NCBI GenBank assembly: GCA_033764955.1
Contig: JANRIL010000011.1
Coordinates: forward strand, 16,896 to 80,895
Origin: Cyanobacteriota bacterium
GTDB taxonomy: Bacteria; Cyanobacteriota; Cyanobacteriia; Thermostichales; Thermostichaceae
DNA: 64,000 nt
Direction of reading: 5' to 3'
In this document: positions 1-64,000 of the stretch, in pieces
Layout of the letters: each line of letters begins with the position of its first letter
How positions within the stretch are numbered: the first letter of the stretch is position 1
Program-made: the position numbers and the translations under genes
The notes under the pieces: generated by a model
What the model saw: the letters and a program-made list of their open reading frames with translations, nothing else
The model's database searches: none
What the model was told of the DNA's origin: nothing

Positions 1-1
1 T

Positions 2-475
2 CAGGGAGGAGGAGCCAGCCGCAACTACCAGCCCATTCACGTCTCTACCACCTCCCAACTGAGCCGTAGTCTCTTGGTGACGGGCTTTGCCTATGATCGG
101 CGGGAAACCCCTGATAACAATTACGCTGAATTCTGCCACTTTACCCACCTCACTCAAGGGGTACGGCGAGCCGGATCCGCCGCCCTCGATCTCGCCATGG
201 TGGCTAGCGGACAACTGGATGGCTATTGGGAACGAGGACTCTCCGCCTGGGATATTACCGCCGGTATTGTCTTGGTGCGAGAAGCAGGAGGTTCCGTCAC
301 TGCCTACGACGGTAGCCCTGTCAATGTCTTTAGCGGACGCCTCTTAGCTAGCAACGGCTTCCTCCACCCCCAGATGCAAGCCGAGCTAGCCAAAGTCACC
401 CCACTGGCAGAGGTGTTTCCCCTAGGACGAGAAGCTGCTTCCCCTTCCTTCGCCCCTGAGGAGGCTCAGTCGTGA
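2..475 (+). CDS. inositol monophosphatase family protein, C-terminal part (5' end outside window)
   Basis: Frame is open from base 2. The translation ...SLLVTGFAYDRR...RRAGSAALDLAMVASGQLDGYWERGLSAWDITAGIVLVREAGG matches the conserved IMPase C-terminal region. Confidence 0.8.
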   Translation, partial: QGGGASRNYQPIHVSTTSQLSRSLLVTGFAYDRRETPDNNYAEFCHFTHLTQGVRRAGSAALDLAMVASGQLDGYWERGLSAWDITAGIVLVREAGGSVTAYDGSPVNVFSGRLLASNGFLHPQMQAELAKVTPLAEVFPLGREAASPSFAPEEAQS

Positions 476-1395
476 TCCATTTTCAGCCTTCCCGGAGGAT
501 CCCTAAGCGCTCTATAGCCTCCTCGATCTCATCCTCCATCTGTAGCGGAGCCATCGCTATCCTGGGTGGACTATGGCTGCTTTCTCCGCTTGCTTTTGCC
601 CAACCCAGTCCTTCTCCCACGTCACTATTTCCAACTAGCCCCGATCGGCATTGGCAGTCCATTCAACAATCGGGAACACTGCGGGTAGGGTTGGATCCCA
701 GTTTAGGAGCCACCTACCTCTATGCGGATCCGGCGAACAACACCTATCGAGGATTTGAATGGGATATTCTGAAGGCAATGGTGGAGCCTTTAGGGCTTAA
801 ACTTCAAACGGTTTACATCCCTTGGAGCCAACAACTACAAGCCCTCACCGATGGAGAGGTAGATTTGGTGATGGGAGCCAGAGAAGCAACGGGTCTCGAT
901 CCGGAACGATTTCTGGCATCGCAGCCCTACTACCGCAGTCCCCAACGGCTGGTGATAGCCGCCAATAACCCAGAGTCTATTGAAGATCTATCAAATTTGT
1001 TCGGCAAAAAAGTGGGAATTGTAGTCGATAGCACAGGAGCCGCTTTACTGGAGACGTACAACCAAAGTCGGGGAAATGCGATTAGACTATTTGCTACTAG
1101 CAATCCCGAACGGTTGTTTGCCCAGCTTGAGGCGGGTCAGTTGGATGCTGTCCTGATTGATCAACCGGTAGCTGTGGCGGCCATTCAAAAGGCAACTCCT
1201 ACCCTCAAAATGGTGGGATCCCCTCTCTTTCCCACCCCCTTGGTCGTGGTAATGGCTGCTAATCATGGTTCGCTCAAACAGGCTCTCGATCAATCCCTGA
1301 CCACGCTCACAAACGATGGCACCTTAAAAGCAATTTTGGAGGAATGGCAGCTATGGGATCCAGTGGCGATGCCCCTCGCATCGAGCGAGGACTAG
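472..1395 (+). CDS. periplasmic substrate-binding protein (family 3, amino-acid ABC transporter type)
   Basis: N-terminal signal/TM segment, then an SBP_bac_3-like pattern (GTLRVGLD..., GEVDLVMG, YY, QLDAVLIDQPVA). Confidence 0.7.
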   Translation: MIHFQPSRRIPKRSIASSISSSICSGAIAILGGLWLLSPLAFAQPSPSPTSLFPTSPDRHWQSIQQSGTLRVGLDPSLGATYLYADPANNTYRGFEWDILKAMVEPLGLKLQTVYIPWSQQLQALTDGEVDLVMGAREATGLDPERFLASQPYYRSPQRLVIAANNPESIEDLSNLFGKKVGIVVDSTGAALLETYNQSRGNAIRLFATSNPERLFAQLEAGQLDAVLIDQPVAVAAIQKATPTLKMVGSPLFPTPLVVVMAANHGSLKQALDQSLTTLTNDGTLKAILEEWQLWDPVAMPLASSED

Positions 1396-2330
1396 CTCAA
1401 TACGAGCCTGACTACTATGCGATTTTGGGCGTGCCGGTCAATGTTGAGTCCAAAGATCTGCGTAAGCGATCCAAACAGGTGGCGATGGCGCTCCACCCCG
1501 ATCGCTTTGTCAGCCAGCCACAACTGAAATCTCAGGCGGAATGGCTTTTTTCTAAGCTTTTTAGTAAAGCCAATGAACTGATGAAAAGCGATACGGAGCG
1601 AGCAGAGTATGATACGCTACTTCAACTACGCATCCGTCGTTTAACCAGCGGTGGAACAGGTGACCTCTGGCCCAGCACGCCCGTGGTCAAGCTCCTCCGC
1701 AACGCCCGCAATTGGGAGGCTGAATATGTTAAGCAGGTTGGTAAAATTGCTGAAACCCAATATCAGTCTCTCGATCAGGTGCTAGAGCGGACTGCCGAAC
1801 TGAGCGAACTGAACCTAACCTACCTCCTATTAAAAGCGGGTTATGCCGGTAGTGTCCCTAGTGCCACCACCTCTGGATTTAGTGCGGCACGGATCCCGGT
1901 TACGCCCGTACCGGTTGCCCCCAGCCCCATCGACACCCCCACCAGTCCTCCCAAGTCAAACGCCAGCGAGGTTCGCTACGTGCAGGCTTTAGACATGATT
2001 GAACGTCAACAATACAAGGAGGCTATCCAATATCTGGGCATTGCCATTCAATCAGAACCCAAAAATGCCCGCTACTATGTGCGACGGGGAGTTGCCTATC
2101 AACGTATGGGTAATCGCGGCATGGCTAGAGCCGATTACCTGCAAGCGCTTCGTTTGGATCCCGATAACATGGAAGCCAAGCAAGGGGTCAAAGAAACCAC
2201 GGATGTGACCACAGGCAACCATGCCGCTGGGGGCAAAGCAACCTCCCAACCTCAAAAGATTAGTCCTAAAGATAAACCTAATGATGGAGGCGGTTTCTTG
2301 GGCAAGATTTTTGGAGGGAAAAAAAGCTAA
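1344..2330 (+). CDS. DnaJ (J-domain) plus TPR repeat protein
   Basis: J-domain signature YYAILGVPVNVESKDLRKRSKQVAMALHPDRF. C-terminal TPR-like repeats (YKEAIQYLGIAIQSEPKNARYYVRRGVAYQRMGN...). The exact start is uncertain because the ORF overlaps the upstream gene by 52 nt. Confidence 0.7.
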   Translation: MAAMGSSGDAPRIERGLAQYEPDYYAILGVPVNVESKDLRKRSKQVAMALHPDRFVSQPQLKSQAEWLFSKLFSKANELMKSDTERAEYDTLLQLRIRRLTSGGTGDLWPSTPVVKLLRNARNWEAEYVKQVGKIAETQYQSLDQVLERTAELSELNLTYLLLKAGYAGSVPSATTSGFSAARIPVTPVPVAPSPIDTPTSPPKSNASEVRYVQALDMIERQQYKEAIQYLGIAIQSEPKNARYYVRRGVAYQRMGNRGMARADYLQALRLDPDNMEAKQGVKETTDVTTGNHAAGGKATSQPQKISPKDKPNDGGGFLGKIFGGKKS

Positions 2331-2431
2331 TTTCTGTTGAGATCTTCTTGAGACTCTCTAGAATCTCTTGCGTGAAGTGAGTGTCATTAAAAATGCTTGA
2401 TTCAAGATTAAAAGAGACAAAATTCACTTAG

Positions 2432-3136
2432 ATGTCTGAGCATACCGGATTCAGCTATCAATCCATCGAAACATCCTATGCAGAAACCGTTGATCTGCGA
2501 CCAATGAATGCCTATTATGAACGTCCAGCTATGCTTTCATTACTCCCTGATCTTCTAAATAAAAAGGTGCTAGATGTTGGTTGTGGAACTGGCTGGTATA
2601 GTGAGCAGCTTGTTGGGCGGGGGGCGCAAGTCACCGCTTTTGATCTGAATCAAGAATTTGTTAGACAAACTGAGCAACGACTGAATCAGAAAGCAATCAT
2701 CCTTCAAGCAGATTTGTCCTGCCCCCTAACATTTGCTAGAGATAGACAGTTTGACCTAGTTATTTGTCCTCTGGTTATGCACTACTTAAAATCTTGGCAG
2801 CCTGTGTTTGATGAGTTCTTTCGGATTTTGAAGCCTGGGGGAATCCTTTTATTTTCCACCCACCATCCTTTTTCCGATTGGAAAGAATTTCAGAAAGAGG
2901 ACTATTTCGCCCTAGATCTACTGGAAGATGAATGGGATATTGGCAATGTTCAATTTTACCGTCGCCCACTCAGTCTGATGACGTCAGATCTATACGAATC
3001 GGGATTTTGTATTGAACGGATTGTGGAGCCTCAACCCACAGAATCCTTCCGTCAGGCACGGCCTGAATGGTATGAGCGATTGATGAAGTCTCCCTGGTTT
3101 TTGATCATTCGCGCCCACAAGCTTGCCGCTGTCTAG
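2432..3136 (+). CDS. class I SAM-dependent methyltransferase
   Basis: Motif I VLDVGCGTGWYSEQL and post-I/II pattern (FDLVICPLVMHY, LKPGGILLFS). Confidence 0.75.
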   Translation: MSEHTGFSYQSIETSYAETVDLRPMNAYYERPAMLSLLPDLLNKKVLDVGCGTGWYSEQLVGRGAQVTAFDLNQEFVRQTEQRLNQKAIILQADLSCPLTFARDRQFDLVICPLVMHYLKSWQPVFDEFFRILKPGGILLFSTHHPFSDWKEFQKEDYFALDLLEDEWDIGNVQFYRRPLSLMTSDLYESGFCIERIVEPQPTESFRQARPEWYERLMKSPWFLIIRAHKLAAV

Positions 3137-3192
3137 TGAAGCCATTATCCCCATTTCCCTATCTAGCCCAGAATCTTTGCTCCCCTATTCCT

Positions 3193-3999
3193 ATGTCAGG
3201 CCAACCCACCTACCATGCCACGGGCATCAATCTGAAAACCATGCCGTTGGGGGAGTCGGATCGGTTAGTGACCATTTTGACAAAAGAGGAGGGATTGATC
3301 CGTGCCGTCGCTAAGGGATCCCGTAAGCAGCCCTCCAAGTTGGGGGGGCGGATGGAACCCTTTGTGGTCAACGAGCTAGTGCTGTTGCGGGGTAAGGGAT
3401 CCCCTGGCGATCCACAAGGAGGTTTGCAACGGATCACCCAGGCGGAAACCCTGCGGAGCTTTCCTCGGCTGGGGCGGAGTCTGGCTCAGTTAACCGCTGC
3501 TCAATATCTGGCTGAGGTGGCCTTGACGCAAGCCCTCTCTGGCCATTCCCAAGAAGAATTGTTTGTCCTGCTGCTGGAACACCTGCAACGGTTAGAAGCC
3601 GCTTCCGCCCCAGAGGTCTTGCCCCTATTGAGTCATGCCCTCTTTCACCTTCTAGCGTTAGCCGGGGTTGCCCCTCAAGTGCAGCATTGCCATTTTTGCC
3701 AAAAACAGCTCTGTCTTTCGCGGCTAGCTCCCCTGGATGTGCATTTTAGCTTGAGTGTTGGAGGGGTGATTTGTGATGCCTGCGCCATTGCCCATCGTCC
3801 TCAGCCCCTGTCTCTGCTTTCGCCAATGGTGTTGAGCCTCTTGCAACAGCTTTCCCAAGCCAGCCTCGATTGGGGATCCCTGTCGGCTAGCGATACTGGG
3901 TGGCTAGGAGCCGAGTCATTGCTGCGGCGAGCCATTGAGTATCACACGGAGCGACCTGTACGTTCTGCCACCCTGATCGACCATTGCTGGCCTCCATGA
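3193..3999 (+). CDS. recO: DNA repair protein RecO
   Basis: YHATGINLKTMPLGESDRLVTILTKEEGLIRAVAKGSRKQPSKLGGRMEPF is a typical RecO OB-fold N-terminus. A C-terminal Cys cluster (HCHFCQ...CDAC) is present. ATG at 3193 was chosen over the longer ORF start at 3136. Confidence 0.85.
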   Translation: MSGQPTYHATGINLKTMPLGESDRLVTILTKEEGLIRAVAKGSRKQPSKLGGRMEPFVVNELVLLRGKGSPGDPQGGLQRITQAETLRSFPRLGRSLAQLTAAQYLAEVALTQALSGHSQEELFVLLLEHLQRLEAASAPEVLPLLSHALFHLLALAGVAPQVQHCHFCQKQLCLSRLAPLDVHFSLSVGGVICDACAIAHRPQPLSLLSPMVLSLLQQLSQASLDWGSLSASDTGWLGAESLLRRAIEYHTERPVRSATLIDHCWPP

Positions 4000-4245
4000 C
4001 CTCTAACCCCCATAACATCGATAGGTGATGGATGCAGCATTTTATTATCCAGAACAACCCTTGCCAGAACCATCACCATAGTTAGGCTAAGGCCGAATTT
4101 CACAGAATCTTTTGTCAGGGATCCTTTGCAGAGACATTAAAGCATAACTGCACAAAACCTCATCTTTCCCTACTCATTTTTGCAGGTTGCTCTCAGGCAA
4201 ATTTCTCTATTCTAAAAGAAGAGATTCCCTGTTAGTGCTGCTGTC

Positions 4246-4467
4246 ATGACCCAAGCCCATCTCCCCTACTCCAGCCTTGCCACCCCCTTCTCCCCCGCCT
4301 CTCCCCACCAACCTACCCACAGGGACTGGCGGGATCCCTTGTCTCGCCGCTTCCCCCTACTGTTGATTGGGGTGCCTCTACTCATTAACCTGCTGGTGAT
4401 TGCCGCCGTGACTCCCCCCGATGTCCTGCAACCCTCTCCCGCAACCCTATCTATCTCCCAGCCCTAG
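4246..4467 (+). CDS. small Pro-rich hypothetical protein with one predicted TM segment
   Basis: ORF only. One hydrophobic stretch (FPLLLIGVPLLINLLVIAAV). No recognisable family. Confidence 0.25.
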   Translation: MTQAHLPYSSLATPFSPASPHQPTHRDWRDPLSRRFPLLLIGVPLLINLLVIAAVTPPDVLQPSPATLSISQP

Positions 4468-4879
4468 CTCCTGCCGACAAGCTAGTCAGGAGATACCCAG
4501 CAGGGGTGTTCTTACGACAGCTTCTTAAGAAAAAGTTAAATATCTTCTTAAAATCATCCTGATTAACCGTGTTTTTCTCACTTTCTCCTGTCGGAAGTGG
4601 GGGAGAGAGGTGCTAAATTTAATAGAGTAAAGGTTTGTTCTTGACTAATGTGTTTTAACCTATCTTTTCATCAAGTTGACCTGACTGAAATCGGCTGCTC
4701 GCCTCATCCAGCCCCATCCGCTAGGTTGATTCGTTGAAGAGGTTTGGATATTGATTAAGAACTATGGACTAAATAAGTAGGTAGAGAAAAATACTTACTC
4801 TTTATAGGCAAAATCAGCTTTTTAGCTTTGGATGAGGAACCCCTAGCATTTTGCGCTGCCAGCAGCAGGAGAAACCAGC

Positions 4880-5608
4880 TTGGACGTACAACGGAAAGAA
4901 AGGATCCTGGTTGTGGATGACGAAGCCAGCATCCGCCGGATTTTAGAAACCCGCCTTTCGATGATTGGCTACGATGTGGTCACCGCCTCTGATGGGGAAG
5001 AAGCCCTCGATGTTTTTCATAAGCAGGATCCCGACCTCGTCGTATTAGATGTGATGATGCCCAAGTTGGATGGCTATGGCGTCTGTCAGGAGCTACGCAA
5101 AGAGTCTGATATTCCCATCATCATGCTGACCGCCCTCGGTGATGTCGCAGATCGGATCACGGGGCTGGAATTGGGGGCGGATGATTATGTGGTCAAGCCC
5201 TTTTCCCCCAAAGAGCTAGAAGCCCGCATTCGCTCGGTGCTGCGACGGGTTACCAAAGGTAGCCACGAAGGGATCCCTAGCTCTGGGGTGATTCAGGTCA
5301 GCGATATTCGCATCGATACCAATAAGCGCCAGGTCTATAAGCGAGACGACCGGATCCGCCTGACGGGTATGGAGTTTAGTCTGTTAGAGTTGCTGGTCAG
5401 TCGCTCTGGCGAAGCTTTTTCTCGCTCTGAAATTTTGCAAGAAGTCTGGGGCTATACCCCTGAGCGGCATGTGGATACCCGCGTTGTGGATGTGCATATT
5501 TCCCGCCTGCGCGCCAAGCTAGAAGACGATCCCAGCAATCCTGAGCTGATTTTGACTGCCAGGGGCACAGGCTATCTCTTTCAACGGATTATTCAAGACG
5601 AAGAGTAG
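4880..5608 (+). CDS. rpaB: OmpR-family response regulator RpaB (Ycf27)
   Basis: Near-identical, as I recall it, to the conserved cyanobacterial RpaB core: ILVVDDEASIRRILETRLSMIGYDVVTA...DLVVLDVMMPKLDGYGVCQELRKESDIPIIMLTALGDVADRITGLELGADDYVVKPFSPKELEARIRSVLRRV. TTG start in the ORF track. Confidence 0.9.
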   Translation: MDVQRKERILVVDDEASIRRILETRLSMIGYDVVTASDGEEALDVFHKQDPDLVVLDVMMPKLDGYGVCQELRKESDIPIIMLTALGDVADRITGLELGADDYVVKPFSPKELEARIRSVLRRVTKGSHEGIPSSGVIQVSDIRIDTNKRQVYKRDDRIRLTGMEFSLLELLVSRSGEAFSRSEILQEVWGYTPERHVDTRVVDVHISRLRAKLEDDPSNPELILTARGTGYLFQRIIQDEE

Positions 5609-5629
5609 GCTTGCCCCATTCTGAAGGAG

Positions 5630-5935
5630 CTAAGCGGCTTCCAGAGGAGCCATAGTCAGTCCCTCCTGATCCAGTTGCAGATGATAGAGTTCTGCCTGCT
5701 CTTGGGGGCCAACCCAAACAATCGCTTGTCCTTCCGAATCCACCTGGATCGTGAGTTGGCGAGCTAAGGGTTCGGTCATGCCTGGAATATATTTGAGCAG
5801 GCAGGCGGTGACGTGTTGAAAGGTGTTGAAATCATCATCCAACACAATCACTTTGTAGTTAGGGTAGATCTTCCGCACCAAAGTTGTGGAGCGGGAGGGA
5901 GACTGGCGGGGCTGAGCAGGAGCTTCGGTAGTCAT
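5630..5935 (-). CDS. clpS: ATP-dependent Clp protease adaptor ClpS
   Basis: YKVIVLDDDFNTFQHVTACLLKYIPGMTEPLARQLTIQVDSEGQAIVWVGPQEQAELY is the ClpS core. ATG at 5935 is preferred to the TTG at 5980. Confidence 0.85.
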   Translation of the reverse strand: MTTEAPAQPRQSPSRSTTLVRKIYPNYKVIVLDDDFNTFQHVTACLLKYIPGMTEPLARQLTIQVDSEGQAIVWVGPQEQAELYHLQLDQEGLTMAPLEAA

Positions 5936-6127
5936 CGATCCTGATGGCAGATCACCACTACAAAAGAATTGACCAAACAATTTTGATACTCCACTGCCGT
6001 GAAGGGGCAGGAGGGGATATCCCTATGTTTTGGATACCACAAAACCAAGGGCAGCTAGCATAGTTTTACCAGGGATCCTTAACTATTGCCAAAGATTCTT
6101 GTCCTGGATGGTTTTCTATTCTAGCCG

Positions 6128-7096
6128 TTGCTTTCACCTATGAACTCTAGCCATCTTGTTGTCTTTGCTCGCCAGATTCGTCAGATGGCTCTGGGGCTGG
6201 GTTTTCACAAGGTAGGCATTGCTAATTTGGCTCACCCCCCCGATTTATCTGGTCTCAACCAGTGGTTAGCCCAAGGATATCAAGCGGATATGACCTGGAT
6301 GGAGAATCCTAAGCGAGGGGATCCTGAACAAGTGTTAGCAGGGGCACAGTCACTGATCTGTCTGGCGATGAATTATTACCAGCCGATTCCTCATGTTGAG
6401 CAAAAGGGGATCGGCAAAATTTCCCGCTATGCTTGGGGACGTGACTATCACCGCATTTTAGGCAAACGGCTGAAGTCTCTGTGTCTATGGATCGATGAAC
6501 AGTGCCTGAAAAACGAGATTCTTAATAGCCAAACTCGTTGGTATGTGGATACTGGCCCGATAGCCGAAAAGCCCTGGGCGATGCAGGCGGGCTTAGGCTG
6601 GATTGGCAAAAATGGGCTGTTGCTTACCCGTGAATATGGATCCTGGATTTTTTTGGGGGTGATTTTAACAACCCTCGATCTGCCTGCTGACTTCCCCCAT
6701 ACCTCCCACTGCGGCACCTGCACCCGATGTATGGTGGCCTGTCCTACCGGGGCGATTGTCAGGCCGCAGGTGGTGGATGCCAATCGTTGTTTGGCCTATC
6801 ACACCCTAGAAAGCCATGCCGAAGCGTTTCCCAGTTTTATTCAGAAACACTTACAGGGTTGGGTGGCCGGATGCGATATTTGTCAGGATGTTTGCCCTTG
6901 GAATCAACGCTTTGCTCAGCCTAGTGATATCCCCGATTTTCAGCCCTATCCCTGGAATATCGCCCCTTCTTTGCCGAGATTGGCGACCCTCAAGACAGAG
7001 GAATTTGATCACCAGTTTCCGGCATCAGCTTTGCGTCGTCTCAAGGTGAAGCGGATGCGCCGGAATGCCCAAGCGGCTCTCCAATCTGAAGGCTAG
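6128..7096 (+). CDS. queG: tRNA epoxyqueuosine(34) reductase QueG
   Basis: ISRYAWGRDYH, VDTGPIAEKPWAMQAGLGWIGKNGLLLT, and two 4Fe-4S Cys clusters (CGTCTRCMVACPTGAI; GCDICQDVCPWN). TTG at 6128; alternative ATG at 6140. Confidence 0.9.
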   Translation: MLSPMNSSHLVVFARQIRQMALGLGFHKVGIANLAHPPDLSGLNQWLAQGYQADMTWMENPKRGDPEQVLAGAQSLICLAMNYYQPIPHVEQKGIGKISRYAWGRDYHRILGKRLKSLCLWIDEQCLKNEILNSQTRWYVDTGPIAEKPWAMQAGLGWIGKNGLLLTREYGSWIFLGVILTTLDLPADFPHTSHCGTCTRCMVACPTGAIVRPQVVDANRCLAYHTLESHAEAFPSFIQKHLQGWVAGCDICQDVCPWNQRFAQPSDIPDFQPYPWNIAPSLPRLATLKTEEFDHQFPASALRRLKVKRMRRNAQAALQSEG

Positions 7097-7220
7097 AGAC
7101 TGGCTGGGCAGAGCCGCTCAAGCAGTTTTACCAAATATTGCAATTCCTCTAACCCTGTCATAGATCCACCATACTTTAATCAACACCACTACTAGATAGC
7201 ACCACCCTGAGGGTTTAATC

Positions 7221-7853
7221 ATGACCCAGTTTTTCCGGCCTTTATCCTCTCTGTTGATACTTGGATCCCTGCTAAGCGGGATCCCTGCTTTTGCCACTCC
7301 TCAATCCACAGCTAGCGATCGACTGGGACAGGCTCCCGTAGAGATAGTAGCCCAGAGTTTAGCTAAAGTTCGAATTGGTTCTCTAGAAACCTATGAATAT
7401 GAAACCGGGTTGTTTTCGCTGGGAGTTCCCCAAAATTGGGAGGTAGAAGAGGTTTCTGACTCAGATATTGTGCGGGTGCTATTTACGGATCCTTTGGGCA
7501 ATGCTTTTGTAGTGGTGGCTGTGTTAGCGGCTGAAGAAAAGCTCTCCAGCAATGCTTTGGGATCCTTGCTCCAAAGTGATGTGGAATTAACTTTTGGGGA
7601 AGAACCGGATTTTGATATGGATAAAGATCCGACTCCTCAGGATGACGGCAGTGTTGGTGTTACGTTCACTTTTACCAGCCAAGTGGAGAATCTGGAAGTA
7701 ACCTTACTGGGCAATGCTTTCATTCAGCAGGATGATGATTATTTGTCCTTGATGTATGTGATTGTGCCCCAAGAGCAATTTGATGACCTACAAGCTGATA
7801 TCGATCAAATCATTAATAGCTATTCAATTGATACATCGGTTTCCCTTCCGTAA
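7221..7853 (+). CDS. secreted hypothetical protein (signal peptide)
   Basis: N-terminal signal sequence LSSLLILGSLLSGIPAFA, then an acidic domain. No family recognised. Confidence 0.5.
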   Translation: MTQFFRPLSSLLILGSLLSGIPAFATPQSTASDRLGQAPVEIVAQSLAKVRIGSLETYEYETGLFSLGVPQNWEVEEVSDSDIVRVLFTDPLGNAFVVVAVLAAEEKLSSNALGSLLQSDVELTFGEEPDFDMDKDPTPQDDGSVGVTFTFTSQVENLEVTLLGNAFIQQDDDYLSLMYVIVPQEQFDDLQADIDQIINSYSIDTSVSLP

Positions 7854-7884
7854 GGATCCCTAAGCTAGGGAAATTAGGGATCCT
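7853..7884. terminator. hairpin between convergent genes, built from two GGATCC-containing arms
   Basis: AGGATCCCTAA (7853-7863) is the exact reverse complement of TTAGGGATCCT (7874-7884), with a 10-nt loop. It spans the stop codons of the two convergent genes. Confidence 0.4.
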
Positions 7885-8158
7885 CCATCGGTTTCTCAGG
7901 AGTGGCTATCGAGGTAGGATCGGCTGGCTTCAGATCTGGGACTGGGTCATAGCCGCCCGGGCGAAAGGGATGACAGCGACAGATGCGTTGCAAGCCTAGC
8001 CAGGATCCCCGCACCACCCCAAACCGTTGAACCGCTTCTAGGGTGTATTGAGAACAACTGGGGTAGTAGCGACAGGAACGGGGCAAGACAGGGGAAATTC
8101 CCAGTTGATAACCACGAATGAGCCAGGTGGCAACGGTTTTGGCGGGTTGGCTGGGCAT
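7874..8158 (-). CDS. yidD: membrane protein insertion efficiency factor YidD
   Basis: [58 protein letters not shown] is the YidD signature. Confidence 0.9.
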
Positions 8159-8275
8159 GAGCTAGGTAGATTCTCCCGAATAAAGGCAGCAAAACAGAGG
8201 CAGAATTGTAAAGAAATGCAAAGAACTGCTAGGCTGACAGAGGCAACCCTATTCTGTGGTCGGATTGAGTCGGCT

Positions 8276-8689
8276 ATGAGTCCTGAACCCTTTGTGAATC
8301 CTCCTCTCTATTCTGTTGTAGCGGTCACCAATGCCTTCGCGGTTATGTTTGGCATTATTTTCAAAGACATGTTGGAGTATCGGGTTGCCCTCTGGCAAGC
8401 AAATCGAGACCAACAAGCCCAGATTGAATATGTGCGTCCGGGCTTAGTGATCAGCTATCTTCTCACCTGTCTGTGGGTGGGGTTGTTTTTGGCGGCTTGC
8501 TTTCTGGTGATTGGCTTCACGCCTCTCCTGTCGGGGATCACCGCTGCCATCATGGTGGTGCTGACGGGCGGGTTGATTTGGTGGCAGTTGGGATCCCTTT
8601 TGCAGCTATTGGCTGTGGGAGGATCGGAGGCGATTGATATTGATTCCTATGGAGTCGGGGGGCTTTTGGATCGACAACCCAAGGAATAG
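8276..8689 (+). CDS. hypothetical integral membrane protein
   Basis: Three to four hydrophobic helices. ATG at 8276 was chosen because the longer ORF (from 8048) overlaps yidD on the opposite strand. Confidence 0.45.
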   Translation: MSPEPFVNPPLYSVVAVTNAFAVMFGIIFKDMLEYRVALWQANRDQQAQIEYVRPGLVISYLLTCLWVGLFLAACFLVIGFTPLLSGITAAIMVVLTGGLIWWQLGSLLQLLAVGGSEAIDIDSYGVGGLLDRQPKE

Positions 8690-8769
8690 GGAAAAGTTTC
8701 CGGTGACGAGCAGTACCCCTGTCGCTTTGGGGAGAGCGGAATACAATAAACAAGACAATCCTGCTATGT

Positions 8770-9174
8770 GTGGAGGATTTTATGAGCCTTAGTCCTCTCT
8801 CTCCTGTCGAAATCAATCGGGATCCCGTGAGTGAAACTCGCCCTTGGGGATCTTTTACTGTTTTGGAGGAGGGTACAGACTACAAAATTAAGCGGATTGA
8901 GGTGCTGCCACAGCACCGCCTCAGCCTCCAAATGCACTACCATCGCAGTGAACACTGGATCGTGGTATCGGGTACGGCCAAAGTGACCTGTGGCAGCGAA
9001 GAAAAAGTTATTACTACTAACCAATCCACCTATGTTCCTCCTTGCACCAAACATCGCCTCGAAAATCCGGGGGTGATTCCGTTGGTAATTATTGAAGTGC
9101 AAAATGGACAGTATTTGGGAGAGGACGATATTGTTCGGTTTAGTGATGATTATGCCCGCGCTCCCAACGTTTAG
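8770..9174 (+). CDS. cupin-domain mannose-6-phosphate isomerase (type II PMI C-terminal-like)
   Basis: RPWGSFTVLEEGTDYKIKRIEVLPQHRLSLQMHYHRSEHWIVVSGTAKV...HRLENPG...LVIIEVQNGQYLGEDDIVRFSDDY matches the ManC/PMI cupin module. Confidence 0.8.
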   Translation: MEDFMSLSPLSPVEINRDPVSETRPWGSFTVLEEGTDYKIKRIEVLPQHRLSLQMHYHRSEHWIVVSGTAKVTCGSEEKVITTNQSTYVPPCTKHRLENPGVIPLVIIEVQNGQYLGEDDIVRFSDDYARAPNV

Positions 9175-9256
9175 TGGCTTGTAGATTGTTGGCTTATCTA
9201 GGCTAAGGCAGGTTGATCGATGGGTATAGTCAGCTAATCCATTTTTTGACTGAATA

Positions 9257-9607
9257 TTAAAGCTTCAAAAGCCCCTGCCAAAGCCAAAAACTAACCATTC
9301 CCAATCCAATAGTCAAAATCAGGTTTTGGGTTTTCCAGGCCACAAGACTTGCCACCAATGTGCCCATCAATCGCCCTTGGCTGCTGGCTAAATCAATCGA
9401 AAAATGGGATCCCTCCTGTCGGATCAAAACCATCGGCACGATGATGGCAATCAAAATAGCGGGAGGAACATAGTTGAGAGCTTTTAATAAAAATTGAGGC
9501 AGCTCAAGGCGGTGGCTCAACAATAAAGGTATGGTTCGGATCCCAAAGGTAATCAGAGCCATCCCCAACACCAGGAAAATATCCCGCCAGACTAAACTAG
9601 GCATCAA
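9257..9607 (-). CDS. azlD: AzlD-family branched-chain amino acid transport protein
   Basis: Small 4-TM protein immediately downstream of, and overlapping, the azlC-like gene. Confidence 0.65.
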   Translation of the reverse strand: MMPSLVWRDIFLVLGMALITFGIRTIPLLLSHRLELPQFLLKALNYVPPAILIAIIVPMVLIRQEGSHFSIDLASSQGRLMGTLVASLVAWKTQNLILTIGLGMVSFWLWQGLLKL

Positions 9608-10346
9608 TCGAAGTTCCTTTTTTGATGGATAGACGGGATCCCCAATAATCTGTAATTAGACCAGCCAAAATACCTGTTAAAGCCGCCACAATTAATCCCA
9701 ATTGGTGAGGGATCCCGTTGGCCAAAAAAGCAACTATCCCCGCCACCAAAACGGTTGTCCCCATTGACCACGATTGTAGATAGGGCATAATCATTCCGAT
9801 AAACGTTACCACAACGGCAAATTCAAGTCCCCAATCGGTGAGAGCAGGGATCCCATTTCCCACCGTCAATCCCACCCAAGTAGAGAGTTGCCAACTGACA
9901 TAAAGGGAGAGGGAAGCCCCTAAATGGTACCAAGCTTTATGAGGAGAATGATCGGGTTGTTGATAGCGTTGAATAGCGACCACAAAAGTTTCATCGGTTA
10001 ACCAAAATCCTAGGACAGACTTCCACCCTTGATTCAAGGATTTAACATGGGGCAACAAACTCACCGAATAGAGCAAATGTCGTAAATTAACTATGCCAGT
10101 AGTCAAAAAAAGGATCCCTAAGCTCGCCCCATTATTGAGCAATCCTAAAGCAATAAATTGAGCTGACCCTGCAAAAACAAGAGCCGACATCCCCAGTGCC
10201 CCCAACAGGGATAAATCAGCATCAGCCGCCAGGGTGCCAAAAATAATGCCAAAAGGAGTTGCTCCAATCACCATCGGGATCTCAGCGCGTGCCCCTCGCC
10301 AAAACTCTTGTTGGGGGGATGAGAGAGAAGAATTAGCAACCTTCAT
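9597..10346 (-). CDS. azlC: AzlC-family branched-chain amino acid exporter component
   Basis: Polytopic membrane protein with the AzlC-like motif LVFAGSAQFIALGLL. Paired with azlD. Confidence 0.7.
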   Translation of the reverse strand: MKVANSSLSSPQQEFWRGARAEIPMVIGATPFGIIFGTLAADADLSLLGALGMSALVFAGSAQFIALGLLNNGASLGILFLTTGIVNLRHLLYSVSLLPHVKSLNQGWKSVLGFWLTDETFVVAIQRYQQPDHSPHKAWYHLGASLSLYVSWQLSTWVGLTVGNGIPALTDWGLEFAVVVTFIGMIMPYLQSWSMGTTVLVAGIVAFLANGIPHQLGLIVAALTGILAGLITDYWGSRLSIKKGTSIDA

Positions 10347-11686
10347 GAACGGGTTTCATCTTCAGATTGTGGGAAGGAACAAAGCAAGCGCGTCAACAAT
10401 GTGTGGCTAAGCCAGAGGGCACGCGGCACATGAAAACACCCTTTATAGGGTCCCCCCTTGAAACGTTGAGATACTCGTCCCTCTCGATCCAAATAGCCAA
10501 ACCATTCGCCATAGTCAGGATCAGGAAAATGGGAGAATGTATAGTCAGCAATCGTTTCAAAGCGAGCTAACCAAGCCATGTCTTTTGTCACCGCACCAGC
10601 CCACAATGTGGCAATCATCGCCTCACAGTGCGGCCACCATAATTTAAGATTCCACTCTAGTTGAATGGGAGAATATCCCTCTCGATCCAAGAAATAGAAT
10701 AAGCCGCCATAGTCGGGATCCCAGCCAATATTCAGTGACCACTCAATCATTTGAATTGCTGTTTTCATGAGATTTTCATGCTTGTTTCTCTCAGCATAAG
10801 CTAATAAAAACCAGCCTGCTTCAATGGCATGACCAGGATTCACCAATCGCCCCTCAGGGCCATCCATTAACTCTCCTGCAACGCCTACTGTTTCTAAGAC
10901 TAGGTTGAGATCTGATCTGACATGACGGAGGATTTTTTCAACACAGTCACTAGCCTTGACTTTCCATCCTTCCTCAATTACTTTTGATTCCTCAATTTCT
11001 AGGCGGATGCACACAAATTGCGAAAATGTTTCCGATAATTCCTCAAGCACATTTAACAAAATCATGGGGATCGCCAGTTGGGAAACCGCCACTGATCCAG
11101 ACCAGCAAGGATGCCCCAACAAACTTAAGTCCTCTGACCAGATCCAGACTGCTCTAAACACCGCTTGAGTTTCTGCCCATAATTCCCCAAGAAGTACAGG
11201 GTCAGTTGTGGCACGACAAACCTCCGATAAAGCCATGATATAGAAGCATTCGGAGAAGATCTTGCGCTGCAAATAGACCGGATCCCCGTGGCGAGTTAGA
11301 CAAAAATAGACGCGATGATCTGAACGATGGGCATAACGACGCAAAAAGGTCAGTCCCCACTGGGCAACTGCTAGCCAGGTGTCAGGTGTCGCCGGATGTT
11401 GGGCGGGAGAATTATCCACTAGAGATTCTCGCCTATTCCCCGATAAATCAAAGCCTTGGTTGTGAAATTTGGCGGTCATCCAAACCTGACGGGCTTGTAG
11501 CCAGACATGCTTTTGCGTGTCATAGACCCGACCATCCCGATCCAGATTGTTAAAATAGCCGCCTTCTTCTCGATCCAGCGAATGGTTCAACCAAAAGGGC
11601 ATCACCTGTCTCCACAGCTCTTGGTGCAGGCGGGTTTGCCACTGCTGGAAGGTGGCGGATAAAGCGGGTGAAATAGAGGGTAACAT
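10343..11686 (-). CDS. N-acylglucosamine 2-epimerase (AGE) family protein
   Basis: (alpha/alpha)6-barrel AGE-like repeats: GGYFNNLDRDGRVYDTQKHVWLQARQVWM, GHAIEAGWFL, GGLFYFLDREG, EWFGYLDREG, HVPRAL. Confidence 0.75.
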   Translation of the reverse strand: MLPSISPALSATFQQWQTRLHQELWRQVMPFWLNHSLDREEGGYFNNLDRDGRVYDTQKHVWLQARQVWMTAKFHNQGFDLSGNRRESLVDNSPAQHPATPDTWLAVAQWGLTFLRRYAHRSDHRVYFCLTRHGDPVYLQRKIFSECFYIMALSEVCRATTDPVLLGELWAETQAVFRAVWIWSEDLSLLGHPCWSGSVAVSQLAIPMILLNVLEELSETFSQFVCIRLEIEESKVIEEGWKVKASDCVEKILRHVRSDLNLVLETVGVAGELMDGPEGRLVNPGHAIEAGWFLLAYAERNKHENLMKTAIQMIEWSLNIGWDPDYGGLFYFLDREGYSPIQLEWNLKLWWPHCEAMIATLWAGAVTKDMAWLARFETIADYTFSHFPDPDYGEWFGYLDREGRVSQRFKGGPYKGCFHVPRALWLSHTLLTRLLCSFPQSEDETRS

Positions 11687-11689
11687 GGC

Positions 11690-12373
11690 TCAGGCCGGCT
11701 CCGATTGTTTGAGTCGGTAGCCCACACTATGGATTGTTTCAATGCAGTCTTCTGACGCACCCGCTGACCGTAACTTTTGCCGCAGGGCTTTGATATGGGC
11801 TTTAATCGAGTCTTCAGCGGGGGTATCTTCTAGGTTCCAAAGATGATCGATGATAGCGCGGCGACTCAAGACACGGCGACCACTGCGCAGAAACAACTCT
11901 AAGAGAGCAAACTCCTTCGGCGTGAGATGAAGGGGAAATTCTGCATAGGTGACCTCATAGGTGAGGGGGTTGAGGTGTAGGGATCCCCAATGCAAATCGC
12001 TGCTCAGGAGGGTGGTACGGCGGCGCAACAATGCCCGTACCCGTGCCAACAGTTCCGGCAGATCCACAGGTTTAATCAGATAGTCATCTGCCCCCGCATC
12101 CAGCCCCAACACCTTATCGGCACTAGTATCTCTGGCGGTAATCATCAAAATTGGTATGGTTAAGCCCTGTTGACGTACCCGCCGACAGAGGCCAATTCCA
12201 TCCAGTTTGGGCAGCATCACATCCATCAACACCAAGTCATAGGGCTGCTGACAAAGCAATTCCCAGCCTGCTTCCCCATCCCCCGCCAGATCGAGGGTGT
12301 AGCGTTGATCCGTGAGGGCTTCCATTAAAGTTTCCGCCAATCGTCGATCATCTTCCACCAGCAGGAGTCGCAT
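11690..12373 (-). CDS. OmpR-family response regulator
   Basis: MRLLLVEDD...DLVLMDVMLPKLDGIGLC...DDYLIKP receiver domain plus a winged-helix C-terminus (LTPKEFALLELFL...GYRL). ATG at 12373. Confidence 0.85.
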   Translation of the reverse strand: MRLLLVEDDRRLAETLMEALTDQRYTLDLAGDGEAGWELLCQQPYDLVLMDVMLPKLDGIGLCRRVRQQGLTIPILMITARDTSADKVLGLDAGADDYLIKPVDLPELLARVRALLRRRTTLLSSDLHWGSLHLNPLTYEVTYAEFPLHLTPKEFALLELFLRSGRRVLSRRAIIDHLWNLEDTPAEDSIKAHIKALRQKLRSAGASEDCIETIHSVGYRLKQSEPA

Positions 12374-12444
12374 AGTTTCCAGAATCAAGGGATATCCACT
12401 ATCTTTTAGACTGTAGACGATTTGCCTGATGCTTATCACCGACC

Positions 12445-13455
12445 GTGGGAGTAACGATGACAATGGAGCCTAGACAAGCCCAAGGGATCCCTGGTTGGAG
12501 GGTAGTTTCTCCCCTAGTTATGGGAATAGTCGTTATGGGCTGGCTGGCTAACCCTGTGGGGGGGCAGGCTTTACCTGGCTTAGTCGCGCAAGCTCCTGTC
12601 CCCCTGGAGGATGAAACGGAACTCACCCAGACCTGGGTAGTGACTCCTGAACAGGCCAAGATCCTAATTGAGCAGGGAGCGACCCTTTTGGATGTCCGTC
12701 ATCCTAGGTTGCAAGCCCTAGGGATGTTGGCGGGATCCGTACCTGCGGCCTGGGCTGATTTTACCCAAACTCAGGATCCGCATCGGGGCAAGCTGTTGAC
12801 GGATGATCCGGGGTTAACGAGTCGCTTGCAGGCTCTCGGAGTTTTTCAAAACCAACCGGTGGTAGTCGTGGCTGACCCCGCCAATGGCTGGGGGGAGGAT
12901 GGGCGGATGGTGTGGATGTTGCGAACCCTTGGACATCGGCAGGCGGTCATGGTAGACGGTGGATATGCTGCTCTGTTGGTTGCCGGTGTCCCTCTGGCCA
13001 AAAGTCCTTTCACCCCAGCACGTGGAGATTTTGTCGTGCAACGGGATCCCTCCTGGGAGATCAGCCGCGATCAACTAAAAAGCCAATTGGTAAAAAGCCA
13101 ACTCGGACAACAGCAGGTGGTGGTAATAGACACCCGCGAAGCTGAGGAGTATCAGGGAGAAATCCGCTATGGAGAAAAGCGGGGGGGACATATTCCGGGA
13201 GCCATTCATCTGAGTTTTCGGGAGTTGATCGGAACGGATGGGCGCATGCTCAGTGAGGCAGCAATTCGAGCCAAACTCGCCCGTCTGGGAATATCACCAG
13301 AGGCCAAGATCATCAATTACTGCACCGCCGGTATCCGTTCCGGTTGGATGACAGCGGTATTGGCTCATTTCGGTTTTCACACCCAAAACTATGCTGGCTC
13401 CATATCGGAATGGGCCGCCAGTCCTCCTGAGGATTTCCCGATGGAGCAAGACTAA
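12445..13455 (+). CDS. tandem-rhodanese sulfurtransferase (thiosulfate/3-mercaptopyruvate type), probably exported
   Basis: Two rhodanese-like halves. Active-site loop YCTAGIRSG, and GGHIPGAIHL. Hydrophobic N-terminus. Confidence 0.75.
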   Translation: MGVTMTMEPRQAQGIPGWRVVSPLVMGIVVMGWLANPVGGQALPGLVAQAPVPLEDETELTQTWVVTPEQAKILIEQGATLLDVRHPRLQALGMLAGSVPAAWADFTQTQDPHRGKLLTDDPGLTSRLQALGVFQNQPVVVVADPANGWGEDGRMVWMLRTLGHRQAVMVDGGYAALLVAGVPLAKSPFTPARGDFVVQRDPSWEISRDQLKSQLVKSQLGQQQVVVIDTREAEEYQGEIRYGEKRGGHIPGAIHLSFRELIGTDGRMLSEAAIRAKLARLGISPEAKIINYCTAGIRSGWMTAVLAHFGFHTQNYAGSISEWAASPPEDFPMEQD

Positions 13456-13539
13456 GCCTACCCCTGGGGATCCCTCAGATCCCTTCTCCCTGCCCACACG
13501 GTACAGTTCAGACCAGCTAGTATTTCATCCTGCTTTTTT

Positions 13540-14391
13540 ATGCAGTCTCCTGAGTACAGCCCAATTAGCCAGCGCCCGCTTCTCACCCTACCCAACCAAG
13601 CCCGTGTCGCCGTTTGGGTAGTGATGAATATTGAACACTTTACTTTTGGCCAATTGGGAACCGCTATTCAGCCCCACCTGACCAGCCCTCCTGAAATCGC
13701 CAACTACGGCTGGCGGGACTATGGCAATCGGGTCGGTATTTGGCGGTTGTTTGATCTTTTTGCCAATCTGGGGATGCCGGTCACGGCTGCTCTGAATGCC
13801 GAAATTTGTACCCTTTATCCGGCGATTGTGCAGGAGTTGCGGCGGCAAAACTGGGAAGTGATGGCTCACGGATGGAACAACAGCACCGGACACAGCGGTC
13901 TCGATCCGGAAAGCGAGCGCCAACTGATTGATCGCACCCTAACCCTATTGACAGAAGCCGCTGGATCCCGACCCCTGGGCTGGTTGACCCCAGGATTTTC
14001 GGTTAGTGAGTCTACCTTTGAACTGCTTCATGCCGCCGGGATCCGCTATATCGCTGACTGGGTCAACGATGATCAGCCCTATGCTCATCCTGTGGGCGGC
14101 GGTTCGTTGCTGGCTATCCCCTATAGCCTCGAAACCAATGATATTAGCCTCTGTTTGAGCGCCCGCTTGAGTGGATCCGCCTTTGCCCAAGCCTTGATCG
14201 ACCAGTTTGATTGTCTGTGGGAAGAGGGATCCCTCACTCCGCGGATCATGGCGATTGGCCTACATCCATTCATTGTGGGACAGCCGTTGCGCTTTAAGTA
14301 TTTGCAGCAAGCCTTGCGCTACATCCTCCACCAACCGGAAACTTGGATCACCACCGGATCGGCGATCTATAACTGGGTTATCAACCGCTAA
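13540..14391 (+). CDS. polysaccharide deacetylase family protein (PuuE/allantoinase-like)
   Basis: NodB-fold-like pattern (VVMNIEHF, GWRDYGNRVGIWRL, MAHGWNN, LHPFIVGQP). Confidence 0.6.
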   Translation: MQSPEYSPISQRPLLTLPNQARVAVWVVMNIEHFTFGQLGTAIQPHLTSPPEIANYGWRDYGNRVGIWRLFDLFANLGMPVTAALNAEICTLYPAIVQELRRQNWEVMAHGWNNSTGHSGLDPESERQLIDRTLTLLTEAAGSRPLGWLTPGFSVSESTFELLHAAGIRYIADWVNDDQPYAHPVGGGSLLAIPYSLETNDISLCLSARLSGSAFAQALIDQFDCLWEEGSLTPRIMAIGLHPFIVGQPLRFKYLQQALRYILHQPETWITTGSAIYNWVINR

Positions 14392-14427
14392 CCCAGTTGC
14401 CCCTAATTTTTTGAGGAACCTTGCCCT

Positions 14428-15000
14428 ATGACCACGGCACAAAAGTCAGTCGTCAACATTCCAGTAGTGGATGCTACCCATGAGAACGTCAAGCCCTACG
14501 GTCAGTTGTTTGGGGATGATGTGGCGAAACCGGGTTTAGGGATCCCTTTTTATGCGGGGCGGGTCTTGGAAGGAGAGAACATCGATTTTGTCTATCACGG
14601 ACAAGCAGTGATCCGTACCGCCAAAATCTTGCCGGGATACCCACCCTTGCTGTGGTTAGAACGACATCTACGGATGACTCAATTGTTTGTCGGCTTGGGC
14701 AGTGAACCTTTCATTATGGTGATGGCTCCCCCCAACCATGAACAGGGAAAAAACCAGCCGGATCTCGATCAGGTGATGGCGCTACGCTTTCCCCCCGGTC
14801 ATGCCCTCTTGATTCACCAGGGCACCTGGCACGACTTTCCGATTGCCTGTGAGCGACCCGTTGTGATTATGACCGCCAACTCCGACGAAGTGGTGACTGC
14901 TCTGGCGGAGATGGGAACCGCCGCCGAGATGGATCAGGGGGATGTTTTCAAAATTTCTCTGCGGCAGCGCTTGGGCACCGAGATTCACCTAGAGGTATAG
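14428..15000 (+). CDS. ureidoglycolate lyase/hydrolase-like protein
   Basis: The spacing of conserved residues resembles AllA (PYGQLF..., ERHLRMTQLFV, PDLDQVMALRF, HQGTWHDFP). Assigned from memory of the E. coli AllA pattern. Confidence 0.5.
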   Translation: MTTAQKSVVNIPVVDATHENVKPYGQLFGDDVAKPGLGIPFYAGRVLEGENIDFVYHGQAVIRTAKILPGYPPLLWLERHLRMTQLFVGLGSEPFIMVMAPPNHEQGKNQPDLDQVMALRFPPGHALLIHQGTWHDFPIACERPVVIMTANSDEVVTALAEMGTAAEMDQGDVFKISLRQRLGTEIHLEV

Positions 15001-15064
15001 CGGCACTTTTCCGAACAGTTTTTCTCTTCTCGCGCATGTTTTTCTATTCTAGGGATCCCTACCC

Positions 15065-15448
15065 ATGTCAGACATCAATCGCCCCGACGTGGTGGCCGAG
15101 TTAACAGCGCTTTATGATCAATACGAAAAAGCCCTGTGCAGCAATGACATCGCCACCATGACCCACCTTTTTTGGGACTCTCCCCATGTGGTGCGGTTCG
15201 GAGCCACCGAGAATCTCTACGGCAGTGAGGAATTGGCCGCCTTTCGGCAGCATCGTCCTGCTATTCATTTGGAACGGGAGATCCTTAAACTCCAGGTGGT
15301 CAGCTTTGGCGAAACCTCTGCCTCTATCACCTTAGAATTTCGCCGTGTGGTGAATGGGCAGCCTCGCTTGGGTCGGCAAAGCCAAATGTGGCAGAAATTG
15401 GCGGAAGGTTGGAAAATTGTCTCGGCACATGTTTCCTTTCTGCCTTGA
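15065..15448 (+). CDS. AtzH-like / HpxZ-like NTF2-fold protein (DUF3225)
   Basis: 127 aa. INRPDVVAELTALYDQYEKAL...FWDSPHVVRFGATENLYG...GRQSQMWQKL..GWKIVSAHVS resembles oxalurate-catabolism HpxZ/AtzH-like proteins. Confidence 0.55.
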   Translation: MSDINRPDVVAELTALYDQYEKALCSNDIATMTHLFWDSPHVVRFGATENLYGSEELAAFRQHRPAIHLEREILKLQVVSFGETSASITLEFRRVVNGQPRLGRQSQMWQKLAEGWKIVSAHVSFLP

Positions 15449-15531
15449 GCATGGCTGCCTAGGGTCTGCTGTTGCCCAGCTTTTGGATAGTTTTTGGGAT
15501 GAGTTGGCCTGCCTATCTTTTTGCATAAAAC

Positions 15532-16110
15532 ATGAACTCGGTTTGTTTCACCACATCTCCCCTAGTGCGCTACGCGCTGCTGGCGTTTTATCTGGCGCTC
15601 ACCCTGCCGTTGCCGTTTTTATTAGCCCAACAGAGGGGGTGGCTCTGGGTGAGTGGGTTAACGCTGGCGTTGGGGTTAGGTAGCTGGGTTGTGGTGGGCA
15701 TCCTGGAGCAACGGGTGGAGATCGACCCAGACGGGATCCGCGTTTGTCATCCCCAGTGGATCGAGGCGGTGCAGCGACGCAACTGGCAGGTCAAGTGGTC
15801 GGAGGTACGACAGATCTCCTTTTCCTCCACCAGTCAGGGGGGCTTGGCCTATTATTTGCTAACCGAAAGCGGCGAGCGATGGCTGCTGCCTATGCGGGTC
15901 GGTCGATTCCGTCATTTGTTGGGGTTGGTACAAACTTATACTGGACTGGATACTCAAAGCGTTTATCCTTATGTGCAGCCGTGGATGTACCTGATGGTGG
16001 CAGGGCTATCCGGTTTATTGCTGCTCTGGGATATTTTTTGGATCACGATGGTGGTGGTCAGCCACCCCCTTCCGCTTCTCGGTTTGGGATCCCCACCCCT
16101 GCTTGGATAA
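15532..16110 (+). CDS. hypothetical membrane protein
   Basis: ORF with 4-5 hydrophobic helices. No family recognised. Confidence 0.45.
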   Translation: MNSVCFTTSPLVRYALLAFYLALTLPLPFLLAQQRGWLWVSGLTLALGLGSWVVVGILEQRVEIDPDGIRVCHPQWIEAVQRRNWQVKWSEVRQISFSSTSQGGLAYYLLTESGERWLLPMRVGRFRHLLGLVQTYTGLDTQSVYPYVQPWMYLMVAGLSGLLLLWDIFWITMVVVSHPLPLLGLGSPPLLG

Positions 16111-16115
16111 CTGGC

Positions 16116-16907
16116 ATGGATTTGCACGCTCTAGAAACCTATCGTTGCCCCAGACAGCTAAGTGAGGTGACCGCCTGGGATCCGACAACCCACTGGCTGG
16201 CGGGAGGTACCTGGCTGTTTTCCCAACCCCAGCCGCTGATCAAAGTTTTGGTGGATTTGCAGCACCTAGGCTGGTCAGGGATTGAAGTCATGGGGGAGGA
16301 AGTTTGGATTGGAGCCACTTGCCCACTGGCGAATCTGCTCACCTATCCCTGGCCTCCTGAATGGATTGGGGTGTCGGCACTCCAGGCAGCCGTCCGTTCC
16401 TTGGCCTCCTTCAAGGTCACCCGCTTGGCAACAGTGGGGGGCAATCTCTGCCTTGCTCTAACGGTCGGATCCCTAGCCCCCGTCATGATCGCTTGGCAGG
16501 CTCGCTATCAAATCCTCCACCCCAACGGAAATAGCCGATGGATCCCTGCCCTCAGCTTTCAAACCGGATCCCAGCAAACCCTCCTTGCCCCTGGCGAAGT
16601 GCTGCGGCGGGTGGCAATTCCCATCACCTCCCTCTCCTGTCCCAGCCAATTTCTGCGAATCAGCTTAGCGGCTACGGATCCCGCCGTGGTGATGGTGGTG
16701 GGATGTGCGACGGCAGAAACCTGGCGATTCGGTATGAATGCGGGGGTGGCGGTGCCGCAATCGATAGAAATCTCAGAACCCGTCCGCCATTGGGATCCGT
16801 TGCTGGATCCCTTGCCCTGGCTAGAAGACTTTCGGGCTAGTGCGGCCTACCGTCGTCACCTTACCCAGATGCTCCTCCAACAATGCCTAGACTCTCGACC
16901 TTCTTAA
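16116..16907 (+). CDS. FAD-binding subunit of a xanthine dehydrogenase / CO dehydrogenase family molybdoenzyme (CoxM/XdhB-like)
   Basis: AGGTWLF, VDLQHLGWSGIE, IGATCPLANLL, LASFKVTRLATVGGNLC and C-terminal ASAAYRRHL fit the FAD_binding_5/CO_deh_flav_C pattern. ATG at 16116 was chosen; the longer ORF overlaps the upstream gene. Confidence 0.65.
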   Translation: MDLHALETYRCPRQLSEVTAWDPTTHWLAGGTWLFSQPQPLIKVLVDLQHLGWSGIEVMGEEVWIGATCPLANLLTYPWPPEWIGVSALQAAVRSLASFKVTRLATVGGNLCLALTVGSLAPVMIAWQARYQILHPNGNSRWIPALSFQTGSQQTLLAPGEVLRRVAIPITSLSCPSQFLRISLAATDPAVVMVVGCATAETWRFGMNAGVAVPQSIEISEPVRHWDPLLDPLPWLEDFRASAAYRRHLTQMLLQQCLDSRPS

Positions 16908-17020
16908 GCGGGTCAGCGATATCCTGCGGGCAACCACTACTCTTGTCAGGGCTTCTGAATCCTTGGCCAGGTTGCACCAGCATCCCTAGCTCTGATGGAT
17001 ATGGATCCCGGCTCAGCCAT

Positions 17021-17917
17021 CTAGTGTCGTTGGGAAGCTGGTAGCTTCACCTGATCCGCCAACCCCAGATTTTGTAAGAGCCAGATTACTCCATAGGTGG
17101 GATCCACCTGCCACCAAGTCAGACCAATACGAGCAGAATGGGGATAGGTGTGGTGATTGCTGTGCCATCCTTCCCCGTAGGTGAGCCAAGCCACCCACCA
17201 GAGATTGCGAGCGTGGTGGCGATCATCAGGGATCCACTGCCGTCCCCAGAGGTGAGTAGCGGAGAGATTGAGCCAGGTGACATGCCAGCCCACCACCAGT
17301 CGCACAAACACACCGTAGACAACCCACGACCAGCCTCCCCCCCAAAACAGCAGGATACCCAACAGCAGTTGCAACGCCAGAAATCGCCGATCCAAAAACC
17401 GATAAACGGGATCCTTGAGCAAGTCGGCGGCATAACGCTGGTTGATCTGCTGCTGTTGCTCCGGCGGATAGACATAGAGCAACCAGAGGAGATGCCCCCA
17501 CCAAAATCCCCGCTGCCAGGGGCTATGGGGATCCTGCTCTTGATCGGAAAAAGCGTGGTGGCGGCGGTGAGTGGCGGTTACAAAGATGGGTCCCCGTTGC
17601 GCTGCTAAAGCCCCGCAGACGGCCAACATATATTCCAAAAACTTAGGAACCCGCAGGCTGCGATGGCTCAGCAAGCGATGGTATCCCAAAGAAATCCCCA
17701 AACTAATAGTGAGGAAATTAAGCACCACAGCCACCAGCAAACCTGACCAGGAAAAGTAGCGGATCCCCCCCAGCAGAGCAACTATGTGAACTGCCGCCAT
17801 AAACAGGGTGGTCGGCCAGCTCAAGACAAGGGATCCCTCACCTGCCAGTGTCTCTGGTCTACTCTCCTGCCAAGATGGAACCGGATCCGCCTGTGTTTCT
17901 TGCCCAATAAAAGTCAT
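17021..17917 (-). CDS. desC: acyl-lipid delta-9 fatty acid desaturase (DesC-type), copy 1
   Basis: Three His boxes (HRLLSH, HRRHH, HSNHH). ATG at 17917 is preceded by GGAGGAG. Confidence 0.85.
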   Translation of the reverse strand: MTFIGQETQADPVPSWQESRPETLAGEGSLVLSWPTTLFMAAVHIVALLGGIRYFSWSGLLVAVVLNFLTISLGISLGYHRLLSHRSLRVPKFLEYMLAVCGALAAQRGPIFVTATHRRHHAFSDQEQDPHSPWQRGFWWGHLLWLLYVYPPEQQQQINQRYAADLLKDPVYRFLDRRFLALQLLLGILLFWGGGWSWVVYGVFVRLVVGWHVTWLNLSATHLWGRQWIPDDRHHARNLWWVAWLTYGEGWHSNHHTYPHSARIGLTWWQVDPTYGVIWLLQNLGLADQVKLPASQRH

Positions 17918-17981
17918 ATGCTCCTCCGAGATGGTTTGTTGGGGGCTGAACTGTCTTTTCGGTGTAGGGGAAGTACCGCTT

Positions 17982-18866
17982 TCAAGCTCCACTCAGGCGC
18001 TCGCGGCGATAGACTTTGTTGGCAACCCCCAGTTTTTCTAGTGACCAGATCACCCACCAAGAGGGATCAATCTGCCACCAAGTCAATCCAGCTTGGGCGC
18101 GACGGGGGTTGTGGTGGTGATTGTTGTGCCAGCCTTCCCCAAAGGTGAGGAGCGCGACCCAAAAATTGTTATGGGCGGTATCGGCAATCGTGTAGGGACG
18201 GGTTCCCCAGCGATGGGCGGCGGAATTGACCAACCAGGTGGTGTGCCACGTCCAAACCGTTCTGACAAAAATACCGTAGATCACCCATGACCAGCCTCCC
18301 AACACATACAGTCCCAATCCCAAAATCACTTGCAACAGGTTTTGCCGCCGATTCAAAAAGCGGTAGAAGGGATCCCGATCCAAGTCAGGAGCAAATTTCC
18401 GATAAAGCTCATACTCATGATGCTCAAGTTTGCGGAAAAAGATCCAGTTCATATGCGCCCACCAAAAACCTCCCTTAATGTTGTAGGGATCCTTTTCAGT
18501 ATCACAAAAGGCATGATGCATCCGATGGTTGGCCACCCAAAAAATAGGGCCATTTTGCATAGCCAGCGTTCCCATTAAAGCCATAAAGTATTCCAGCCAT
18601 TTCGGAACTCGAAAGCTCCGGTGACTCAACAGACGATGAAAACACACCACAATCCCAACACAACCAAATAGCCAATGCAAAAACCCCACCAATAAAACAC
18701 CCGTCCAGGAAAAATAATAAATTCCCCCGATCACAGCAATCAGATGAATTAGCGCCGCACCGATCAGACGGATCCAGTCAGGTAAGCGGGCAGAAACAGT
18801 GGATCCCGTGGCATCATTTTGCACAGGACGAAATGGTATCTCTGCGGGAACTGAAGTAGCTATCAT
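17982..18866 (-). CDS. desC: acyl-lipid delta-9 fatty acid desaturase (DesC-type), copy 2
   Basis: His boxes HRLLSH, HRMHH, HNNHH. ATG at 18866 is preceded by AGGAGG. Confidence 0.85.
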   Translation of the reverse strand: MIATSVPAEIPFRPVQNDATGSTVSARLPDWIRLIGAALIHLIAVIGGIYYFSWTGVLLVGFLHWLFGCVGIVVCFHRLLSHRSFRVPKWLEYFMALMGTLAMQNGPIFWVANHRMHHAFCDTEKDPYNIKGGFWWAHMNWIFFRKLEHHEYELYRKFAPDLDRDPFYRFLNRRQNLLQVILGLGLYVLGGWSWVIYGIFVRTVWTWHTTWLVNSAAHRWGTRPYTIADTAHNNFWVALLTFGEGWHNNHHHNPRRAQAGLTWWQIDPSWWVIWSLEKLGVANKVYRRERLSGA

Positions 18867-19137
18867 CACAAACCTCCTAAAAATGAATGCACCCAACCGG
18901 AGAAAAAGGCAACTCAAGCCCTCATCCTCAATAGGTAACTTCCAGAGAGCATAGTGGAATTTTGATCGAGGGTTTGTGATTGAGATAGGTTATGAATGTG
19001 ACTCAACTCAGAAGCCTACTCATATCAATCCCTATTTGGTCAACAGCAATAACGATCTATCTTCAACAAACTCCTGGCCGAGCTGCGCTAAGCTGCTAAA
19101 GGGATCTATTTCTTGTAGCCTAGGCCCTAAGCTAGCG

Positions 19138-19617
19138 ATGCCGATTACCCTGAGCCTTTCGGCGGAAGCCATCCAAACCCTTGATCTATCCCCCGGACAT
19201 CGCCTGGTGGAGACTCTGTTGCGGGATCCGCAGACGGCAGCTCAGCAGGTGCAATGCGTGATTGATTATCCTCGCGCCCTAGATGACCCACGGGAATTGC
19301 CGGAGATTCCTGAGGTTCGCCTCTGGTTTATCCGCTTTGATACAGCCTATCCGTGGATGCCCTATTTTTTGAATTGGCGGCAGGGGGAGTTGGCTCGCTA
19401 TGCAGCGATGTTGGTGCCCCATCAATTTAGCGCCAAAGAAGGGATCCTCTATCATCCCGAAGCCCTGGAAATTTTCGTCTACCAAAAGATTTTTGTGTTG
19501 GCTGGTTGGATGAAAACTCAAAAAATTGGGGGCATTGCTGATTTACGGAATATGGCGCTGATTTTTGGTTTTGAAATTCATGATGACTTTTTAGCCCTAT
19601 GGGAGCAACCGTTTTGA
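19138..19617 (+). CDS. CRR6-like protein (NDH-1 subunit I maturation factor family, DUF1817)
   Basis: DDPRELPEIPEVRLWFIRFDTAYPWMPYFLNWRQGELARYAAMLVPHQF matches my recollection of the conserved CRR6 core. ATG at 19138. Confidence 0.55.
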   Translation: MPITLSLSAEAIQTLDLSPGHRLVETLLRDPQTAAQQVQCVIDYPRALDDPRELPEIPEVRLWFIRFDTAYPWMPYFLNWRQGELARYAAMLVPHQFSAKEGILYHPEALEIFVYQKIFVLAGWMKTQKIGGIADLRNMALIFGFEIHDDFLALWEQPF

Positions 19618-20189
19618 AAGGGTGTTTGATCGCCGGAACTTGGGATCCCGATGGAGGATCCACCGCCCAGTGGTTGGCACGAGGAATGCAGGCTTATTGG
19701 CAACACTTTCGCCCTCCGCAGGCTCTTCACATTCTCACGATTCCAGCACGGGGGGGAGATTGGGCGACTCTCTGGCAAACCTACAGCCAACAGGTGTCAG
19801 GTGGGGCGGATCCCGTCCTGTTACTCTACCCTGGCAGCTTGGGGGATGGCCTGACCCCCCACACCACAGTGGCGGATTTGGCGCGGGACTGGCGCTCTCC
19901 GCTGATTTTGACCCTCCCACTTGGCCGCCAGATGGTTAGCCAAGCTGTGGCTTTCGCTGCTCTGGTTCGCCATAGCCAAGCTCATCTAGTCGGGTTTGTG
20001 GTGTTTGAGGTGGAGGAGACGCCCTTTGAGGAAGCTATGGATCTAGAGAAAATGGCCAGCCAAGTGGAAACCCTCACCCAAACGCCCCTGTTGGGGTGTC
20101 TGCGGATCCCCCATCTGGCTGAGGGAGCCGTCGCCAATGCCGATCTGGCTAGATGGGCGACTGACTTGAATTGGGAGCGATTGGGCTAA
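19599..20189 (+). CDS. BioD-like (dethiobiotin synthetase fold) protein with degenerate P-loop
   Basis: LIAGTWDPDGGSTAQWLARGMQAYW aligns with the BioD GTDTxVGKT...L region but lacks the GK[T/S]. The downstream part, LLLYPGSLGDGL...PLILTLPLGRQMVSQAV...LVGFVV, parallels BioD strands. Confidence 0.35.
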   Translation: MGATVLKGCLIAGTWDPDGGSTAQWLARGMQAYWQHFRPPQALHILTIPARGGDWATLWQTYSQQVSGGADPVLLLYPGSLGDGLTPHTTVADLARDWRSPLILTLPLGRQMVSQAVAFAALVRHSQAHLVGFVVFEVEETPFEEAMDLEKMASQVETLTQTPLLGCLRIPHLAEGAVANADLARWATDLNWERLG

Positions 20190-20193
20190 ACCG

Positions 20194-20850
20194 ATGGCAG
20201 GACGTTCTTGGGTGCAACAACTGCCTTTGCTGGTGGGCATTTTGGGGGCAGGGTTGTTGATGGGGAACCGCCTCTGGTTTACCCCAGAATTGCTGTTGAG
20301 CCAGTCCCGTTCTGATGCCTTGGGGATTGTTTTAAGTGCCCTCCTCATTTTGACTGGGTTGTTGTGGCAGCAGATTCAACCTGCCGATCCCGAGTCTGTG
20401 GGGTTAACCGGAGAACCTCGCCTGTGGCTCAGCCCTACCCTCACCCCCGATCAGCAGCTAGAAATAGGTTGGATCACGCAATCCCTGCTCAAGGCCACTG
20501 CTACTCGCAGTCTGGCGATTTGGTGGCAGGGATCCCTGATTGTCGAACGGGGGATTTTCCCGGCAAAAAGCGAGGGGGGGGACTGGCAACCGGGAACGAT
20601 TGGGCAACGGGTTCTATCTACAGGGCGGTCGGTTTACCTGGTCGATCTGAAATTGTTTCCAGGTCGCCGCGAATTTATCCCGCTCTTCCCCGACAATATT
20701 CAAGCCTTACTTTGTCAACCGCTTGAGCAGCAAGGGATTTTGTTATTAGCCACTGACACTCCCCGCGCCCTCACCCCCCGCGATCAGGTGTGGATTGAAT
20801 TGTTCGCTGAGAAACTCACCTATCTCTTGCAGACAAACAGGAAGCATTAG
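20194..20850 (+). CDS. cofactor assembly of complex C (CCB2/CCB4-like, DUF2930) protein
   Basis: Two N-terminal TM helices plus a soluble domain. Size and pattern resemble cyanobacterial CCB subunit B proteins. Confidence 0.45.
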   Translation: MAGRSWVQQLPLLVGILGAGLLMGNRLWFTPELLLSQSRSDALGIVLSALLILTGLLWQQIQPADPESVGLTGEPRLWLSPTLTPDQQLEIGWITQSLLKATATRSLAIWWQGSLIVERGIFPAKSEGGDWQPGTIGQRVLSTGRSVYLVDLKLFPGRREFIPLFPDNIQALLCQPLEQQGILLLATDTPRALTPRDQVWIELFAEKLTYLLQTNRKH

Positions 20851-21026
20851 GGATCCCAGAGCCGAAACCACCAACATGTCAGACCAGCAACAAATAGATC
20901 CGTAAGGATGCTCAGACGGCAACCAACTACTAGGGATGCCCTTACCAAATCGACCGATAGCAAAATCAACAGGGATCAGGTGCCAATGGCAGGCCAAAAA
21001 TGTTTAAGATATATCACTAACCTATT

Positions 21027-21947
21027 TTGAGATGGAATCTTGTGGTTGCCAACTATCCTTTTTCGGAAGCCTGTGATCCCTTAAGTCGTGCCCAAATTTT
21101 GAGCGAGGCATTACCCTACATTCAACAGTTTCGCGGACGCACGATTGTCATTAAATATGGCGGGGCGGCGATGGTGCACCAAGATCGGCGGGCGGAAGTG
21201 TTGCGGGATTTGGTCTTTCTCTCCTGCGTAGGGATCCATCCGGTTTTGGTGCATGGGGGTGGGCCTGAGATCAACAGTTGGCTACAAAAGTTGGATATCC
21301 CCTTCAAGTTTGTGGATGGGCTGCGAGTCACTGATGCCGCCACAATGGAGGTGGTAGAAATGGTGCTGGTGGGCAAAGTCAACAAGCAGATTGTTCAGTT
21401 AATTAACCTAGCGGGGGGATCCGCCGTCGGGCTGTGTGGACGGGATGGCAACTTAATTGTTGCTCGTTCGCAGGGGAGAGCCGACATTGGTTTTGTCGGA
21501 GAAGTCAGTAGTATCAACCCTGCCCTCCTGCAAACCCTAATTGCGGGTGGACATATTCCTGTTATTTCCAGTGTGGCAGCGGATGATGCGGGTCAGTCCT
21601 ACAACATCAACGCTGATACCGTTGCAGGAGAACTAGCGGCAGCTCTGGGAGCGGAAAAATTGGTGCTGCTGACCGATACCGCAGGCATTCTGCGGGATCC
21701 CAAGGATGCCAGCACTTTGGTTAATCTTCTGGATATCGAAACCGCCCGTCGCCTGATTGAGGAGGGGGTTGTTAAAGGGGGGATGATCCCCAAAGTGCAA
21801 TGCTGCATTCGTGCCCTTGCTCAAGGGGTGAAAGCTGCCCACATTATCGATGGCGGTGCTCCCCATACCCTGTTGTTAGAAATTTTGACGGATGAAGGAG
21901 TGGGATCCAAGCTGATTCCTTCGCAGTTTTCTCATGCGCTTAGCTGA
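21027..21947 (+). CDS. argB: acetylglutamate kinase
   Basis: [71 protein letters not shown]. The start codon is uncertain (TTG 21027 or GTG 21042). Confidence 0.9.
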
Positions 21948-22251
21948 CACAGCCCTTTCCAGCCTGAGTGGATAGGATAAACCCTTTTCAGGGTGGGGCT
22001 TTGGCTATTTCCTTGTGTGTCTTCCCTGCAAAGTGCTGTAAGTCTGGTCTGGAACTAAGCAGCTCACCCAATAAAATAATCACAGGGGAAGCGGCCAATT
22101 CAAGTCAAGGTTAAGGGTAGTTCTATGGAAGTAATGGGGCATTCTAGTGATTCAAGAAATTGAAGATCATGCCAATAGGGTTCGCTAGTTTTTCGGAAAA
22201 GGATAGAGTTTTTCTGACTAGTTTTCCGATCGGGAGTCTAAGCAAATTCCT

Positions 22252-23340
22252 TCAACTCGCTCCCACCAAAACAGGTTGAGGGGCTTCAGGTGTTGGGGAG
22301 GGTTCTTGCTGAAGTTGTCGGATCATCTCAGGCACTACTTGATAGAGATCCCCAACAATTCCGTAGTGGGCGAACTTAAAGATGGGAGCCGCGCTGTCTT
22401 TATTGATGGCAATAATCAAGGCAGACTTATCCATGCCAACACGGTGCTGAATGGCTCCCGAAATGCCGCAGGCAATATAGATGCGCGGACGAACGGTTTT
22501 TCCGGTTTGCCCCACTTGATGAGCATAGGGGATCCAGCCGGAATCCACGGCTTTCCGCGAGGATCCCACGGCACTGTTGGGGAAGCAGGCGGCCAGATCG
22601 TGCATCAAGGCAAATCCTTCCGGGGATCCCAAGCCATAGCCCCCCGACACAATCACCTCCGCTTTGCTCAGCTCGATGGATTGGGTGAGGGAACGGATCG
22701 TTTCCACAATCTGGAGGGTGAGATCCTCTGGGTGGAAGTGAACCGGAATAGCAATGACGGAACCACGGCGGGAGGCATCAAAGGGCAGAGGAATCATCAC
22801 GCCGGGACGCACGGTTGCCATCTGGGGATTTTTCCAGGGGCCGAGGATGCGCGCCTTCAGGGACTCGCCAAAACTAGGACGGATGGCATAGAGACAGTCG
22901 GGGAACAGTCCAGATTTACTGGGATCCTTGCTGTTGCTGTATTCAAAGGAGCCAATATCGAGATCAGTGCAGTCGGCGGTCAGCCCCGTTTCCAGATAGG
23001 CGGCCAAGCGGGGGGCTAAATCCCGTCCGGTGGTGGTGGATCCCAACAAAATGGTGTGGGGTGGCTGGGCAAACGACTGAATGAGATCCGTCAAGACCCG
23101 TCGATAGGGAAGGGTGCGATAGGTGGTGAGTTCGGGGTGATCCGCCATAAAAACTTGATCGGCTCCGTACCCAATCAGGGTTGGTGCCAGATGCTCGATT
23201 TGGGATCCCAAGACAACTGCAGTCAAGCTAGCTCCCAACTTATCCGCTAGCAACCGACCTGCCCCCAACAACTCATAGGCAATCGGCTGGATTTCTCCCT
23301 CCACTTGCTCAGCAAAGACTAAAATCTGTTTCTCAGTCAT
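22252..23340 (-). CDS. etfA: electron transfer flavoprotein alpha subunit (EtfA/FixB)
   Basis: C-terminal FAD-binding motif (VGQTGKTVRPRIYIACGISGAIQH, IIAINKD..API). The ATG at 23340 overlaps the etfB stop (ATGA). Confidence 0.85.
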   Translation of the reverse strand: MTEKQILVFAEQVEGEIQPIAYELLGAGRLLADKLGASLTAVVLGSQIEHLAPTLIGYGADQVFMADHPELTTYRTLPYRRVLTDLIQSFAQPPHTILLGSTTTGRDLAPRLAAYLETGLTADCTDLDIGSFEYSNSKDPSKSGLFPDCLYAIRPSFGESLKARILGPWKNPQMATVRPGVMIPLPFDASRRGSVIAIPVHFHPEDLTLQIVETIRSLTQSIELSKAEVIVSGGYGLGSPEGFALMHDLAACFPNSAVGSSRKAVDSGWIPYAHQVGQTGKTVRPRIYIACGISGAIQHRVGMDKSALIIAINKDSAAPIFKFAHYGIVGDLYQVVPEMIRQLQQEPSPTPEAPQPVLVGAS

Positions 23341-24158
23341 AGCCTCACCATCTCCCGTAAGCCCACCTGCTGAACCATGTCTTGCACCAAAAACTCGACG
23401 GGCTTCCCCTGCAACACCTGACAATTACCGCCGATTTCCCCCACCTTCTCGGTAGCAGCCACAATGGTTGGGGATCCCTTCAACCCACAGCGATCGGGAT
23501 CCGCCCCCACATCGTCTAGGTTGATGATTTGGATGACCTGATGGCGTGCCTGCTCGTCCCGTTGCAGATGCTGCACCAATTGGCACCCCCGCAGCGTTTG
23601 ATAGGCCAGACGAGGGGCGGAATTAGCCACCGTCACCAAGGCGGGCAACGGGCAGACCACCGTTTGGGATCCCCCTTCGATAGCCCGTCGCGCCACGATC
23701 TGTTGATCCCGCCATTCAAAGGCTTCGCAGTAAGTAATCTGGGGAATTTGTAAGCGTTCAGCCAGCTGTGGCCCCACTTGGGCGGTATCGCCATCTGTCG
23801 TTTGCAATCCACAAAAGATCAGGTCAAAAGCGCCGGCAAACTGAACGGTTTTGTAGAGGGTATAGGCCGTCGCCAGGGTGTCGGAGGCGGCCAACCGACG
23901 ATCTGTCATCAAAATAGCCCGATCCGCCCCGTGGGCAATCGCTTCATACAAAATCTCGATGGCCGGAGGAGGTCCCATCGTAATTGCCGTAACCGTCGCT
24001 CCGTAAAGCCGCTTGGTTTGGAGAGCTGCTTCCAGGGCATAGCGATCAAAAGGATTGAGCATCCGCTTGGCTTTGGCGCGATCGATGGTGCCATCAGCAT
24101 TGATGCCGGCTTTCGACCCTTGATCGGGAACCTGTTTGATTAGCACAAAACTGTTCAA
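23337..24158 (-). CDS. etfB: electron transfer flavoprotein beta subunit (EtfB/FixA)
   Basis: VLIKQVPD..., NPFDRYALEAAL, DLIFCGLQTTDGDTAQVGPQLAERL are typical EtfB motifs. Confidence 0.85.
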   Translation of the reverse strand: MNSFVLIKQVPDQGSKAGINADGTIDRAKAKRMLNPFDRYALEAALQTKRLYGATVTAITMGPPPAIEILYEAIAHGADRAILMTDRRLAASDTLATAYTLYKTVQFAGAFDLIFCGLQTTDGDTAQVGPQLAERLQIPQITYCEAFEWRDQQIVARRAIEGGSQTVVCPLPALVTVANSAPRLAYQTLRGCQLVQHLQRDEQARHQVIQIINLDDVGADPDRCGLKGSPTIVAATEKVGEIGGNCQVLQGKPVEFLVQDMVQQVGLREMVRL

Positions 24159-24284
24159 GGCAGCCGTAAAACCCCCCTGCGAGTAGCATTGCTTTAGGCT
24201 AAAAGGGATCCCTGATGAGGCAGGAGATCTTTACCATGTCTATAGATTTGCTAGGGTTGTGGGCAAACAGGGATCCCCCCCTGT

Positions 24285-25418
24285 TCAAGGGAGCGCGGTG
24301 AACCATTGCCGGAGGGCTTCCACAATCCGCTGACTGGCTTGTCCATCTCCAAAGGGATTTTCAGCATGAGCCATCTGGGCATAGGCTACTGGATTTCCCA
24401 ATAACTCCGCCGCTGCCGCCACAATCCCATCGGGATCCGTTCCCACCAGGCGAGCCGTGCCTGCCGCCACCGCCTCCGGACGCTCGGTGGTTTGGCGCAA
24501 CACCAAGACCGGTTTTCCTAGGGCAGGGGCTTCCTCTTGAATGCCTCCCGAATCACTCAAAATCAGCGTGCAGTGCTGCATCGCTGCCACCCAGAGATGA
24601 TAATCCAACGGCTCACTTAAAAAGACGCGGGGATGGGATCCCAAGCTGGTCTGCAAGGGTTGGCGCACAATGGCATTGCGGTGCAGGGGTAACAGCAGCG
24701 CCGTATCGGGGAACTGCTCCAAGATTCGCAACAGCGCCTTGGCAATATCCTGAATCGGGGATCCCCAATTTTCGCGGCGATGCACTGTTACCAACAGAAC
24801 CCGCTGCTTCCCCCAGTCCAGTTCGGGGATGGGACAGGGGATGCCTTTTTGAGCTACCTGCATCAGGGCATCGATCACCGTATTGCCCGTCTTGATAATC
24901 TGACCCACTACATCACTCCGGCTGAGATTCGTGACTGCCTCCTGGGTTGGGGCAAAATGCAGACTAGCCAGTTGAGAAATCAGACGGCGATTGGCCTCTT
25001 CGGGATACGGATTAAACAGATCATGGGTACGCAAACCCGCCTCCACATGCGCCACGGCAATTTTTTGATAAAACGCGGCCAATGTGGCGGCAAAAGCTGT
25101 TGTGGTATCCCCCTGCACCATCACCAGATGCGGTTGAGCCTCCAGAAAATAGGTTTCCAATCCCCGTAAACTGCGCTCGGTGATATCCGTGAGGGTTTGT
25201 CCCGCCTGCATGATGTTGAGATCCCGATCGGCGCAGATGCCAAACAAGGCCATCACCTGATCCACCATCTCGCGGTGTTGTCCCGTCAAAACCACCTCGA
25301 CCCGCCAGTCCGTCACCGCCTGAAGCGCCAGAATGACCGGAGCCAACTTGATGGCCTCAGGCCGTGTGCCCAAGATCACTGTGATGTGTGGGATAAAACG
25401 GAGTGGAGGGATCCCCAT
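24285..25418 (-). CDS. wecB: UDP-N-acetylglucosamine 2-epimerase (non-hydrolysing)
   Basis: VILGTRPEAIKLAPV, VQGDTTT, HVEAGLRT, PEEANRR, SDSGGIQEEAPALGKPVLVLR. Confidence 0.9.
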   Translation of the reverse strand: MGIPPLRFIPHITVILGTRPEAIKLAPVILALQAVTDWRVEVVLTGQHREMVDQVMALFGICADRDLNIMQAGQTLTDITERSLRGLETYFLEAQPHLVMVQGDTTTAFAATLAAFYQKIAVAHVEAGLRTHDLFNPYPEEANRRLISQLASLHFAPTQEAVTNLSRSDVVGQIIKTGNTVIDALMQVAQKGIPCPIPELDWGKQRVLLVTVHRRENWGSPIQDIAKALLRILEQFPDTALLLPLHRNAIVRQPLQTSLGSHPRVFLSEPLDYHLWVAAMQHCTLILSDSGGIQEEAPALGKPVLVLRQTTERPEAVAAGTARLVGTDPDGIVAAAAELLGNPVAYAQMAHAENPFGDGQASQRIVEALRQWFTALP

Positions 25419-27486
25419 GAGATGGCAAATAAACAGGTGAATGGCAGGGCAAAGCGGGCAGTTCTACGGTAAACGTTGTCAAGCCCTCCTGACTGATCAC
25501 ACTGATCTTACCTCCCAGTTGTTCCGCTAGTTTTTTCACCAAAGCTAAGCCCAGCCCGGTTCCACCCCGTTTATAGGGATCCGCATTAGGGACTCGATAA
25601 AACTTCTCAAAGATGTGGGGTAATTCTTCCGCCGGAATTTCCGCTTGATTACTGATCTCAAAAATCACCCCCCCGTCCACAGGGGCGGGCTGAGCGGCTA
25701 ACTGAATTTCTCCCTCTGGCCCCGTATATTTGCAGGCATTGTTGAGTAACTCTCCCAAAATTCGTTCGACCTTGAGGGGATCACTCGTGAGAATAGGCAA
25801 AGGATCCGCCAGGGATAATTGAAATGTCTGGTGAAAACTTTGAAAACGAGAATAAAATGGCTCCACCACCTCCTGAATCCAAAGGTTAAGGTGGATAGGG
25901 GTGACGTGATAGCGATCAGCTCCCGCCTCCAGACGTTGCAGATCCAAAAGATCGTTAATCAACTCGATTTCCCGCGTACATTCCGTCTCCATTACCCGCA
26001 AATATTGCTGGCGACGGTCTTCCGGCAGATGTTGCCGTAGCATATGAATTGACATCTTGATATTGGACATAGGCGTTCGTAATTCATGGGAAACCGTGTT
26101 TAAGAAATCATCCTTGAGGTGGTGGAGTTTTTCTAATTCTTCCACCTCATGTTGTGCTGTTTTATAGAGGCGCGCCTGGCGAATGCCAATCGCACACTGA
26201 TTCGCCACTTGCTCTACCAGACGAATTTCTAAGTCATTAAAAATATGGTCGCTTGCCTTAAATAGCCAAAGATCTCCCAGCACGCCATGCCCATCAAAAA
26301 TTGGACAGGCCAAAACAGACAAAGGATGATAGTTCCTCCGAAAATTATGAGGATCCCAATCGGTTAGGCAAAACTGGACGAAGGCTCCATTAATTAGTTG
26401 TTGATAAAGTTCCGGCATCCGATCCATCGTCGCTGTATGGCAATGACTGTAGGCTTGATGATCAAAGTATTCATGAATAATTTGTGACTGTTTTTGGGGA
26501 ATATCATAGATGCCTGTATCACAACCAGTTGCTTCTAAAACCTCCGCTAGCTCCTGAATAGCAATTTGTAAAATTTGATTTTCATCTAGGCTATCTCGAA
26601 CCTTATCCGTAATCCGTTTGAGGGTGGCTTCAAAGTCTAAAAGTTGCCGCAGTTGTTGGGTTCGATCTCTAACTTGAATCTCTAGGTCAGCATTGAGTCG
26701 TTCAATCTTTTCATAAAAAATTCGTTGCTGATCCTCCGCCAATTTTTGGTCGGTAATATCCCTGAGGGTGCCAGCAATACCATTCACCTCCCCCCGCTCA
26801 TCGTAGGTGAGTTGAGCCTGGAGAGCTAACCAGCGCACCTGTTGGTGAATGGTTAAGAAGCGAGCTTCGTAACGGCAATCTTTGACTTTAAGTTGAACTA
26901 AGGACAAAAACGATTCGGAGGTGAGTCGGCGATCTTTGGGATCCACAAAAGTTAGGATGCTTTGCCCTAGACTTTGCCCCACCGAGTACCCTGTGATCCG
27001 TGTCCAAGCTGGGTTAAGAAAAGTCCAGACTCCTGCGGCATCGGTTTGAAAGATCACCTCTTGAACGGTGTTGAGGACGGATTGATATTTTTTCTGACCC
27101 CGCCGCAATTCTTTTTGGGAGCGCTCTAGAGCGGAAATCAAGCGGTTTAGGACATGCGCCAGATCCGAAAGTTCATCCTCACCTGTTGATCCCACCCGTT
27201 GGGACAGATCGTAGCTCGCGCTGATCAGGGTGACTTCTTGGGTGAGACGAGATAACCGACTCAGCACCAATTTTTGTAAAGTAAACAGACTCAACCCGCA
27301 AAACCCCAGCCCAAATCCCCCCAACAATGTCATTAGATAATCGTCGATCCACAGTCTTTGTAAGGGCAGATGGGTGGATCCCCACTTAAGAATCACCATC
27401 AAACTGAGGATGCTGCCCGTGATGATCAATGCGGTTTTCTGCTGCAACTTCATGAGGGAGAGGAAATGAAATTCTACATTAAGCAA
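25357..27486 (-). CDS. multidomain sensor histidine kinase (TM-HAMP-PAS-GAF-HisKA-HATPase)
   Basis: H-box FLNTVSHELRTPM, N-box LLNNACKYT, G-boxes GTGLGLALVKKL. Upstream PAS-like and GAF-like segments. The 3' tail overlaps the wecB start by 62 nt. Confidence 0.85.
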   Translation of the reverse strand: MLNVEFHFLSLMKLQQKTALIITGSILSLMVILKWGSTHLPLQRLWIDDYLMTLLGGFGLGFCGLSLFTLQKLVLSRLSRLTQEVTLISASYDLSQRVGSTGEDELSDLAHVLNRLISALERSQKELRRGQKKYQSVLNTVQEVIFQTDAAGVWTFLNPAWTRITGYSVGQSLGQSILTFVDPKDRRLTSESFLSLVQLKVKDCRYEARFLTIHQQVRWLALQAQLTYDERGEVNGIAGTLRDITDQKLAEDQQRIFYEKIERLNADLEIQVRDRTQQLRQLLDFEATLKRITDKVRDSLDENQILQIAIQELAEVLEATGCDTGIYDIPQKQSQIIHEYFDHQAYSHCHTATMDRMPELYQQLINGAFVQFCLTDWDPHNFRRNYHPLSVLACPIFDGHGVLGDLWLFKASDHIFNDLEIRLVEQVANQCAIGIRQARLYKTAQHEVEELEKLHHLKDDFLNTVSHELRTPMSNIKMSIHMLRQHLPEDRRQQYLRVMETECTREIELINDLLDLQRLEAGADRYHVTPIHLNLWIQEVVEPFYSRFQSFHQTFQLSLADPLPILTSDPLKVERILGELLNNACKYTGPEGEIQLAAQPAPVDGGVIFEISNQAEIPAEELPHIFEKFYRVPNADPYKRGGTGLGLALVKKLAEQLGGKISVISQEGLTTFTVELPALPCHSPVYLPSHGDPSTPFYPTHHSDLGHTA

Positions 27487-27900
27487 TTTTTTGACAAGAA
27501 AAATTAAGCATCAAAGCTATCCAAACCAAAGAAATGGTTGTCAAAGAGAAGGGACGATTCATTGGTGAGGGCTAATTTCACAACTATCATGGATTTGGGT
27601 GAGTCGGGTAATGAGGTTAGGACAGTCAGGGATCCCTAATTTATCAAATAGAATTCTACCCCCTTCTCTCCTTGAAAATAATCCGTATGCTTCAGAGAGA
27701 CGAGTTACCACTATGAGCTTGACTCAGGCAAATTATATTTCAAAAACACCTTCAAAAATAATTGGGATAAACTGAATATTCATTTAATAATCTGTTCATT
27801 ATCTCGGTAATTTGACTGGGTCATTTAACCCGATACTCCGACCAGCTCAAATGAATGATGTAATCTAGTTGGATAATCTAAACTAGGTCAGCTAACTAGA

Positions 27901-28494
27901 TTGCTGATGTCTGTATTTTCTCAGGGATCCCGTTTGACTTCTTCAGAACCGTTAACCACTCTGATTCGGCGTAGCCAAGCCCTGCAAACGGGGCACTTTC
28001 AGCTAGCCAGTGGCCTTCATGCCAGTCGGTTCTTTCGCGCCATTCTGTTGCTACAGGATCCCATCGCAGCGGATCCTCTGTTTGATCGTCTGGCCGAGCG
28101 CTTTTGCGGGGAAGGGGTTGACCTCGTGTTGGGAGCCAATGCGGCGGGGAGTATCTTGGCCTTTGAGGTGGCGAGGCGCTTAGGCTGCTCTATCCTGATT
28201 GCCCAAGAGCAGGAACAACGCTATCGGTTGATGGAAGGGTTTGCCATTTCCCAGGGCTGCCGGGTCCTGGTGGTGGATGATGTCACCACCACAGGAGGAA
28301 CCGCGAAACAGTTGCTGGGCTTAGTTCGTAGCGCTCAGGGGATCCCAGTAGGAGTGGGATTAATCGCCACGAAGGGGTTATTTCAGGTAGATCTGGGTTG
28401 TCGCACGGAGGTATTGCTGCCTCTGGAGGGCATGGATGCTTACCCAGCCCAGGATTGCCCTCTTTGCCAACAGGGGATCCCTCTGACTCGCTGA
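27901..28494 (+). CDS. pyrE: orotate phosphoribosyltransferase-like protein
   Basis: GHFQLASGLHASRFF and the PRPP-binding loop VLVVDDVTTTGGT. Confidence 0.7.
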   Translation: MLMSVFSQGSRLTSSEPLTTLIRRSQALQTGHFQLASGLHASRFFRAILLLQDPIAADPLFDRLAERFCGEGVDLVLGANAAGSILAFEVARRLGCSILIAQEQEQRYRLMEGFAISQGCRVLVVDDVTTTGGTAKQLLGLVRSAQGIPVGVGLIATKGLFQVDLGCRTEVLLPLEGMDAYPAQDCPLCQQGIPLTR

Positions 28495-28501
28495 GGGGGA
28501 A

Positions 28502-29176
28502 TTAACTATGAATGGGGGGGCGGCGGAGATAGGTGGGCAAAACCCCTTGCCAAGCTGGACGGGATCCCTGCTGATAGGCGCGAGCGGCCCATTCGGCCAC
28601 GCCTAAGGTGGGGGGGGTGGCGGGGCTGGTTGGGGCTTCTTGCACAGGTGGGTTGCCCTGATCGGCTAAACAGGTTTGCCAAGCGGCAGCAGTCCATAAT
28701 TGGTCGGCCACCGTCGTATGCAGGTGATGGGTGATGGGATCCCATTGGTAGATGCCACCGTAGTATTCTCCCCGTTGGGCATCCATGCTGACGGCTAGGG
28801 GGGTGGGGGAGGTAGTCGGTTGTTGCCGGAAATACTGCTGCGCCAGAGCCGCCAAACTAGAGACACCAAAAACAGGCAGATGCAGGGTTTGACCGAGGGT
28901 GCGGGCTACCGTTACCCCCAGCCGACAACCCGTAAAGCTGCCTGGCCCAGTGGCAACCGCAATCGCCGCCAATCCGGCCCAGGTTTGGGGGGGCAACCAG
29001 GCTTGCAAGAGGGGATGCAGTTGAGCCGCCAGCTCTCGATCCAGCCACCACGACTGATGGCGGGGGATCCCTTGCTCCGAAACCTGAGCCGACTTATGGG
29101 CGGATAACGGCCAGAGAGCTAACCCCAGGGAGGGGGTGGTGGTGTGCAGGGCTAAGATCCACAAATCAGAGTTCAT
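28502..29176 (-). CDS. tsaB: tRNA threonylcarbamoyladenosine biosynthesis protein TsaB
   Basis: ILALHTTTPSLGLAL and VATGPGSFTGCRLGVTVARTLGQTLHLPVFGVSSL. ATG at 29176 was chosen over the longer ORF. Confidence 0.8.
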   Translation of the reverse strand: MNSDLWILALHTTTPSLGLALWPLSAHKSAQVSEQGIPRHQSWWLDRELAAQLHPLLQAWLPPQTWAGLAAIAVATGPGSFTGCRLGVTVARTLGQTLHLPVFGVSSLAALAQQYFRQQPTTSPTPLAVSMDAQRGEYYGGIYQWDPITHHLHTTVADQLWTAAAWQTCLADQGNPPVQEAPTSPATPPTLGVAEWAARAYQQGSRPAWQGVLPTYLRRPPIHS

Positions 29177-29969
29177 CGGGGTTGATTCCCATCGCACGCA
29201 GACGATCCGCCAGTTGTGCCACTCGATTTTCTGCTTCTGTGGCGCGATGTTCCGTCTGTTGGGCGCAGGCTTCGGCGGCACGGCGAGCCTTGGCTTCCAC
29301 TTCTTCTGGGGTGAGCAGCCAGGATCCCTCGCCATCGAACCAGCGTAACCACAGTCGTTCCTGTTTTAGCCAGTAGCCTTGCCATAGCCCCAAGCCCAGT
29401 TGCAAACGGGGAAACCAAACTCGTGGTTGCCCAAGCACTCTTTCTTGATAATGTCCTTCGATCCACTCAAACACGCGCATCTGATCGGTGCTGCTGTCAA
29501 ACACCACATAATAGGGCACAGCTAGGATCTGCTCATAAACCTGCCATTGCATCGGGGGTTGCTGGGGATCACGGATCCCTTGCCCCAGGTCTTCATCTTC
29601 GGTTCCAGGGGAGAGAAACTCAATCACAATCGTCGGATTGATCGGCTCCTGCCAGCAGACATAGCTTTGCCGCAGTTCCTTGCCCTGATAGAGGCGGGAT
29701 CCCCCCACAACCCCAAACCAATCGGGGCGTTTGTACCAGCGCGGATGCTGGAGATCGTAATAAAGGTTGAGACCGATGGCAGAAAATACCGTTTCTGGCG
29801 GATATGCAGGTGGGCGAAAGGTGAGAGAGAGGAGTTGGGGTTGCCAAATATGAAACTCGTCAGGCACGCCGGACTGTCCTACTTCTTCGCTGGGCAAGTC
29901 ATACATCGTTGGCCAATCTGCCCGATTTCGTTGATCTGTGACGGTGTTGGGGATCCCACTCTGCACCAT
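29166..29969 (-). CDS. Uma2-family (DUF820) putative endonuclease with C-terminal coiled coil
   Basis: MYDLPSE...H..Q...L, DLQHPRWYKRPDWFGVVG and VIEFLSPGTEDEDLG are typical of cyanobacterial Uma2 proteins. Confidence 0.75.
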   Translation of the reverse strand: MVQSGIPNTVTDQRNRADWPTMYDLPSEEVGQSGVPDEFHIWQPQLLSLTFRPPAYPPETVFSAIGLNLYYDLQHPRWYKRPDWFGVVGGSRLYQGKELRQSYVCWQEPINPTIVIEFLSPGTEDEDLGQGIRDPQQPPMQWQVYEQILAVPYYVVFDSSTDQMRVFEWIEGHYQERVLGQPRVWFPRLQLGLGLWQGYWLKQERLWLRWFDGEGSWLLTPEEVEAKARRAAEACAQQTEHRATEAENRVAQLADRLRAMGINPDEL

Positions 29970-30045
29970 AACCCTGGGTCAAGAGGATTTTTTCTATCTC
30001 TACTGTAGCGGAAGCCGCTAGCTGCTAAAGTCAAAAGACTAGGGG

Positions 30046-39774: not shown

Positions 39775-39849
39775 AATCGATTCAGGATCCATCAAGCTCT
39801 GAGGGGGCAAGGGATAGGAAAGCTTTTGAGTAGTTCTGTTAATCCTGTT

Positions 39850-40644
39850 CTATAGCCCGGTGACACGACAGAGGATTTGCTGGCTGGCCAGAGTTTCAAA
39901 TTGGGATCGAATCGCTTTCGCAAATGTGGGGTTTTCAATCAGGATCCCTGCTTCGATGTTGCGTTGGTGGGCGGCTTCGGTGAAGTTAGCAGAGGTGATC
40001 AAGGTTCTTAATTCATCCACAACAAGACACTTGGCGTGGAGACAGGCATTCGCGGATGTAGTGGGATCCAGAGCGCGCGGATCATGAAAGACTTCCGGAA
40101 GGCGTGCACCAGGCCAGGACTGGCGGAAGTTATCCGTGAACTGCTTAATGATGGTCGAGGAAGGTGTTGGATCACTATACTTGCGTTGGATATTGATGAA
40201 AAGCCGGACTTGCAAATTGGGGATACTCTCCATGCGCTGGGCGAGGGGTTGAAAAAGTTCCCGCCCCTTACTGCCCCAGTCGATGGCAAAACTGGAGATC
40301 AGCAAGCTGTGCTGGGCTGTACGAAAGAGGTCTTTGACGACAACAGCAGTGTCGCGGCTTTCGGATCCTGGTAGCTCCGGGCCAGTCCAGACCAGATCAA
40401 ATGGCTCCCGATACAGAGACTGTTGCCCTTCCTCTGCCAGCAGGTTGAGCGAATAGGCGATGTGGTGAGGAGTCATACCCTTGTTGTGAAGGTGATTGAG
40501 TTCGCTGACGAAAAGGTGAACCAAATGGTCAGGTACCAGTCCGTTGAGGGAAATGGGTGTGCAGGGCAACAGGAGCCGTCGATGGCTCAAAGCTTCACTG
40601 AGGCTTTTAAGGGTTGGGCGGCTGAGGTGGTGAAAGGGAGACAT
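39850..40644 (-). CDS. drmC: phospholipase D-family (HKD) nuclease, DISARM DrmC-like
   Basis: HKD motif LHAKCLVVDELRTLITSANFT (about 40012-40040). The ATG overlaps the drmB stop (TAATG at 40644). Confidence 0.75.
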   Translation of the reverse strand: MSPFHHLSRPTLKSLSEALSHRRLLLPCTPISLNGLVPDHLVHLFVSELNHLHNKGMTPHHIAYSLNLLAEEGQQSLYREPFDLVWTGPELPGSESRDTAVVVKDLFRTAQHSLLISSFAIDWGSKGRELFQPLAQRMESIPNLQVRLFINIQRKYSDPTPSSTIIKQFTDNFRQSWPGARLPEVFHDPRALDPTTSANACLHAKCLVVDELRTLITSANFTEAAHQRNIEAGILIENPTFAKAIRSQFETLASQQILCRVTGL

Positions 40645-42545
40645 TAGATTAGGGTATCTAGGAAGAAAGCCGCTCCCAAGTTTTCCACTGTATTGACCAC
40701 CAGAGCGCGATCTAAAAGTTCGTTACGCCGTTCGCAAGACGTTTCCCCAATCAGGAGGCAGCCATGACAAGCAGCTCCGTGCAGGAATCGGTCTTCTTGA
40801 GGGTTATCCGGTTGGTGTTGGGCACAGACGGGATCATTGGAGCACAGGCGACCATAGTCCAAGGCTCTACTAAGATGATCTTCAATATGGCGACCAACAT
40901 CCACAAGCCCGCCTAAAGTCCCCTCGGATCCTGATGTGCCGGTGTGTAATAGGATCCCATAGCCAATTCCTGGAAAAACATAGATGCGTTCGCGAATGGC
41001 ACTGGAAGTGTAGCCACAATCCAGAGAAACACTGGTGATCAGTAGATGGGAAAGGGAATGTAGCATGATGTAGGGTGCGCCAGGGAAATCAAGTCTGTTT
41101 CGTGGGATCCCACGTTCATCTGCCCATTTCTCAAAGCCACGGATCAGGGTTTGGGCGCGTTGTTTGACAGGTTCACGTTGGAGCCAAGCCTCGATAGCCG
41201 CTGGTTTGAAACTGATGAAAACCCCTTCCCCCAAGTTCTCAATTGCCGGGATCCACTTGGGTTCAAAGTCAAGGCTGGCACGGCGGACACCGATGGCGAG
41301 TTCATCTTCAATTTCGCCGTTGATACTGGTGGGGGCTGATTCAAAGCGAGTAAAGCCAATCAGAGCAACGACTTCCCGTAGACGATGAACAAGGACGATT
41401 TTGTCAATGTAGGGATCCCAACGCGGATCAAGTTGGCTAGGGTGACGGGTAGCTCCATCAAAGATCTTGCTGGCGGGCGTAGGTCGGCCTTGTTCGAACG
41501 GACAGGCCAGTAAAGCTTCCAGTTCCACCTGTTTGATGCTCTTATCTTCAGGGATGGTGCCCTGCTTACGACGTTGCACTTCTTCCCAGACAGCCTTGGC
41601 TCCGAAGGAAACAAGATCTTTGAACTTGGGCTTTTTTAGTTCTTTTTGGATGTCAGTTGGGTCTTCGGCAAATTGCAGGTCTTCGGTGTAGAAGGGATCC
41701 ACAGCTTGGCGTAGTTCACTGTCGGGATCCGGCATAGAGATGACACTCAGCAATTGGCTAAAGTAGGCATTGCTGGCGGAGCGGATCAACAGGCGATTAT
41801 ATTCCGGTTTGTCACTGGGAAGCGGATTACCCTGTGGGTCAGGGATGTATTTGCAGCAGGGTTCTTGACCGCTGGATCGCAGCCAGGGGCGATAGCCTTC
41901 GCAGTAGCCCAAAACTTTGGAGTCTTTGAGTTTGGCTTGGGAAAGGGGGCGGCGTTTGCCGGTTTGCTCACAACGGACAAAGATTTCCTCAAAGTCGTTG
42001 CCGGATCCCGCTTCATCCAGCCACAGTTGTCCGCGAAGGGTGGTCTGAAAGTCGTTGTGCACGAATGCGTACCAGTTGATGTCGCTGAGATGCCCGTTGG
42101 GGCAGGCTTGTACAAACCGAACGGGCACAAATTGAACTTTTTTGCCTCTAAATTTACCCTCGGATTTGACCACACTCCAGGGGACGAGGGGACGGGTGCG
42201 ATAGGTTTTTCCATTAAACTCGAAGGGTTCATCCACTTGAGCGAGAAACCAGGCGGGAAAGACAAAGGCATCGACACCACTTTTTGGGGCTTGAGGATCC
42301 TGCGATTGGGTAGGTGGAGTGCGGAGTTGGATATCTTGTCCGTCATCCAGGTTGAGGGCACGAATCACTTTGGCACGGAGACGGTCTTCGCGGATGTACT
42401 GGGTTTCTCCTTTCCAGTAGGTTAGTCCAGAAATAATCACTGAACGGTCAGGCAGATCCACCATGGCACCAGGGCCAAATGTGGTCAGGAGTTGGCTTTG
42501 GCGTAGTTCGCTATCAGGGGGACGTTGTTTTGACTGTTTGCTCAT
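40644..42545 (-). CDS. drmB: DUF1998-domain protein, DISARM DrmB-like
   Basis: N-terminal QLLTTFGPGAMVDL and a C-terminal Zn-ribbon-like Cys cluster (CSNDPVCAQH...ACHGCLLIGETSCERRNELLDR) typical of DUF1998. The ATG at 42545 lies 2 nt after the drmA stop. Confidence 0.75.
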   Translation of the reverse strand: MSKQSKQRPPDSELRQSQLLTTFGPGAMVDLPDRSVIISGLTYWKGETQYIREDRLRAKVIRALNLDDGQDIQLRTPPTQSQDPQAPKSGVDAFVFPAWFLAQVDEPFEFNGKTYRTRPLVPWSVVKSEGKFRGKKVQFVPVRFVQACPNGHLSDINWYAFVHNDFQTTLRGQLWLDEAGSGNDFEEIFVRCEQTGKRRPLSQAKLKDSKVLGYCEGYRPWLRSSGQEPCCKYIPDPQGNPLPSDKPEYNRLLIRSASNAYFSQLLSVISMPDPDSELRQAVDPFYTEDLQFAEDPTDIQKELKKPKFKDLVSFGAKAVWEEVQRRKQGTIPEDKSIKQVELEALLACPFEQGRPTPASKIFDGATRHPSQLDPRWDPYIDKIVLVHRLREVVALIGFTRFESAPTSINGEIEDELAIGVRRASLDFEPKWIPAIENLGEGVFISFKPAAIEAWLQREPVKQRAQTLIRGFEKWADERGIPRNRLDFPGAPYIMLHSLSHLLITSVSLDCGYTSSAIRERIYVFPGIGYGILLHTGTSGSEGTLGGLVDVGRHIEDHLSRALDYGRLCSNDPVCAQHQPDNPQEDRFLHGAACHGCLLIGETSCERRNELLDRALVVNTVENLGAAFFLDTLI

Positions 42546-42547
42546 GA

Positions 42548-45500
42548 TTATTGCTCTCCATAGGGATCCCGAATCCAAACATTGACGGTGGCTTCCACGT
42601 CCCGAAGGCTACGGTGGGCCTTAAATTTGCGCCGTTCCAGATCAGTATCTGCTTGAGTGTCTAAGGCATCTACCAACAAAGGAGCCGCTAAATCGGTCTC
42701 GCTTTGATACTGCAGGCGAGTATCACGACCCAGGATCCGTTCCCAACTATCCAATAGGTCTAGCACCTGAGATCTTACTGATTGGCGGATTTGCTCCGTA
42801 TCAGTTTGGGTCAGATTTGGGTTGTGGGCTTCAGCACGTTCGGAGATGGTGGTCAGTAAAGCTTCGACGGCTTGGCGCTGGCTATTGATTTGAGAAGCTC
42901 CTAGGGGAGTTGTCATTGCTCGAATTCCAAGTCGAGCTAGAGCTACCGTTACCCCTGCCAGTCCACGATCCAGGGCACGGGGGGAGAAGGGAGTGACACT
43001 GGTGGCTTCAACAGAGCGGTAAAAACTGGTGTGCCAACTCTGAAATTGCTCGTAGTGGGAGCGATCGCGGGGGCGATGGACATTGAGTAAGGTGACGACT
43101 AATCCAGGGCGTTTGGGATCCCGTCCAACGCGGCTGGTGGCCTGAATATATTCAGAGGCATTTTTGGGTTGACCCAAGACCACCATCAGCCCCAACCGCA
43201 CGATATCCAGACCGACCGAGATCATATTGGTGGCGAGGGCAACATCCAGGCGGTCTTTCTCATAGAAGGGCATAGCCAGACGACGTTTAGTGTTGGCAAC
43301 TTTATTGGTTGGCACCCGTGAGGTTAGCTCTTCTAAGTCATCGTCGATTTTGCGATCCGCGAAAGAACCGGAGGATTCTCCATAGCGAAGGCGGTTACTA
43401 TAATTTCGCAATTGAGAACTCACTTCGTCTTCAATGATTCGACGACTTCCCCCCAATTCCCGTAGAGAGTTGAAGTATCCTAACAGCGTCATGTAGGGAT
43501 CCGCTGGGTTCTGTTGGTTACGGGATCCGCCCGCTTGCTCATATTCCTTTTGAGCAGCGGACATCAAAGCGAGATAGGCTCTCAGTAAAACCACTTTTAA
43601 GCTGCGTCCTTGAGCGGCAATGCCCACATAGAGGCGACCATCGGAGTCAAAATCTGTTTTGGCGAAAAAAGAATCGTGGCGATCTGGGCCTGGTGGTGGG
43701 AAGATTTCCACATGCTGGCGTCCAAAGAGGGCTTGGATCTGATGTGTGGCGCGGCGAACGGTAGCGGTGGAAGCAATGATCTTGGGACGTACCCTCAGCC
43801 TCTCTCCCTGAGAAGAGAGGAGTTCGGCGGTACAGAGGGCATCGATGGCGGTCTCGTAGAGTCCTACCATTGTTCCTAAGGGACCGGAGATGAGATGCAA
43901 CTCATCCTGGATGATCAAGTCTGGTGGGGGGAGATAACTGCTGAGGGGTTGTCCGGTGGGGGTGGGATCGGCTGTGCTACAGAAACCTTGCGTGGGGTCG
44001 AAGTGAGTGACCCGACCGAATAGGGCGGCGGTTTGCCCCACCCAGGGCAGTCCGGCAAATTTATCGACGGTGGCGATCATGAAGCAGGGGATCCGCCTAT
44101 AGATGGGTTCATCCACAGCTAGGATGGGGAGCGGGTTATGGCTGCGGAAATGGCAGGTACGGCTGACACAATGGACTTTGAGGTTGTTGGGTTGGTCTTC
44201 GCTGGGATGCAGTTGAAAGGAATTGGGGGTGAAGGATTCCCCACACCACGGGCAACGTTCTAGAGGAATGGGGGAGGGTTTGGCTTTGCTATCTCGCTTG
44301 TAGGCCAGGGTACGGGCACGGGCAGTGTTGTCGTCTTTGTCTTTACTGGATCCCATGCGGTTGGGGGTAGCACTTTGTCCGACCCAGAGACCAATCTCGA
44401 AAGGCCAGGATCCGAGTATTGCTTGATTGCTTTGCCGTTCTAGCTCCAAGGCGCAGATGAGGCGAGAAGCCCGTTCCAGTTGATCCAGGGTTAAAAGTCG
44501 CAAAGTGTAGCGCATCAAGACGCTCAGTCCGGCGGATTGGATCCCTGGGTGGGTAAGACGGCGCAAAATCAGGGTGAAGGCAGCTAGTCCCAGATAGGCT
44601 TCGGTTTTACCGCCACCCGTAGGGAAAAAGAGCAGATCAACTGCGCCTCGGTCGGGAGAGGTGGGATCCAGAATTCCCACCAGGTTGAGCAGGATATAGG
44701 CGATTTGGAAGGGTCGCCATTGGGGTGGAGCAAAACTTTCAGGGGGTAGGCTCTGCTCTTGACTCAGTTGTTGGCGGCGAGCACGGGCGATGACTTTGTT
44801 GGCTAGTCGAAAAGCTGTGAAGATGTTGGGGTCTGTCAGTGCATTCAGTCCAGCTTCGATGCGGTTGCAGGCGTAGTTGGCTCGATCCAACAAGTCTTGG
44901 GCAGCAGCGGTGAAACAGGGATCCAAATGGATTTGGCGTTGCGCCTGGATCCAATGGCGGTATTCGGTAACGAGGGATCCCAACATTTGTTGGATAGTGG
45001 CCGCATTAGTGGCATCCGCGAGGGCTTCCATGCCCAGTTGGAGATCCGGAATATCGGCGGGTTTGACACGGGGAACTTCGCCGGTGGGGATCCAGGCTGT
45101 TCGAATGGTGGTGCATTCACCCTGCGACAAGTCGCCGAGTGAGGCGCGAACGGTGACTTCAGCGGTGGCCGAGACGTTATGGCCCACTGCGTACTCGAAA
45201 TCGTGACGGTATTGCAGGCTGGCGACGGCTTCATCCCAATCATTGCTGTTTTCTCCACGGGGATCCCGACGCGGTTGAAATCCCTCAGAGCAGTGGAGAC
45301 TCAGTTGGGTTTGGAAACAAAAATCAGCGTCTTTGTTTTTGGTGTGACTGGGGCGATAGTTGACCACAAAACATGAGACAGAGCAAGTACCCACCGGAAA
45401 ACCCTGAGCATTAACTGGACGACAGGTGATCACCAGTTGTAGCCCACTGCCGTTGGGAATGTCGTAATGGTTGGGGGAGCCGGTTTGGATGCGGATAGGG

Positions 45501-45973
45501 ATTTCCAAGGTTGCCGATTGGGGGATCCGTTGCCAACGGTCAGGCTTGCGTTTTTTATCTGAACTGCCAGACTCGGTGTCTTCAGGGGTATCTGGGCTGG
45601 GATCCGGTTCTAAGGGCAGGTAGTCTGCCCAGGTCAGTGTGGCAGTTATGGCTTGAGTGGTTGGCTTGGTTAGGAAACTCAATCCCATTGAGGAAGGAAA
45701 CCAAGCTTTGCGGGCCGGAGCTTTATCGGAGAGTTGGCTATCTTCGCTGGTTTCACTATTGGCCAGGGATTCGAGTTCGTCATCGGCGGTGTCATCGGAG
45801 CGGATGTCGGGGGGTGCGCCGTAGGGAACCAGAAACCCTGTGAGATACCACTTAGAAGGATCCTGGGGCAAGATTTCGTGGGTGTAGTCGGGATCCTGGG
45901 GGGTGGGGCCGATGAGATCCAGATGGAGAGCTTGGATGAGCTTAGAGCGGACTTGAGCAGGTGTCGTTGACAT
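42548..45973 (-). CDS. drmA: large SF2 helicase, DISARM DrmA-like
   Basis: Walker A FFPTGGGKTEAYLG (about 44588-44632), DELH box IIQDELHLISGPLG, motif VI QATSRVGR. The ATG at 45973 was chosen; the longer ORF overlaps the PIN gene. Confidence 0.8.
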   Translation of the reverse strand: MSTTPAQVRSKLIQALHLDLIGPTPQDPDYTHEILPQDPSKWYLTGFLVPYGAPPDIRSDDTADDELESLANSETSEDSQLSDKAPARKAWFPSSMGLSFLTKPTTQAITATLTWADYLPLEPDPSPDTPEDTESGSSDKKRKPDRWQRIPQSATLEIPIRIQTGSPNHYDIPNGSGLQLVITCRPVNAQGFPVGTCSVSCFVVNYRPSHTKNKDADFCFQTQLSLHCSEGFQPRRDPRGENSNDWDEAVASLQYRHDFEYAVGHNVSATAEVTVRASLGDLSQGECTTIRTAWIPTGEVPRVKPADIPDLQLGMEALADATNAATIQQMLGSLVTEYRHWIQAQRQIHLDPCFTAAAQDLLDRANYACNRIEAGLNALTDPNIFTAFRLANKVIARARRQQLSQEQSLPPESFAPPQWRPFQIAYILLNLVGILDPTSPDRGAVDLLFFPTGGGKTEAYLGLAAFTLILRRLTHPGIQSAGLSVLMRYTLRLLTLDQLERASRLICALELERQSNQAILGSWPFEIGLWVGQSATPNRMGSSKDKDDNTARARTLAYKRDSKAKPSPIPLERCPWCGESFTPNSFQLHPSEDQPNNLKVHCVSRTCHFRSHNPLPILAVDEPIYRRIPCFMIATVDKFAGLPWVGQTAALFGRVTHFDPTQGFCSTADPTPTGQPLSSYLPPPDLIIQDELHLISGPLGTMVGLYETAIDALCTAELLSSQGERLRVRPKIIASTATVRRATHQIQALFGRQHVEIFPPPGPDRHDSFFAKTDFDSDGRLYVGIAAQGRSLKVVLLRAYLALMSAAQKEYEQAGGSRNQQNPADPYMTLLGYFNSLRELGGSRRIIEDEVSSQLRNYSNRLRYGESSGSFADRKIDDDLEELTSRVPTNKVANTKRRLAMPFYEKDRLDVALATNMISVGLDIVRLGLMVVLGQPKNASEYIQATSRVGRDPKRPGLVVTLLNVHRPRDRSHYEQFQSWHTSFYRSVEATSVTPFSPRALDRGLAGVTVALARLGIRAMTTPLGASQINSQRQAVEALLTTISERAEAHNPNLTQTDTEQIRQSVRSQVLDLLDSWERILGRDTRLQYQSETDLAAPLLVDALDTQADTDLERRKFKAHRSLRDVEATVNVWIRDPYGEQ

Positions 45974-45981
45974 GGAACCCC

Positions 45982-46554
45982 CTAAATCTCGTAGCAAATC
46001 TGGCGGAGCATAGAAACGGATATCGGCAGTCCCTGTCTCAGCAGAATTTCCAGATGTTCTTCCACAGTCACGGGTGGATTGCATAACCGCTTTCTTACTG
46101 TTTCTACCACTTGAGCGATTTTGAATGGCTTCAAGTCTATGACAGAAGCAATAAACTCATCAGGGTGCTGTACCTCAATGTCGTAGGGAGCTAATGCCTG
46201 CTGTGGAAAGTCTTTGAGGTTGAAGGTGACAATCACATCCACTCCCCCTTGGATGGCAGCAGCAAGGACATGGCGATCCTCGGGATCCGGTAACTGTAGA
46301 GCAGGAATCAAGGATTCATAGCCTGTAATTAGACAGTCCCGAACATGACTATTCATTAAGTCCTTGGTGCGGGTGAGCTGCTCTAGTGTCAGGTCAGGGC
46401 GATCTTTGAGGACGTTCCGGATCCACTCCTCATGAATTTGATTTGTCCATTTGGCTCGGAAGAGATCAGTAAGGGCTAGCTGCATAAGAAGATCCCGCAG
46501 GGGAGCGGGATAAAGCACACAGGCATCATAGAGAGCTGTGTAGTTGGATGACAT
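45982..46554 (-). CDS. PIN-domain toxin (paired with an HTH antitoxin)
   Basis: ALYDACVLYPAPLRDLLMQLALTDLFRAKWTNQIHEEW..., a later acidic residue (DPEDRHVLAAAI) and FNLKDF are typical of PIN toxins that pair with excisionase-type HTH antitoxins. ATG at 46554. Confidence 0.7.
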   Translation of the reverse strand: MSSNYTALYDACVLYPAPLRDLLMQLALTDLFRAKWTNQIHEEWIRNVLKDRPDLTLEQLTRTKDLMNSHVRDCLITGYESLIPALQLPDPEDRHVLAAAIQGGVDVIVTFNLKDFPQQALAPYDIEVQHPDEFIASVIDLKPFKIAQVVETVRKRLCNPPVTVEEHLEILLRQGLPISVSMLRQICYEI

Positions 46555-46555
46555 G

Positions 46556-47011
46556 CTAGTAGCCCATACCCAGTTCTTGGGCTTGGAGAACCAGATCATT
46601 GAGGGCTTGGGATCTGGCTGCGTCTGTTTTTTGCTTGTAAGCCATGAGGTCTTGGAAACAGATGCGGCGGTGTTTGCCGACCGTTCGATAGGGAATCTCG
46701 CCGGACTCTAGGAGTTTGATCAGGAAGGGACGGGAGACGTTGAGGATATCGGCGGATTCTTGGGTGGTGAGTTCGGCATGAATGGGAATGAGGGTGACGG
46801 CGTTGCCCTGTGCCATCTGAGCCAGGATATCGACCAAAAGGTGAAGGGCACTGGCAGGAATCTCGACGGTTTCTTCACTGCCATCCTCTTCAACGACTTT
46901 GAGTTGACGGGTAGCTCCACCCAGATGAGCCGACAGGATCCGGCTGCTGACTTGAGAGAGCTTAATTTCAGACTCCGTTGGTAGTTGGAGCCTTGGGCTG
47001 GAGATTGCCAT
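46556..47011 (-). CDS. excisionase-family helix-turn-helix antitoxin
   Basis: HTH_17-like segment LTTQESADILNVSRPFLIKLLESGEIPYRTVGKHRRICFQDLMAYK. The stop lies 1 nt before the PIN start. Confidence 0.7.
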   Translation of the reverse strand: MAISSPRLQLPTESEIKLSQVSSRILSAHLGGATRQLKVVEEDGSEETVEIPASALHLLVDILAQMAQGNAVTLIPIHAELTTQESADILNVSRPFLIKLLESGEIPYRTVGKHRRICFQDLMAYKQKTDAARSQALNDLVLQAQELGMGY

Positions 47012-47062
47012 AGGAATCTCGGTATTGTGTGTGGGTTGTGTAATGGAATCACTTTAATCCCG

Positions 47063-47080
47063 TAAACGCAATAAACGCAA
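47063..47080. promoter_or_regulatory. perfect tandem 9-mer TAAACGCAA x2 upstream of the HTH-antitoxin gene (candidate operator)
   Basis: Read directly: 47063-47071 and 47072-47080 are identical. They lie 52-69 nt upstream of the antitoxin ATG (47011). Confidence 0.35.
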
Positions 47081-47106
47081 CAGGCAAAACAAACCAATAA
47101 TCTGCG

Positions 47107-47259
47107 CTCCCTCAGGATCTGAGTGTTCAGGACAGCTTGGCCATTGCGGATGAGTTGATCCTGAGTTTCGTTTACGGTCTGGCGTTTTTTAGGATCAATG
47201 CTGTCATAAGCATCAATAAGGATATTGGTATCGAACTGCTTCGCAACGCTGACGCGAAC
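47107..47259 (-). pseudogene. 5' remnant of a PIN-domain (VapC-like) toxin gene
   Basis: The frame reads GFVRVSVAKQFDTNILIDAYDSIDPKKRQTVNETQDQLIRNGQAVLNTQILRE, with a PIN N-terminal FDTN motif. There is no in-frame start codon after the upstream stop, and similarity ends near 47105. Confidence 0.55.
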
Positions 47260-47265
47260 AAAACC

Positions 47266-47499
47266 TTAGTGCTGGTGTCGGTCATAGAGATCTTCTCGTT
47301 TCCAGTCACGACCTGAGGTTGTGCGACGGTTCAAGCTTTGGATAAACGCTTTCTGCTTTTCCCACACCTCGATCCTGGTTCGCTGATCAATGGGTTCAAC
47401 CAGGGTGAGTTCCACCGTTTGCCCCTCAAGGCTAGGATCTAGCTTTTCCGAAAGGATCAGGTTGCCGTCACGATAGGTTGCGGTCAGAATCTGACTCAT
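47266..47499 (-). CDS. AF2212/DUF104-like antitoxin
   Basis: MSQILTATYRDGNLILSEKLDPSLEGQTVELTLVE is the typical DUF104 antitoxin N-terminus. It is followed by the PIN remnant. Confidence 0.6.
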   Translation of the reverse strand: MSQILTATYRDGNLILSEKLDPSLEGQTVELTLVEPIDQRTRIEVWEKQKAFIQSLNRRTTSGRDWKREDLYDRHQH

Positions 47500-47529
47500 G
47501 GTTTCTCCTCGGCAGATTTTCTGTTGATC

Positions 47530-48702
47530 CTAGTCTAAGCCAGGGATCCCAGGGGTCTCGGCCTGCTTGGATTTACGAGAGGATCCTTTGGGCTTGGCTT
47601 GGGATCCCCCGATGATCTCCTCTTGATAGCGTTGCTGGTTGAGTTTGAGCAGGCGAGCAAGGACTTCATCGTGGACTTCTTCGGGCCAGCGATAGCGCCA
47701 GGGTTTCTTGCGTTTGCTGGTTCCTTCGTCGTCTTCGTCTTCGTAGTCGAGCAGGAATTCGCAGTCGGTGGGGATGTCGTGCCAACCGTAGGCATCGAGG
47801 ACGGCACGATCCATTTGGGCATGGAGTTCGCGTTGTTTGAGGATATCGGGGTTGGTTTCGTCGGGGTCGTGGAAGCGGTTGTAGGTGGCGGTGAGTCCCT
47901 CGTTGTGGCGGATCATGAGATCGGCGCGGAATTCGTAGTAGGTTTTGCCTGCGGCTTCGAGGATGGGGTTAGTTTCCCAATCAAAAGGGAAGGGGAAGGT
48001 TTCAAAGCAGTCAGAAGGCGTGTAGCGGAGGTCATCTTTCATAGATGAACCCAAGAATCGCGCCCAAATTTCATGAATACGAGATTGAAGAATACAGAAA
48101 GTAGAGTAAGTTCCAAGTGAGACAACAATAAGTTGTTCAGAATAAACCATCCCGCTTGGTAGAAATGTAAATGCTCCAGTTTGACTAACACGAGGAATAA
48201 CTAACACCCGATCGCACTGGGCGATCGCTTTTTGAAGGTCTAGAGCAGGGCGAGCAAACATCCACCATCTTGCAGGATTTACAATTGAGCCTTGTGTTAA
48301 CCTTTTAGGCTTAACCTTCTCTTCCACGATTGCCATCAAGTCCGGATACTTCTGCATCTCATCTTCCTTCATGTCACCAAAATTAATCACATAGCGATGA
48401 TGAGCATGAGTGGGGCTACTATTCACTTCCTCACCGCCAATGTAAGGAAAAATCCGTTCTGCATTGCGCGGATCTTTTTCGATTAAGCGGTGCATTTCTG
48501 CAATAGGGGTCGCATCGGAATTAGAGTCATCAAACGTAAACCCCATCCCTAACACATAGCTACCTACGAAACTCTTGTTAGCATTTGCCAATAACACAGC
48601 AGGGTCATCATTTCCACCTTTTGCAAACAAAAACGCCGTAATTTTTTCAACAGGTTTGCCATCCAGTAAAATCGGAATATCAGGCGGAAAAGATTGCAGC
48701 AT
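47530..48702 (-). CDS. drmMI: C-terminal (target-recognition-like) fragment of the DISARM DrmMI-type methyltransferase
   Basis: ILLDGKPVEKITAFLF...ANANKSFVGSYVLGMGFTFDD...DPRNAERIFPYIGGEEVN...HHRYVINF continues the MmeI/Eco57I-like architecture where the 933-aa ORF stops. Confidence 0.65.
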   Translation of the reverse strand: MLQSFPPDIPILLDGKPVEKITAFLFAKGGNDDPAVLLANANKSFVGSYVLGMGFTFDDSNSDATPIAEMHRLIEKDPRNAERIFPYIGGEEVNSSPTHAHHRYVINFGDMKEDEMQKYPDLMAIVEEKVKPKRLTQGSIVNPARWWMFARPALDLQKAIAQCDRVLVIPRVSQTGAFTFLPSGMVYSEQLIVVSLGTYSTFCILQSRIHEIWARFLGSSMKDDLRYTPSDCFETFPFPFDWETNPILEAAGKTYYEFRADLMIRHNEGLTATYNRFHDPDETNPDILKQRELHAQMDRAVLDAYGWHDIPTDCEFLLDYEDEDDEGTSKRKKPWRYRWPEEVHDEVLARLLKLNQQRYQEEIIGGSQAKPKGSSRKSKQAETPGIPGLD

Positions 48703-48737
48703 AATCCATGCTTTAGAGTGACAAAGTTTTTAGTGCT

Positions 48738-49154
48738 CTACGGCAATAACAAGTTTTGAAATGGTTGATTGTTTTTCCAGCGATACGTGTTGAAGTCTCG
48801 CTGATCGACTGAGAAAATGCGTCCGTGTCCTAAATGCTCAGCCAAAATCACTAGAGAAGCATCTGCCAAATCCATTGGTAAACTGGCATATTGCTTCATT
48901 AGTTTCGCAATTCTTGAACCAGATTCAGATGGTAAATCAAAAACATTAAAAAGTTTTTGGTGGTAATTGTTGATGAATGCGATTTGTGCCTGTACCCCTT
49001 TACGAGTAAGTAACAGATAACAAGTCTCAGTCATAACAGACCACGTTGTAATGAGAGATTCATCATAGGTTTGAAAAGCTTGATTGGCTGCTTCGTGATA
49101 CCTATCTTTTGCATCAGCGAGTGCCAACCAAAAACCCGTATCAACGATGATCAT
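48738..49154 (-). CDS. vapC: PIN-domain toxin VapC
   Basis: MIIVDTGFWLAL...TTWSVMTETCYLL...DLADASLVILAE...IFSVDQRDF, with the four acidic PIN positions recognisable. Confidence 0.8.
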   Translation of the reverse strand: MIIVDTGFWLALADAKDRYHEAANQAFQTYDESLITTWSVMTETCYLLLTRKGVQAQIAFINNYHQKLFNVFDLPSESGSRIAKLMKQYASLPMDLADASLVILAEHLGHGRIFSVDQRDFNTYRWKNNQPFQNLLLP

Positions 49155-49398
49155 ATTTTGTATTCCATCCCTCTGAAAGCACTTGTTTATAGTCTGTAGA
49201 AAGATTTTCTTCTACAGAGACACAACCAATAAATCCGCTCTCTTTGAATTTCTGATAGGAACTGTCCTCAGCGTTTGCTTTCGATTGATCTACCTGCGGA
49301 TATCGCTTTTTCAGGATTTCAATAAAATCCATCAGCAATAGTTGAGCCTCTTCAGGCAAGGCTTGAATATCTTGTTGCATCTGTTCCAGGCTAGACAT
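49141..49398 (-). CDS. VapB-type antitoxin (DUF2281-like)
   Basis: MSSLEQMQQDIQALPEEAQLLLMDFIEILKKRY is a typical small antitoxin. It overlaps vapC by 14 nt, and its ATG shares one base with the stop of the truncated methyltransferase ORF (TAATG at 49396-49400). Confidence 0.65.
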   Translation of the reverse strand: MSSLEQMQQDIQALPEEAQLLLMDFIEILKKRYPQVDQSKANAEDSSYQKFKESGFIGCVSVEENLSTDYKQVLSEGWNTKYDHR

Positions 49399-52199
49399 TA
49401 TGCAGCACCTCCAACCATCGTTTTTTCGCGGGCAACTGTCCCGATCTTCATGATATGCACTAAACTCACCACCACTGCCGCTAATCCCGGCCATTTGTAA
49501 CGGCGGGTGGCGTTGTAAATCATGCCGCCATTGTTGCAAATAAACCGGAGGCCGGTGCTGCGAGTGTCGCCCTGAGCGATGGTGTTGGTCGCAATTAAAC
49601 CAACCGTGCCGCCCCAACGCAGCAATGTAAACGATCGCCTAAAGAAGTGCGCCACCAGATCCGCATTGCCGTGAGATTCGGGATGCACAATTTTCAACCA
49701 CTCCAGATACCCCTCAGGATGGGCGTTAATCGTCGTATTTTTCCCCGCAAACGGTGGATTGCCCACGATCGCATCAAACCCCGAATTTTCCCGCTCAAAC
49801 ACTTCAGGAAACTCTAATTCCCAGTTAAACGGCTGTACTGCCTTGGTTCCCGTTGTTAGCTTGGCAACAACTGATTGAATTTCAGATTCATCCACCAATC
49901 CCTTCTCATAGCCAATCAATTTACCGCCAAATTCCTCACGATATTTCTGCCGTTGTTTGGCATTGTCACCCGCAAAGAAAGAGGCGACTGCGACTTTTGC
50001 TGTTAATCGAGCCGGTTCTAAGGCGCGATCGACATCTTGCAATAACGCCTGTTTTGTCTCCGCATCCCCATCTGATCGCGTATCCGACGTTTGAATCTGC
50101 TGTCGATACGCCAGTGCCTTCGTTGCCGACTGCTTCATTAACAACTTGTGGTCTTCAAAAAACGTTGGCTCATAAGCTGCACTTGCCCCAAAGCTACCAA
50201 TCTCTGTTCTGGTCAGCCCCACCAGCGAATCACCGCACTTGAGCGCATGATCCAAAAACGTAAACGGCAAATCTTTTGCCAGCGTCACCAACCACAGCGA
50301 CAATCGCGCCAGGTTCACCGCAAACGGGTTCTTATCCACCCCATACAAACACCGCTGCGCCACCAATCGCCGCGCCACCACCACATCCTCCACCGTCTCC
50401 GGCAGATCCGCTGGCTTGCCGTGATAGTTCCAGGCTTCCACCAACTTGTCTGCCAACTGCCGACAGGCTTCCACCAAAAACGCCGCAGAACCCATCGCCA
50501 GATCGCACACCTTCAGATCCAACAACTGCTCTGGTGTAGGATGCTCGCCTAAATTCTTCAGCACAGGCTCCAGCGTCTTCTCCACGATCGGCTGCGTCAA
50601 CTTCCGAGGCGTGTAGTGAGACCCCGATCGCCGCCGTTCCTCTCCCGGTTGCAAAAACAGACTGCCTGCCGCTAACAAATTAGGAGTTCTGGACGAAACC
50701 CGACGACCAATGGCAGCAGCAATGTCTTCTGCCGTTTTTGCCTCCTTCAACTCCTTCAAGGCTGCCCCTTTCAGTTCACACTCTGCCGCTTTGAGAATGT
50801 TGACGCGATCGGCTGGCTTTGCCGCCAGGATCTTGTCTACATCCACCACCACATCTTTCGGACGAACGGCGATCGATCGTCCGTGGGCAATCTCCACCTC
50901 ATAGCCCATGATCGCCTCATAAACCGAGCCAATCTGCTCAACATCAAGGGCACGATAGGATAATCGCTCTCCATCCAACATCAGCAGCTTATCCAGCATT
51001 CGGTAAACCACCCCATCTGAGACGCGAGGGGCTTCAATTCTGCCGAAGGTGGCAAAGTGAGAAGCGATCGGGCGACCTTCTAAAAACGGGTACTCATCTG
51101 GGTCAAACAACTGCCCATGCCGCGCGGGAAGGTACTCCTCCGTCGGGCCACCTCCGTCATACACCAGACGAAACAGACTCAACAGCGTTGCCCATGCCCC
51201 ATACCGCTGATCCATCGTGTCTGGGTAGTTGCCTGCATCCTCTCGCAACTTCTCATACAGCCCCGACACCGCGTAGTTGCGCTGATAAACCTCATCATCC
51301 GGCATCAGCCCTTCATCTTCGGCATAGAGCAGGAACACCAGCCGCATCAGCGTGGTGATCAGCCCCCCATAGATATGCTGCGGGTCAGTTTCAGCTAACT
51401 CTCTGAGGATCTTTCCATTTACTGTTGCATCCGCCGCCTGAAACCCTTTCAGTAATTCCCACAGGGCATCCAAAACCTGTTCCGCCAGTTTGGTGGAGAC
51501 CTCGGCTTGATAGTGGCGGCTATCTTCCAGCAGTTGGGGCAACCGTTGCGCTTCTGGCACGTTAAAGAGTCGTTCGGATCCGAGTAGCAGATCCAAGGCC
51601 CCCAAAATCAGACGCCCCGACACCTCGGTCATGGCCTGCACTGGGAACGTCACATGACCGGATGATTCCCCATTGGGGGCAACCACCAAGCGGATCGCGG
51701 TGCCGTTAAACAGGATCCCTTGATAGACCTTGGTTTCTCGCAACAGCCGCTCAAACTTGGCTTGAGAACTGGCTTTCCATCCGTGAGCACTTGCAAAGGG
51801 ATCCTCATCGTCAAAGGGTTGCCCTGTAGGCAGAGTTTGGATGAGCAGGATCCAGGTATCCGCTTGCCCATCCGTCCCTTTCACGGCATAGGTGGGACTG
51901 AGAACCTCGCCATAATTGGGCAAAGCTACCGTTAATTCCTCAGGGGGATCCTTTAGGTCATCAGGCAGCCACCCCAGTACAGTTTGAGTGAAACCAGGAA
52001 AATCAGGGATCCAAGCACAGGGATCCCCTCGCAGCTCAGGCGTTGTGACCGCCAGGAGCTTTTCTTGGAGATCCACCAGTTTGCCTCGATCAATAATGGC
52101 CTGCGCTTTGATCAGAGCAGGGGGAGAGACCACCAGACCGACAGGTTGTAGTAGTCCTAGCCATTCTTTGTGGCGGTAGGTGTCGAGATCTGTGCTCAT
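49398..52199 (-). CDS. drmMI: N6-adenine DNA methyltransferase, DISARM DrmMI-like, N-terminal/catalytic fragment
   Basis: SAM motif VCDLAMGSAAFLVEA and catalytic IVGNPPFAGKNT (about 49735-49776). Then GLIATNTIAQGDTRSTGL...YKWPGLAAVVVSLVHI, after which the ORF ends in 13-14 unrelated residues. Confidence 0.8.
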   Translation of the reverse strand: MSTDLDTYRHKEWLGLLQPVGLVVSPPALIKAQAIIDRGKLVDLQEKLLAVTTPELRGDPCAWIPDFPGFTQTVLGWLPDDLKDPPEELTVALPNYGEVLSPTYAVKGTDGQADTWILLIQTLPTGQPFDDEDPFASAHGWKASSQAKFERLLRETKVYQGILFNGTAIRLVVAPNGESSGHVTFPVQAMTEVSGRLILGALDLLLGSERLFNVPEAQRLPQLLEDSRHYQAEVSTKLAEQVLDALWELLKGFQAADATVNGKILRELAETDPQHIYGGLITTLMRLVFLLYAEDEGLMPDDEVYQRNYAVSGLYEKLREDAGNYPDTMDQRYGAWATLLSLFRLVYDGGGPTEEYLPARHGQLFDPDEYPFLEGRPIASHFATFGRIEAPRVSDGVVYRMLDKLLMLDGERLSYRALDVEQIGSVYEAIMGYEVEIAHGRSIAVRPKDVVVDVDKILAAKPADRVNILKAAECELKGAALKELKEAKTAEDIAAAIGRRVSSRTPNLLAAGSLFLQPGEERRRSGSHYTPRKLTQPIVEKTLEPVLKNLGEHPTPEQLLDLKVCDLAMGSAAFLVEACRQLADKLVEAWNYHGKPADLPETVEDVVVARRLVAQRCLYGVDKNPFAVNLARLSLWLVTLAKDLPFTFLDHALKCGDSLVGLTRTEIGSFGASAAYEPTFFEDHKLLMKQSATKALAYRQQIQTSDTRSDGDAETKQALLQDVDRALEPARLTAKVAVASFFAGDNAKQRQKYREEFGGKLIGYEKGLVDESEIQSVVAKLTTGTKAVQPFNWELEFPEVFERENSGFDAIVGNPPFAGKNTTINAHPEGYLEWLKIVHPESHGNADLVAHFFRRSFTLLRWGGTVGLIATNTIAQGDTRSTGLRFICNNGGMIYNATRRYKWPGLAAVVVSLVHIMKIGTVAREKTMVGGAA

Positions 52200-52211
52200 G
52201 ACAGGGATCCT

Positions 52212-55200
52212 CTAAAGTTGACCCGCTAAAAGGACAGTGTAATGCCAACCCTGGGTTTTAATTTCAGGTGCTAGTTGTTTATAATATTTCTCTGGAGTTA
52301 TTTCCACACTTACGGGATAGCGATAGATATTACTAACTCGAATCTGTGATTGATCATTGCCATATAAATCTGCTTGCAAGTACCCGATTATTCGTTGTCC
52401 ATGGAGTACTTGTCTTCTATTTTTGATGACCACAGAATCGTTAATTCTTACATGAGTTCTCAAATAATCTTGGAGTCCATCATTGTATTGCTCCTTAAAA
52501 CCAGGCCAGGAAATAAAAACTTCATCAGGGGATCCTTCTAGCCTTAGTACTTGCTGATTTATCCCTTGGAATGCTTGTTTCTTTGACCATGCCTTTTCCC
52601 GTGGCCCCCAGTCAAAGTAAAGCTCATTTTTAGCACGAGTCACGGCAACATAATAAAGTCGAGCCTCTTCGGCTGCTGAGTCTAGAATATTATTTCCATG
52701 ACCCTCAAAATTATCTCCATCATCCTTATCCATAAAGGGAAAAGTTGTGATCGAACTAGGAACGTAAACGACATCAAATTCTAGACCCTTGACTTTGTGA
52801 ATGGTGGAAATGGTGATCCCAGGATCCCGATTCGATAGAGATTGAGATAGTCGGGTAAAATCACTAGTTTTTAAATCCTGAATCATCGCCAGATGTTGGC
52901 TTAAAGTGCTATAACTTTCATATTCGACGAACGTAAGTGACCTCAGTTGCTCAATAGACTCAATTCCGTAATTTACATCGGCAAGAACAAGCTGCCGGTA
53001 TTGCTCAAGTAACTCATCCCAAATTGAAGATGTAAGTCCGGGATCAGGCTCTTGAGAAAGATAGGTTTGGCACAGATCTATCCATTCTCCAATCTCTCGT
53101 ACTTGAGCTAGTTTAAGATTATTATTGCTTTGGATCCGAAGTGGTTTAACATTACTATTTTGCAATAAATTATAGAATTGAAAAACTTCGCTATTAGTCC
53201 TGCATAATACAGCCATTGATTTAGGGTGCTCAATGTTCACACAATTATAGGCCATAACTTCTTGGGCCAAATTGACCAGTCGTGGACACTTAGGATCCAC
53301 ATCTTCAATTATCTGATGATCTATGATTCCATTTTCATCGCGATAGGCTTGAAGCGTGATATTGGCTTTAACTCGATTAGGAATTAGGTTGGTAGCAAGC
53401 ACTTGGGATCGCTGAATAATATCGAAAGTGGAGCGATAATTTACCAGCAGGTTAATCACATCACTTTGATAGTCAATCCGGAAATCTTGTAAGTATTGAT
53501 TAGCATGAAGGCGGTCGCCGCGCTTGCGAGTCCAAAGCAAAATATCTTGGTCATCATCCCCAATAACAACAACACCTGCCCCGCTACCTTGGTAAAGAGC
53601 CAAGATTACTTTATAGAAATCCTCGTTCATATCTTGGAACTCATCAACTAAGATGGCTTTATAATTCGCTGAGACCCTATTTCTAAGAGCTTCATCTGTC
53701 TGCATTGCTAGAGCAAAATTATGAAGAGTTACTTTGAGATCATTATTCCTATCCCTTACATCACTCAAACTCTTGAGCGCAAAACTATGAAAGGTATAAA
53801 CCTGCATCCGGCGAACAAAGGATCCATAGCCTAGTTGTTTGAAGAGATCCCGTACTCGCTTTTTGATTTCGTACACAACAGCACGATTAAAAGCCAAGAC
53901 TAGAATTTCATGAGGCTGAAGTCCTTGACGGTAAATCAAGTCAGCACATCGCATCATCAGGACATGAGTTTTGCCTGCTCCAGGGCCTGCATTGACTAAC
54001 AGATTTTGGTTATAGGGATGCTCACATACGTCCTTTTGTTGAGGATTAAGGCACTCTTTTGCCTGGTGAATAGCCTCTTCTCTCACTCTGCCTTGGATTT
54101 GTTTCAGTGCTGGATTGACTTCGAGAATATCATCATCGATTTCCCCAATAGTAGAATCAATCACTTTCTCTAGAGCAGTTAAAGAATCTGCTTCAAAATA
54201 GCGATCTATATAACCTGCCCGCAAGGAATCCGGTAGATAAGCATAAAGTTCCATAGCTTGGGCTCGCCGCAAAGCCATATTGTTAAGATCGTCGATAGTC
54301 TTTATCATTTTCTGATCTAACGGATGCATTTGCTCACGATCAGTTTCGATTTGATCTGGCTTGAGAATTTCTAGGATATAGCTAAAGGTTGTAATCTCAT
54401 TTGAAGCAGAGTAGATTCCTAGATTACTTATAAGCTTGATTGCAGATTGCAAGGGTTTTATCTTGACAGCTTTAGGGCAACACTTTAATAATTCATCAAG
54501 AGTCAAGTCTATTTCGTTTTGATTGGCAGGTTCTTTGTTGAGTATGGTGAGTAAAGCTTGGCTAATTTCAAGAATTAGCTTCGCTTTCTCAATCCACTTT
54601 GGAGTAAGATGATATGAGTAAAAGATAGTTTGATTGTCACTAATATTCTCATCAAAGCGAATCAAGATATCTCGCAATAATTTAACGACACTCCTGACAA
54701 CTCTTTTTTGTGCGTCCTTAATCTTCCTTTCAGACCAAGTTGCTGTCATAGATTCTTGTTGAAGATCTGCAGAAAGATCAGAAATTAGATCGTCCCAGTA
54801 AAGTCTTGGTTGCTTAGCTTTTTGATTAACAATATTCAGGATTTTCCTTAGCCACTTGAACTGCTGTTCTTGCATATCGTGATAGTGACCCTTTTTGAAC
54901 TGGATCTTGCGATTAATCTTTAGTGCCCCAACCTGACTTAGCTTCAAGATTCCTGTCCATACTTGATCCATTTGCCTCAACTGAGAGTGCCTCCACAAGT
55001 TATCAAGACTAAGATCTACCGTGGTCCACTTGTCGTTTGTGGTTCTTTCATCATTGGATTCAGTTCCTAGATCTATTGGTTCCCTTGAACTAGAAGTTAT
55101 AGTTGTTTGTATTCCCGTTAGTTGGCTTATAGGCAAAGATGTAGATCGTTGATCAGCCAATGACTGCCCGAAAAAGAAGCCTAAAACTCCTTTGGCAACA

Positions 55201-58200
55201 TTCATGATTACTTGAGAGATGGAAGAGGCTAAAGATCTAGAGTCTTTCTGATTTTCTGATGGATCGATTTTTGTTAAAGCTGTGGAGAACTCTGGAATTG
55301 AAATATCTGAATTGGCAAAATCAATCTCAGGTACAGGAACTCCACTGATAGTAAAACTGTTTGATTCAAACAAGCTTAGTAAAGCTCTTGCAACTGTAGC
55401 AGTCAGATCAGATCCCTGACTATATTGTTTCAAATTATCGGCTTTTAATTCTACTTTGAGTAATCCTGGCAAATAAGCACAAATTGTTAATCGCTCTGAA
55501 TACTCTAACCAAAATAAATATCGCCTCAGAGCATCTTCTTTAAAACTTCCAAATTCATCTATAGGGATAATAGCAATAGGATTCTCACCTTGAATTAAGG
55601 GTCTGGCTTCTGCAACAATCTCTATCCAAAGTTCTCGCAACTGAGGCACGGTGATCCGGTTTAGTTGAATCAAGGATTGTGTAGTGTCAAAGTCACCAGG
55701 TGCAAATAGTAGCTTTCCTTGAACATACTCTAAGCTAGCAGCTTCTCGACTTTCCTTGTTACGACCAATTCTACCGACTTCTTGCAAGTAATCTTCTAAA
55801 TAATTTGGCGGTGACAAATGCAAGCACCAATGAATATGAGCGATATCCATACCCATGCCAAAGGCTTTAGTACAAACTAGTACTTTTATTTCGTGATCTA
55901 GAAAACTATGATAGAGTTCGATCCGCAGATCGGCAGATAATCCGGCATGGAAATAATCTACTTGACAATCTATTTCTTCTCTTTCATTTATTAACTTAAC
56001 TAGTTCTTCTGCATGCCGCCTACGCGTAACGAAAATAATGACACTGCTACGTGAGAGATCTGCAGATCGAATTATATTCTCGACGTAACCCAAACGAGGA
56101 GATAGGGATTCAGATTGAGCAGAAAAAGTGACTTCAACATTTTCAGCAGTTAGTTGAATGAAAGGCTGAATAGGATGTCGTATTTTCTCTGGGCGAAGGA
56201 CGTAGGTATTTTGATTTGCATCGATCTCCTGCTCTAGATCCTTACGAACAATCTCTGTGATAGTTGCAGAAAATAGCAAGACCGGAATCAACTCTCCATT
56301 AGGTTGATGTCGATAAAAATGTCGAATCTCTCGCGTAGCGAATAAATAGTCAGGTCGAAATTCAAAACCCCACTGACTTACACAATGCGCCTCATCAATG
56401 ACGATGTATTCAAAACCTTGATCAAACTCAAATCGTCGCTGAATAGCCTCTCGAAAACGTGGGATTCGAAACCGTTCTGGAGCGACAAATAAAAGTTTGA
56501 TGCGGTTATCAATAATCCCTTGATAAACTTCTGATGTCTGCCAGGGATCGCGATCTCCACTGAGATAATCAACTGATTGAATAAACCCTTTGCGCCACAA
56601 GGTATTCACTTGATCCGCCATCAAAGCTCGTAACGGTGAGATTACTAGGGTGAGGCGTTGGGTAAACGCACCGCGTAGTAGAGCTGGAATATGAAACAGT
56701 ACGGACTTACCTTCACCCGTTGGGAGCCTGACTAGTACATCTTGGGTACGGGTAATGATTGCCTCGATGGCTGGCTTTTGGGTTCCTTCTCGAAAGTCCA
56801 GGTAGCCCCAATGAGCTTGCAAAAACTGTCGATAGCTTTCGTAATCTGTCGGGGGATCCCGTCGCTCAATATCGCCTAGTATATTTCGTAAAGTTTCTAA
56901 CAGTCGCTCCGGTTGCTTGAGTTTTGCCAGAGGAATCTCCCGGATAAGAATTCTTTTTTCTTGCCCCAGGGAGAGGTGGCTGAGACGGCTATCCAAAATT
57001 ATTGGCACACATGAGGGATCCTTAAACTGAAAACGAGTCCATAGCCAGGGGCCCAAGTGACGCTCAATCGCGATAGTCATTGCTGAAGCAGAAATCTGCA
57101 CTGGTAAAAGGGTAGTTCTATCCCCTCCTCCCTGACGCTCACTCTGAAGTTCTTCATCCTCGTCTAGATTTGCCCCATCTCCCTCATATCCGTCTTCGGC
57201 TTCATTCAGTATTAAATCCGGATCATTCTCTTGCTGAGCTTGGTCGAGTAGCCACCACTCCTCTAATGGCAACGCTTCAATCAGGGGTAACACCTTGCAC
57301 CCTAAAGTGGCAGCCGCATCCAAAAACCGATCCACCTGGTCTATAGCCGATATCACTAACGGTTTGCTCCGCCGCCGTACTTTTTCAAAATGTCGTAGTA
57401 TCGACCCTCCCGATCGTTCAATTGTCAGTCCCAAAGTCGCTATTGCTTGTTCAATGGCTCTTGCTTCCCCCGCCTCATCCACCAGTAATAACAGCATCAC
57501 ATCGGGATCCGTCTGATAATGCACCGACAAAACCCGCAGCAGCAAATCATCCCAATAGCGAAGCCGATTACCAGAACCCGGTGATAGTCCTTCCCGAATT
57601 CCACCGGGATCCTTCCAGCGGGGCAATATCACCTCCCACTGACTGCTGTAGTTATGAGGTGTGACATCTTCAGACTGCTGGATCTTTTCAAATAAATCCG
57701 CCAGATCGGCTCCCAGCAGCCGCAAAGCCCAGGGAAACTGCCGCTCTTGTCGACCCCGCAGTGGGTCATACTCTAGCCAACAGTGGAGTGGTTTCTTATC
57801 TACTCCCCACTGGAATAAATCAACTCCTTCTGGAATGTTGAACAGCATCCGCCCTGCCAAATCAGACGTTTGGGAAATCAGGGATCCTAGTCCCTGCCTA
57901 ACTTTTTCCGTCGATAAGGGTTCTAGGTGTATCCTCTCAAAGATTCCTTCCTCTGGATACAGAGGGATAATGTCTTCTGGGATTGGCAGATTTATTGGCA
58001 AATCATGATAGGCTATTGCCCCTATAACTCCATCTCCTGATTCTCCAGCAGTGATTGGATTGTCTATAGCTTCGTAGAGTAACGAATCTAGCCCTTCCCT
58101 TAACCACATTGGAATCATCCGGAGCACCACTTGAACCTGTTGACGCTCTGCCTGACGCACCACTACTGCCACGGCTCGTAGATCCCGTCGCTCAGGATGA

Positions 58201-59693
58201 GCTTCCACCAACCGCCCCAATTTCACCGCGGATAAAGAGGGAGACCCTCGATGTACTACGCCAACGCGCCAAGCCCACTCTCGCCACTGCCGCCATTCCG
58301 GTATGACGAAATCCCCAGTTCTACGATACTCATTTGGCATTGAGGGAAAAATCTGTTTCTCTAACACCTCTGGGTGCTCATAGAGATAGTCAATCGGATC
58401 CTGAGGTTGTTCCAACCAGTGACAATAGTCTCGATCTGATAGAGTTAAGCACTTTACTTGCTCTTGGAAAAGCTTTAGAGCTGCCACCGCATCTGCATCT
58501 GCCTGATGTGCTCGTTCCGAAGTCAGCAAGGCATGGCGACTGTTCCAGGGAGTTAGGATCCAAGACATTAATAAGGTGTCCCAAACAGGGATCCCGCTGG
58601 CAAAATCACTGTTTAACTGCTCCAAAATCGGCAGATCCCATGCTAGGATATTGTGTCCCACCAGCCAACCTGGGTTATCTGATGCTCCAACTTTATGCAA
58701 TAGAGTGCGGATCTCGAGTAAATGGGATTGGATCTTAATTTCTACATCTGAATTATCTTGAGAGTTTGGCTGAAAATACTCTAAATGAGTCCCGGACTCA
58801 GTTGCCCAACCCAACTGAAAGATCCTTTGCCCATCACTTTCTAAATCCACCGAAACCGCTGATATCTCAAGCCGTTTCTGAAAACATTGCTTGATATCCA
58901 GATACCCTTGTTTCATCAGCTTAATTAACTCTTGTGAGCTAGCTTGCTGAGCACAAAATGTTTCTATTCTCTTGAATGATTGATGTTCCCAAACTTCCTG
59001 TAGTTGATTATAAATCTGAAATAAATCAGAAAGTTTTAACCCTTCAAAAAACTGAATAGAGCGATTATTGAGTTGAGCGTAACTCTCTCTCAGTAACTGC
59101 TGCTTCTGATTTTCATTGATCGCAAAGAAAGGAGAATTAGCTTTAGCACCCAGATATCTGTGCCAATCAGTAAAACTGGTGAGTTTTGGCTCAAACTCTA
59201 ATAGAAAATCACGTAACTGCGGATCCTCATCCAAACTCAGTCGTCGCTGCGGGGTTTGATAATGAGATTTTTTATCTTTTGTCCAAAGATGTATGTACCA
59301 TTCAGCCTGTAAAATCTTTAGTACCTCTTTTAATGTCCATCTTTGCATGGCCTGCAATCGATTTTCAGAGTAATTCTCCAGAGAGCCTTGTATATCTTCT
59401 TCAAGGATCCAAGAGATTGCTGATTGACGTATTTTCCTATTCTGGTGATCATGTGGTGTCACTCCAATGACAAAAAGACAACGTTGCCCACTGAGATCCT
59501 GACCACCTAAAATTCTCCGATCTTGTGATCCAGCATACGTAGTGATGTGTGTAAATAGGTCGTCGGTTAGATCTGGAGCAGAAATCACGCCGCAATCTTT
59601 CTTATTCCACTTACTTAAGTGTCCCACCCGCCCATAGCGGTAATAGAGATTTTTTAGGGTGGATACGTTAGATGAGAATGATGGGTTAGTCAC
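52212..59693 (-). CDS. 2,493-aa fusion protein: unknown N-domain, DEDDh 3'-5' exonuclease, RecQ-type helicase, UvrD/Rep-type helicase
   Basis: Exonuclease motifs: VDLESDG (58830-58850), GHNILAWDLPIL (about 58622-58670), AHQADADAV (about 58480-58511). RecQ-type motifs: LPTGEGKS (56702-56727), VIDEAHC (56383-56405), QEVGRIGRN (about 55745-55786). UvrD-type motifs: AGPGAGKTH (53961-53990), LVDEFQDMN (about 53616-53660), YVAVTRAK (52621-52670). GTG start. There are 12 nt between its stop and the drmMI ATG. Confidence 0.8.
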   Translation of the reverse strand: MTNPSFSSNVSTLKNLYYRYGRVGHLSKWNKKDCGVISAPDLTDDLFTHITTYAGSQDRRILGGQDLSGQRCLFVIGVTPHDHQNRKIRQSAISWILEEDIQGSLENYSENRLQAMQRWTLKEVLKILQAEWYIHLWTKDKKSHYQTPQRRLSLDEDPQLRDFLLEFEPKLTSFTDWHRYLGAKANSPFFAINENQKQQLLRESYAQLNNRSIQFFEGLKLSDLFQIYNQLQEVWEHQSFKRIETFCAQQASSQELIKLMKQGYLDIKQCFQKRLEISAVSVDLESDGQRIFQLGWATESGTHLEYFQPNSQDNSDVEIKIQSHLLEIRTLLHKVGASDNPGWLVGHNILAWDLPILEQLNSDFASGIPVWDTLLMSWILTPWNSRHALLTSERAHQADADAVAALKLFQEQVKCLTLSDRDYCHWLEQPQDPIDYLYEHPEVLEKQIFPSMPNEYRRTGDFVIPEWRQWREWAWRVGVVHRGSPSLSAVKLGRLVEAHPERRDLRAVAVVVRQAERQQVQVVLRMIPMWLREGLDSLLYEAIDNPITAGESGDGVIGAIAYHDLPINLPIPEDIIPLYPEEGIFERIHLEPLSTEKVRQGLGSLISQTSDLAGRMLFNIPEGVDLFQWGVDKKPLHCWLEYDPLRGRQERQFPWALRLLGADLADLFEKIQQSEDVTPHNYSSQWEVILPRWKDPGGIREGLSPGSGNRLRYWDDLLLRVLSVHYQTDPDVMLLLLVDEAGEARAIEQAIATLGLTIERSGGSILRHFEKVRRRSKPLVISAIDQVDRFLDAAATLGCKVLPLIEALPLEEWWLLDQAQQENDPDLILNEAEDGYEGDGANLDEDEELQSERQGGGDRTTLLPVQISASAMTIAIERHLGPWLWTRFQFKDPSCVPIILDSRLSHLSLGQEKRILIREIPLAKLKQPERLLETLRNILGDIERRDPPTDYESYRQFLQAHWGYLDFREGTQKPAIEAIITRTQDVLVRLPTGEGKSVLFHIPALLRGAFTQRLTLVISPLRALMADQVNTLWRKGFIQSVDYLSGDRDPWQTSEVYQGIIDNRIKLLFVAPERFRIPRFREAIQRRFEFDQGFEYIVIDEAHCVSQWGFEFRPDYLFATREIRHFYRHQPNGELIPVLLFSATITEIVRKDLEQEIDANQNTYVLRPEKIRHPIQPFIQLTAENVEVTFSAQSESLSPRLGYVENIIRSADLSRSSVIIFVTRRRHAEELVKLINEREEIDCQVDYFHAGLSADLRIELYHSFLDHEIKVLVCTKAFGMGMDIAHIHWCLHLSPPNYLEDYLQEVGRIGRNKESREAASLEYVQGKLLFAPGDFDTTQSLIQLNRITVPQLRELWIEIVAEARPLIQGENPIAIIPIDEFGSFKEDALRRYLFWLEYSERLTICAYLPGLLKVELKADNLKQYSQGSDLTATVARALLSLFESNSFTISGVPVPEIDFANSDISIPEFSTALTKIDPSENQKDSRSLASSISQVIMNVAKGVLGFFFGQSLADQRSTSLPISQLTGIQTTITSSSREPIDLGTESNDERTTNDKWTTVDLSLDNLWRHSQLRQMDQVWTGILKLSQVGALKINRKIQFKKGHYHDMQEQQFKWLRKILNIVNQKAKQPRLYWDDLISDLSADLQQESMTATWSERKIKDAQKRVVRSVVKLLRDILIRFDENISDNQTIFYSYHLTPKWIEKAKLILEISQALLTILNKEPANQNEIDLTLDELLKCCPKAVKIKPLQSAIKLISNLGIYSASNEITTFSYILEILKPDQIETDREQMHPLDQKMIKTIDDLNNMALRRAQAMELYAYLPDSLRAGYIDRYFEADSLTALEKVIDSTIGEIDDDILEVNPALKQIQGRVREEAIHQAKECLNPQQKDVCEHPYNQNLLVNAGPGAGKTHVLMMRCADLIYRQGLQPHEILVLAFNRAVVYEIKKRVRDLFKQLGYGSFVRRMQVYTFHSFALKSLSDVRDRNNDLKVTLHNFALAMQTDEALRNRVSANYKAILVDEFQDMNEDFYKVILALYQGSGAGVVVIGDDDQDILLWTRKRGDRLHANQYLQDFRIDYQSDVINLLVNYRSTFDIIQRSQVLATNLIPNRVKANITLQAYRDENGIIDHQIIEDVDPKCPRLVNLAQEVMAYNCVNIEHPKSMAVLCRTNSEVFQFYNLLQNSNVKPLRIQSNNNLKLAQVREIGEWIDLCQTYLSQEPDPGLTSSIWDELLEQYRQLVLADVNYGIESIEQLRSLTFVEYESYSTLSQHLAMIQDLKTSDFTRLSQSLSNRDPGITISTIHKVKGLEFDVVYVPSSITTFPFMDKDDGDNFEGHGNNILDSAAEEARLYYVAVTRAKNELYFDWGPREKAWSKKQAFQGINQQVLRLEGSPDEVFISWPGFKEQYNDGLQDYLRTHVRINDSVVIKNRRQVLHGQRIIGYLQADLYGNDQSQIRVSNIYRYPVSVEITPEKYYKQLAPEIKTQGWHYTVLLAGQL

Positions 59694-59751
59694 GACAGAA
59701 ATATACCAATGAGATCAAATGAGTGATTTTTACTTCAGCAAAATACATATG

Positions 59752-62700
59752 CTAATTAGAGATCGGCCAGAGATAAATTAACCCTACTGGTTCCACTCGT
59801 TCCGCCTTCACCCTATAAGTTTTCTGAATCCGATCTGGTTCTGTTTGGATCTCTTGCTCTAACTGGCTGAGGCGGATTTCCCAGTGACGGTGATCGGCGT
59901 TAATTTGTCGCAATTCATCCGCATTGAATAACCCCAGTTGGATCGTCTCAAATTTGCTCTTTTCTTTGAGGATCCGATCTCGTTGCTCTTGTAAAAGTTC
60001 TTTCATTTCCTTGGCTTCAGACTCTCCTCGCTGGTTGAGTTTACGCTGAGCGCGTTCACTCAGTTCCTTGGCCCGCCGCTCCAAATGAGGGATCAGATCC
60101 TGGACGTCTTGGGGGGCAACCCCTTTGAGCTTCTCCAGCACTGGGGGTGGCACTTCCCGTAGGCGAGGGCTGGCGAGGGAATCCTCTAAAATCTGCAAAA
60201 CATCCTTCTTTTCGCCCTCAGTAACAGGTCTTAAACGGCCCCGACCTCTGGCCTCAGGATCCACCCATTCAGCGGCCACAGTGATGATTTCATCATGCAA
60301 ACGAGCTGCCCGTTCCCCGTACAGCGATAACCGTCCCAAGATCACCACTCGAGGAATGGGATCCTCACTGCGACAGACACAGGCGCGGCTGAGTTCGTGG
60401 TGCAAAAATCCCTGGGAGAGGAACCGTCCCAATAGCCGTTGCACAATGCGGTGCTCTAAATGCAGATGCACCACCTCACCATCCAGGGATCCTGGATCTT
60501 TGAAGACTACCGGACGAATGGGGGCTTCTTTCCGCCAGTCCCAGAGTTTCTGGGTCTTCTGGCGTGGTTGCCTTAGACTGTCAAGAGTCATCGCCCAGGT
60601 GGGATCCGCACCGGCTTCTTGATCGAGAGCAGGCAACAGCCAACGGGAACGTTCATTGTCACCGATGGCTTCCTGGGCAGAGAGAGGCTTGAGGGGTTGG
60701 GATCCGAGTAGCTCCAATGAAACGGACAGAGCCTCTCGAAAATGGCGATCATCCAATCCTAACCATTGCTGCGAGTCACGAAGCATGGTTTCCAACTCCA
60801 CCTGTTGCTGTCGGAGTTTGTCCTGGCGAAGGCGAATGGCTTCCAGTTCTTCCCGAATTGCGCCGCGCCGCTCATCATCGTTGTCTTTGTCGGCCTGGTT
60901 TATAGCGGAGCTGAGACTATCAACCTCGGTTACTCGGATCCCTCGCTCCAACAACTTGGTGACGTTCTTCTCCACCACCGGGGAGAGGCTACCCAATTCT
61001 TCCTGGATCCGTTGGGTCTTTTGCACCAGCACATCCATCACCCTGTCTTCAGGGCGCTGGGGTAAGACGAAGTAATAGCAACGGACTTCAGTCTGTCGCT
61101 GGAGTTTGCGGTCAATCCGCCCATTGCGCTGTTCCATGCGGCTGGGGTTCCAGGGCACATCAAAGTGAAACAGATCTGCACAGTGATTTTGTAGGTTTAC
61201 CCCCTCACGGGCAGCGTCGGTGGCAATGAGAATCCGCAAGGGATGTTTGTGGGGATCCATGTTGAAGGCTTCTTTGATTAAGCGGCGATCCTCTTTACTC
61301 ATCCCGCCATGAAATGTACCAATCCGGTCATAATCACGGTCGGATCCGGCAATCAAAGAGCTTAACTGTTGTTCCAAATAGCGCTTGGTATCAGCGTATT
61401 CGGTGAAAATTAGTACCCGTGTAGGCATCCATGCTGCTCCTGGGGATCCCATCTTGGGGCAGAGGTTTTGACGGATCCAGTCGCCTAATTTTTTGACTTT
61501 GCTATCAGGTTGGTGGCGGCTTCGCTCAGCAATCTGGGTCATCTCTTCTAACAGTTCAAGTTCTTTTGAGGTGATGCCCTCGGTTCCGGAGCGGCTGGCC
61601 TTTTCCATCTGAGCCGTTTCTTCTGCAAAGACTTCCAGTTCATCAAGATCGGCTCGCTCGTCATCGGAGCCTGGAGATTCCCATAACAGGGGATAGGATT
61701 GCTGGGTTTCCGGGACTACTTTTTCTAACTGCTTTTGGATCCCGCGTCGGTGAACCCTCAAAGTGCAAGCAAACGCTTCGATAGAGGACATTAGCCGCTT
61801 TTGCAAAGAGGTGATCACCAACATGGACGTCGTTAGGGTGGAGCGGGGAGCTGATTTCAGCCGTTCCTCTCGGCAGGTTCTATACTCCTGCAGCAGTTGA
61901 GCCAGCGTTAACTCTGGGACATCATCCGGCAATCCATCAATCACTACGGGTACGACATGACGCAATGGAAAATCAGCGTTATTAATTTCTCGTAGATCCT
62001 GCTTAAGACGACGAACCATCACCGCATCCAGCAGTTTCTTGCTCCGTACAGGCACCCCTCGACAAAATCGCTGCGGATCCAAAATTTCTAAAAGCGCCGC
62101 AAAGCTATTGGAGTGTCCGTTGTGAGGGGTGGCAGACAAGAAGAGCCGATGTTCAAAGCGAGGAGCCAATTCCCGCACTGTGCGAGTGAGTTGGGAGTCA
62201 ATGGCATAGCGGGTTCCACTGGCGGGGGCAGCATTGTGAGCTTCGTCGAGGATGAGTAGGGATCCTGGGGCAAAGTCCTGCATCCAGTCTCGTAAGGGTG
62301 CAGCGTAGGTTTCATCCCGCAATAGTGCGTGGGAGATGATAAATCGATTGTGGGTTTTCCATGGGTTCATGCCGTAGCCCCTTTCTCGACGCTTGGCCGC
62401 CACAAAATCTCGGTCATAAACAATGAAGGTGAGCCCAAAGCGGCTCTCCATCTCATCTTTCCACTGATCCACCACTGAGGGTGGGCAAGAGATCACGACC
62501 CGCTTCACCTTCTGCCGCATCAGCATCTCTCGCAGGATCAGTCCAGCCTCTATGGTTTTGCCTAAGCCCACATCATCAGCGATGAACAGATTTACCCTTG
62601 GCATTTTCAAGGCTTTACGAAGGGGTTCTAGCTGGTAAGCTTTGACCTCAATCCCAGCTCGGTAAGGAGCTTGAAAAAGTTTGGGTTCAGTGGAAGTGAC

Positions 62701-62973
62701 ACAGTTCCACCTCAGAGCGTGCAGAAATGCAGAAAATTGGCGAGGTTGATCAAAGCCCCGTTGAGTGACCTGTTCCCAGGAAGAGGTGGCCAAGATCTGG
62801 GCATCAATTTCCCTTTGCCAGAATACATTTAGAGGCTCACCCTGAGCATCGTCTTCCAAACAAGCCAGCCTCACCTGGGTATCCCCTGTGGGGGATGGGA
62901 TAACCTCCTCAACGAGATATTGACGGGAGCGGATTCTAACTATCTGACCCAGTTCTGGAGAGATTGAGTGCAC
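59752..62973 (-). CDS. drmD: SNF2-family helicase, DISARM DrmD-like
   Basis: DDVGLGKTIEAG (about 62548-62583), LILDEAHNAA, ILIATDAAREGVNLQ, DVPWNPSRMEQRNGRIDR. GTG start. Confidence 0.8.
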   Translation of the reverse strand: MHSISPELGQIVRIRSRQYLVEEVIPSPTGDTQVRLACLEDDAQGEPLNVFWQREIDAQILATSSWEQVTQRGFDQPRQFSAFLHALRWNCVTSTEPKLFQAPYRAGIEVKAYQLEPLRKALKMPRVNLFIADDVGLGKTIEAGLILREMLMRQKVKRVVISCPPSVVDQWKDEMESRFGLTFIVYDRDFVAAKRRERGYGMNPWKTHNRFIISHALLRDETYAAPLRDWMQDFAPGSLLILDEAHNAAPASGTRYAIDSQLTRTVRELAPRFEHRLFLSATPHNGHSNSFAALLEILDPQRFCRGVPVRSKKLLDAVMVRRLKQDLREINNADFPLRHVVPVVIDGLPDDVPELTLAQLLQEYRTCREERLKSAPRSTLTTSMLVITSLQKRLMSSIEAFACTLRVHRRGIQKQLEKVVPETQQSYPLLWESPGSDDERADLDELEVFAEETAQMEKASRSGTEGITSKELELLEEMTQIAERSRHQPDSKVKKLGDWIRQNLCPKMGSPGAAWMPTRVLIFTEYADTKRYLEQQLSSLIAGSDRDYDRIGTFHGGMSKEDRRLIKEAFNMDPHKHPLRILIATDAAREGVNLQNHCADLFHFDVPWNPSRMEQRNGRIDRKLQRQTEVRCYYFVLPQRPEDRVMDVLVQKTQRIQEELGSLSPVVEKNVTKLLERGIRVTEVDSLSSAINQADKDNDDERRGAIREELEAIRLRQDKLRQQQVELETMLRDSQQWLGLDDRHFREALSVSLELLGSQPLKPLSAQEAIGDNERSRWLLPALDQEAGADPTWAMTLDSLRQPRQKTQKLWDWRKEAPIRPVVFKDPGSLDGEVVHLHLEHRIVQRLLGRFLSQGFLHHELSRACVCRSEDPIPRVVILGRLSLYGERAARLHDEIITVAAEWVDPEARGRGRLRPVTEGEKKDVLQILEDSLASPRLREVPPPVLEKLKGVAPQDVQDLIPHLERRAKELSERAQRKLNQRGESEAKEMKELLQEQRDRILKEKSKFETIQLGLFNADELRQINADHRHWEIRLSQLEQEIQTEPDRIQKTYRVKAERVEPVGLIYLWPISN

Positions 62974-63219
62974 TGATTCTTCTCAGGTTTTGCTTACAAC
63001 GGTAGCAAAAGCTTTACGGGCTCTGATCACGACATGCAAGCAAGAATGATGAATGATGAGGCATTAGGGAGAGAATTGACACACCGACTGCAATTACTCG
63101 GCCTTGCTTTGGATCTGTTCCTCGCACTCCGGAGCAATCCTATCCAGTCTTTATGGTTGTCAGGCTGAAAGTTCCACTGTCAATAGTTTGTTTGGGGTGA
63201 GTCGGCTTGGATCTTGCCT

Positions 63220-63423
63220 CTATTCATAAGCAGGTTTCAGTTCCCAGGAATCTTCGATGGTGGTGGTTTCCTTTCCCCGTCGCCACTTGACTTTGTAACG
63301 ACCCGTGCGGGTAATGCCAATGACTTCCCCAATAGGGTAGATAGGCCAGCCACAAGGATCTTTGGGAAAGCGGCGGGTGAGGGTGTTGCGGTAACTTACA
63401 CGGTCGCCAATCTGGAATTCCAT
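63220..63423 (-). CDS. small hypothetical protein (67 aa)
   Basis: ORF MEFQIGDRVSYRN...GRYKVKWRRGKETTTIEDSWELKP. Possibly a small beta-barrel, but the family is unknown. Confidence 0.35.
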   Translation of the reverse strand: MEFQIGDRVSYRNTLTRRFPKDPCGWPIYPIGEVIGITRTGRYKVKWRRGKETTTIEDSWELKPAYE

Positions 63424-63462
63424 ACTGAGATCTCCACTCAATTCACCCAAGCCGTAGGACAG

Positions 63463-63660
63463 TTATCGCCAGCCATATCCAGGCTTGGGACGAGTGTAAT
63501 AGTCAGGGTGAACCGCACGGTCAGCCGCATCTTTTACGTCGTCATGGGCATAAGGGATCCCTCGTTGCAGGCATTCGTCCTTGAGGAGATCAATGAGTTC
63601 AGATAGGTCGATATCGGGGTTGGCTTTCTCAAGTTGACGGGCTAAGGTTCTAAGTTTCAT
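63463..63660 (-). CDS. small hypothetical protein (65 aa)
   Basis: ORF from the ATG at 63660 (MKLRTLARQLEKANPDIDLSELIDLLKDE...). Family unknown. Confidence 0.35.
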   Translation of the reverse strand: MKLRTLARQLEKANPDIDLSELIDLLKDECLQRGIPYAHDDVKDAADRAVHPDYYTRPKPGYGWR

Positions 63661-63759
63661 GGTGGGTGGGGTGTCGGGGTGGAGCCTGGTACACTCCTTC
63701 ACCAGGCGGTAGGGCGACAAAGAATAGGGATCCCCATCGGTTAGGGATCCCTAATCAAT

Positions 63760-64000
63760 CTATGCAGGTAGTTCCAACGGCTGAGCTTCTGCATCTTTGA
63801 GATGCCGGACATCTGCTAGGCGGGAAGCATAGAGATCCTGCTCACTGGCGAAGGCTTGCAGTTCTGTCACACGTTTCTTGTTCGACTCTTTCCACTCAAA
63901 CTCGACGGCGTAGTAGACTCCCAGATCACCGGAGCGCTTGGACATCTTGGCGGTGGTCACCCCTTGCCCGACAGCTTTGCTCTGGGATGCCAGATCGAGC
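63760..64000 (-). CDS. hypothetical protein, C-terminal part (frame open to the window edge)
   Basis: The frame stays open upstream of the GVTTAKMSKRSG... segment through base 64000. No family recognised. Confidence 0.35.
   Translation of the reverse strand, partial: LDLASQSKAVGQGVTTAKMSKRSGDLGVYYAVEFEWKESNKKRVTELQAFASEQDLYASRLADVRHLKDAEAQPLELPA

Follow-up and report, generated by a model that had tools for sequence, protein, structure and literature searches.

We consider it very likely that the 23-kb gene cluster at positions 39850 to 62973 of the window, the 64,000-nucleotide stretch of cyanobacterial DNA analysed here, is a complete class 1 DISARM operon (drmD, drmMI, drmA, drmB and drmC) with an anti-phage and anti-plasmid role predicted from published systems, that it is carried as cargo near the distal boundary of a 41-kb tRNA-Phe island with an integrase, and that the toxin-antitoxin (TA) pairs and the giant gene nested in three junctions around its methylase gene are interchangeable cargo in turn. 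The methylase gene itself is divided in two by one of these TA pairs.

Core genes and the tRNA-Phe island

The five hallmark DISARM genes, which lie on the minus strand (as do all genes and features below, unless stated otherwise) in the canonical order drmD-drmMI-drmA-drmB-drmC, passed curated DISARM profiles and have kept their catalytic motifs, in agreement with a previous sequence-only reading. The SNF2-type helicase gene drmD (59752..62973; 1073 aa) matched PADLOC PDLC02621 (E = 0), NCBIfam DISARM_DrmD (1165.8 bits against a cut-off of 610) and Pfam SNF2-rel_dom, has intact GLGKT and DEAH motifs, and contains GGATCC at host density. The helicase gene drmA (42548..45973; 1141 aa) matched NCBIfam DISARM_DrmAS (1208.9 bits against 950) and PADLOC DrmA (E = 2e-292), with GGGKT (Walker A) and DELH motifs intact; its start was corrected from 46084 to ATG 45973, and orthologue alignments span residues 1-1139. 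The DUF1998 and PLD assignments had been named beforehand as the points on which the reading could fail, and profile searches bore out both: drmB (40644..42545; 633 aa) encodes a DUF1998/MZB protein (Pfam MZB/PF09369, 30.8 against 24.2; NCBIfam DrmB_fam, 569 against 240), and drmC (39850..40644; 264 aa) a PLD-family nuclease (Pfam PLDc_2, PF13091, 43.8 against 27; NCBIfam DISARM_DrmC_I, 184 against 133) with the HxK(x)4D motif HAKCLVVD. All four of these genes are full length.

An N6-adenine methyltransferase gene, drmMI, is located between drmD and drmA, though as two ORFs, parted by a VapBC pair exactly at the junction of methylase and target recognition; this the earlier reading had not mentioned. 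The N-terminal part (49398..52199; 933 aa), comprising the N-terminal region and the N6-adenine methyltransferase domain, matched PADLOC DrmMI PDLC02638 (E = 0), positions 7-988 of the 1347 in PDLC02643, and Pfam Eco57I, MmeI_Mtase and N6_Mtase, and contains motif I (DLAMGSAAF) and motif IV (NPPF). The C-terminal part (47530..48702; 390 aa), a target recognition domain (TRD) in its own ORF, continues the same profile over positions 988-1335 of 1347 (PDLC02643, E = 7e-123) and matched Pfam MmeI_TRD with 61 bits; a PADLOC DrmMI match at E = 2e-170 is also given for it. By analogy with the published Serratia and Bacillus systems, DrmMI would mark host DNA by N6-adenine methylation and a DrmA-DrmB helicase complex would act on incoming DNA, with DrmD and DrmC as accessories.

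With the drmB start placed at ATG 42545, the point where orthologue alignments begin, the proposed tight coupling of drmA, drmB and drmC holds, as a 2-nt gap separates drmA from drmB (42546-42547) and a TAATG sequence provides a 1-nt drmB/drmC overlap at 40644. A hairpin followed by a T-tract had also been described downstream of drmC. The hairpin is present (39750..39774, with a 9-bp stem at 39754-39774; -15.7 kcal/mol, z = -4.67 against shuffles) and is a candidate operon terminator, but the tract is only TTTT, whereas the consensus terminator scan requires at least 5 T. Consensus scans for promoters and terminators inside the operon gave no excess over shuffles.

The 41-kb island is inserted in tRNA-Phe, is marked by direct repeats of 48 nt that match the 3' end of this tRNA gene, and carries an integrase, a primase-helicase and a repressor. 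Its distal att repeat is a 3' fragment of tRNA-Phe (39383..39427) of which the contig holds three exact copies, one of them inside the intact tRNA-Phe, with the integrase adjoining the middle copy. As only this 3' fragment is present in the window, a tRNA scan of the window found none; the intact tRNA-Phe is 83 kb away on the contig.

Passenger genes and the junctions they occupy

Genes other than the DISARM core account for about 9.8 kb (23,124 bp in total, of which the core genes take up 13,320 bp), rather than the 11 kb first estimated, and consist of a giant gene, the VapBC pair, a decayed DUF104/PIN pair and an HTH/PIN_3 pair. All of the inserted ORFs are co-oriented and tightly packed between drmD and drmA, in the manner of the embedded-gene defence systems of Payne et al. 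(2024), and the 80 related loci discussed below show this layout too. The earlier count of three interleaved TA modules stands, except that one of them has decayed to a DUF104-like antitoxin and a PIN remnant of about 50 codons.

The VapBC pair consists of a vapB-like antitoxin gene (49141..49398; 85 aa), with weak matches to DUF2281 (18.7 bits against a cut-off of 26.5) and TA_VapB (20.2 against 60), and a vapC PIN toxin gene (48738..49154; 138 aa; Pfam PIN, 36.5 bits against 23.6). The vapB start overlaps the stop of the drmMI N-terminal part (TAATG) and the end of vapB overlaps the start of vapC, a layout that fits a type II VapBC system. Since vapB is a separate ORF, a fusion of antitoxin to methylase was ruled out. 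Orthologues of vapB at the same site in loci L020, L021, L077 and L089 are 73-91% identical (dN/dS 0.06-0.13), and those of vapC in L021, L077 and L089 are 78-84% identical.

Between the TRD and drmA lie the other two pairs. The 77-aa antitoxin ORF at 47266..47499 had no Pfam match and is one that we take to be DUF104-like; its PIN partner, as read directly from the sequence, is a remnant at approximately 47100-47262 (FDTNILIDAYD...) that has no start codon and reaches a stop after about 50 codons. The second pair is formed by an HTH_17 antitoxin-like gene (46556..47011; 151 aa; Pfam HTH_17, 47 bits) and a PIN_3 toxin gene (45982..46554; 190 aa; Pfam PIN_3, 35.5 bits; NCBIfam RSP_2648_fam_PIN, 136.7 bits, under the cut-off of 170) whose stop is 9 nt ahead of the drmA ATG. 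In G013, a relative from another genus, the HTH_17 gene occupies the same position with 80% amino acid identity and the PIN_3 gene (74%) is directly upstream of drmA.

The giant fusion gene of the earlier reading was recovered between drmD and drmMI (52212..59693), where it encodes 2493 aa from a GTG, or 2416 aa from the start on record. Pfam matches (DEAD, Helicase_C, UvrD-helicase and UvrD_C) define a RecQ-like SF2 helicase at about aa 950-1330 and a UvrD-like SF1 helicase at about aa 1880-2370, while a DnaQ-like exonuclease at about aa 280-410 was identified only by family alignment and fold search. DEDDh residues are invariant in 35 members of the family, and the AF2 model (pLDDT 86.6) gave as best PDB folds for this domain the DinG exonuclease domain and a TREX1 homologue. 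Staphylococcus aureus DinG (PDB 9ii8), the best N-terminal fold match (E = 6e-5), likewise fuses a DnaQ-like exonuclease to a DNA helicase, whereas both helicase modules of the giant protein belong to other families. Searching Pfam and PDB sequences with its N-terminal, linker and C-terminal regions gave no matches, and about 1500 further residues had no family match. Scores for TIGR00614 recQ_fam (190.9 bits against 219.8) and recQ (217.8 against 640) fall below the cut-offs; the protein is RecQ-like in its core only and belongs to a family of its own. PADLOC-DB v2.0.0 gave partial DpdF, PsyrT and GajB matches and no full-length model. The family comprises more than 1000 proteins of about 2400 aa each, the closest homologue being that of Synechocystis sp. 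LKSZ1; elsewhere the gene stands alone in varied contexts, three of the four examined being defence or mobile-element contexts, and we regard it as a candidate defence gene. No repeats or target duplications were found flanking the gene, which simply occupies the intergenic spacer, and a GGATCC-free, AT-rich block of 3028 bp (53826..56853; GC 0.38-0.42) lies within it. An insert of 7.5 kb at this position could disturb expression of the operon.

To place this architecture, 80 cyanobacterial class 1 DISARM loci were compared, of which 72 could be scored for the drmD-drmMI gap and the drmMI N-C junction, and 63 for the drmMI-drmA gap. This revealed that the three junctions used here are insertion hot spots: the drmD-drmMI gap does not exceed 21 bp in 39 of 72 loci and reaches 679 bp or more in 17; 61 of 72 loci have a contiguous N-C junction and 10 have one that is split by 654 bp or more; and 41 of 63 have a drmMI-drmA gap of 677 bp or more. 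By comparison, drmA-drmB-drmC is never interrupted in the 80 loci, the drmA-drmB gap always being at most 293 bp and the drmB-drmC gap at most 17 bp. The gaps contain mostly TA and defence families (DUF433/DUF5615, PIN/DUF2281, PemK, Uma2, XisH/XisI, HepT/NTP_transf_2, HipA_2, GmrSD and AAA_21). An identical split point in drmMI is found in 10 of the 72 scorable loci, or in 11 relatives counting one family relative, and holds at least four cassette types that differ by locus (VapB/PIN, DUF2281-like/PemK, DUF433/DUF5615 and RHH/PIN); the split alleles form one clade with 100% support. The description of the locus as longer and more composite than usual is right in degree, as the 7.55-kb drmD-drmMI insert is the largest of 73 and the span of 23.1 kb far exceeds the median of 13.7 kb for the 34 loci lying wholly within the DNA fetched, and by estimate equals the longest of the loci that reach past it. 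It does not hold in kind, as insertions are common among the 80 related loci and such embedding is published.

In the scheme that we propose, the giant exonuclease/RecQ/UvrD gene would be a passenger nested between drmD and drmMI, with the decayed TA pair and the HTH/PIN_3 pair nested before drmA, and these passengers most likely contribute independent functions, such as abortive infection or addiction, within one transcription unit. Alternatively, the embedded toxins and the giant helicase may be wired into DISARM, for example through translational coupling of VapB to drmMI, such that shut-down of the operon by a phage leads to antitoxin decay and release of VapC as an abortive-infection backstop, or such that the TA pairs make a non-addictive methylase module hard to lose. 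Stop-start overlaps do run through drmMI-N, vapB and vapC, many loci have TA cassettes at one or other of these three junctions, and the 28 candidate ORFs of the intragenic site all share the orientation of the operon; in addition, no autoimmunity is reported for class 1 DISARM without its methylases, which would therefore be without self-addiction. There is also a precedent in PrrC, an anticodon nuclease embedded in the EcoprrI type Ic restriction-modification (RM) locus and physically controlled by the RM enzyme. Both cases have a latent toxin gene nested in an RM-type operon, but the toxins here have their own antitoxins. We nevertheless regard such wiring as unlikely: as cassette families differ between closely related loci and 61 of 72 loci have none at the intragenic site, no specific partner appears to be required, one of the TA pairs has already decayed, and the giant gene is unique to this locus among the 80 loci and 40 relatives searched. 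An equally doubtful extension is that the DrmMI linker is a dedicated heritable docking site for interchangeable TA cassettes translated in series with the methylase, that a toxin monitors the two-subunit DrmMI, either as a fail-safe upon phage silencing of DISARM or as an addiction device for a non-self-addictive methylase, and that the giant gene is a new single-gene defence system recruited by embedding.

Selection on and import of the two-part drmMI

With VapBC at the linker between its methylase and target-recognition domains, DrmMI would be made as two polypeptides, which, by analogy, may cooperate as catalytic and specificity subunits in the manner of type I or BcgI-like enzymes. Type I RM enzymes (HsdM and HsdS) and BcgI-like type IIB enzymes have a separate specificity subunit, and the likeness lies in this distribution of catalytic and target-recognition parts over two polypeptides; DrmMI, however, belongs to an MmeI/Eco57I-like single-chain family, in which 61 of 72 orthologues are single chain, and we know of no system in which a two-part DrmMI is known to work. 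Compared with other split alleles, dN/dS is approximately 0.10 for the N-terminal part and 0.14-0.20 for the C-terminal part, values based on a dS of 0.65-1.2 among alleles sharing the VapBC split, which indicates that both halves are under purifying selection.

The stop in drmMI and the 0.7 kb of foreign genes that interrupt it, next to a TA pair that has decayed, could instead mean that the VapBC insertion broke the gene and left a nonfunctional, decaying DISARM, and the split drmMI of relative G010, which also carries frameshifts, suggests that some split loci do decay. We judge this to be improbable for the present locus, as both halves are intact ORFs with their own start codons here and in the 11 relatives (although L025 and G010 among them also carry a stop or frameshifts in the N-terminal part), the low dN/dS has been maintained over the divergence that arose between alleles with this split, no catalytic motif has been lost and the other four DISARM genes are full length.

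A block of 3967 bp spanning the drmMI core, vapBC and most of the TRD (47609..51575) contains no GGATCC, against a window mean of one per 277 bp, and has 11 CGATCG. Over 51785-49199 the sequence is 88.5% identical at the nucleotide level to Pantanalinema rosaneae, versus 69% for drmD, and dS for the imported block is 0.65, against saturation. Identity, dS and motif densities together indicate that the methylase core with VapBC is a recent import from a Pantanalinema-like donor. It would have been swapped in by recombination from such a cyanobacterium, probably with a change of specificity, and the operon would be a mosaic of ages with drmD, drmA, drmB, drmC and the HTH/PIN_3 pair as its old residents.

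Relation to known systems

Although drmD has partial PADLOC/NCBIfam matches to DpdE and BrxHII, and the giant gene to DpdF, and although an SNF2-like helicase is also found in ARMADA together with a PglX-like methylase and a YprA helicase, there is next to no chance that the locus is a related YprA/DUF1998 system, as Druantia, ARMADA and Dpd were ruled out on profile cut-offs (NCBIfam DpdE 188 bits against 500, DpdF 173 against 550) while DISARM equivalog models were passed, and as the helicase and DUF1998 protein have separate genes, rather than being fused as in a YprA helicase with DUF1998, and a PLD gene comes after them to complete the DISARM core triplet.

DISARM was reportedly defined by Ofir et al. 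in 2018. The class 1 system of Serratia sp. SCBI (Aparicio-Maldonado et al., bioRxiv 10.1101/2021.12.28.474362) shares all five genes with the present locus, arranged in identical order on a single strand, with the same Pfam domains and with SNF2 DrmD and N6-adenine DrmMI ahead of the drmA-drmB-drmC triplet. The locus described here differs in its split drmMI, with methylase and TRD ORFs, in having no drmMII, and in its short-type DrmA (NCBIfam DrmAS), 9.8 kb of nested genes and location on a cyanobacterial tRNA-Phe island.

As genes nested within DISARM were already described in a 2024 study (Payne et al., bioRxiv 10.1101/2024.01.29.577857), this is not a new kind of locus but a well-documented variant, to which the split methylase adds a less familiar twist. 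The same study names PrrC/type I RM as an embedded system. Both there and here, co-oriented passenger defence genes are nested in a methylation-based system, and the passengers of related loci include GmrSD-like, ABC-ATPase and PIN proteins; here, in contrast, one cassette lies inside a gene and divides it at a domain boundary. Payne et al. left out systems with pseudogenes (bioRxiv 10.1101/2024.01.29.577857), and split loci may therefore have been missed.

Current views are not overturned by this locus. Rather, it maps the tolerance of class 1 DISARM for foreign genes, which is confined to the three methylase junctions and never extends into drmA-drmB-drmC, and shows that a methylase of the single-chain, MmeI-like type can be maintained as two genes parted by a TA pair. 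The split bears on the exchange of specificity modules and on the reasons for the clustering of toxins in defence operons based on methylation, and guilt by embedding nominates a widespread family of exonuclease/RecQ/UvrD proteins of about 2400 aa as a defence candidate.

Identity and setting of the DISARM operon

From 39850 to 62973, the minus strand contains an unbroken series of co-oriented ORFs, among which the five class 1 DISARM genes were recognised by three independent profile libraries (Pfam, PADLOC and NCBIfam). Using the NCBIfam models, drmD (59752-62973) scored 1165.8 bits against DISARM_DrmD (cut-off 610), drmA (42548-45973) 1208.9 against DISARM_DrmAS (cut-off 950), drmB (40644-42545) 569 against DrmB_fam (cut-off 240), and drmC (39850-40644) 184 against DISARM_DrmC_I (cut-off 133); drmMI, present as two ORFs, matched the PADLOC DrmMI models with E = 0. 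DrmB and DrmC also exceeded the thresholds for Pfam PF09369 and PLDc_2, confirming the DUF1998 and PLD assignments made in the sequence-only reading, and the DISARM profile scores bear out its placement of the five hallmark genes on the minus strand in canonical order. DrmD and DrmA retain intact Walker A and DExH motifs, DrmMI retains motifs I and IV (NPPF), and DrmC its HxK(x)4D motif; alignments with cyanobacterial orthologues cover nearly the whole length of each protein. The published class 1 definition, in which drmD and drmMI stand ahead of a drmA-drmB-drmC triplet, describes the operon in the window. Assignment to a different helicase/DUF1998 system, which the sequence-only reading had named as its alternative, is rejected: DpdE and DpdF score far under their cut-offs, and separate genes encode the helicase and the DUF1998 protein here. 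The earlier observation is thus confirmed, and its interpretation as an expanded DISARM-like operon is supported.

The tight coupling proposed for drmA, drmB and drmC was also found, with a 2-nt spacing between the first two genes and a single shared base (TAATG) between the last two, as was the predicted hairpin and T-tract, a 9-bp stem followed by TTTT and located 76 nt 3' of drmC (-15.7 kcal/mol, z = -4.7). The start of drmA is most likely the ATG at 45973, 9 nt past the PIN_3 stop, rather than 46084. As the core genes occupy 13,320 bp of a 23,124-bp span, the extra material amounts to ~9.8 kb and not the ~11 kb first estimated. This material had been described as a giant gene and three interleaved toxin-antitoxin modules; the 2493-aa giant gene between drmD and drmMI, a VapBC module and an HTH_17/PIN_3 pair adjoining drmA are present, but the third module has decayed to a DUF104-like antitoxin and a PIN remnant of ~50 codons. 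Directly upstream of drmD, three small co-oriented ORFs (63220-63999, minus strand; 76 aa, 85 aa and one leaving the window end) gave no family matches, and no BrxR/WYL-type regulator was seen among them.

Just 3' of drmC lies a 45-nt 3' part of tRNA-Phe(GAA), of which the contig holds three copies in the same orientation, the copy farthest from the window lying within the intact tRNA-Phe gene. The repeats measure 48 nt and bound two tandem islands. The one with DISARM spans 40.9 kb, with a tyrosine integrase adjoining its upstream repeat, and DISARM makes up its distal 56%; its other genes encode a primase-helicase-like protein, a UvrD-like helicase, an S24/HTH repressor, and FRG and DUF3768 proteins. 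Outside the window, the stretch from the DISARM island to the intact tRNA-Phe gene contains a second, tandem island of ~42 kb (97294-139507 of the same contig), bounded by the identical 48-nt repeat.

Insertion hot spots in cyanobacterial DISARM loci

Scanning one genome per species yielded 80 loci with a drmMI relative, onto which the proteins of the window were mapped; every locus bearing a taxon name was cyanobacterial. In the canonical form, found for example in Nostoc and Calothrix, the operon is compact (~13.4 kb) with a single-chain drmMI, a drmD-drmMI spacing of 17 bp and ~55 bp ahead of drmA. Three junctions proved to be variable. Between drmD and drmMI, 39 of 72 loci are tight (≤21 bp) and 17 carry inserts of at least 679 bp (largest 3153 bp), against 7552 bp in the window. 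The two parts of drmMI are contiguous in 61 of 72 loci and separated by at least 654 bp in 10 (largest 2516 bp; window 695 bp), and the drmMI-drmA junction is tight (≤222 bp) in 20 of 63 and holds at least 677 bp in 41 (largest 8523 bp; window 1556 bp). No inserts were found between drmA and drmB (≤293 bp in 52/52; window 2 bp) or between drmB and drmC (≤17 bp in 37/37; 1-nt overlap in the window).

The ORFs in these gaps belong chiefly to toxin-antitoxin and defence families, including DUF433/DUF5615, PIN/DUF2281, PemK/MazE, Uma2, XisH/XisI, HepT/nucleotidyltransferase, HipA_2/DUF3037, GmrSD and AAA_21; transposases are few. Co-orientation with the operon is seen for every one of the 28 candidate ORFs at the intragenic site and for 116 of 142 before drmA. 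Loci complete within the retrieved DNA range from 13.0 to 17.2 kb in length, with a median of 13.7 kb, and several longer ones extend past it. At 23.1 kb the window locus is, as the sequence-only reading held, far longer than the compact form and sits at the upper end of the range; it is estimated not to be alone there, since the longest of the loci extending past the retrieved DNA would reach 22-23.5 kb.

A two-part DrmMI and its mosaic history

Of the 1347 positions of the DrmMI model, the 933-aa ORF matches 7-988 and the 390-aa ORF (47530-48702) matches 988-1335; the latter also contains an MmeI target-recognition domain (TRD) and is not an extra gene. A shorter PADLOC model, PDLC02638 (935 positions), corresponds to just the N part. 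As the two ORFs cover adjoining parts of the longer model, the break in drmMI coincides exactly with the methylase/TRD junction. It is occupied by an 85-aa VapB-like gene, with an ATG overlapping the N-part stop, and by a PIN toxin gene that in turn overlaps vapB; the TRD ORF follows after 35 nt with an ATG of its own.

The split falls at the identical residue-level position in all split loci, where the N part ends soon after '...AAVVVSxVHI[MW]K' and the C part begins just before 'LDGKPVEKITAF'; unsplit alleles read continuously through '...VVSVxNIFKGxYxxxKxLNG...'. One and the same point holds differing cassettes: VapB/PIN in the window and in compared loci L021, L077 and L089, DUF433/DUF5615 in L022, L025, L030, L086 and the family relative G010, RHH/PIN in L099, and a window-type VapB N-terminus with a PemK toxin in L020 (Pantanalinema rosaneae CENA516). 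At this last site (12829-13549), the antitoxin shares 91% identity with the window VapB over its first 68 residues and differs from it thereafter, and the toxin is PemK/MazF rather than PIN; the toxin was apparently exchanged in place, leaving a hybrid antitoxin behind.

A single clade with 100% support contains the split alleles together with two unsplit ones. Among alleles sharing the VapBC split (dS 0.65-1.2), the N part has a dN/dS of ~0.10 and the TRD part one of 0.14-0.20, and VapB and VapC are likewise constrained. The shared split position, single clade and low dN/dS in both halves argue, at the level of sequence, for a long-standing, heritable and functional two-ORF state. The split N part of G010 carries frameshifts as well.

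Other drmMI variants were observed. Near residue 600, the drmMI genes of L074 (7528-8118), L077 (2517-3161) and L086 (5740-6465) contain insertions of 591, 645 and 726 bp, each a multiple of 3, which keep the frame and introduce no stop; made of palindromic units, e.g. CCCCCTCTCCAC..GTGGAGAGGGGG, they look like a repeat element tolerated in coding sequence. Additional pieces of the methylase end and TRD, just 3' of an intact drmMI in L031 (14311-15419), may have been left over when cassettes were exchanged, or may be spare segments of the TRD as in programmed inversions, by which DrmMI specificity is known from published work to be varied.

GGATCC, the core of GGGATCCC, is a palindrome repeated very many times in the host lineage, common to relatives G007, G010 and G013, and occurs 231 times in the 64-kb window (once per 277 bp, ~15 times random expectation); blocks without it are marks of recent import. 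It is found at window density in drmD, drmA, drmB, drmC and the HTH/PIN_3 pair, and family relatives likewise have 3-5 per kb in their DISARM loci. None occurs between 47609 and 51575 (Poisson estimate of chance ~6e-7), where there are instead 11 CGATCG (2.8 per kb); in this the block resembles the Pantanalinema, J069 and L021 loci, which contain 1.5-2.9 CGATCG and ~0.04 GGATCC per kb. Nucleotide identity to P. rosaneae CENA516 is 88.5% over 51785-49199 versus 69% over drmD, and dS is 0.65 for the drmMI N part and saturated for drmD. Motif densities, identity and the contrast in dS together show a recent import, via recombination within drmMI, of the methylase core along with VapBC and most of the TRD. 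The HTH/PIN_3 pair, present at the identical position with 74-80% aa identity in a relative from another genus, is an old resident.

The giant gene and the nested architecture

The giant gene (52212-59693, minus strand) is a member of a family that numbers more than 1000 proteins of ~2400 aa, from many phyla, with the same RecQ-like and UvrD-like layout, its best match being from Synechocystis sp. LKSZ1 (42% identity). Residues 1-950 had no match in Pfam and PDB sequence searches. A D, E, D, H, D (DEDDh) pattern is invariant in a 35-member family alignment, and when residues 240-480 were modelled with AlphaFold (pLDDT 86.6), the best matches were the S. aureus DinG exonuclease domain, a TREX1 homologue and other DnaQ-fold exonucleases.

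The gene was found in none of the 80 DISARM loci and none of 40 relatives, and is not a DISARM component. Cooperation of the nested toxins and helicase with DISARM is rather unlikely. The giant gene is best read, from its distribution, as an independent passenger acquired horizontally and a putative defence candidate. Its homologues are stand-alone genes in varied neighbourhoods: with a PLD-SNF2 helicase and Eco57I-type methylase in an integrative element, with DUF499/BrxC-type genes, amid recombinases, or flanked by housekeeping genes. In a Pontiellaceae MAG (L100, 1-6466), a homologue lies 3.5 kb downstream of a PLD-SNF2 helicase and a 1252-aa Eco57I-type methylase, in an integrative element also bearing ArdC and RadC, a second case of this family beside an SNF2/methylase pair.

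Payne and colleagues (bioRxiv 10.1101/2024.01.29.577857) reported that embedded genes are frequent in BREX, DISARM, type I RM and Hma systems, that 96.7% are co-oriented, and used them to discover new defences. The present locus is a well-preserved, unusually loaded case of this known architecture with one less familiar feature. It adds intragenic nesting that leads to a two-part DrmMI kept under selection in a clade, a quantitative map of insertion hot spots in the class 1 DISARM of cyanobacteria, a dated recombinational swap of the methylase module, and an exonuclease/RecQ/UvrD family put forward as a defence candidate.

Follow-up and report, generated by a model that had tools for sequence, protein, structure and literature searches.

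The methylase gene drmMI of a cyanobacterial class 1 DISARM operon is divided in two at the junction between its catalytic fold and its TRD, and a toxin-antitoxin (TA) pair lies between the halves. The operon is located in the window, by which we mean the whole 64,000-nucleotide stretch of DNA that was analysed. The split layout is found in many cyanobacteria, where it is kept by purifying selection; DrmMI is therefore probably a functional enzyme of two subunits rather than the product of a damaged gene. In the reading that we regard as likely, split DrmMI is an M + S enzyme resembling BcgI and the Type I systems, and the permissive linker at which it is divided offers the operon a third place for cargo. 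No published description of a split drmMI with TA genes between its halves was found in the literature.

The assignment of the operon to class 1 DISARM, with the gene order drmD-drmMI-drmA-drmB-drmC on the minus strand, is supported by strong PADLOC matches for DrmD, DrmA, DrmB, and DrmC (Table 1). DrmD matches PDLC02621 across its entire length (E=0) and contains the Pfam domains SNF2-rel_dom and Helicase_C, while Helicase_C, MZB, and PLDc_2 are found in the drmA/drmB/drmC region (39850..46084). An earlier reading made from the sequence only had described drmA, drmB, and drmC as intact-looking, in agreement with these matches. The junction between drmD and drmMI holds a 2493-aa helicase ORF, which is cargo outside canonical DISARM; its GC3 is 0.37 compared with ~0.55 for the DISARM genes, and no homologue occupies this slot among 85 related loci. 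The junction between drmMI and drmA holds a 77-aa ORF without any Pfam match, whose N-terminus is similar to antitoxins paired with PIN toxins in loci L005, L002, and L067. The HTH_17/excisionase-like and PIN_3 genes (45982..47011) make up a second TA-like pair of cargo genes in this slot. A short PIN-like remnant is also seen after the 77-aa ORF, at ~47172-47260.

Table 1. Genes of the DISARM operon and their cargo, with positions in the window.
Feature	Position	Strand	Description
drmD	59752..62973	-	SNF2-type helicase, 1073 aa; first gene of the operon
2493-aa helicase ORF, low GC	52212..59693	-	DEAD/RecQ-like (DpdF-like) module and UvrD (GajB-like) module
drmMI N half	49398..52199	-	933 aa; N-terminal helical region and complete gamma-class N6-adenine methylase fold
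VapB-like antitoxin gene	49141..49398	-	85 aa; weak sub-cut-off profile matches
VapC-type PIN toxin gene	48738..49154	-	138 aa; Pfam PIN
drmMI C half	47530..48702	-	390 aa; short beta-hairpin, TRD, C-terminal helical region
Antitoxin-like ORF	47266..47499	-	77 aa; cargo of the slot between drmMI and drmA
HTH_17/excisionase-like gene	46556-47011	-	NCBIfam 'excise' domain
PIN_3 gene	45982-46599	-	RSP_2648-family PIN (NCBIfam)
drmA	42548-46084	-	PADLOC DrmA E=1.9e-292
drmB	40644-42578	-	PADLOC DrmB E=7e-72
drmC	39850-40644	-	PADLOC DrmC E=9e-112

The N half of drmMI carries motif I (DLAMGSAAF, 50478-50504) and the NPPF motif (49749-49760), and matches the Pfam families Eco57I, MmeI_Mtase, N6_Mtase, and, weakly, MmeI_N. 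The C half matches MmeI_TRD. On the PADLOC DrmMI profile (PDLC02643, 1347 positions), the N piece covers 7-988 and the C piece 988-1335. Since the two pieces meet at position 988, nothing has been lost at the break, and combined they give a very strong match along the full profile. In an alignment to MmeI, using published domain limits (PMC4833311) that start the annotated TRD at residue 621, the break lies ~35 residues ahead of that start. An AlphaFold model of a homologue, which is only moderate overall and has a local pLDDT of 60-87 at the break, puts the break in a short loop that immediately follows the final long beta-strand of the methylase fold. For the C half by itself, the model is poor (pLDDT 54).

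The N half runs through KWPGLAAVVVSLVHI (49452-49481), with AAVVVSLVHI (49452-49481) as its last beta-strand, and past VHI carries a tail of 17 residues (MKIGTVAREKTMVGGAA, 49401-49451). The sequence-only reading had counted about 14 unrelated residues here. The tail is longer than this and not wholly unrelated to other sequences, as P0122 and P0132 have near-identical tails and the start of the in-frame extended linkers of other genomes is similar to it. The C half begins at an ATG (48702) with a new head of 11 residues (48670-48702), and homology to the full-length enzymes restarts at 48669 with LLDGKPVEKITAFLF (48625-48669), followed by GMGFTFDD. Full-length homologues extend beyond the end of the 933-aa ORF, so that a refutation considered in the sequence-only reading fails. 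Their reading frame passes through a linker of 9 codons, with the pattern VVSVxH[IV]-FKGxYxxxK-LDGxxVxxI[ST]AFLF, and on into what is the 390-aa ORF in the window. The two ORFs, the first with its N6-adenine methyltransferase core and the second resuming the pattern, hold as first described, together with their coordinates and junctions, and the division does lie at a domain boundary.

At the N-half edge of the gap stands the sequence TAATG (49396-49400), as had been noted, in which the stop codon of the N half (TAA, 49398-49400) and the start codon of the antitoxin gene (ATG, 49396-49398) share one base. The antitoxin and PIN ORFs overlap by 14 nt, and the PIN stop and the ATG of the C half are 35 nt apart, so that the pair occupies the gap without filling it exactly. 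The antitoxin matches DUF2281 (E=9e-4) and the NCBIfam model TA_VapB (E=6.5e-4), both weakly and below cut-off. L001 and L017 have orthologues with 72-74% identity at this position, and L081 and L084 have an 85-aa gene there. The toxin matches Pfam PIN with 36.5 bits (cut-off 23.6 bits) and, weakly, the VapC family TIGR00028, and its sequence contains the acidic residues D5, E43, D95/D98, and D116. No terminator-like site was found on the coding strand of the cassette. As in other type II VapBC modules, the gene for a small antitoxin overlaps that for a PIN toxin, and the family is widely scattered across unrelated contexts. The pair differs from the usual VapBC in that its start codon is fused to the stop of a methylase fragment and in that no mobility signature is recognisable.

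That the cassette is an insertion lesion particular to this genome, as the sequence-only reading implied, is not supported. Among 80 species-level loci, 55 have the uninterrupted native gene with its 9-codon linker, 12 have an in-frame linker extended by 24-381 nt, nine are split at this linker, and four are unscorable; the split form thus accounts for 9/76 scorable loci. Co-oriented small-gene cargo of 0.65-2.5 kb is present in eight of the nine, all cyanobacterial or cyanobacteria-like, and its identity varies from locus to locus. Recognisable TA or defence families are found in seven of these eight (DUF2281-like/PIN, DUF433/DUF5615, RHH/PIN, PemK, MNT, XisI, and Uma2), and the cargo of L013 gave no significant Pfam match. 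Three further split loci with cargo come from other assemblies: L083 (121 aa and PemK), L084 (two PIN pairs and DUF433), and L085 (DUF2281 and PIN, inside a complete DISARM operon). Of the best 120 clusters of N-half homologues, 35 stop no more than 30 residues from VVSxxHI, 59 have the full length, and seven have extended linkers, giving 35 split out of 101 classifiable clusters. A rough neighbor-joining tree of these homologues implies at least 15 changes between the split and unsplit forms. The junction between drmMI and drmA exceeds 500 nt in 45/63 loci and holds the same cargo families as the gap in drmMI.

Between split loci, the N halves have dN/dS of 0.07-0.23 and the C halves of 0.11-0.27, which may in part reflect selection older than independent splits, except in the comparisons among the window, L001, and L017. 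In all three of these, the same vapBC lies at an identical site, so that they diverged after the split; the window differs from the other two with dS of 0.8-1.2 and dN/dS of 0.10-0.21. Both halves are thus under purifying selection within this group as well, which speaks against the earlier suggestion that the methylase may be dead. In L002, L005, L007, L013, L083, and L085, the TRD start overlaps the last cargo stop or lies within ~5 nt of it. The TRD gene of the window is without such start-stop coupling, being preceded by the 35-nt spacer, and no clear Shine-Dalgarno sequence was found before it.

The split could nevertheless have inactivated DrmMI, leaving pseudogene fragments or halves with another role in a DISARM that is decaying or acts without its own adenine methylation. 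The sequence-only reading had wondered how self-targeting would then be avoided. This worry is weak because, in the only class 1 DISARM tested (Serratia), no autoimmunity followed when drmMI and drmMII were deleted (bioRxiv 10.1101/2021.12.28.474362), so that an inactive methylase would be tolerated. Decay does happen: L081 and L082 retain vapBC and the TRD gene alone, and L053 has a degenerate 'methylase tail - antitoxin - PIN - truncated TRD' remnant beside an intact full-length gene. L022 has a large internal deletion. On the other hand, both ORFs are open in 12/12 split loci examined, dN/dS stays at 0.1-0.2 at dS ~1 also after the shared vapBC insertion, the catalytic motifs are kept in the window's N half, start-stop coupling is preserved, and about one third of the close N-half clusters have the split form. 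L067 even has two full TRD paralogues, 74% identical, with near-identical ends and a divergent TRD core, an arrangement that is sensible only if the TRD subunit acts in trans. Inactivation is considered quite improbable. An alternative that we consider unlikely makes the nested TA pair a functional part of the system, either as a PrrC-like guard whose toxin would be freed once phage proteins disable the M-S complex, or as an addiction module that would lock in a newly gained TRD gene, TA and TRD forming a mobile specificity cassette. A precedent is offered by prrC, which is embedded in the hsd locus of EcoPrrI (PMC12707154). A toxin gene usually lies directly 5' of the TRD gene, the second TRD gene of L067, between drmA and drmB, has its own antitoxin/PIN pair, the vapBC and TRD of L081 have 90-95% nucleotide identity to the window block, and the remnant unit of L053 appears to have moved as a block. 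However, the cargo is heterogeneous (PIN, PemK, DUF5615, MNT, Uma2, XisI) and belongs to the families found in ordinary intergenic slots, the two TA pairs adjoining the L067 TRD genes are mutually unrelated, and VapC homologues of 54-71% identity lie outside DISARM in 80/80 more distant metagenomic loci (0/80 in a drmMI split). GC3 is low both in vapBC and in the first 215 TRD codons, but this is not a specific sign, as the same TRD dip is seen in unsplit genes. The pair is most likely generic, selfish or hitchhiking VapB-like/PIN cargo and probably not a dedicated methylase partner; at most, it may stabilise the island against deletion or add an abortive-infection layer. TA cassettes stabilise islands and superintegrons.

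Developmentally excised elements and split inteins are well known in cyanobacteria, and the interruption might be removed before expression, so that a single polypeptide is restored, by DNA excision as in the heterocyst nifD, fdxN, and hupL elements, by split-intein trans-splicing, or by translational bypass. A XisI-family gene does lie inside the L007 gap, but XisI homologues are also ordinary cargo elsewhere in such operons. No recombinase or flanking direct repeats were found in the window cassette, junction sequences vary between loci, the gaps hold complete conserved genes, and the N tails (3-24 residues) and C heads (~6-11) are far below the length of intein halves, so that removal is very improbable. 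Judged by the source name of P0001, the window derives from a MAG, and the cassette might have been wrongly joined into drmMI by assembly or binning. Misassembly, raised in the sequence-only reading as well, is effectively refuted because the same split with cargo recurs on independent contigs of at least 11 other assemblies, among them isolate genomes as well as contigs of several megabases. In the window, moreover, the reading frames and start-stop overlaps are exact.

Of the two outcomes that had been envisaged, conversion into a two-subunit enzyme is thus favoured over inactivation by the recurrence, purifying selection, and coupling. Combined, the halves have the domain order of class 1 DISARM DrmMI (e.g. 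Serratia sp. SCBI, motif ACACAG) and of the MmeI/PglX family: a helical N-terminus, the methylase with motif I and NPPF, a TRD, and C-terminal helices. The described members are single polypeptides of ~1300 aa, whereas in the window and many cyanobacteria the protein is cut after the methylase fold, with genes in between. BcgI-type systems pair a gamma-methylase RM subunit with a separate S subunit; the fused form is represented by AloI/CjeI (PMC3874165). As in BcgI (RM + S) and Type I (HsdM + HsdS) systems, specificity would come from a separately encoded TRD subunit, and the two TRD genes of L067 recall Type I loci, in which several alternative S genes typically accompany one M gene. The S-like piece of the window has one TRD and MmeI-type C-terminal helices instead of two TRDs with dimerising spacers, and is a recent fission product of a single-chain enzyme, with clear homology to the C-terminal end of full-length DrmMI. 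The N-terminal methylase domain of PglX is stable alone, with a hinge to the TRD region, and its C-terminal domain could not be expressed alone (PMC11341690), which suggests that a free TRD subunit may need co-folding.

Accessory genes are known from other R-M-like operons, such as prrC in the EcoPrrI hsd locus and brxU in a BREX island (PMC12707154), where independent toxin or defence genes likewise lie co-oriented inside a methylation-based defence operon. These sit between genes, whereas the cargo of the window sits inside what is elsewhere one gene, its family changes from genome to genome, and no sign of a physical or regulatory link between toxin and methylase was seen. In the proposed two-subunit enzyme, the catalytic (M) subunit would stop directly behind the final strand of its methylase fold, the S-like subunit would bring the TRD and the C-terminal helical region, and the two would associate without a covalent bond to form an active N6-adenine methylase with sequence specificity. 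The linker of nine codons that joins the modules would tolerate interruption. In cyanobacteria, it may thereby have become a third cargo slot, besides the drmD-drmMI and drmMI-drmA junctions, in which small co-oriented genes, mostly TA pairs, would settle and be expressed within the operon.

The minus strand of the window carries one co-oriented gene array at 39850-62973, whose genes have been named by PADLOC and Pfam profiles. The array represents class 1 DISARM, with three places where the operon holds additional genes. The two pieces of drmMI lie in this operon with drmD, drmA, drmB (DUF1998/MZB), and drmC (PLD); all four neighbours match PADLOC, and the Pfam families MZB and PLDc_2 are also found. 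The order drmD/drmMI/drmA/drmB/drmC is common to most of 80 related loci.

Genes of the DISARM array in the window, with the profile source where given
Feature	Position	Strand	Length	Source
DrmD	59752-62973	-	1073 aa	PADLOC/Pfam
Low-GC double helicase ORF	52212-59693	-	2493 aa	
DrmMI piece with methylase (N half)	49398-52199	-	933 aa	
Antitoxin-like ORF	49141-49398	-	85 aa	
PIN ORF	48738-49154	-	138 aa	
DrmMI piece with TRD (C half)	47530-48702	-	390 aa	
Antitoxin-like ORF	47266-47499	-	77 aa	
HTH_17 gene	46556-47011	-	151 aa	
PIN_3 gene	45982-46599	-	205 aa	
DrmA	42548-46084	-	1178 aa	
DrmB	40644-42578	-	644 aa	
DrmC	39850-40644	-	264 aa	

The N half matches the PADLOC DrmMI profiles PDLC02638 (E = 0) and PDLC02643 (E = 8e-283, positions 7-988), and the C half matches PDLC02640 (E = 1.7e-170) and PDLC02643 (E = 7e-123, positions 988-1335). 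Together, the two pieces leave no part of the 1347-position PDLC02643 profile missing and none duplicated. The gamma-class N6-adenine methylase motifs I (SAM binding, DLAMGSAAF, residues 566-574) and IV (NPPF, 814-817) are present in the N half, which also matches N6_Mtase, Eco57I, and MmeI_Mtase in Pfam. Its last methylase strand, AAVVVSLVHI (residues 907-916), is followed by 17 residues and a TAA stop (49398-49400). DrmMI is typified by a methylase and TRD in a single chain; in the window, the TRD is a separate ORF 696 nt downstream. The stop and the antitoxin start codon ATG have one base in common (TAATG), there is a 14-nt overlap between the antitoxin and toxin genes, and the TRD ORF begins 35 nt past the toxin stop. 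The ORFs, the TAATG, and the overlaps confirm the split described in the sequence-only reading, with an antitoxin and a PIN gene filling the gap. Full-length relatives do not end where the 933-aa ORF ends: their sequence runs from ...VVSVxH[IV] through nine in-frame codons (FKGxYxxxK), the native linker, into LDGxxVxxI[ST]AFLF... of the C half. Misassembly is ruled out by this anatomy and by recurrence on independent contigs.

The domains of MmeI have been assigned as methylase (301-620), TRD (621-825), and C-terminal helices (826-919) (PMC4833311). Aligning a full-length homologue to MmeI places the break at about residue 585-590, ~35 residues ahead of the annotated TRD start. In the AlphaFold model of the homologous protein P0159 (mean pLDDT 68, pTM 0.45), the break falls in the loop 953-958, after the long strands 926-937 and 943-952 and before a small hairpin at 959-966, with local pLDDT values of 60-87. 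By the MmeI alignment and this model, which is only moderate, "domain boundary" is fair wording for the break. PglX likewise has a hinge at the junction between its methylase and TRD regions (PMC11341690). AlphaFold run on the C half alone gave an unusable model (pLDDT 54).

A species-level scan with one genome per species yielded 80 loci. The native nine-codon linker is kept in 55 of them, 12 have an in-frame extended linker (gap of 51-408 nt, that is, 24-381 nt added), nine are split at the linker, and four are not scorable. Cyanobacteria and cyanobacteria-like MAGs account for eight of the nine splits, each with 0.65-2.5 kb of co-oriented small genes between the halves. The ninth (L078, Chloroflexaceae) resembles an extended linker disrupted by a frameshift. 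Three further split loci (L083-L085) came from protein matches.

Cargo between the halves of split drmMI in related loci
Locus	Cargo
L001, L017	DUF2281-like/PIN pair, same as window
L002	Two Uma2 genes, antitoxins, one PIN gene
L003	DUF433 + DUF5615
L005	DUF2281 + PIN
L007	XisI, MNT-type nucleotidyltransferase, RHH + PIN, DUF433
L013	Three small ORFs, no significant Pfam match
L067	PemK and DUF2281 + PIN, before the first TRD gene
L083 (protein match)	121 aa + PemK
L084 (protein match)	Two PIN pairs + DUF433
L085 (protein match)	DUF2281 + PIN in a complete DISARM operon; PemK pair ahead of drmA

Among the best 120 N-half clusters, 35 stop within 30 residues of the last methylase strand, 59 are full length, seven have extended linkers, and 19 are unclassifiable. 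The tails of the split N halves include FKG, FKQ, IKV, and MKVA directly before the stop, as well as WKQGDRTGG... and MKIGTVAREKT.... On a rough NJ tree of N halves, the split and unsplit forms are interleaved, and Fitch parsimony needs at least 15 changes over 96 tips, some of which are probably allele replacements by recombination. A search with the C half is not a usable measure of prevalence: its best 120 matches all lack a full-length gene (~109 are TRD-only). This proportion is treated as biased and is not taken as a frequency, full-length genes being the majority among relatives in both the genome scan and the N-half search. A C-half phylogeny was likewise uninformative as a test of monophyly, the TRD being a mosaic, and the N-half tree was used instead.

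Several related loci hold partial or altered forms of the arrangement. In L053 (11284-12473), an intact full-length drmMI is directly followed by a remnant made up of the last ~40 methylase codons, genes for an antitoxin and a PIN protein, and a TRD gene of 110 aa with head and tail only; the remnant has the appearance of a fossil left when one allele, split or unsplit, replaced the other. The extended linkers of seven loci (L010, L015, L023, L030, L031, L033, L041) and four proteins (P0193, P0199, P0218, P0220) run ~14-30 residues beyond the native nine, for example QKVGCVATKN...THP..PILDG and MKVGGVTTKTRNQPKVAWQVPQPILDG. They resemble the window N tail (MKIGTVAREKT...) joined to the window C head (...FPPDIPILLDG) and may either have been left behind when a cassette was lost or be the state that precedes insertion. 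In L081 and L082 (1-2700), vapBC and the TRD gene alone are kept, 90-95% identical in nucleotides to the window block, with a Mu-transposase fragment upstream; there, the N half was not detected and drmA-C are absent. The block is a decayed copy of the window arrangement. A DUF559 (Vsr-like endonuclease) domain is inserted in several split N halves (P0125, P0144, P0167, P0184, P0190, P0194, P0201, and L085:2555-6415), which are 1087-1286 aa long.

Neither ORF is broken in any split locus. In pairwise comparisons, dN/dS lies between 0.07 and 0.23 among N halves and between 0.11 and 0.27 among C halves. The window, L001, and L017 diverged after the split, since they have the same vapBC at the same site, and their comparisons give dS of 0.77-1.21 with dN/dS of 0.10-0.21. 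In most loci, the N half and the first cargo gene, like the last cargo gene and the TRD gene, are joined by start-stop overlap or separated by at most 5 nt; in the window, start-stop coupling is seen at the first junction only. No terminator-like site was found within the cassette on the coding strand. L067 has two TRD genes, 74% identical, with nearly identical ends and a divergent TRD core, which is the pattern that alternative specificity subunits would give. The second lies with its own antitoxin/PIN pair between drmA and drmB. The same locus, from a Pseudanabaenales MAG (4161-9310, 9323-11224), encodes a DrmA of 1480 aa whose N-terminal domain is an AbiEii nucleotidyltransferase; the gene ahead of it is AbiEi-like.

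The sequence-only reading had allowed that the methylase might be dead; the intact ORFs, low dN/dS, coupling, and two TRD genes of L067 suggest that it is not. A precedent for an unfused arrangement like the proposed M + S DrmMI is BcgI, with separate RM and S subunits and the fused counterparts AloI and CjeI (PMC3874165). Conservation and selection of both halves, and the alternative TRD genes of L067, lend indirect support to a BcgI/Type I-style mode of working, in which a separate TRD subunit would set the methylation specificity. Even with a dead methylase, the question of how self-targeting is avoided would not arise: deletion of drmMI and drmMII in the Serratia class 1 DISARM causes no autoimmunity, and methylation of host sites there is only partial (bioRxiv 10.1101/2021.12.28.474362). 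If the two halves assemble, the apparent paradox of intact DISARM effectors beside a "broken" methylase also falls away.

The window toxin matches Pfam PIN at 36.5 bits (cut-off 23.6) and has the PIN acidic residues D5, E43, D95/D98, and D116, while its match to an NCBIfam VapC subfamily is below that family's own cut-off. The 85-aa antitoxin-like ORF upstream matches VapB families below threshold, with DUF2281 at E = 9e-4 (20 bits vs 26.5) and TA_VapB at E = 6.5e-4 (20 vs 60). The pair is kept in L001 and L017, and pairs of 85-aa and 138-aa PIN genes occupy the same position in L081 and L084. Ordinary junctions of these operons hold Uma2, XisI/XisH, DUF433/DUF5615, PIN, PIN_3, GmrSD, MNT/HepT, and IS200 genes; the drmMI/drmA junction is longer than 500 nt in 45 of 63 loci, and the drmD/drmMI junction is longer than 300 nt in 18 of 59. 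Since like cargo fills these junctions, the intragenic linker behaves as a third cargo slot.

What the pair does in this slot can be read in more than one way. A specific association of this vapC family with DISARM is rejected: none of 80 metagenomic loci with homologues 54-71% identical to the window VapC has the gene in a drmMI split. On the evidence of these loci, the VapC family is not tied to DISARM, and the cargo families vary between split loci; for both reasons, we favour a TA pair that is generic cargo, hitchhiking or stabilising, and not a dedicated guard. A role as guard or "addictive specificity cassette" is improbable, though three remnants or variants count for it, namely the second TRD gene of L067 with its own TA pair, the vapBC + TRD block of L081, and the L053 remnant. 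Such a role would take one of two forms. Either the drmMI linker is a targeted or strongly preferred landing site, with TA and TRD moving as exchangeable "specificity plus addiction" cassettes, or the nested toxins guard the M-S complex, as PrrC does EcoPrrI; we doubt that one of the two applies. If true, either would mean that TA cassettes insert at a defined site and have a defined role within a defence enzyme. The long-standing question of TA mobility would also become open to direct test, using the 15 or more events, apparently independent, at a single site of 9-30 codons.

Other ways of making or repairing the split have also been considered. The window vapB and vapC and the initial 215 codons of the TRD have GC3 of 0.35-0.37 against 0.58-0.66 in the flanks. 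Co-transfer of vapBC and TRD on this composition is rejected because the TRD is equally GC3-poor in unsplit genes; the mean deficit over the first 200 TRD codons is -0.13 in unsplit (n = 67) against -0.15 in split genes (n = 9). Across drmMI of L001-L080, the first ~200 codons of the TRD region lie ~0.13-0.15 below the flanks of the same gene, split and unsplit alike, which is consistent with frequent horizontal exchange of the TRD. The two junctions coincide exactly with the arms of an imperfect inverted repeat of 11 nt (49397-49407 and 48695-48705). It is missing from the orthologous junctions of L001 and L017, and ~38 comparable pairs are present in 2.3 kb; it is treated as chance and not as the terminal repeat of a mobile cassette. 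A developmentally excised element is rejected as well, since the cassette ORFs are antitoxin-like and PIN only, with no recombinase of the nifD/fdxN/hupL type, and no direct repeats flank the window cassette. A split intein has an N-intein of ~100 aa after the N-extein and a C-intein of ~35 aa before the C-extein. It is rejected on the N tails of 17 aa in the window and 3-24 aa elsewhere and the C head of 11 aa.

The other additions to the window operon lie at its ordinary junctions. The 2493-aa ORF fills the drmD/drmMI slot. Two modules are recognised in it, one DEAD/Helicase_C (DpdF/RecQ-like; residues ~950-1320) and one UvrD/GajB-like (~1880-2360); no annotation covers the ~950 residues at its N-terminus or ~550 residues in its middle. 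Its GC3 is 0.37 vs ~0.55 for the operon, and no counterpart is present in this slot in 85 related loci. The 77-aa antitoxin-like gene (MSQILTATYRDGNLIL...) belongs by its N-terminus to the family of the PIN-paired antitoxins of L005, L002, and L067. Only a short remnant of a PIN N-terminus (...FDTNILIDAYD) follows it 3', and the region (47172-47499) looks like a decayed TA pair. Immediately upstream of drmA (45982-47011, minus strand) are an excisionase-like HTH_17 gene and a PIN_3 gene of the RSP_2648 family, the latter overlapping the annotated drmA start by ~100 nt. The true drmA start is probably further downstream, because DrmA homologues align only from residue ~30-40 of the window protein.

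DISARM, VapBC, M + S methylases, and cargo in defence operons are all known. A literature search found no description of a split DrmMI/MmeI-family methylase, nor of TA genes nested in one. Two features appear to be new: this single-chain methylase has been split repeatedly at one and the same linker, and that linker serves as a cargo slot. TA and small defence genes would then colonise a permissive intragenic linker as well as the between-gene junctions of a defence operon. Annotation pipelines that expect a DrmMI of ~1300 aa would miscall split loci as truncated or incomplete. If the halves assemble, the split loci would represent natural cases in which a single-chain methylase of the MmeI/PglX type has come apart, repeatedly in evolution, into M + S-like subunits, and the linker would be marked as a place to split such enzymes or swap the TRD, which is useful in specificity engineering. 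Assembly would also support the interconversion of Type I, IIB, IIG, and BREX/DISARM methylases by fusion and fission.

Follow-up and report, generated by a model that had tools for sequence, protein, structure and literature searches.

The middle of the drmMI locus in the 64,000-nt stretch of DNA analysed here (the window) is a mosaic. From sequence comparison, about 3.8 kb spanning a catalytic domain, a putative toxin–antitoxin (TA) pair and a target-recognition domain (TRD) has very probably been exchanged, by homologous allelic replacement, for the same module of a distantly related cyanobacterial donor whose iterated palindrome is HIP1 (GCGATCGC). The analysis establishes the mixed ancestry, where both junctions lie in the assembled sequence, that this host genome was the recipient, and that the reading frames are intact. 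The event is a clean one, but of a kind already known.

The DISARM locus and its palindromes

PADLOC recovered a complete class 1 DISARM gene set, all on the minus strand: drmA (helicase; E = 1.9e-292), drmB (DUF1998/MZB; E = 7e-72) and drmC (PLD; E = 9e-112) at 39850..46084, drmD (SNF2 helicase; E = 0) at 59752..62973, and drmMI, which is split into two ORFs of 933 and 390 aa (E = 0 for the N fragment and 1.7e-170 for the C fragment). By gene content the locus is a class 1 DISARM operon, predicted to be anti-phage. DrmMI matches Eco57I, MmeI_Mtase, N6_Mtase and MmeI_TRD in Pfam and retains the invariant columns D566, A568, G570 and N814-P815-P816-F817; with motif I, an NPPF motif IV and an MmeI-type TRD in place, it is a predicted MmeI-type gamma-class N6-adenine methyltransferase. 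Between the two ORFs lie, on the same strand, a putative vapB-like antitoxin gene (49144..49398, 85 aa) and a candidate vapC toxin gene (48738..49154, 138 aa, GC ~39%) with a PIN domain (Pfam E = 8.7e-9). The vapB-like ORF shares bases with the methylase stop codon (TAATG, read from the sequence) and with the vapC start; its Pfam match to DUF2281 is weak and sub-threshold, and over its first 68 aa it has 91% identity with a PemK-paired antitoxin of Pantanalinema. All four ORFs of the drmMI-vapBC-TRD unit are uninterrupted, and stop and start codons overlap.

The host genome carries 11,709 GGATCC sites (3.08/kb, median spacing 219 bp), 4,915 of them as GGGATCCC (1,293 per Mb), and is nearly devoid of HIP1. 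The host shares its GGATCC richness with its entire family: same-family DISARM loci hold 1.5-5 GGATCC/kb with CGATCG scarce. The non-family cyanobacterial DISARM loci that were fetched have 1-4 CGATCG/kb and almost no GGATCC (0.012/kb GGATCC and 1.57/kb CGATCG over 79 loci, 1.02 Mb). An earlier note on this DNA had described a GGATCC-free block of ~3.97 kb in drmMI, bordered by gene ends at host density and holding one perfect HIP1 and about ten CGATCG cores, and direct counting bore it out on each point. None of the 231 GGATCC sites of the window falls between 47602 and 51576. This gap of 3,974 bp is the longest in the window and ranks 15 by length among 11,757 in the genome, where gaps of at least this length cover only 2.7% of the sequence; an exponential spacing model predicts 0.06 of them per genome, and the probability of no site in 3.8 kb is ~8e-6, which places the gap far in the genome-wide tail. 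Seven sites lie on the 52199-51576 side (51576, 51713, 51799, 51848, 51946, 52007 and 52021) and three in the gene tail (47544, 47581 and 47602), while drmA, drmB and drmC are at or above host density (37 sites in 39850-47608).

Eleven CGATCG cores occur within the block (48209, 48222, 49632, 49766, 50026, 50585, 50625, 50806, 50870, 50874 and 51065), against 0.77 expected at the genome density of 0.194/kb (Poisson P = 7e-10). No other among the 45 longest GGATCC-free gaps of the genome reaches this CGATCG density (2.77/kb), and a composition with CGATCG over-represented and GGATCC near-absent is that of HIP1-type DNA rather than of the host (0.19/kb CGATCG). The interior is marked as foreign because it carries the donor palindrome and lacks that of the host. 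The only full HIP1 8-mer of the block is at 48221; in having a single one the block resembles the drmMI of Pantanalinema. GC is uneven (54-58% across the methylase core, 39-45% from vapBC through the first half of the TRD gene, 55-57% in the last part), and the tetranucleotide profile departs only moderately from what is typical, ranking within the lowest 8.6% of 3.8-kb windows.

Ancestry of the interior and its flanks

The comparisons drew on Pantanalinema (L025), Trichocoleus (L027) and a HIP1-rich metagenome contig (L028), and on genomes of the host's own family (G002, G007, G009, G010 and G013). The imported drmMI core (49398..51424, minus strand, codons ~258-933; a helical region followed by the complete gamma-class N6-adenine methylase domain), which holds nine of the CGATCG cores and no GGATCC, is 93% DNA-identical to Pantanalinema and Trichocoleus and ~75% to G007 and G010. 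Against Pantanalinema, DNA identity steps from 65% (52199-51445) to 93% (51424-50250), and aa 260-650 share 98% aa identity with Pantanalinema rosaneae. Over the vapBC-TRD stretch (49464-47630), DNA identity to L028 is 88.6%, collapsing at ~47630; the stretch includes the imported part of the TRD gene (47636..48702, minus strand, codons 1 to ~356 of the drmMI C fragment), identified by Pfam as MmeI_TRD and by PADLOC as DrmMI C-terminal, whose protein has a best match of 84% identity. Within the block dS is 0.25-0.5 (0.36 to Pantanalinema for codons 251-933; 0.30 and 0.32 to L028 for vapB and vapC) and saturated outside it, and third-codon-position identity is 0.80 in the block against 0.33-0.39 outside. 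Between 9 and 10 of the 11 CGATCG cores are position-matched in alignment with Pantanalinema, Trichocoleus or L028. In a tree of drmMI aa 260-650 the sequence nests with P0002/P0008 on a terminal branch of 0.008, within a clade of HIP1-type filamentous cyanobacteria, and an AU test rejects the family clade for the methylase core (p = 0.0006); a second AU test likewise rejected the congruent topology (p = 0.001).

The flanks tell of a different ancestry, as the earlier note had anticipated in assigning the ends and the interior to separate lineages. The 5' part of drmMI (51445..52199, minus strand, codons 1 to ~252) encodes an MmeI_N-like N-terminal domain, the MmeI_N Pfam match stopping at aa 252. 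It shares 65-69% DNA identity with all homologues, is marginally closest to G007 and G010, and has a third-position identity to Pantanalinema of 0.33; a tree of aa 1-235 groups it with these same two genomes (support 98/93). The tail of the TRD gene (47530..47634, minus strand, last ~34 codons) does not align with L028, L030 or L025. Its identity to G002 is ~80%, and its GGATCC at 47586 and 47549 are position-matched in that genome. Downstream, the region of a 77-aa ORF (47266..47499, minus strand), which has no Pfam match, is a family-type flank, 91% DNA-identical to G007 over 47200-47471 and ~80% to G002 over 47317-47717. Matches in G013 and G009 also overlap this ORF. The remaining operon genes are likewise resident: DrmD is 82% and 81% identical to the proteins of G007 and G010 versus 77-78% to those of donor-type genomes, drmD has 69% DNA identity and a third-position identity of 0.39 to Pantanalinema, and drmA, drmB and drmC are 65-69% DNA-identical to HIP1-type loci. 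Set against the HIP1-type donor genomes, drmD and both ends of the drmMI unit (~252 codons at its start, ~34 at its end) reach about 65-70% identity and are saturated at synonymous sites.

Contiguous methylase-vapBC-TRD units are present in the HIP1-type genomes L038, L094 and L106, and the split methylase-TA-TRD layout is common in the donor clade; one same-family genome also has it, with another TA pair. This refines two points of the earlier note. The catalytic core does appear imported, although not its 3' part alone: the whole domain is included, with motif I at ~aa 566 and NPPF at 814-817. Similarly, vapBC belongs to the import but would have arrived within a pre-existing split unit, not by separate insertion into the host genome.

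Junctions and alternative origins

Both junctions are conserved stretches at domain boundaries. On the 5' side, identity to Pantanalinema rises from ~70% to >90% at 51444-51425 (minus strand), a crossover zone with the sequence TTTCAGGCGGCGGATGC, which encodes GFQAADA and is conserved in five of five aligned genes. A MaxChi scan with imperfect parental proxies put this break at 51533/51530; given that the resident proxies G007, G010 and G002 are only 69-80% identical, the 5' breakpoint is bracketed to 51530-51425. On the 3' side, a five-way alignment has the window tracking L028 to the crossover zone at 47662-47635 (minus strand), where the conserved C-terminal domain ends, and thereafter same-family G002; MaxChi placed the break at 47632/47629. 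On each side 0 of 1000 permutations reached the observed value, in keeping with the crossovers within the gene ends that the earlier note proposed; every check suggested in that note spoke for its reading. Judged by ancestry, the foreign block falls slightly short of the GGATCC gap first used to delimit it, running over about 51444-47636. As expected of a gene made mosaic by homologous recombination, the segment trees conflict and the breakpoints are sharp, lying in sequence shared by the parents. No flanking, terminal or inverted repeats and no mobile-element genes were found at the block, and a second copy is absent from the genome.

We considered whether the locus could have arisen otherwise. 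That this is resident DNA which lost GGATCC and kept CGATCG through purifying selection or chance might be entertained, since no part of the protein family is better conserved than the methylase core, but the likelihood of this is close to nil. The homologous interiors of same-family genomes contain GGATCC (10 in 3.5 kb in G010, 4 in 1.2 kb in G007), the step in identity extends to synonymous sites, a GGATCC-free run of this length is improbable by chance, and the tree conflict is significant by AU test; together these refute it. An assembly artefact, in which resident drmMI ends were misjoined to the interior of the drmMI of a co-occurring HIP1-type cyanobacterium, is quite improbable. Only one assembly, a 48-contig draft of 89% completeness, has yielded the chimeric proteins, and conserved sequence such as that at both junctions is where assemblers can cross over. 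Such an artefact would, however, require two joins, the second returning in frame to the same contig, and would have to leave four intact ORFs with overlapping stop and start codons. The junction sequence common to resident-type and donor-type genes is only ~17-27 nt, and final-assembly k-mers are usually longer than this. Host motif density was seen in 48 of 48 contigs, and contamination is 0.23%.

A less remote, although still unlikely, alternative is that two imports took place, a Pantanalinema-like donor supplying the methylase core and an L028-like donor vapBC and the TRD. The best matches of the two halves are different records, GC falls from ~55% to ~40% near 49400, the methylase/TRD slot holds differing TA pairs in close relatives, and the 5' half of vapB is common to a PemK-linked antitoxin. 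Given these last two features, recombination does occur inside the unit. Against two imports, both matches overlap at 49464-49200 with ~90% identity each, dS is alike in the two halves (0.30-0.51), contiguous units exist in the HIP1-type genomes named above, and the unit of donor-type genomes has the GC drop too. No sampled donor is closer than ~93% for the core or ~89% for vapBC-TRD and the halves match different records, so the donor is an unsampled one and the choice between one event and two falls short of proof; we infer a single event.

A model of the exchange and related systems

These data allow us to propose a sequence of events for the replacement. A host of the GGGATCCC-palindrome family would have taken up DNA from a HIP1 cyanobacterium, in which a homologous drmMI unit was already split into methylase core, TRD gene and, between them, vapBC. 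Two crossovers, presumably by RecA-type homologous recombination after natural uptake, would then have swapped ~3.8 kb of the resident allele. Each would have used a short conserved stretch, one where the MmeI_N-like domain ends (about 51444-51425), the other where the conserved C-terminal domain does (about 47662-47635). The outcome is an in-frame chimera: resident sequence encodes the N-terminal domain and the C-terminal tail, and imported sequence the SAM-binding/NPPF catalytic domain, the putative TA pair in the inter-domain slot and the target-recognition domain. The predicted methylation target likely changed along with the TRD. A possible reason why such a swap was tolerated is that class 1 DISARM has been reported not to be autoimmune when its methylases are absent (bioRxiv 10.1101/2021.12.28.474362). 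More speculatively, and with considerable doubt, the core/TA/TRD unit could be a mobile specificity cassette of cyanobacterial class 1 DISARM that crosses distant lineages via two conserved docking segments at domain boundaries; the TA pair might act as an addiction or selection module helping an incoming cassette to oust the resident, and the resident N-terminal domain might be kept as co-adapted to the local DrmD and DrmAB.

TRD or domain exchange changes the specificity of restriction-modification methyltransferases, as in allelic exchange of Type I hsdS and in the MmeI-family Type IIG/IIL enzymes, where the TRD sets the target. The drmMI replacement is similar in that a TRD-containing homologous segment is swapped within conserved flanks and the catalytic scaffold family is kept. 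It differs in lying within a class 1 DISARM operon, in including the whole catalytic domain and a TA pair, and in joining lineages of differing iterated palindromes, with the change of target here a probable consequence. Interspecies homologous recombination also makes mosaic genes, such as the penicillin-binding-protein genes of naturally transformable streptococci. These share with drmMI the sharp identity steps in one intact frame, resident flanks and lack of a mobile-element signature; drmMI, in contrast, is a defence methyltransferase gene with far more divergent parents, and at ~70% DNA identity between them crossovers are confined to very short conserved stretches.

Gene-altering programmed inversions are known in class 1 DISARM DrmMI and similar Type II enzymes (Nucleic Acids Res 2023, PMC9881135). 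There too recombination varies the DrmMI coding sequence, and presumably specificity, but the inversions are reversible, intragenomic, recombinase-driven and between resident cassettes, whereas this replacement appears one-off and intergenomic. HIP1 deficit marks horizontally acquired cyanobacterial genes (BMC Genomics 2012, PMC3497702), including islands of S. elongatus (PMC3025956). The drmMI block likewise lacks its host's iterated palindrome, but it forms a mosaic within one locus, not an entire island, and also has the donor palindrome core at donor density, which gives the direction of transfer and a broad source. Finally, GGGATCCC is the HIP variant of Synechococcus OS-A/OS-B' (JA-3-3Ab, JA-2-3B'a), at 1,160-1,345 per Mb (Life 2015, PMC4390886; NAR 2018, PMC5861425). 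The near absence of HIP1 and the similar density of GGGATCCC in the host, common to same-family genomes, suggest that the host and these Yellowstone strains belong to one family; unlike them, the host has a larger genome (3.8 Mb) of lower GC (51.5%) and is the sole member of its genus in the collection.

Palindrome content of the split drmMI locus

Pfam and PADLOC identify a class 1 DISARM operon with every gene on the minus strand. It comprises drmD (59752-62973), a gene for a 2,493-aa helicase fusion (52212-59693) and a drmMI that is split in two. The N fragment (49398-52199; 933 aa) encodes an MmeI_N-like domain and a complete methylase domain, and the C fragment (47530-48702; 390 aa) an MmeI-type TRD. 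Between them lie the putative pair vapB (49144-49398) and vapC, the latter encoding a PIN domain (48738-49154). The N fragment ends and vapB begins within a shared TAATG, and vapB also overlaps vapC. A 77-aa ORF, an HTH/PIN_3 pair and then drmA, drmB and drmC follow the C fragment.

An earlier note had claimed that 47609-51575 is free of GGATCC and rich in CGATCG cores, with GGATCC at host density in the gene ends (at least 7 and 3 sites). We counted motifs across the whole host genome (3.80 Mb, 48 contigs), and each of these observations was borne out. None of the 231 GGATCC sites of the window falls between 47602 and 51576, making this 3,974-bp gap the longest in the window, and the two gene ends hold 7 and 3 sites. 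The block carries 11 CGATCG cores against 0.77 expected (P = 7e-10), a higher density than in any other of the genome's 45 longest gaps without GGATCC. Genome-wide, GGATCC occurs 11,709 times (3.08/kb, at the same density in all 48 contigs), 4,915 times as GGGATCCC, while GCGATCGC is found only 109 times and CGATCG 736 times (0.194/kb). Set against this genome-wide spacing, the gap ranks 15th of 11,757 by length; gaps that long cover only 2.7% of the genome, and an exponential model predicts 0.06 of them per genome. The tetranucleotide correlation of the block with the genome (0.685, in the lowest 8.6% of 3.8-kb windows, against 0.78-0.82 for the resident DISARM genes) is far less discriminating than the palindrome counts. 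GC content within the block is heterogeneous.

The two palindromes differ by lineage. Loci from six genomes of the same family carry GGATCC at 1.5-5/kb and little CGATCG. Outside the family, 79 cyanobacterial DISARM loci (L037-L116 without L086; 1.02 Mb) contain 12 GGATCC sites (0.012/kb against 0.21/kb expected), with CGATCG at 1.57/kb and GCGATCGC at 0.77/kb. This roughly 17-fold depletion makes the two palindrome types almost mutually exclusive, and the block thus has the motif content of a non-family cyanobacterium. Possible causes of the depletion are restriction of the BamHI type and the process by which HIP1 arises. GGGATCCC is known to replace HIP1 in Synechococcus OS-A/OS-B', at 1,160-1,345 per Mb (PMC4390886, PMC5861425). 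The host has 1,293 per Mb, and this shared trait, the only basis for the assignment, probably places it in the wider family of these Yellowstone strains.

The resident ends of drmMI are very dense in GGATCC, with about 11/kb in the first 624 nt (51576-52199) and 3 sites in about 80 nt at the other end (47530-47608). The N-terminal segment also sits on a long tree branch (0.4, against 0.02-0.04 for its same-family relatives G007 and G010), and palindrome gain may have driven amino-acid change there. The gene for the helicase fusion contains a second GGATCC-free block (53820-56854; 3,034 bp), with a GC content of 34-43%. This AT-rich block lacks CGATCG altogether and so did not come from a HIP1-type cyanobacterium. 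The gene's 3' end (52.2-53.8 kb), AT-rich as well, has GGATCC at host density.

Ancestry and borders of the drmMI interior

The nearest relatives of the block and of the gene ends differ: the ends lead to same-family genomes of the GGATCC type and the interior to HIP1-type genomes. Residues 1-208 of the N fragment are 67-71% identical to their best database matches, which are 80-94% identical to one another there, while residues 209-750 are 95% identical to Pantanalinema rosaneae CENA516 and Trichocoleus desertorum. Among 401 cyanobacterial genomes, G007 (76%) and G010 (75%) come out on top for residues 1-208, with the rest at or below 72%. The order is reversed for residues 451-750, where HIP1-type genomes reach 91-94% and G007 and G010 about 75%. 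Similarly, among 80 named loci that of G007 (L086), the sole GGATCC-type locus, is first for residues 1-235 and twelfth for residues 260-650. DrmD follows the pattern of the N-terminus (G007 82%, G010 81%, others 77-78%).

Phylogenetic trees show the same conflict. With residues 1-235 the window groups with G007 and G010 (support 98/93); with residues 260-650 it falls within the Pantanalinema/Trichocoleus group, on an end branch of 0.008 and at 98% identity to the donor-clade protein P0002. AU tests rejected a clade of the window with G007 and G010 for the interior (p = 0.0006) and a clade of the window with the donor group for the N-terminus (p = 0.001).

At the DNA level, identity to the Pantanalinema locus L025 is 65% over 52199-51445 and 93% over 51424-50250, and stays near 90% as far as about 49200, within vapB. 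From 49464 to 47630 the window is 88.6% identical to L028, a HIP1-rich metagenome contig with the same vapB-vapC-TRD order, and this identity collapses at about 47630. Outside the block, drmD and drmA are 69% and 65-67% identical to Pantanalinema, respectively. Within the block dS is 0.25-0.51 and third-position identity 0.72-0.88, against saturated dS and 0.33-0.39 outside it; as the step is present at synonymous sites, protein-level constraint does not explain it. Nine to ten of the 11 CGATCG cores occupy the same aligned positions as in L025, L028 or the Trichocoleus locus L027. The resident 5' part does not retain the CGATCG positions of donor-type genes, and its GGATCC sites face unrelated sequence in those genes. 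G010 and G007 have 10 and 4 GGATCC sites in the homologous interior, so a resident interior would not be empty.

The 5' crossover lies at codon ~252 (about 51444-51425), which is also the end of the Pfam MmeI_N match. Here TTTCAGGCGGCGGATGC (encoding GFQAADA) is common to all five aligned genes; upstream of it the window is unlike all other sequences, and downstream it matches Pantanalinema almost base for base. MaxChi, with G007 and L025 as proxies, placed the break at 51533/51530 (0/1000 permutations) against the identity step at 51444. We give the 5' break as a bracket, 51530-51425, because G007, the resident proxy, reaches only 69% identity to the window there. On the 3' side the window keeps to L028 across the conserved C-terminal domain, and from about 47635 it follows same-family G002, sharing two GGATCC sites past the junction at identical positions; MaxChi placed this break at 47632/47629 (0/1000 permutations). 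The breakpoint test is thus significant on both sides. What remains resident of the drmMI protein is the N-terminal domain and the last ~34 codons.

Origin of the block

Together, the conflicting trees, the AU tests, the identity steps and the shared CGATCG positions support the proposal of the earlier note that the interior of the gene was allelically replaced by DNA from a HIP1-type cyanobacterium. The resident allele was probably already split before the import, as in same-family G010, where a DUF433/DUF5615 pair lies between the methylase and TRD parts. Since HIP1-type genomes with contiguous core-vapBC-TRD units exist, a single homologous double crossover with such a unit would explain the whole block, and the uneven GC inside the block is a property of that unit. 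Two successive imports might instead be proposed, given that the top matches of the two halves are different records; we consider this improbable.

The only serious rival is a chimera of the assembly, which is a draft, 89% complete, and the only one on record with the mosaic; the N fragment and the TRD fragment are each known from a single contig. Such an artefact would, however, require two in-frame joins at shared stretches of about 20 nt, in an assembly where every contig is host-type and contamination is 0.23%, and the ORFs are intact and overlapping. We therefore regard it as less probable still than two imports. Selection or chance behind the gap is ruled out by the synonymous sites and by the same-family interiors with GGATCC. 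A search of the host genome found no second copy of the block, and a search of the borders found no integrase, no transposase and no meaningful direct or inverted repeats; an intragenomic donor, conversion or a shufflon is ruled out by the lack of a second copy and of such repeats.

The imported TRD is at most 84% identical to any known TRD and about 70% identical to those of the same family, which makes a changed methylation target likely. A class 1 DISARM of Serratia without its methylases causes no autoimmunity (bioRxiv 10.1101/2021.12.28.474362). If this applies here, such a swap would be survivable.

Exchange of TRDs and alleles in restriction-modification systems is well known. Programmed inversions vary DrmMI coding sequences (PMC9881135), and a HIP1 deficit is an established mark of acquired genes (PMC3497702, PMC3025956). 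Specific to this locus is that the mosaic is intragenic, in a DISARM methyltransferase, with borders known to tens of bases; that it joins lineages whose iterated palindromes differ; and that it still holds the palindrome cores of the donor. It represents a natural, well-resolved case of a defence system being re-equipped: the catalytic and specificity parts of the methyltransferase were swapped between phylogenetically remote lineages, and its N-terminal domain and the operon remained resident. As the palindromes of the two lineages are nearly mutually exclusive, the DNA has a built-in barcode that gives the direction of transfer and its extent to tens of bases; it also marks the import as young relative to palindrome turnover.

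The toxin-antitoxin slot and other candidate imports

The locus suggests that DrmMI is widespread in a split form whose toxin-antitoxin slot varies. Splitting is common in the donor clade, where various pairs occupy the slot: VapBC in loci L028, L038, L094 and L106, PemK in Pantanalinema, DUF433/DUF5615 in L039, L042, L047 and L103 (as in G010), and UPF0175/DUF3368 in L106. More broadly, one to three pairs of different families recur at the methylase-TRD junction of cyanobacterial DrmMI (L002, L037-L039, L041, L042, L047, L094, L103, L106, L116); the Nostocales-type drmMI genes in the locus set are uninterrupted. About a quarter of the best 120 matches to the N fragment are ~930-970 aa long, the split form, and the 390-aa TRD fragment as query gave 4,096 matches of fragment-like length.

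The first 68 residues of VapB (49199-49398) share 91% identity with the antitoxin encoded ahead of the PemK-type toxin of Pantanalinema (L025/L037, 12829-13028), and the likeness stops mid-gene, at about 49200. This shared antitoxin N-terminus, with different C-termini and toxins, suggests a recombination point within the cassette. In L117 (G035:C1:2071000-2086000) two tandem TRD genes with 78% DNA identity, one intact (435 aa) and the other fragmented, stand behind drmMI and are followed by a vapBC-like pair; it looks as if an incoming toxin-antitoxin-TRD cassette displaced the older TRD without deleting it. The drmMI of G010 (L002, G010:C66, ~1495-4266) changes frame near codons 372-386 and 546-554, so that it spans three frames, and is either a decaying gene or affected by MAG sequence errors. 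The data are compatible with the methylase-toxin-antitoxin-TRD unit being a dedicated mobile specificity cassette, the toxin-antitoxin pair promoting replacement.

Across whole genomes of GGGATCCC-type cyanobacteria, the palindrome barcode could serve to locate recombination tracts and to address the rate of palindrome gain. The GC-rich palindromes GGCGCC (32), GGGCCC (18), CCCGGG (27) and GCATGC (85) are nearly missing from the 3.8 Mb of the host genome, which suggests that restriction systems recognising them are, or once were, active. Five other GGATCC-free stretches of this genome, C11:1-16277, C45:1-14928, C42:6306-10776, C1:46727-49250 and C20:89133-91430, contain 13, 8, 4, 2 and 1 perfect HIP1 sites, respectively. 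CGATCG is raised to 1.3-2.3/kb across them, and they too were probably imported from cyanobacteria of the HIP1 type.

What the first reader, a model, noticed from the sequence alone, without database searches (positions are those of the whole stretch)
52212..59693. Giant exonuclease-RecQ-UvrD fusion gene embedded inside a DISARM operon
A single uninterrupted 2,493-codon ORF lies between drmD (58 nt upstream) and drmMI (12 nt downstream), so it is almost certainly co-transcribed with them. By motif reading it joins three nucleic-acid engines that are normally separate proteins. The first is a DnaQ-like DEDDh exonuclease (DxE, GHN..D, Hx4D; roughly aa 280-405). The second is a RecQ-type SF2 helicase core (roughly aa 990-1320). 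The third is a UvrD/Rep-type SF1 helicase (roughly aa 1900-2360). About 270 N-terminal residues, two linkers of about 500 aa each, and about 90 C-terminal residues show no motif I can name. Canonical class-1 DISARM, as I know it, has no such gene. It could be a new accessory effector of DISARM, for example processive unwinding and degradation of unmethylated invader DNA. It could also be an independent single-gene defence nested in the operon.
Basis: partly seen in the sequence, partly recalled or inferred. Interest (0 to 1): 0.85.

Follow-up and report, generated by a model that had tools for sequence, protein, structure and literature searches.

The report
Giant exonuclease–RecQ–UvrD gene nested in DISARM
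A real 2,493-codon gene fusing a DNA-end-chewing exonuclease with two DNA-unwinding motors sits inside a cyanobacterial DISARM anti-phage operon, but it looks like a separately acquired, mobile, probably defensive gene occupying a variable "cargo slot" rather than a part of DISARM.

Summary
On the minus strand, 52212-59693 is one intact 2,493-codon ORF. It lies 58 nt after drmD and 12 nt before drmMI, in a complete class-1 DISARM locus.

Profile, conservation and fold evidence support a RecQ-type SF2 core, a UvrD/Rep-type SF1 helicase and a DEDDh exonuclease.

The protein belongs to a rare, deeply divergent family, with about 60 full-length clusters among 1.84 billion representative proteins. 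Some lineages encode it as two or three adjacent genes.

About 36 other loci carry the family, and none has DISARM. Neighbours vary, and roughly a third of the loci sit next to known defence genes: Druantia III, Azaca, type I/IIG R-M, CBASS and AbiE.

Six close cyanobacterial DISARM relatives all lack this gene. One has drmD directly followed by drmMI; the other five hold different cargo at that junction. The gene's GC3 is 0.37, against 0.50-0.59 for the DISARM genes.

Best reading: an autonomous, horizontally acquired, probably defensive nuclease-helicase nested in a DISARM insertion hotspot. A functional link to DISARM is not excluded, but I found no evidence for it.

The parts
52212..59693 (-). 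Whole giant ORF: 2,493 codons plus a stop, GTG start
   Evidence: Full-length collinear homologues are found in more than 30 independent assemblies.
59460..59636 (-). N-terminal cold-shock-like OB domain (aa ~20-78)
   Evidence: Foldseek hits to CspA (1mjc, TMt 0.62, rmsd 2.4) and YB1 cold-shock domains, and to phage CspD. Homologues P0013 and P0014 carry PF00313. The Rhodobacter split version is annotated 'cold shock domain-containing protein'.
58434..58871 (-). DEDDh (DnaQ-fold) 3'-5' exonuclease domain (aa ~275-420), with catalytic residues D283, E285, D353, H396 and D401
   Evidence: The catalytic residues are invariant. The PDB profile hits only DEDD exonucleases. Model pLDDT is 72-94.
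57219..57581 (-). Conserved alpha/beta domain of unknown function (aa ~705-825) within the unassigned stretch aa 421-954
   Evidence: Model pLDDT is 75-87. Conservation is shown. There is no Pfam hit and no PDB sequence hit.
55734..56831 (-). RecQ-type SF2 helicase core (aa ~955-1320), with motif I PTGEGKS, motif II DEAH plus the aromatic loop CVSQWGFEFRPDY, and motif VI QEVGRIGR
   Evidence: Pfam DEAD and Helicase_C. TIGR01389/TIGR00614 match the core only. The best PDB match is E. coli RecQ 1oyw at 8.8e-40, over chain residues 13-336.
55359..55733 (-). Helical plus winged-helix-like domain after the RecQ core (aa ~1321-1445). No Zn-finger cysteines.
   Evidence: Secondary structure of the model, pLDDT 70-89. 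W1395, L1396 and E1397 are invariant. No Pfam hit.
55026..55358 (-). Low-complexity, disordered linker (aa ~1446-1556). This is the point where other lineages split the protein into two genes.
   Evidence: pLDDT below 50. The alignment is gappy and variable here. Two-gene forms are seen in L005, L029 and L039.
54054..55025 (-). Three winged-helix-like units plus a helical domain preceding UvrD (aa ~1557-1880)
   Evidence: Model pLDDT 70-88 with repeated H-H-E-E units. No meaningful Pfam hit: only three chance-level matches, all below their cutoffs.
52584..54053 (-). UvrD/Rep/PcrA-type SF1A helicase (aa ~1881-2370), with Walker A GPGAGKT, DEFQD, GDDDQDI, NYRS, TIHKVKGLEFD and VAVTRAK motifs
   Evidence: Pfam UvrD-helicase, AAA_19 and UvrD_C. 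Foldseek hits Rep, UvrD and PcrA at E about 1e-17. Motif residues are invariant.
52215..52544 (-). Conserved C-terminal beta-rich domain of unknown function (aa ~2384-2493)
   Evidence: Model pLDDT 64-87. Conservation is shown. No PDB or Pfam sequence match.
59694..59751 (-). 58-nt AT-rich spacer between the drmD stop and the giant ORF start. Cargo begins right after the conserved drmD end.
   Evidence: No promoter- or terminator-like site is found here.
52200..52211 (-). 12-nt spacer between the giant ORF stop and the drmMI start
   Evidence: In L068 drmD and drmMI are also separated by a 12-nt gap.
59752..62973 (-). drmD (SNF2-like helicase), the context gene upstream
   Evidence: NF038317, 1166 bits. 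PADLOC DrmD, 1131 bits.
49398..52199 (-). drmMI N-terminal part (933 aa: MmeI_N and methyltransferase), the context gene downstream
   Evidence: It matches DrmMI profile positions 7-988.
47530..48702 (-). drmMI C-terminal part (390 aa, target-recognition domain)
   Evidence: It matches DrmMI profile positions 988-1335.
39850..46084 (-). drmA, drmB and drmC core genes of DISARM
   Evidence: NF038325 at 1209 bits, NF038324 at 569 bits and NF038319 at 184 bits.

Best explanation
What is shown. The ORF encodes a real multi-enzyme protein made of two modules.
- Module A (aa 1-1445): a cold-shock ssDNA/RNA-binding domain, a DEDDh 3'-5' exonuclease, unassigned domains, a RecQ-type helicase core and a winged helix.
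- Module B (aa 1557-2493): tandem winged helices, a UvrD-type helicase and a C-terminal beta domain.
- A disordered linker of about 110 aa joins the two modules.

What is inferred from comparative context. The gene is an autonomous, horizontally mobile gene that landed in the short drmD-drmMI intergenic space. That junction is an insertion hotspot in cyanobacterial class-1 DISARM operons. The gene is probably read through from the DISARM promoter, but it is not a DISARM subunit. Its sparse, patchy distribution, its frequent relocation and its neighbours make a stand-alone anti-phage or anti-plasmid role the most likely one.

Inferred mechanism (not tested). The cold-shock domain and winged helices capture ssDNA-containing ends, gaps or replication/recombination intermediates of invading DNA. 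The two 3'-5' motors unwind DNA and strip proteins from it. The DEDDh exonuclease digests the released 3' strand. The whole would act as a self-contained unwinding-and-degradation machine.
For: Identity of the domains:
- Pfam, NCBIfam and PADLOC hits.
- RecQ is the best PDB match, well separated from DEAD-box helicases.
- UvrD/Rep fold at E about 1e-17.
- Invariant DEDDh residues, DEDD-only PDB profile hits and exonuclease and cold-shock fold hits.
- All helicase ATPase motifs are invariant.

Two-module design:
- Two-gene versions with a 4-nt ATGA overlap, split exactly at the disordered linker, occur in two clades only 31% identical to each other (L005/L029 and L039).
- A three-gene version is found on a Rhodobacter plasmid.

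Autonomy:
- No DISARM gene flanks any of about 36 other loci.
- No neighbour is conserved across the family.
- The L006 and L027 giants are 90% identical but sit in different contexts.

Insertion hotspot. Six loci whose DrmD is 75-81% identical to the window's were examined, and all lack the giant gene:
- L068 has drmD, a 12-nt gap, then drmMI.
- L018 has a 560-aa unknown protein at the junction.
- L019 and L020 have a second DrmD plus a 491-aa protein.
- L066 has a toxin-antitoxin pair.
- L067 has AAA_15/21 fragments plus an IS630 transposase.
- Cargo always starts right after the conserved drmD stop.

Foreign origin:
- GC3 is 0.37 against 0.50-0.59 for the DISARM genes.
- The genome's abundant GGGATCCC palindrome occurs at 0.27 per kb in the giant ORF against 1.56 per kb in the backbone (P = 7e-4).

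Defence-island residence:
- Druantia III lies directly upstream in L004.
- DruE3 plus Azaca lie upstream in L014, and Azaca in L027.
- Type I R-M is found in L005 and L039, and an McrB-like protein in L009.
- CBASS, AbiE, type IIG and WYL proteins appear among the 121 nearest neighbours.
- IS elements, SMEK and DUF3883 flank the Rhodobacter copy.

Rarity:
- The motif scan found 13 matching loci among 185,579 species genomes; 12 of them show giant-like helicase regions, one on a truncated contig.
- 133 representative clusters match among 1.84 billion proteins.
Against: - No experiment links any member of the family to phage defence. No paper on this architecture turned up in the searches.
- PADLOC has no dedicated model; the hits are only domain-level matches to DpdF, PsyrT and GajB.
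- Several loci have ordinary neighbours: GST, NmrA and PAS in L016, a surface protein in L015, chorismate synthase in L003.
- RecQ, UvrD and DnaQ-type domains are classic repair modules. WYL regulators and an SSB gene near some copies would also fit a DNA-damage role.
- Tight, co-directional packing with drmD and drmMI, and the absence of a terminator-like site at either junction, mean the gene is probably co-expressed with DISARM, so cooperation cannot be excluded.
- The exonuclease assignment rests on weak E-values.
- Two 3'-5' motors in one polypeptide have no worked-out precedent, so the mechanism is speculative.
Confidence: 0.6

Rival explanations
1. The giant protein is a genuine accessory effector of this DISARM system. 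It would work with DrmD and DrmAB to unwind and degrade unmethylated invader DNA, much as ARMADA II adds a UvrD-like ArmD to DISARM-like components.
For: - The gene is co-directional with its neighbours, with gaps of 58 and 12 nt and no terminator-like site at either junction.
- ARMADA II, a DISARM-related system, needs a GajB/UvrD-like helicase, ArmD (PMC13463889; bioRxiv 10.1101/2025.09.15.676423).
- The giant gene lies directly downstream of an SNF2-type helicase gene in three settings: DrmD in the window, and ZacC in L014 and L027. It lies next to YprA-family DruE in L004 and L014.
Against: - 0 of about 36 other family loci have DrmA, B, C, D or MI.
- 0 of 6 close DISARM relatives have the gene, and the same slot holds unrelated cargo in five of them.
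- GC3 is 0.37 against 0.50-0.59.
- L006, whose giant is 90% identical to the Azaca-linked L027 giant, lacks Azaca.
Confidence: 0.15
2. It is a DNA-repair or replication-restart enzyme, a bacterial WRN-like exonuclease-helicase with an added UvrD. It would have been carried around by horizontal transfer and would have no role in immunity.
For: - The domain repertoire is typical of repair: RecQ, UvrD and DnaQ-type exonuclease.
- WYL regulators, an SSB gene and a HIRAN protein lie near some copies.
- Some loci have housekeeping neighbours.
Against: - The distribution is extremely sparse and patchy across phyla, with 30-37% identity between clades.
- The gene relocates between close relatives.
- It recurs next to Druantia, Azaca, R-M, CBASS and AbiE and next to IS elements.
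- Here it sits inside a defence operon.
Confidence: 0.15
3. The long ORF is an assembly or binning artefact, or a decaying pseudogene that happens to stay open.
For: - The exact sequence is known from a single metagenome-assembled contig.
- There is a sharp compositional discontinuity with the flanks.
Against: - An artefact would need two chimeric joins, placed exactly in the drmD-drmMI intergenic space and in the correct orientation.
- All 2,493 codons are open and every family-invariant catalytic residue is retained.
- Collinear full-length homologues exist in isolate genomes, for example Limimaricola and Brevundimonas.
Confidence: 0.03
4. It serves the mobile DNA that carries it rather than the host, for example as a counter-defence or element-maintenance factor.
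For: - It is flanked by IS elements on a Rhodobacter plasmid.
- The related ~1,700-aa RecQ-UvrD fusions are common on plasmids.
Against: - It is not found in phage genomes or viral contigs. Only short motif matches or plain RecQ hits turned up there.
- Most copies are chromosomal, with no recognisable element borders.
- No repeats flank the window copy.
Confidence: 0.05

Closest known systems
WRN (Werner syndrome protein) and other exonuclease-helicase fusions such as Staphylococcus DinG
   Same: An N-terminal DnaQ-fold 3'-5' exonuclease sits on the same chain as a 3'-5' RecQ-type helicase core. WRN helicase chains are among the PDB matches of the core, and DinG exonuclease is among the matches of the exonuclease profile.
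   Different: The exonuclease here has the H-x4-D (DEDDh) signature. From my own knowledge, WRN has the RNase D-like DEDDy type. No RQC zinc or HRDC domains were detected. This protein also has an extra cold-shock domain, an extra UvrD motor and about 1,000 residues of unassigned domains. It is bacterial, rare and mobile.
GajB of Gabija and ArmD of ARMADA II (UvrD-like helicases in defence systems)
   Same: The UvrD module's best defence-database matches are GajB models (149 bits). Gabija GajB (8sm3) is among the fold hits. ArmD shows that a UvrD-like helicase can be an essential part of a DISARM-like system.
   Different: GajB works with the separate OLD-type nuclease GajA. ArmD carries a RelE-like domain and follows ArmABC in a fixed order. 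Here UvrD is fused to a RecQ-exonuclease module, and the family has no conserved partner genes.
DpdF and PsyrT (RecQ-like helicases of the Dpd and PsyrTA systems)
   Same: These are the best PADLOC matches of the RecQ-type core (216 and 188 bits).
   Different: The matches cover the helicase core only. NCBIfam DpdF scores 173 bits against a cutoff of 550. No Dpd genes and no PsyrA antitoxin lie nearby.
RecBCD, AddAB and AdnAB two-motor helicase-nucleases
   Same: Two helicase motors are combined with a nuclease in one machine that processes DNA ends. AdnB, RecB and AddA are among the fold hits of the UvrD module.
   Different: Those complexes use PD-(D/E)xK nucleases, and RecBCD pairs motors of opposite polarity. 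Here both motors belong to 3'-5' families, the nuclease is DEDDh, and everything is on one chain.
Class-1 DISARM (drmD-drmMI-drmA-drmB-drmC)
   Same: The gene lies inside such an operon, in the same orientation as its neighbours.
   Different: The published class-1 gene set has no such gene, and relatives of this operon lack it.
Cargo genes nested inside other restriction-type operons, for example PrrC inside a type I R-M locus (recalled from my own knowledge, not tested here)
   Same: An unrelated defence gene sits between the genes of a host restriction system and is probably co-transcribed with them.
   Different: The hotspot here is the drmD-drmMI junction of cyanobacterial DISARM. I found no description of it in the papers searched.

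Membership tests
Class-1 DISARM locus (the context) | drmA helicase, drmB (DUF1998) and drmC (PLD), preceded by drmD (SNF2) and drmMI (N6-adenine methyltransferase) | tested here: met
   NCBIfam equivalog models DrmD, DrmA, DrmB and DrmC all score above their cutoffs, and PADLOC matches DrmMI. The definition comes from bioRxiv 10.1101/2021.12.28.474362. drmMI is split into 933 and 390 aa.
DISARM component (the giant gene as a subunit) | Conserved co-occurrence with DISARM core genes across genomes | tested here: not met
   No DISARM genes are present in about 36 other loci of the family. The gene is absent from 6 closely related DISARM loci.
RecQ family helicase | SF2 core with DEAH and the RecQ aromatic-rich loop, with RecQ proteins as best matches | tested here: met
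   The sequence reads DEAHCVSQWGFEFRPDY. The top PDB hits are E. coli RecQ at 8.8e-40, then RECQ5, BLM, RECQ1 and WRN; the best DEAD-box hit is only 7e-13.
RecQ family helicase | Whole-protein score above the curated family cutoff, with RQC (zinc plus winged helix) and HRDC domains | tested here: not met
   TIGR00614 scores 190.9 against a cutoff of 219.8, and TIGR01389 scores 218 against 640. The matches stop at the end of the core. There is no RQC or HRDC Pfam hit, and no cysteine cluster follows motif VI.
UvrD/Rep/PcrA SF1A helicase | UvrD N- and C-terminal domains above Pfam cutoffs, all motifs present, and a matching fold | tested here: met
   PF00580 at 111 bits, PF13361 at 70 bits and PF13245 at 58 bits. 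Motif residues are invariant. Foldseek hits Rep, UvrD and PcrA at E about 1e-17. It is not an orthologue of UvrD, PcrA or Rep, because the equivalog scores are far below their cutoffs.
DEDDh (DnaQ-like) 3'-5' exonuclease | ExoI D-x-E, ExoII D and ExoIII H-x4-D acidic/histidine residues, conserved | tested here: met
   D283, E285, D353, H396 and D401 are invariant in 15 sequences that are 23-36% identical.
DEDDh (DnaQ-like) 3'-5' exonuclease | Significant profile or fold match to known members | tested here: inconclusive
   There is no Pfam RNase_T hit. The PDB profile's best E-value is 8.7e-4, although every hit is a DEDD exonuclease. Foldseek with the whole 960-aa model gives Pol I exonuclease at E 0.018 and a phage RNase-H-like protein at E 7.8e-5.
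DEDDh (DnaQ-like) 3'-5' exonuclease | Metal-dependent 3'-5' exonuclease activity | not testable with these tools
   This needs biochemistry.
Cold-shock domain | Five-stranded OB fold matching CspA or YB1 | tested here: met
   Fold hits to CspA, YB1 and CspD with TMt 0.5-0.7 and rmsd 2.2-3.7. PF00313 is present in two homologues. The window sequence alone gives no Pfam hit.
Gabija, ARMADA II, Dpd or PsyrTA systems | Presence of the partner genes: GajA, ArmABC, the dpd cluster or PsyrA | tested here: not met
   Neither the window nor the neighbour survey shows these partners next to the giant gene.

The most novel reading that the evidence does not exclude
The giant protein is a portable 'degradosome' add-on that plugs into different helicase-based defence systems: DISARM via DrmD/DrmAB, Druantia III via DruE, and Azaca via ZacC. 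It would finish off the ssDNA or unwound intermediates those systems generate. Its recurrent position directly downstream of SNF2- or YprA-type helicase genes would then reflect functional coupling rather than chance residence in defence islands.
Probability: 0.12. Interest if true: 0.8.

Novelty: new variant of a known kind. Interest (0 to 1): 0.6.

Why it matters
If the family is defensive, it would be a new single-polypeptide nuclease-helicase immune effector with an unusual design: a cold-shock domain, a DEDDh exonuclease and two 3'-5' motors from different superfamilies. That design raises a clear mechanistic question, namely why two motors of the same polarity sit on one chain.

Independently of that, the comparison shows that the drmD-drmMI junction, and other junctions of cyanobacterial class-1 DISARM operons, are recurrent landing sites for unrelated cargo. 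This cargo includes toxin-antitoxin pairs, a second DrmD, unknown proteins and this giant gene. The pattern offers a practical way to find new defence genes, and it warns against reading every gene inside a defence operon as a subunit of that system.

Tried and rejected
- Pfam on the unassigned segments (aa 1-270, 420-700, 700-960, 1320-1450, 1555-1885, 2370-2493) gave nothing meaningful at E <= 1.
- Family profiles of aa 700-960 and of the C-terminal domain gave no credible PDB match.
- I searched for direct or inverted repeats shared by the two flanks of the gene, looking for insertion scars. None of 8 nt or longer was found.
- Promoter and terminator scans found no site at either junction, and overall counts were not above the shuffled controls. 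They neither support nor contradict co-transcription.
- I searched viral contigs and phage genomes for the family. Only short motif matches or plain RecQ hits turned up.
- Literature searches for an exonuclease-RecQ-UvrD fusion in defence returned nothing relevant.
- Azaca linkage was considered because ZacABC precedes the gene in two deeply divergent lineages. I rejected it as a general rule because a 90%-identical giant (L006) lacks it.
- HIP-type palindrome depletion separates the whole DISARM island from the backbone but does not separate the giant gene from the rest of the island (P = 0.14). Only GC3 does that.
- Limits: the locus searches relied on one peptide motif (VGHNI[LI]xWD), so they undersample the family. 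The pooled neighbour scan gives counts per family, not per locus.
Full report
**1. The observation**

The window has one uninterrupted ORF on the minus strand, 52212..59693. It has 2,493 codons and a GTG start. All neighbouring genes run in the same direction.
- Upstream, 59752-62973 is DrmD (NCBIfam NF038317, 1166 bits, cutoff 610).
- Downstream, 49398-52199 is the N-terminal 933 aa of DrmMI.
- DrmA, DrmB and DrmC follow at 42548-46084, 40644-42578 and 39850-40644. Each scores above its NCBIfam cutoff.

The gaps are 58 nt (AT-rich) and 12 nt. No promoter- or terminator-like site falls in either gap, and the scan as a whole is not above chance. The published class-1 DISARM gene set is drmD, drmMI, drmA, drmB and drmC, sometimes with drmMII. 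The extra gene is therefore real and non-canonical.

**2. What the protein is**

Helicases. Pfam places DEAD at aa 972-1147 and Helicase_C at aa 1212-1312. The UvrD-helicase match starts at aa 1882 (with AAA_19 alongside it) and the UvrD_C match ends at aa 2362.

The first helicase is of the RecQ type.
- It carries the RecQ signature DEAHCVSQWGFEFRPDY.
- Its best solved relatives are E. coli RecQ (8.8e-40), RECQ5, BLM, RECQ1 and WRN, far ahead of DEAD-box proteins.
- Only the core matches. The recQ_fam score is below its cutoff (190.9 against 219.8). No RQC or HRDC domain and no zinc cysteines were found.

The second helicase has every SF1A motif. Its model superposes on Rep, UvrD and PcrA at E about 1e-17.

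Exonuclease. It has no Pfam hit, but three lines of evidence agree.
- In an alignment of 15 family members only 23-36% identical to the window protein, D283, E285, G346-H347-N348, D353, H396, A398 and D401 are invariant.
- A profile of this segment hits only DnaQ-fold exonucleases in the PDB (best 8.7e-4; also DinG exonuclease, PolC exonuclease, T7 polymerase exonuclease and TREX2).
- The AlphaFold model of aa 1-960 is confident here (pLDDT 72-94). It matches Pol I 3'-5' exonuclease, oligoribonuclease and phage RNase-H-like exonucleases.

I regard the fold and the catalytic residues as well supported. The activity is untested.

Additional anatomy.
- Residues ~20-78 form a cold-shock-like OB domain. 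The evidence is CspA/YB1 fold hits, PF00313 in two homologues and the NCBI name of the Rhodobacter split gene.
- Homologues align from about residue 18, and one from residue 1. The long GTG start is therefore more plausible than the 2,416-aa public annotation.
- The rest comprises a conserved alpha/beta domain (aa ~705-825), a winged-helix-like domain after RecQ, a disordered linker (aa 1446-1553), three further winged-helix-like units, a helical domain and a C-terminal beta domain. None of these has a recognisable sequence relative.

**3. The family**

A word-seeded search found about 15 full-length relatives (2,250-2,776 aa), plus a shorter family of ~1,700-aa RecQ-UvrD fusions. An exhaustive phmmer search with aa 1-950 against 1.84 billion representatives found 133 clusters, of which about 60 are 2,200-2,870 aa long.

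Motif-based scans returned 13 loci from 185,579 species genomes and 41 from metagenomes. The hosts include Alphaproteobacteria, Smithella and a flavobacterium, as well as this cyanobacterium. The window protein is an orphan branch, 30-37% identical to everything else.

In two clades only 31% identical to each other (L005/L029 and L039), the protein is encoded by two genes. These overlap by ATGA, and the break falls exactly at the disordered linker. A Rhodobacter plasmid has a three-gene version. The giant is thus a fusion of modules that work together.

**4. Is it part of DISARM?**

Four observations say no.
- tblastn with all the window's DISARM proteins finds no DISARM operon next to any of about 36 other non-redundant family loci.
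- All-against-all comparison of neighbours finds no partner conserved across the family. Giants 90% identical to each other (L006 and L027) sit in different contexts.
- DISARM loci whose DrmD is 75-81% identical to the window's lack the gene. Trichocoleus (L068) has drmD, a 12-nt gap, then an intact 1,328-aa drmMI. Phormidium (L018) has a 560-aa unknown protein at the junction. Geitlerinema PCC 7407 and L020 have a second DrmD plus a 491-aa protein. L066 has a toxin-antitoxin pair. Synechococcus PCC 6312 has ATPase fragments and an IS630 transposase. In every case the cargo begins right after the conserved drmD stop.
- The gene is compositionally foreign. Its GC3 is 0.37 against 0.50-0.59 for the DISARM genes. 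It is also poor in the genome's hyper-abundant GGGATCCC palindrome.

The drmD-drmMI junction is therefore an insertion hotspot, and the giant gene is one of its alternative occupants.

**5. Is it a defence gene?**

This is inferred, not shown. The points in favour are as follows.
- The distribution is very sparse and patchy.
- The gene is mobile.
- It recurs next to known systems: Druantia III directly upstream in Limimaricola, DruE3 plus Azaca in L014 and Azaca in L027, type I R-M in L005 and L039/L040, and an McrB-like protein in L009.
- CBASS, AbiE, type IIG and WYL proteins appear among the 121 nearest neighbours.
- It is absent from phage genomes and viral contigs.

The points against are these. 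Several loci have ordinary neighbours. The domain set is classic repair machinery. No literature or PADLOC model covers the family.

**6. Mechanism (inferred)**

Both motor families translocate 3'-5', and DEDDh enzymes remove nucleotides from 3' ends; both statements rest on established knowledge of RecQ, UvrD and DnaQ-like enzymes. With a cold-shock domain and several winged helices, the simplest model is a self-contained machine. It would engage ssDNA-containing ends, gaps or replication/recombination intermediates of invading DNA, unwind them, and digest the freed 3' strand.

How it would spare host DNA is unknown. Co-transcription with DISARM probably supplies expression. Any cooperation with DISARM would be a bonus, not a requirement.

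**7. What keeps the accessory reading alive**

The DISARM-related ARMADA II system needs a UvrD-like ArmD. The giant gene follows an SNF2-type helicase gene in three settings: DrmD here, and ZacC in two lineages whose Azaca proteins are only 26-29% identical to each other. It also neighbours YprA-family DruE twice. I give functional coupling about 0.12-0.15.

**8. Verdict**

The domain reading is confirmed and extended.

The family is uncharacterised. It is best described as a new variant of the nuclease-helicase class of defence-island genes.

Interest is moderate to high. The architecture is unusual and testable, and the DISARM cargo slot is a useful by-product. No function has been demonstrated.

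Noticed in passing
window 47530-52199 (drmMI) with the insert at 48738-~49400; L067 18656-19347: drmMI is split into 933-aa and 390-aa ORFs exactly between the methyltransferase and the target-recognition domain (DrmMI profile position 988). The insert is a low-GC toxin-antitoxin pair, a DUF2281-like antitoxin plus a PIN toxin. The same pair sits at the same place in Synechococcus PCC 6312, so the arrangement is inherited. Intact relatives are 1,314-1,332 aa long.
   Followed up: partly
window 45982-47011: A second toxin-antitoxin-like pair (HTH_17 protein plus PIN_3 protein) lies between the drmMI C-terminal part and drmA. Its PIN ORF overlaps the annotated drmA start by about 100 nt.
   Followed up: no
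whole window; positions listed: The octamer palindrome GGGATCCC occurs 77 times in 64 kb, against 2.6 expected. The classic cyanobacterial HIP1 motif GCGATCGC occurs only twice. Density is 1.56 per kb in 1-39849, 0.64 per kb in the DISARM genes and 0.27 per kb in the giant ORF. The whole DISARM island therefore looks younger than the backbone.
   Followed up: partly
L018, L019, L020, L066, L067, L068 (drmD-drmMI junctions): In five of six related cyanobacterial class-1 DISARM loci, the short drmD-drmMI spacer holds different inserted genes: a 560-aa unknown protein, a second DrmD plus a 491-aa protein, toxin-antitoxin pairs, and ATPase fragments plus IS630. Several of these are uncharacterised and may be defence candidates.
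   Followed up: partly
L014 3714-17650; L027 2286-16414: Azaca genes zacA-zacB-zacC lie directly upstream of the giant gene in two lineages. Both the Azaca proteins (26-29% identical) and the giants (38% identical) are deeply diverged between them. Yet L006, whose giant is 90% identical to that of L027, has no Azaca.
   Followed up: partly
L007, L036, L037, L042, L044 (for example L037 2465-8760): Three genes recur near one clade of giant genes: a WYL/WCX regulator, a ~220-260-aa protein with no Pfam match, and an 1,115-aa RNase_H_2 plus AAA_11/AAA_12 helicase. In L037 the regulator and two small genes are co-directional with the giant gene and immediately upstream of it.
   Followed up: no
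window 39800-62973: The plus-strand GC skew flips inside the DISARM operon at the toxin-antitoxin insert. It is negative over drmD to the drmMI N-terminal part, and positive over the drmMI C-terminal part to drmC. The DrmMI N-terminal part is 82-85% identical to relatives, while the C-terminal part is only 63-75% identical. This hints at a mosaic operon or a swapped target-recognition domain.
   Followed up: no
L069 9825-17226 (Rhodobacter sp. CZR27 plasmid): A three-gene version of the family is present: a 551-aa cold-shock-domain protein, a 135-aa protein and a 1,775-aa UvrD-domain protein. It is flanked by IS5, IS110 and IS21 elements, with SMEK and DUF3883 genes nearby.
   Followed up: no
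window 49141-49617: The mechanically listed 158-aa ORF overlapping the end of the drmMI N-terminal part is mostly an alternative-frame shadow of drmMI. Its N-terminal 72 aa match the drmMI DNA of L019 out of frame. The real antitoxin probably starts near 49395.
   Followed up: partly
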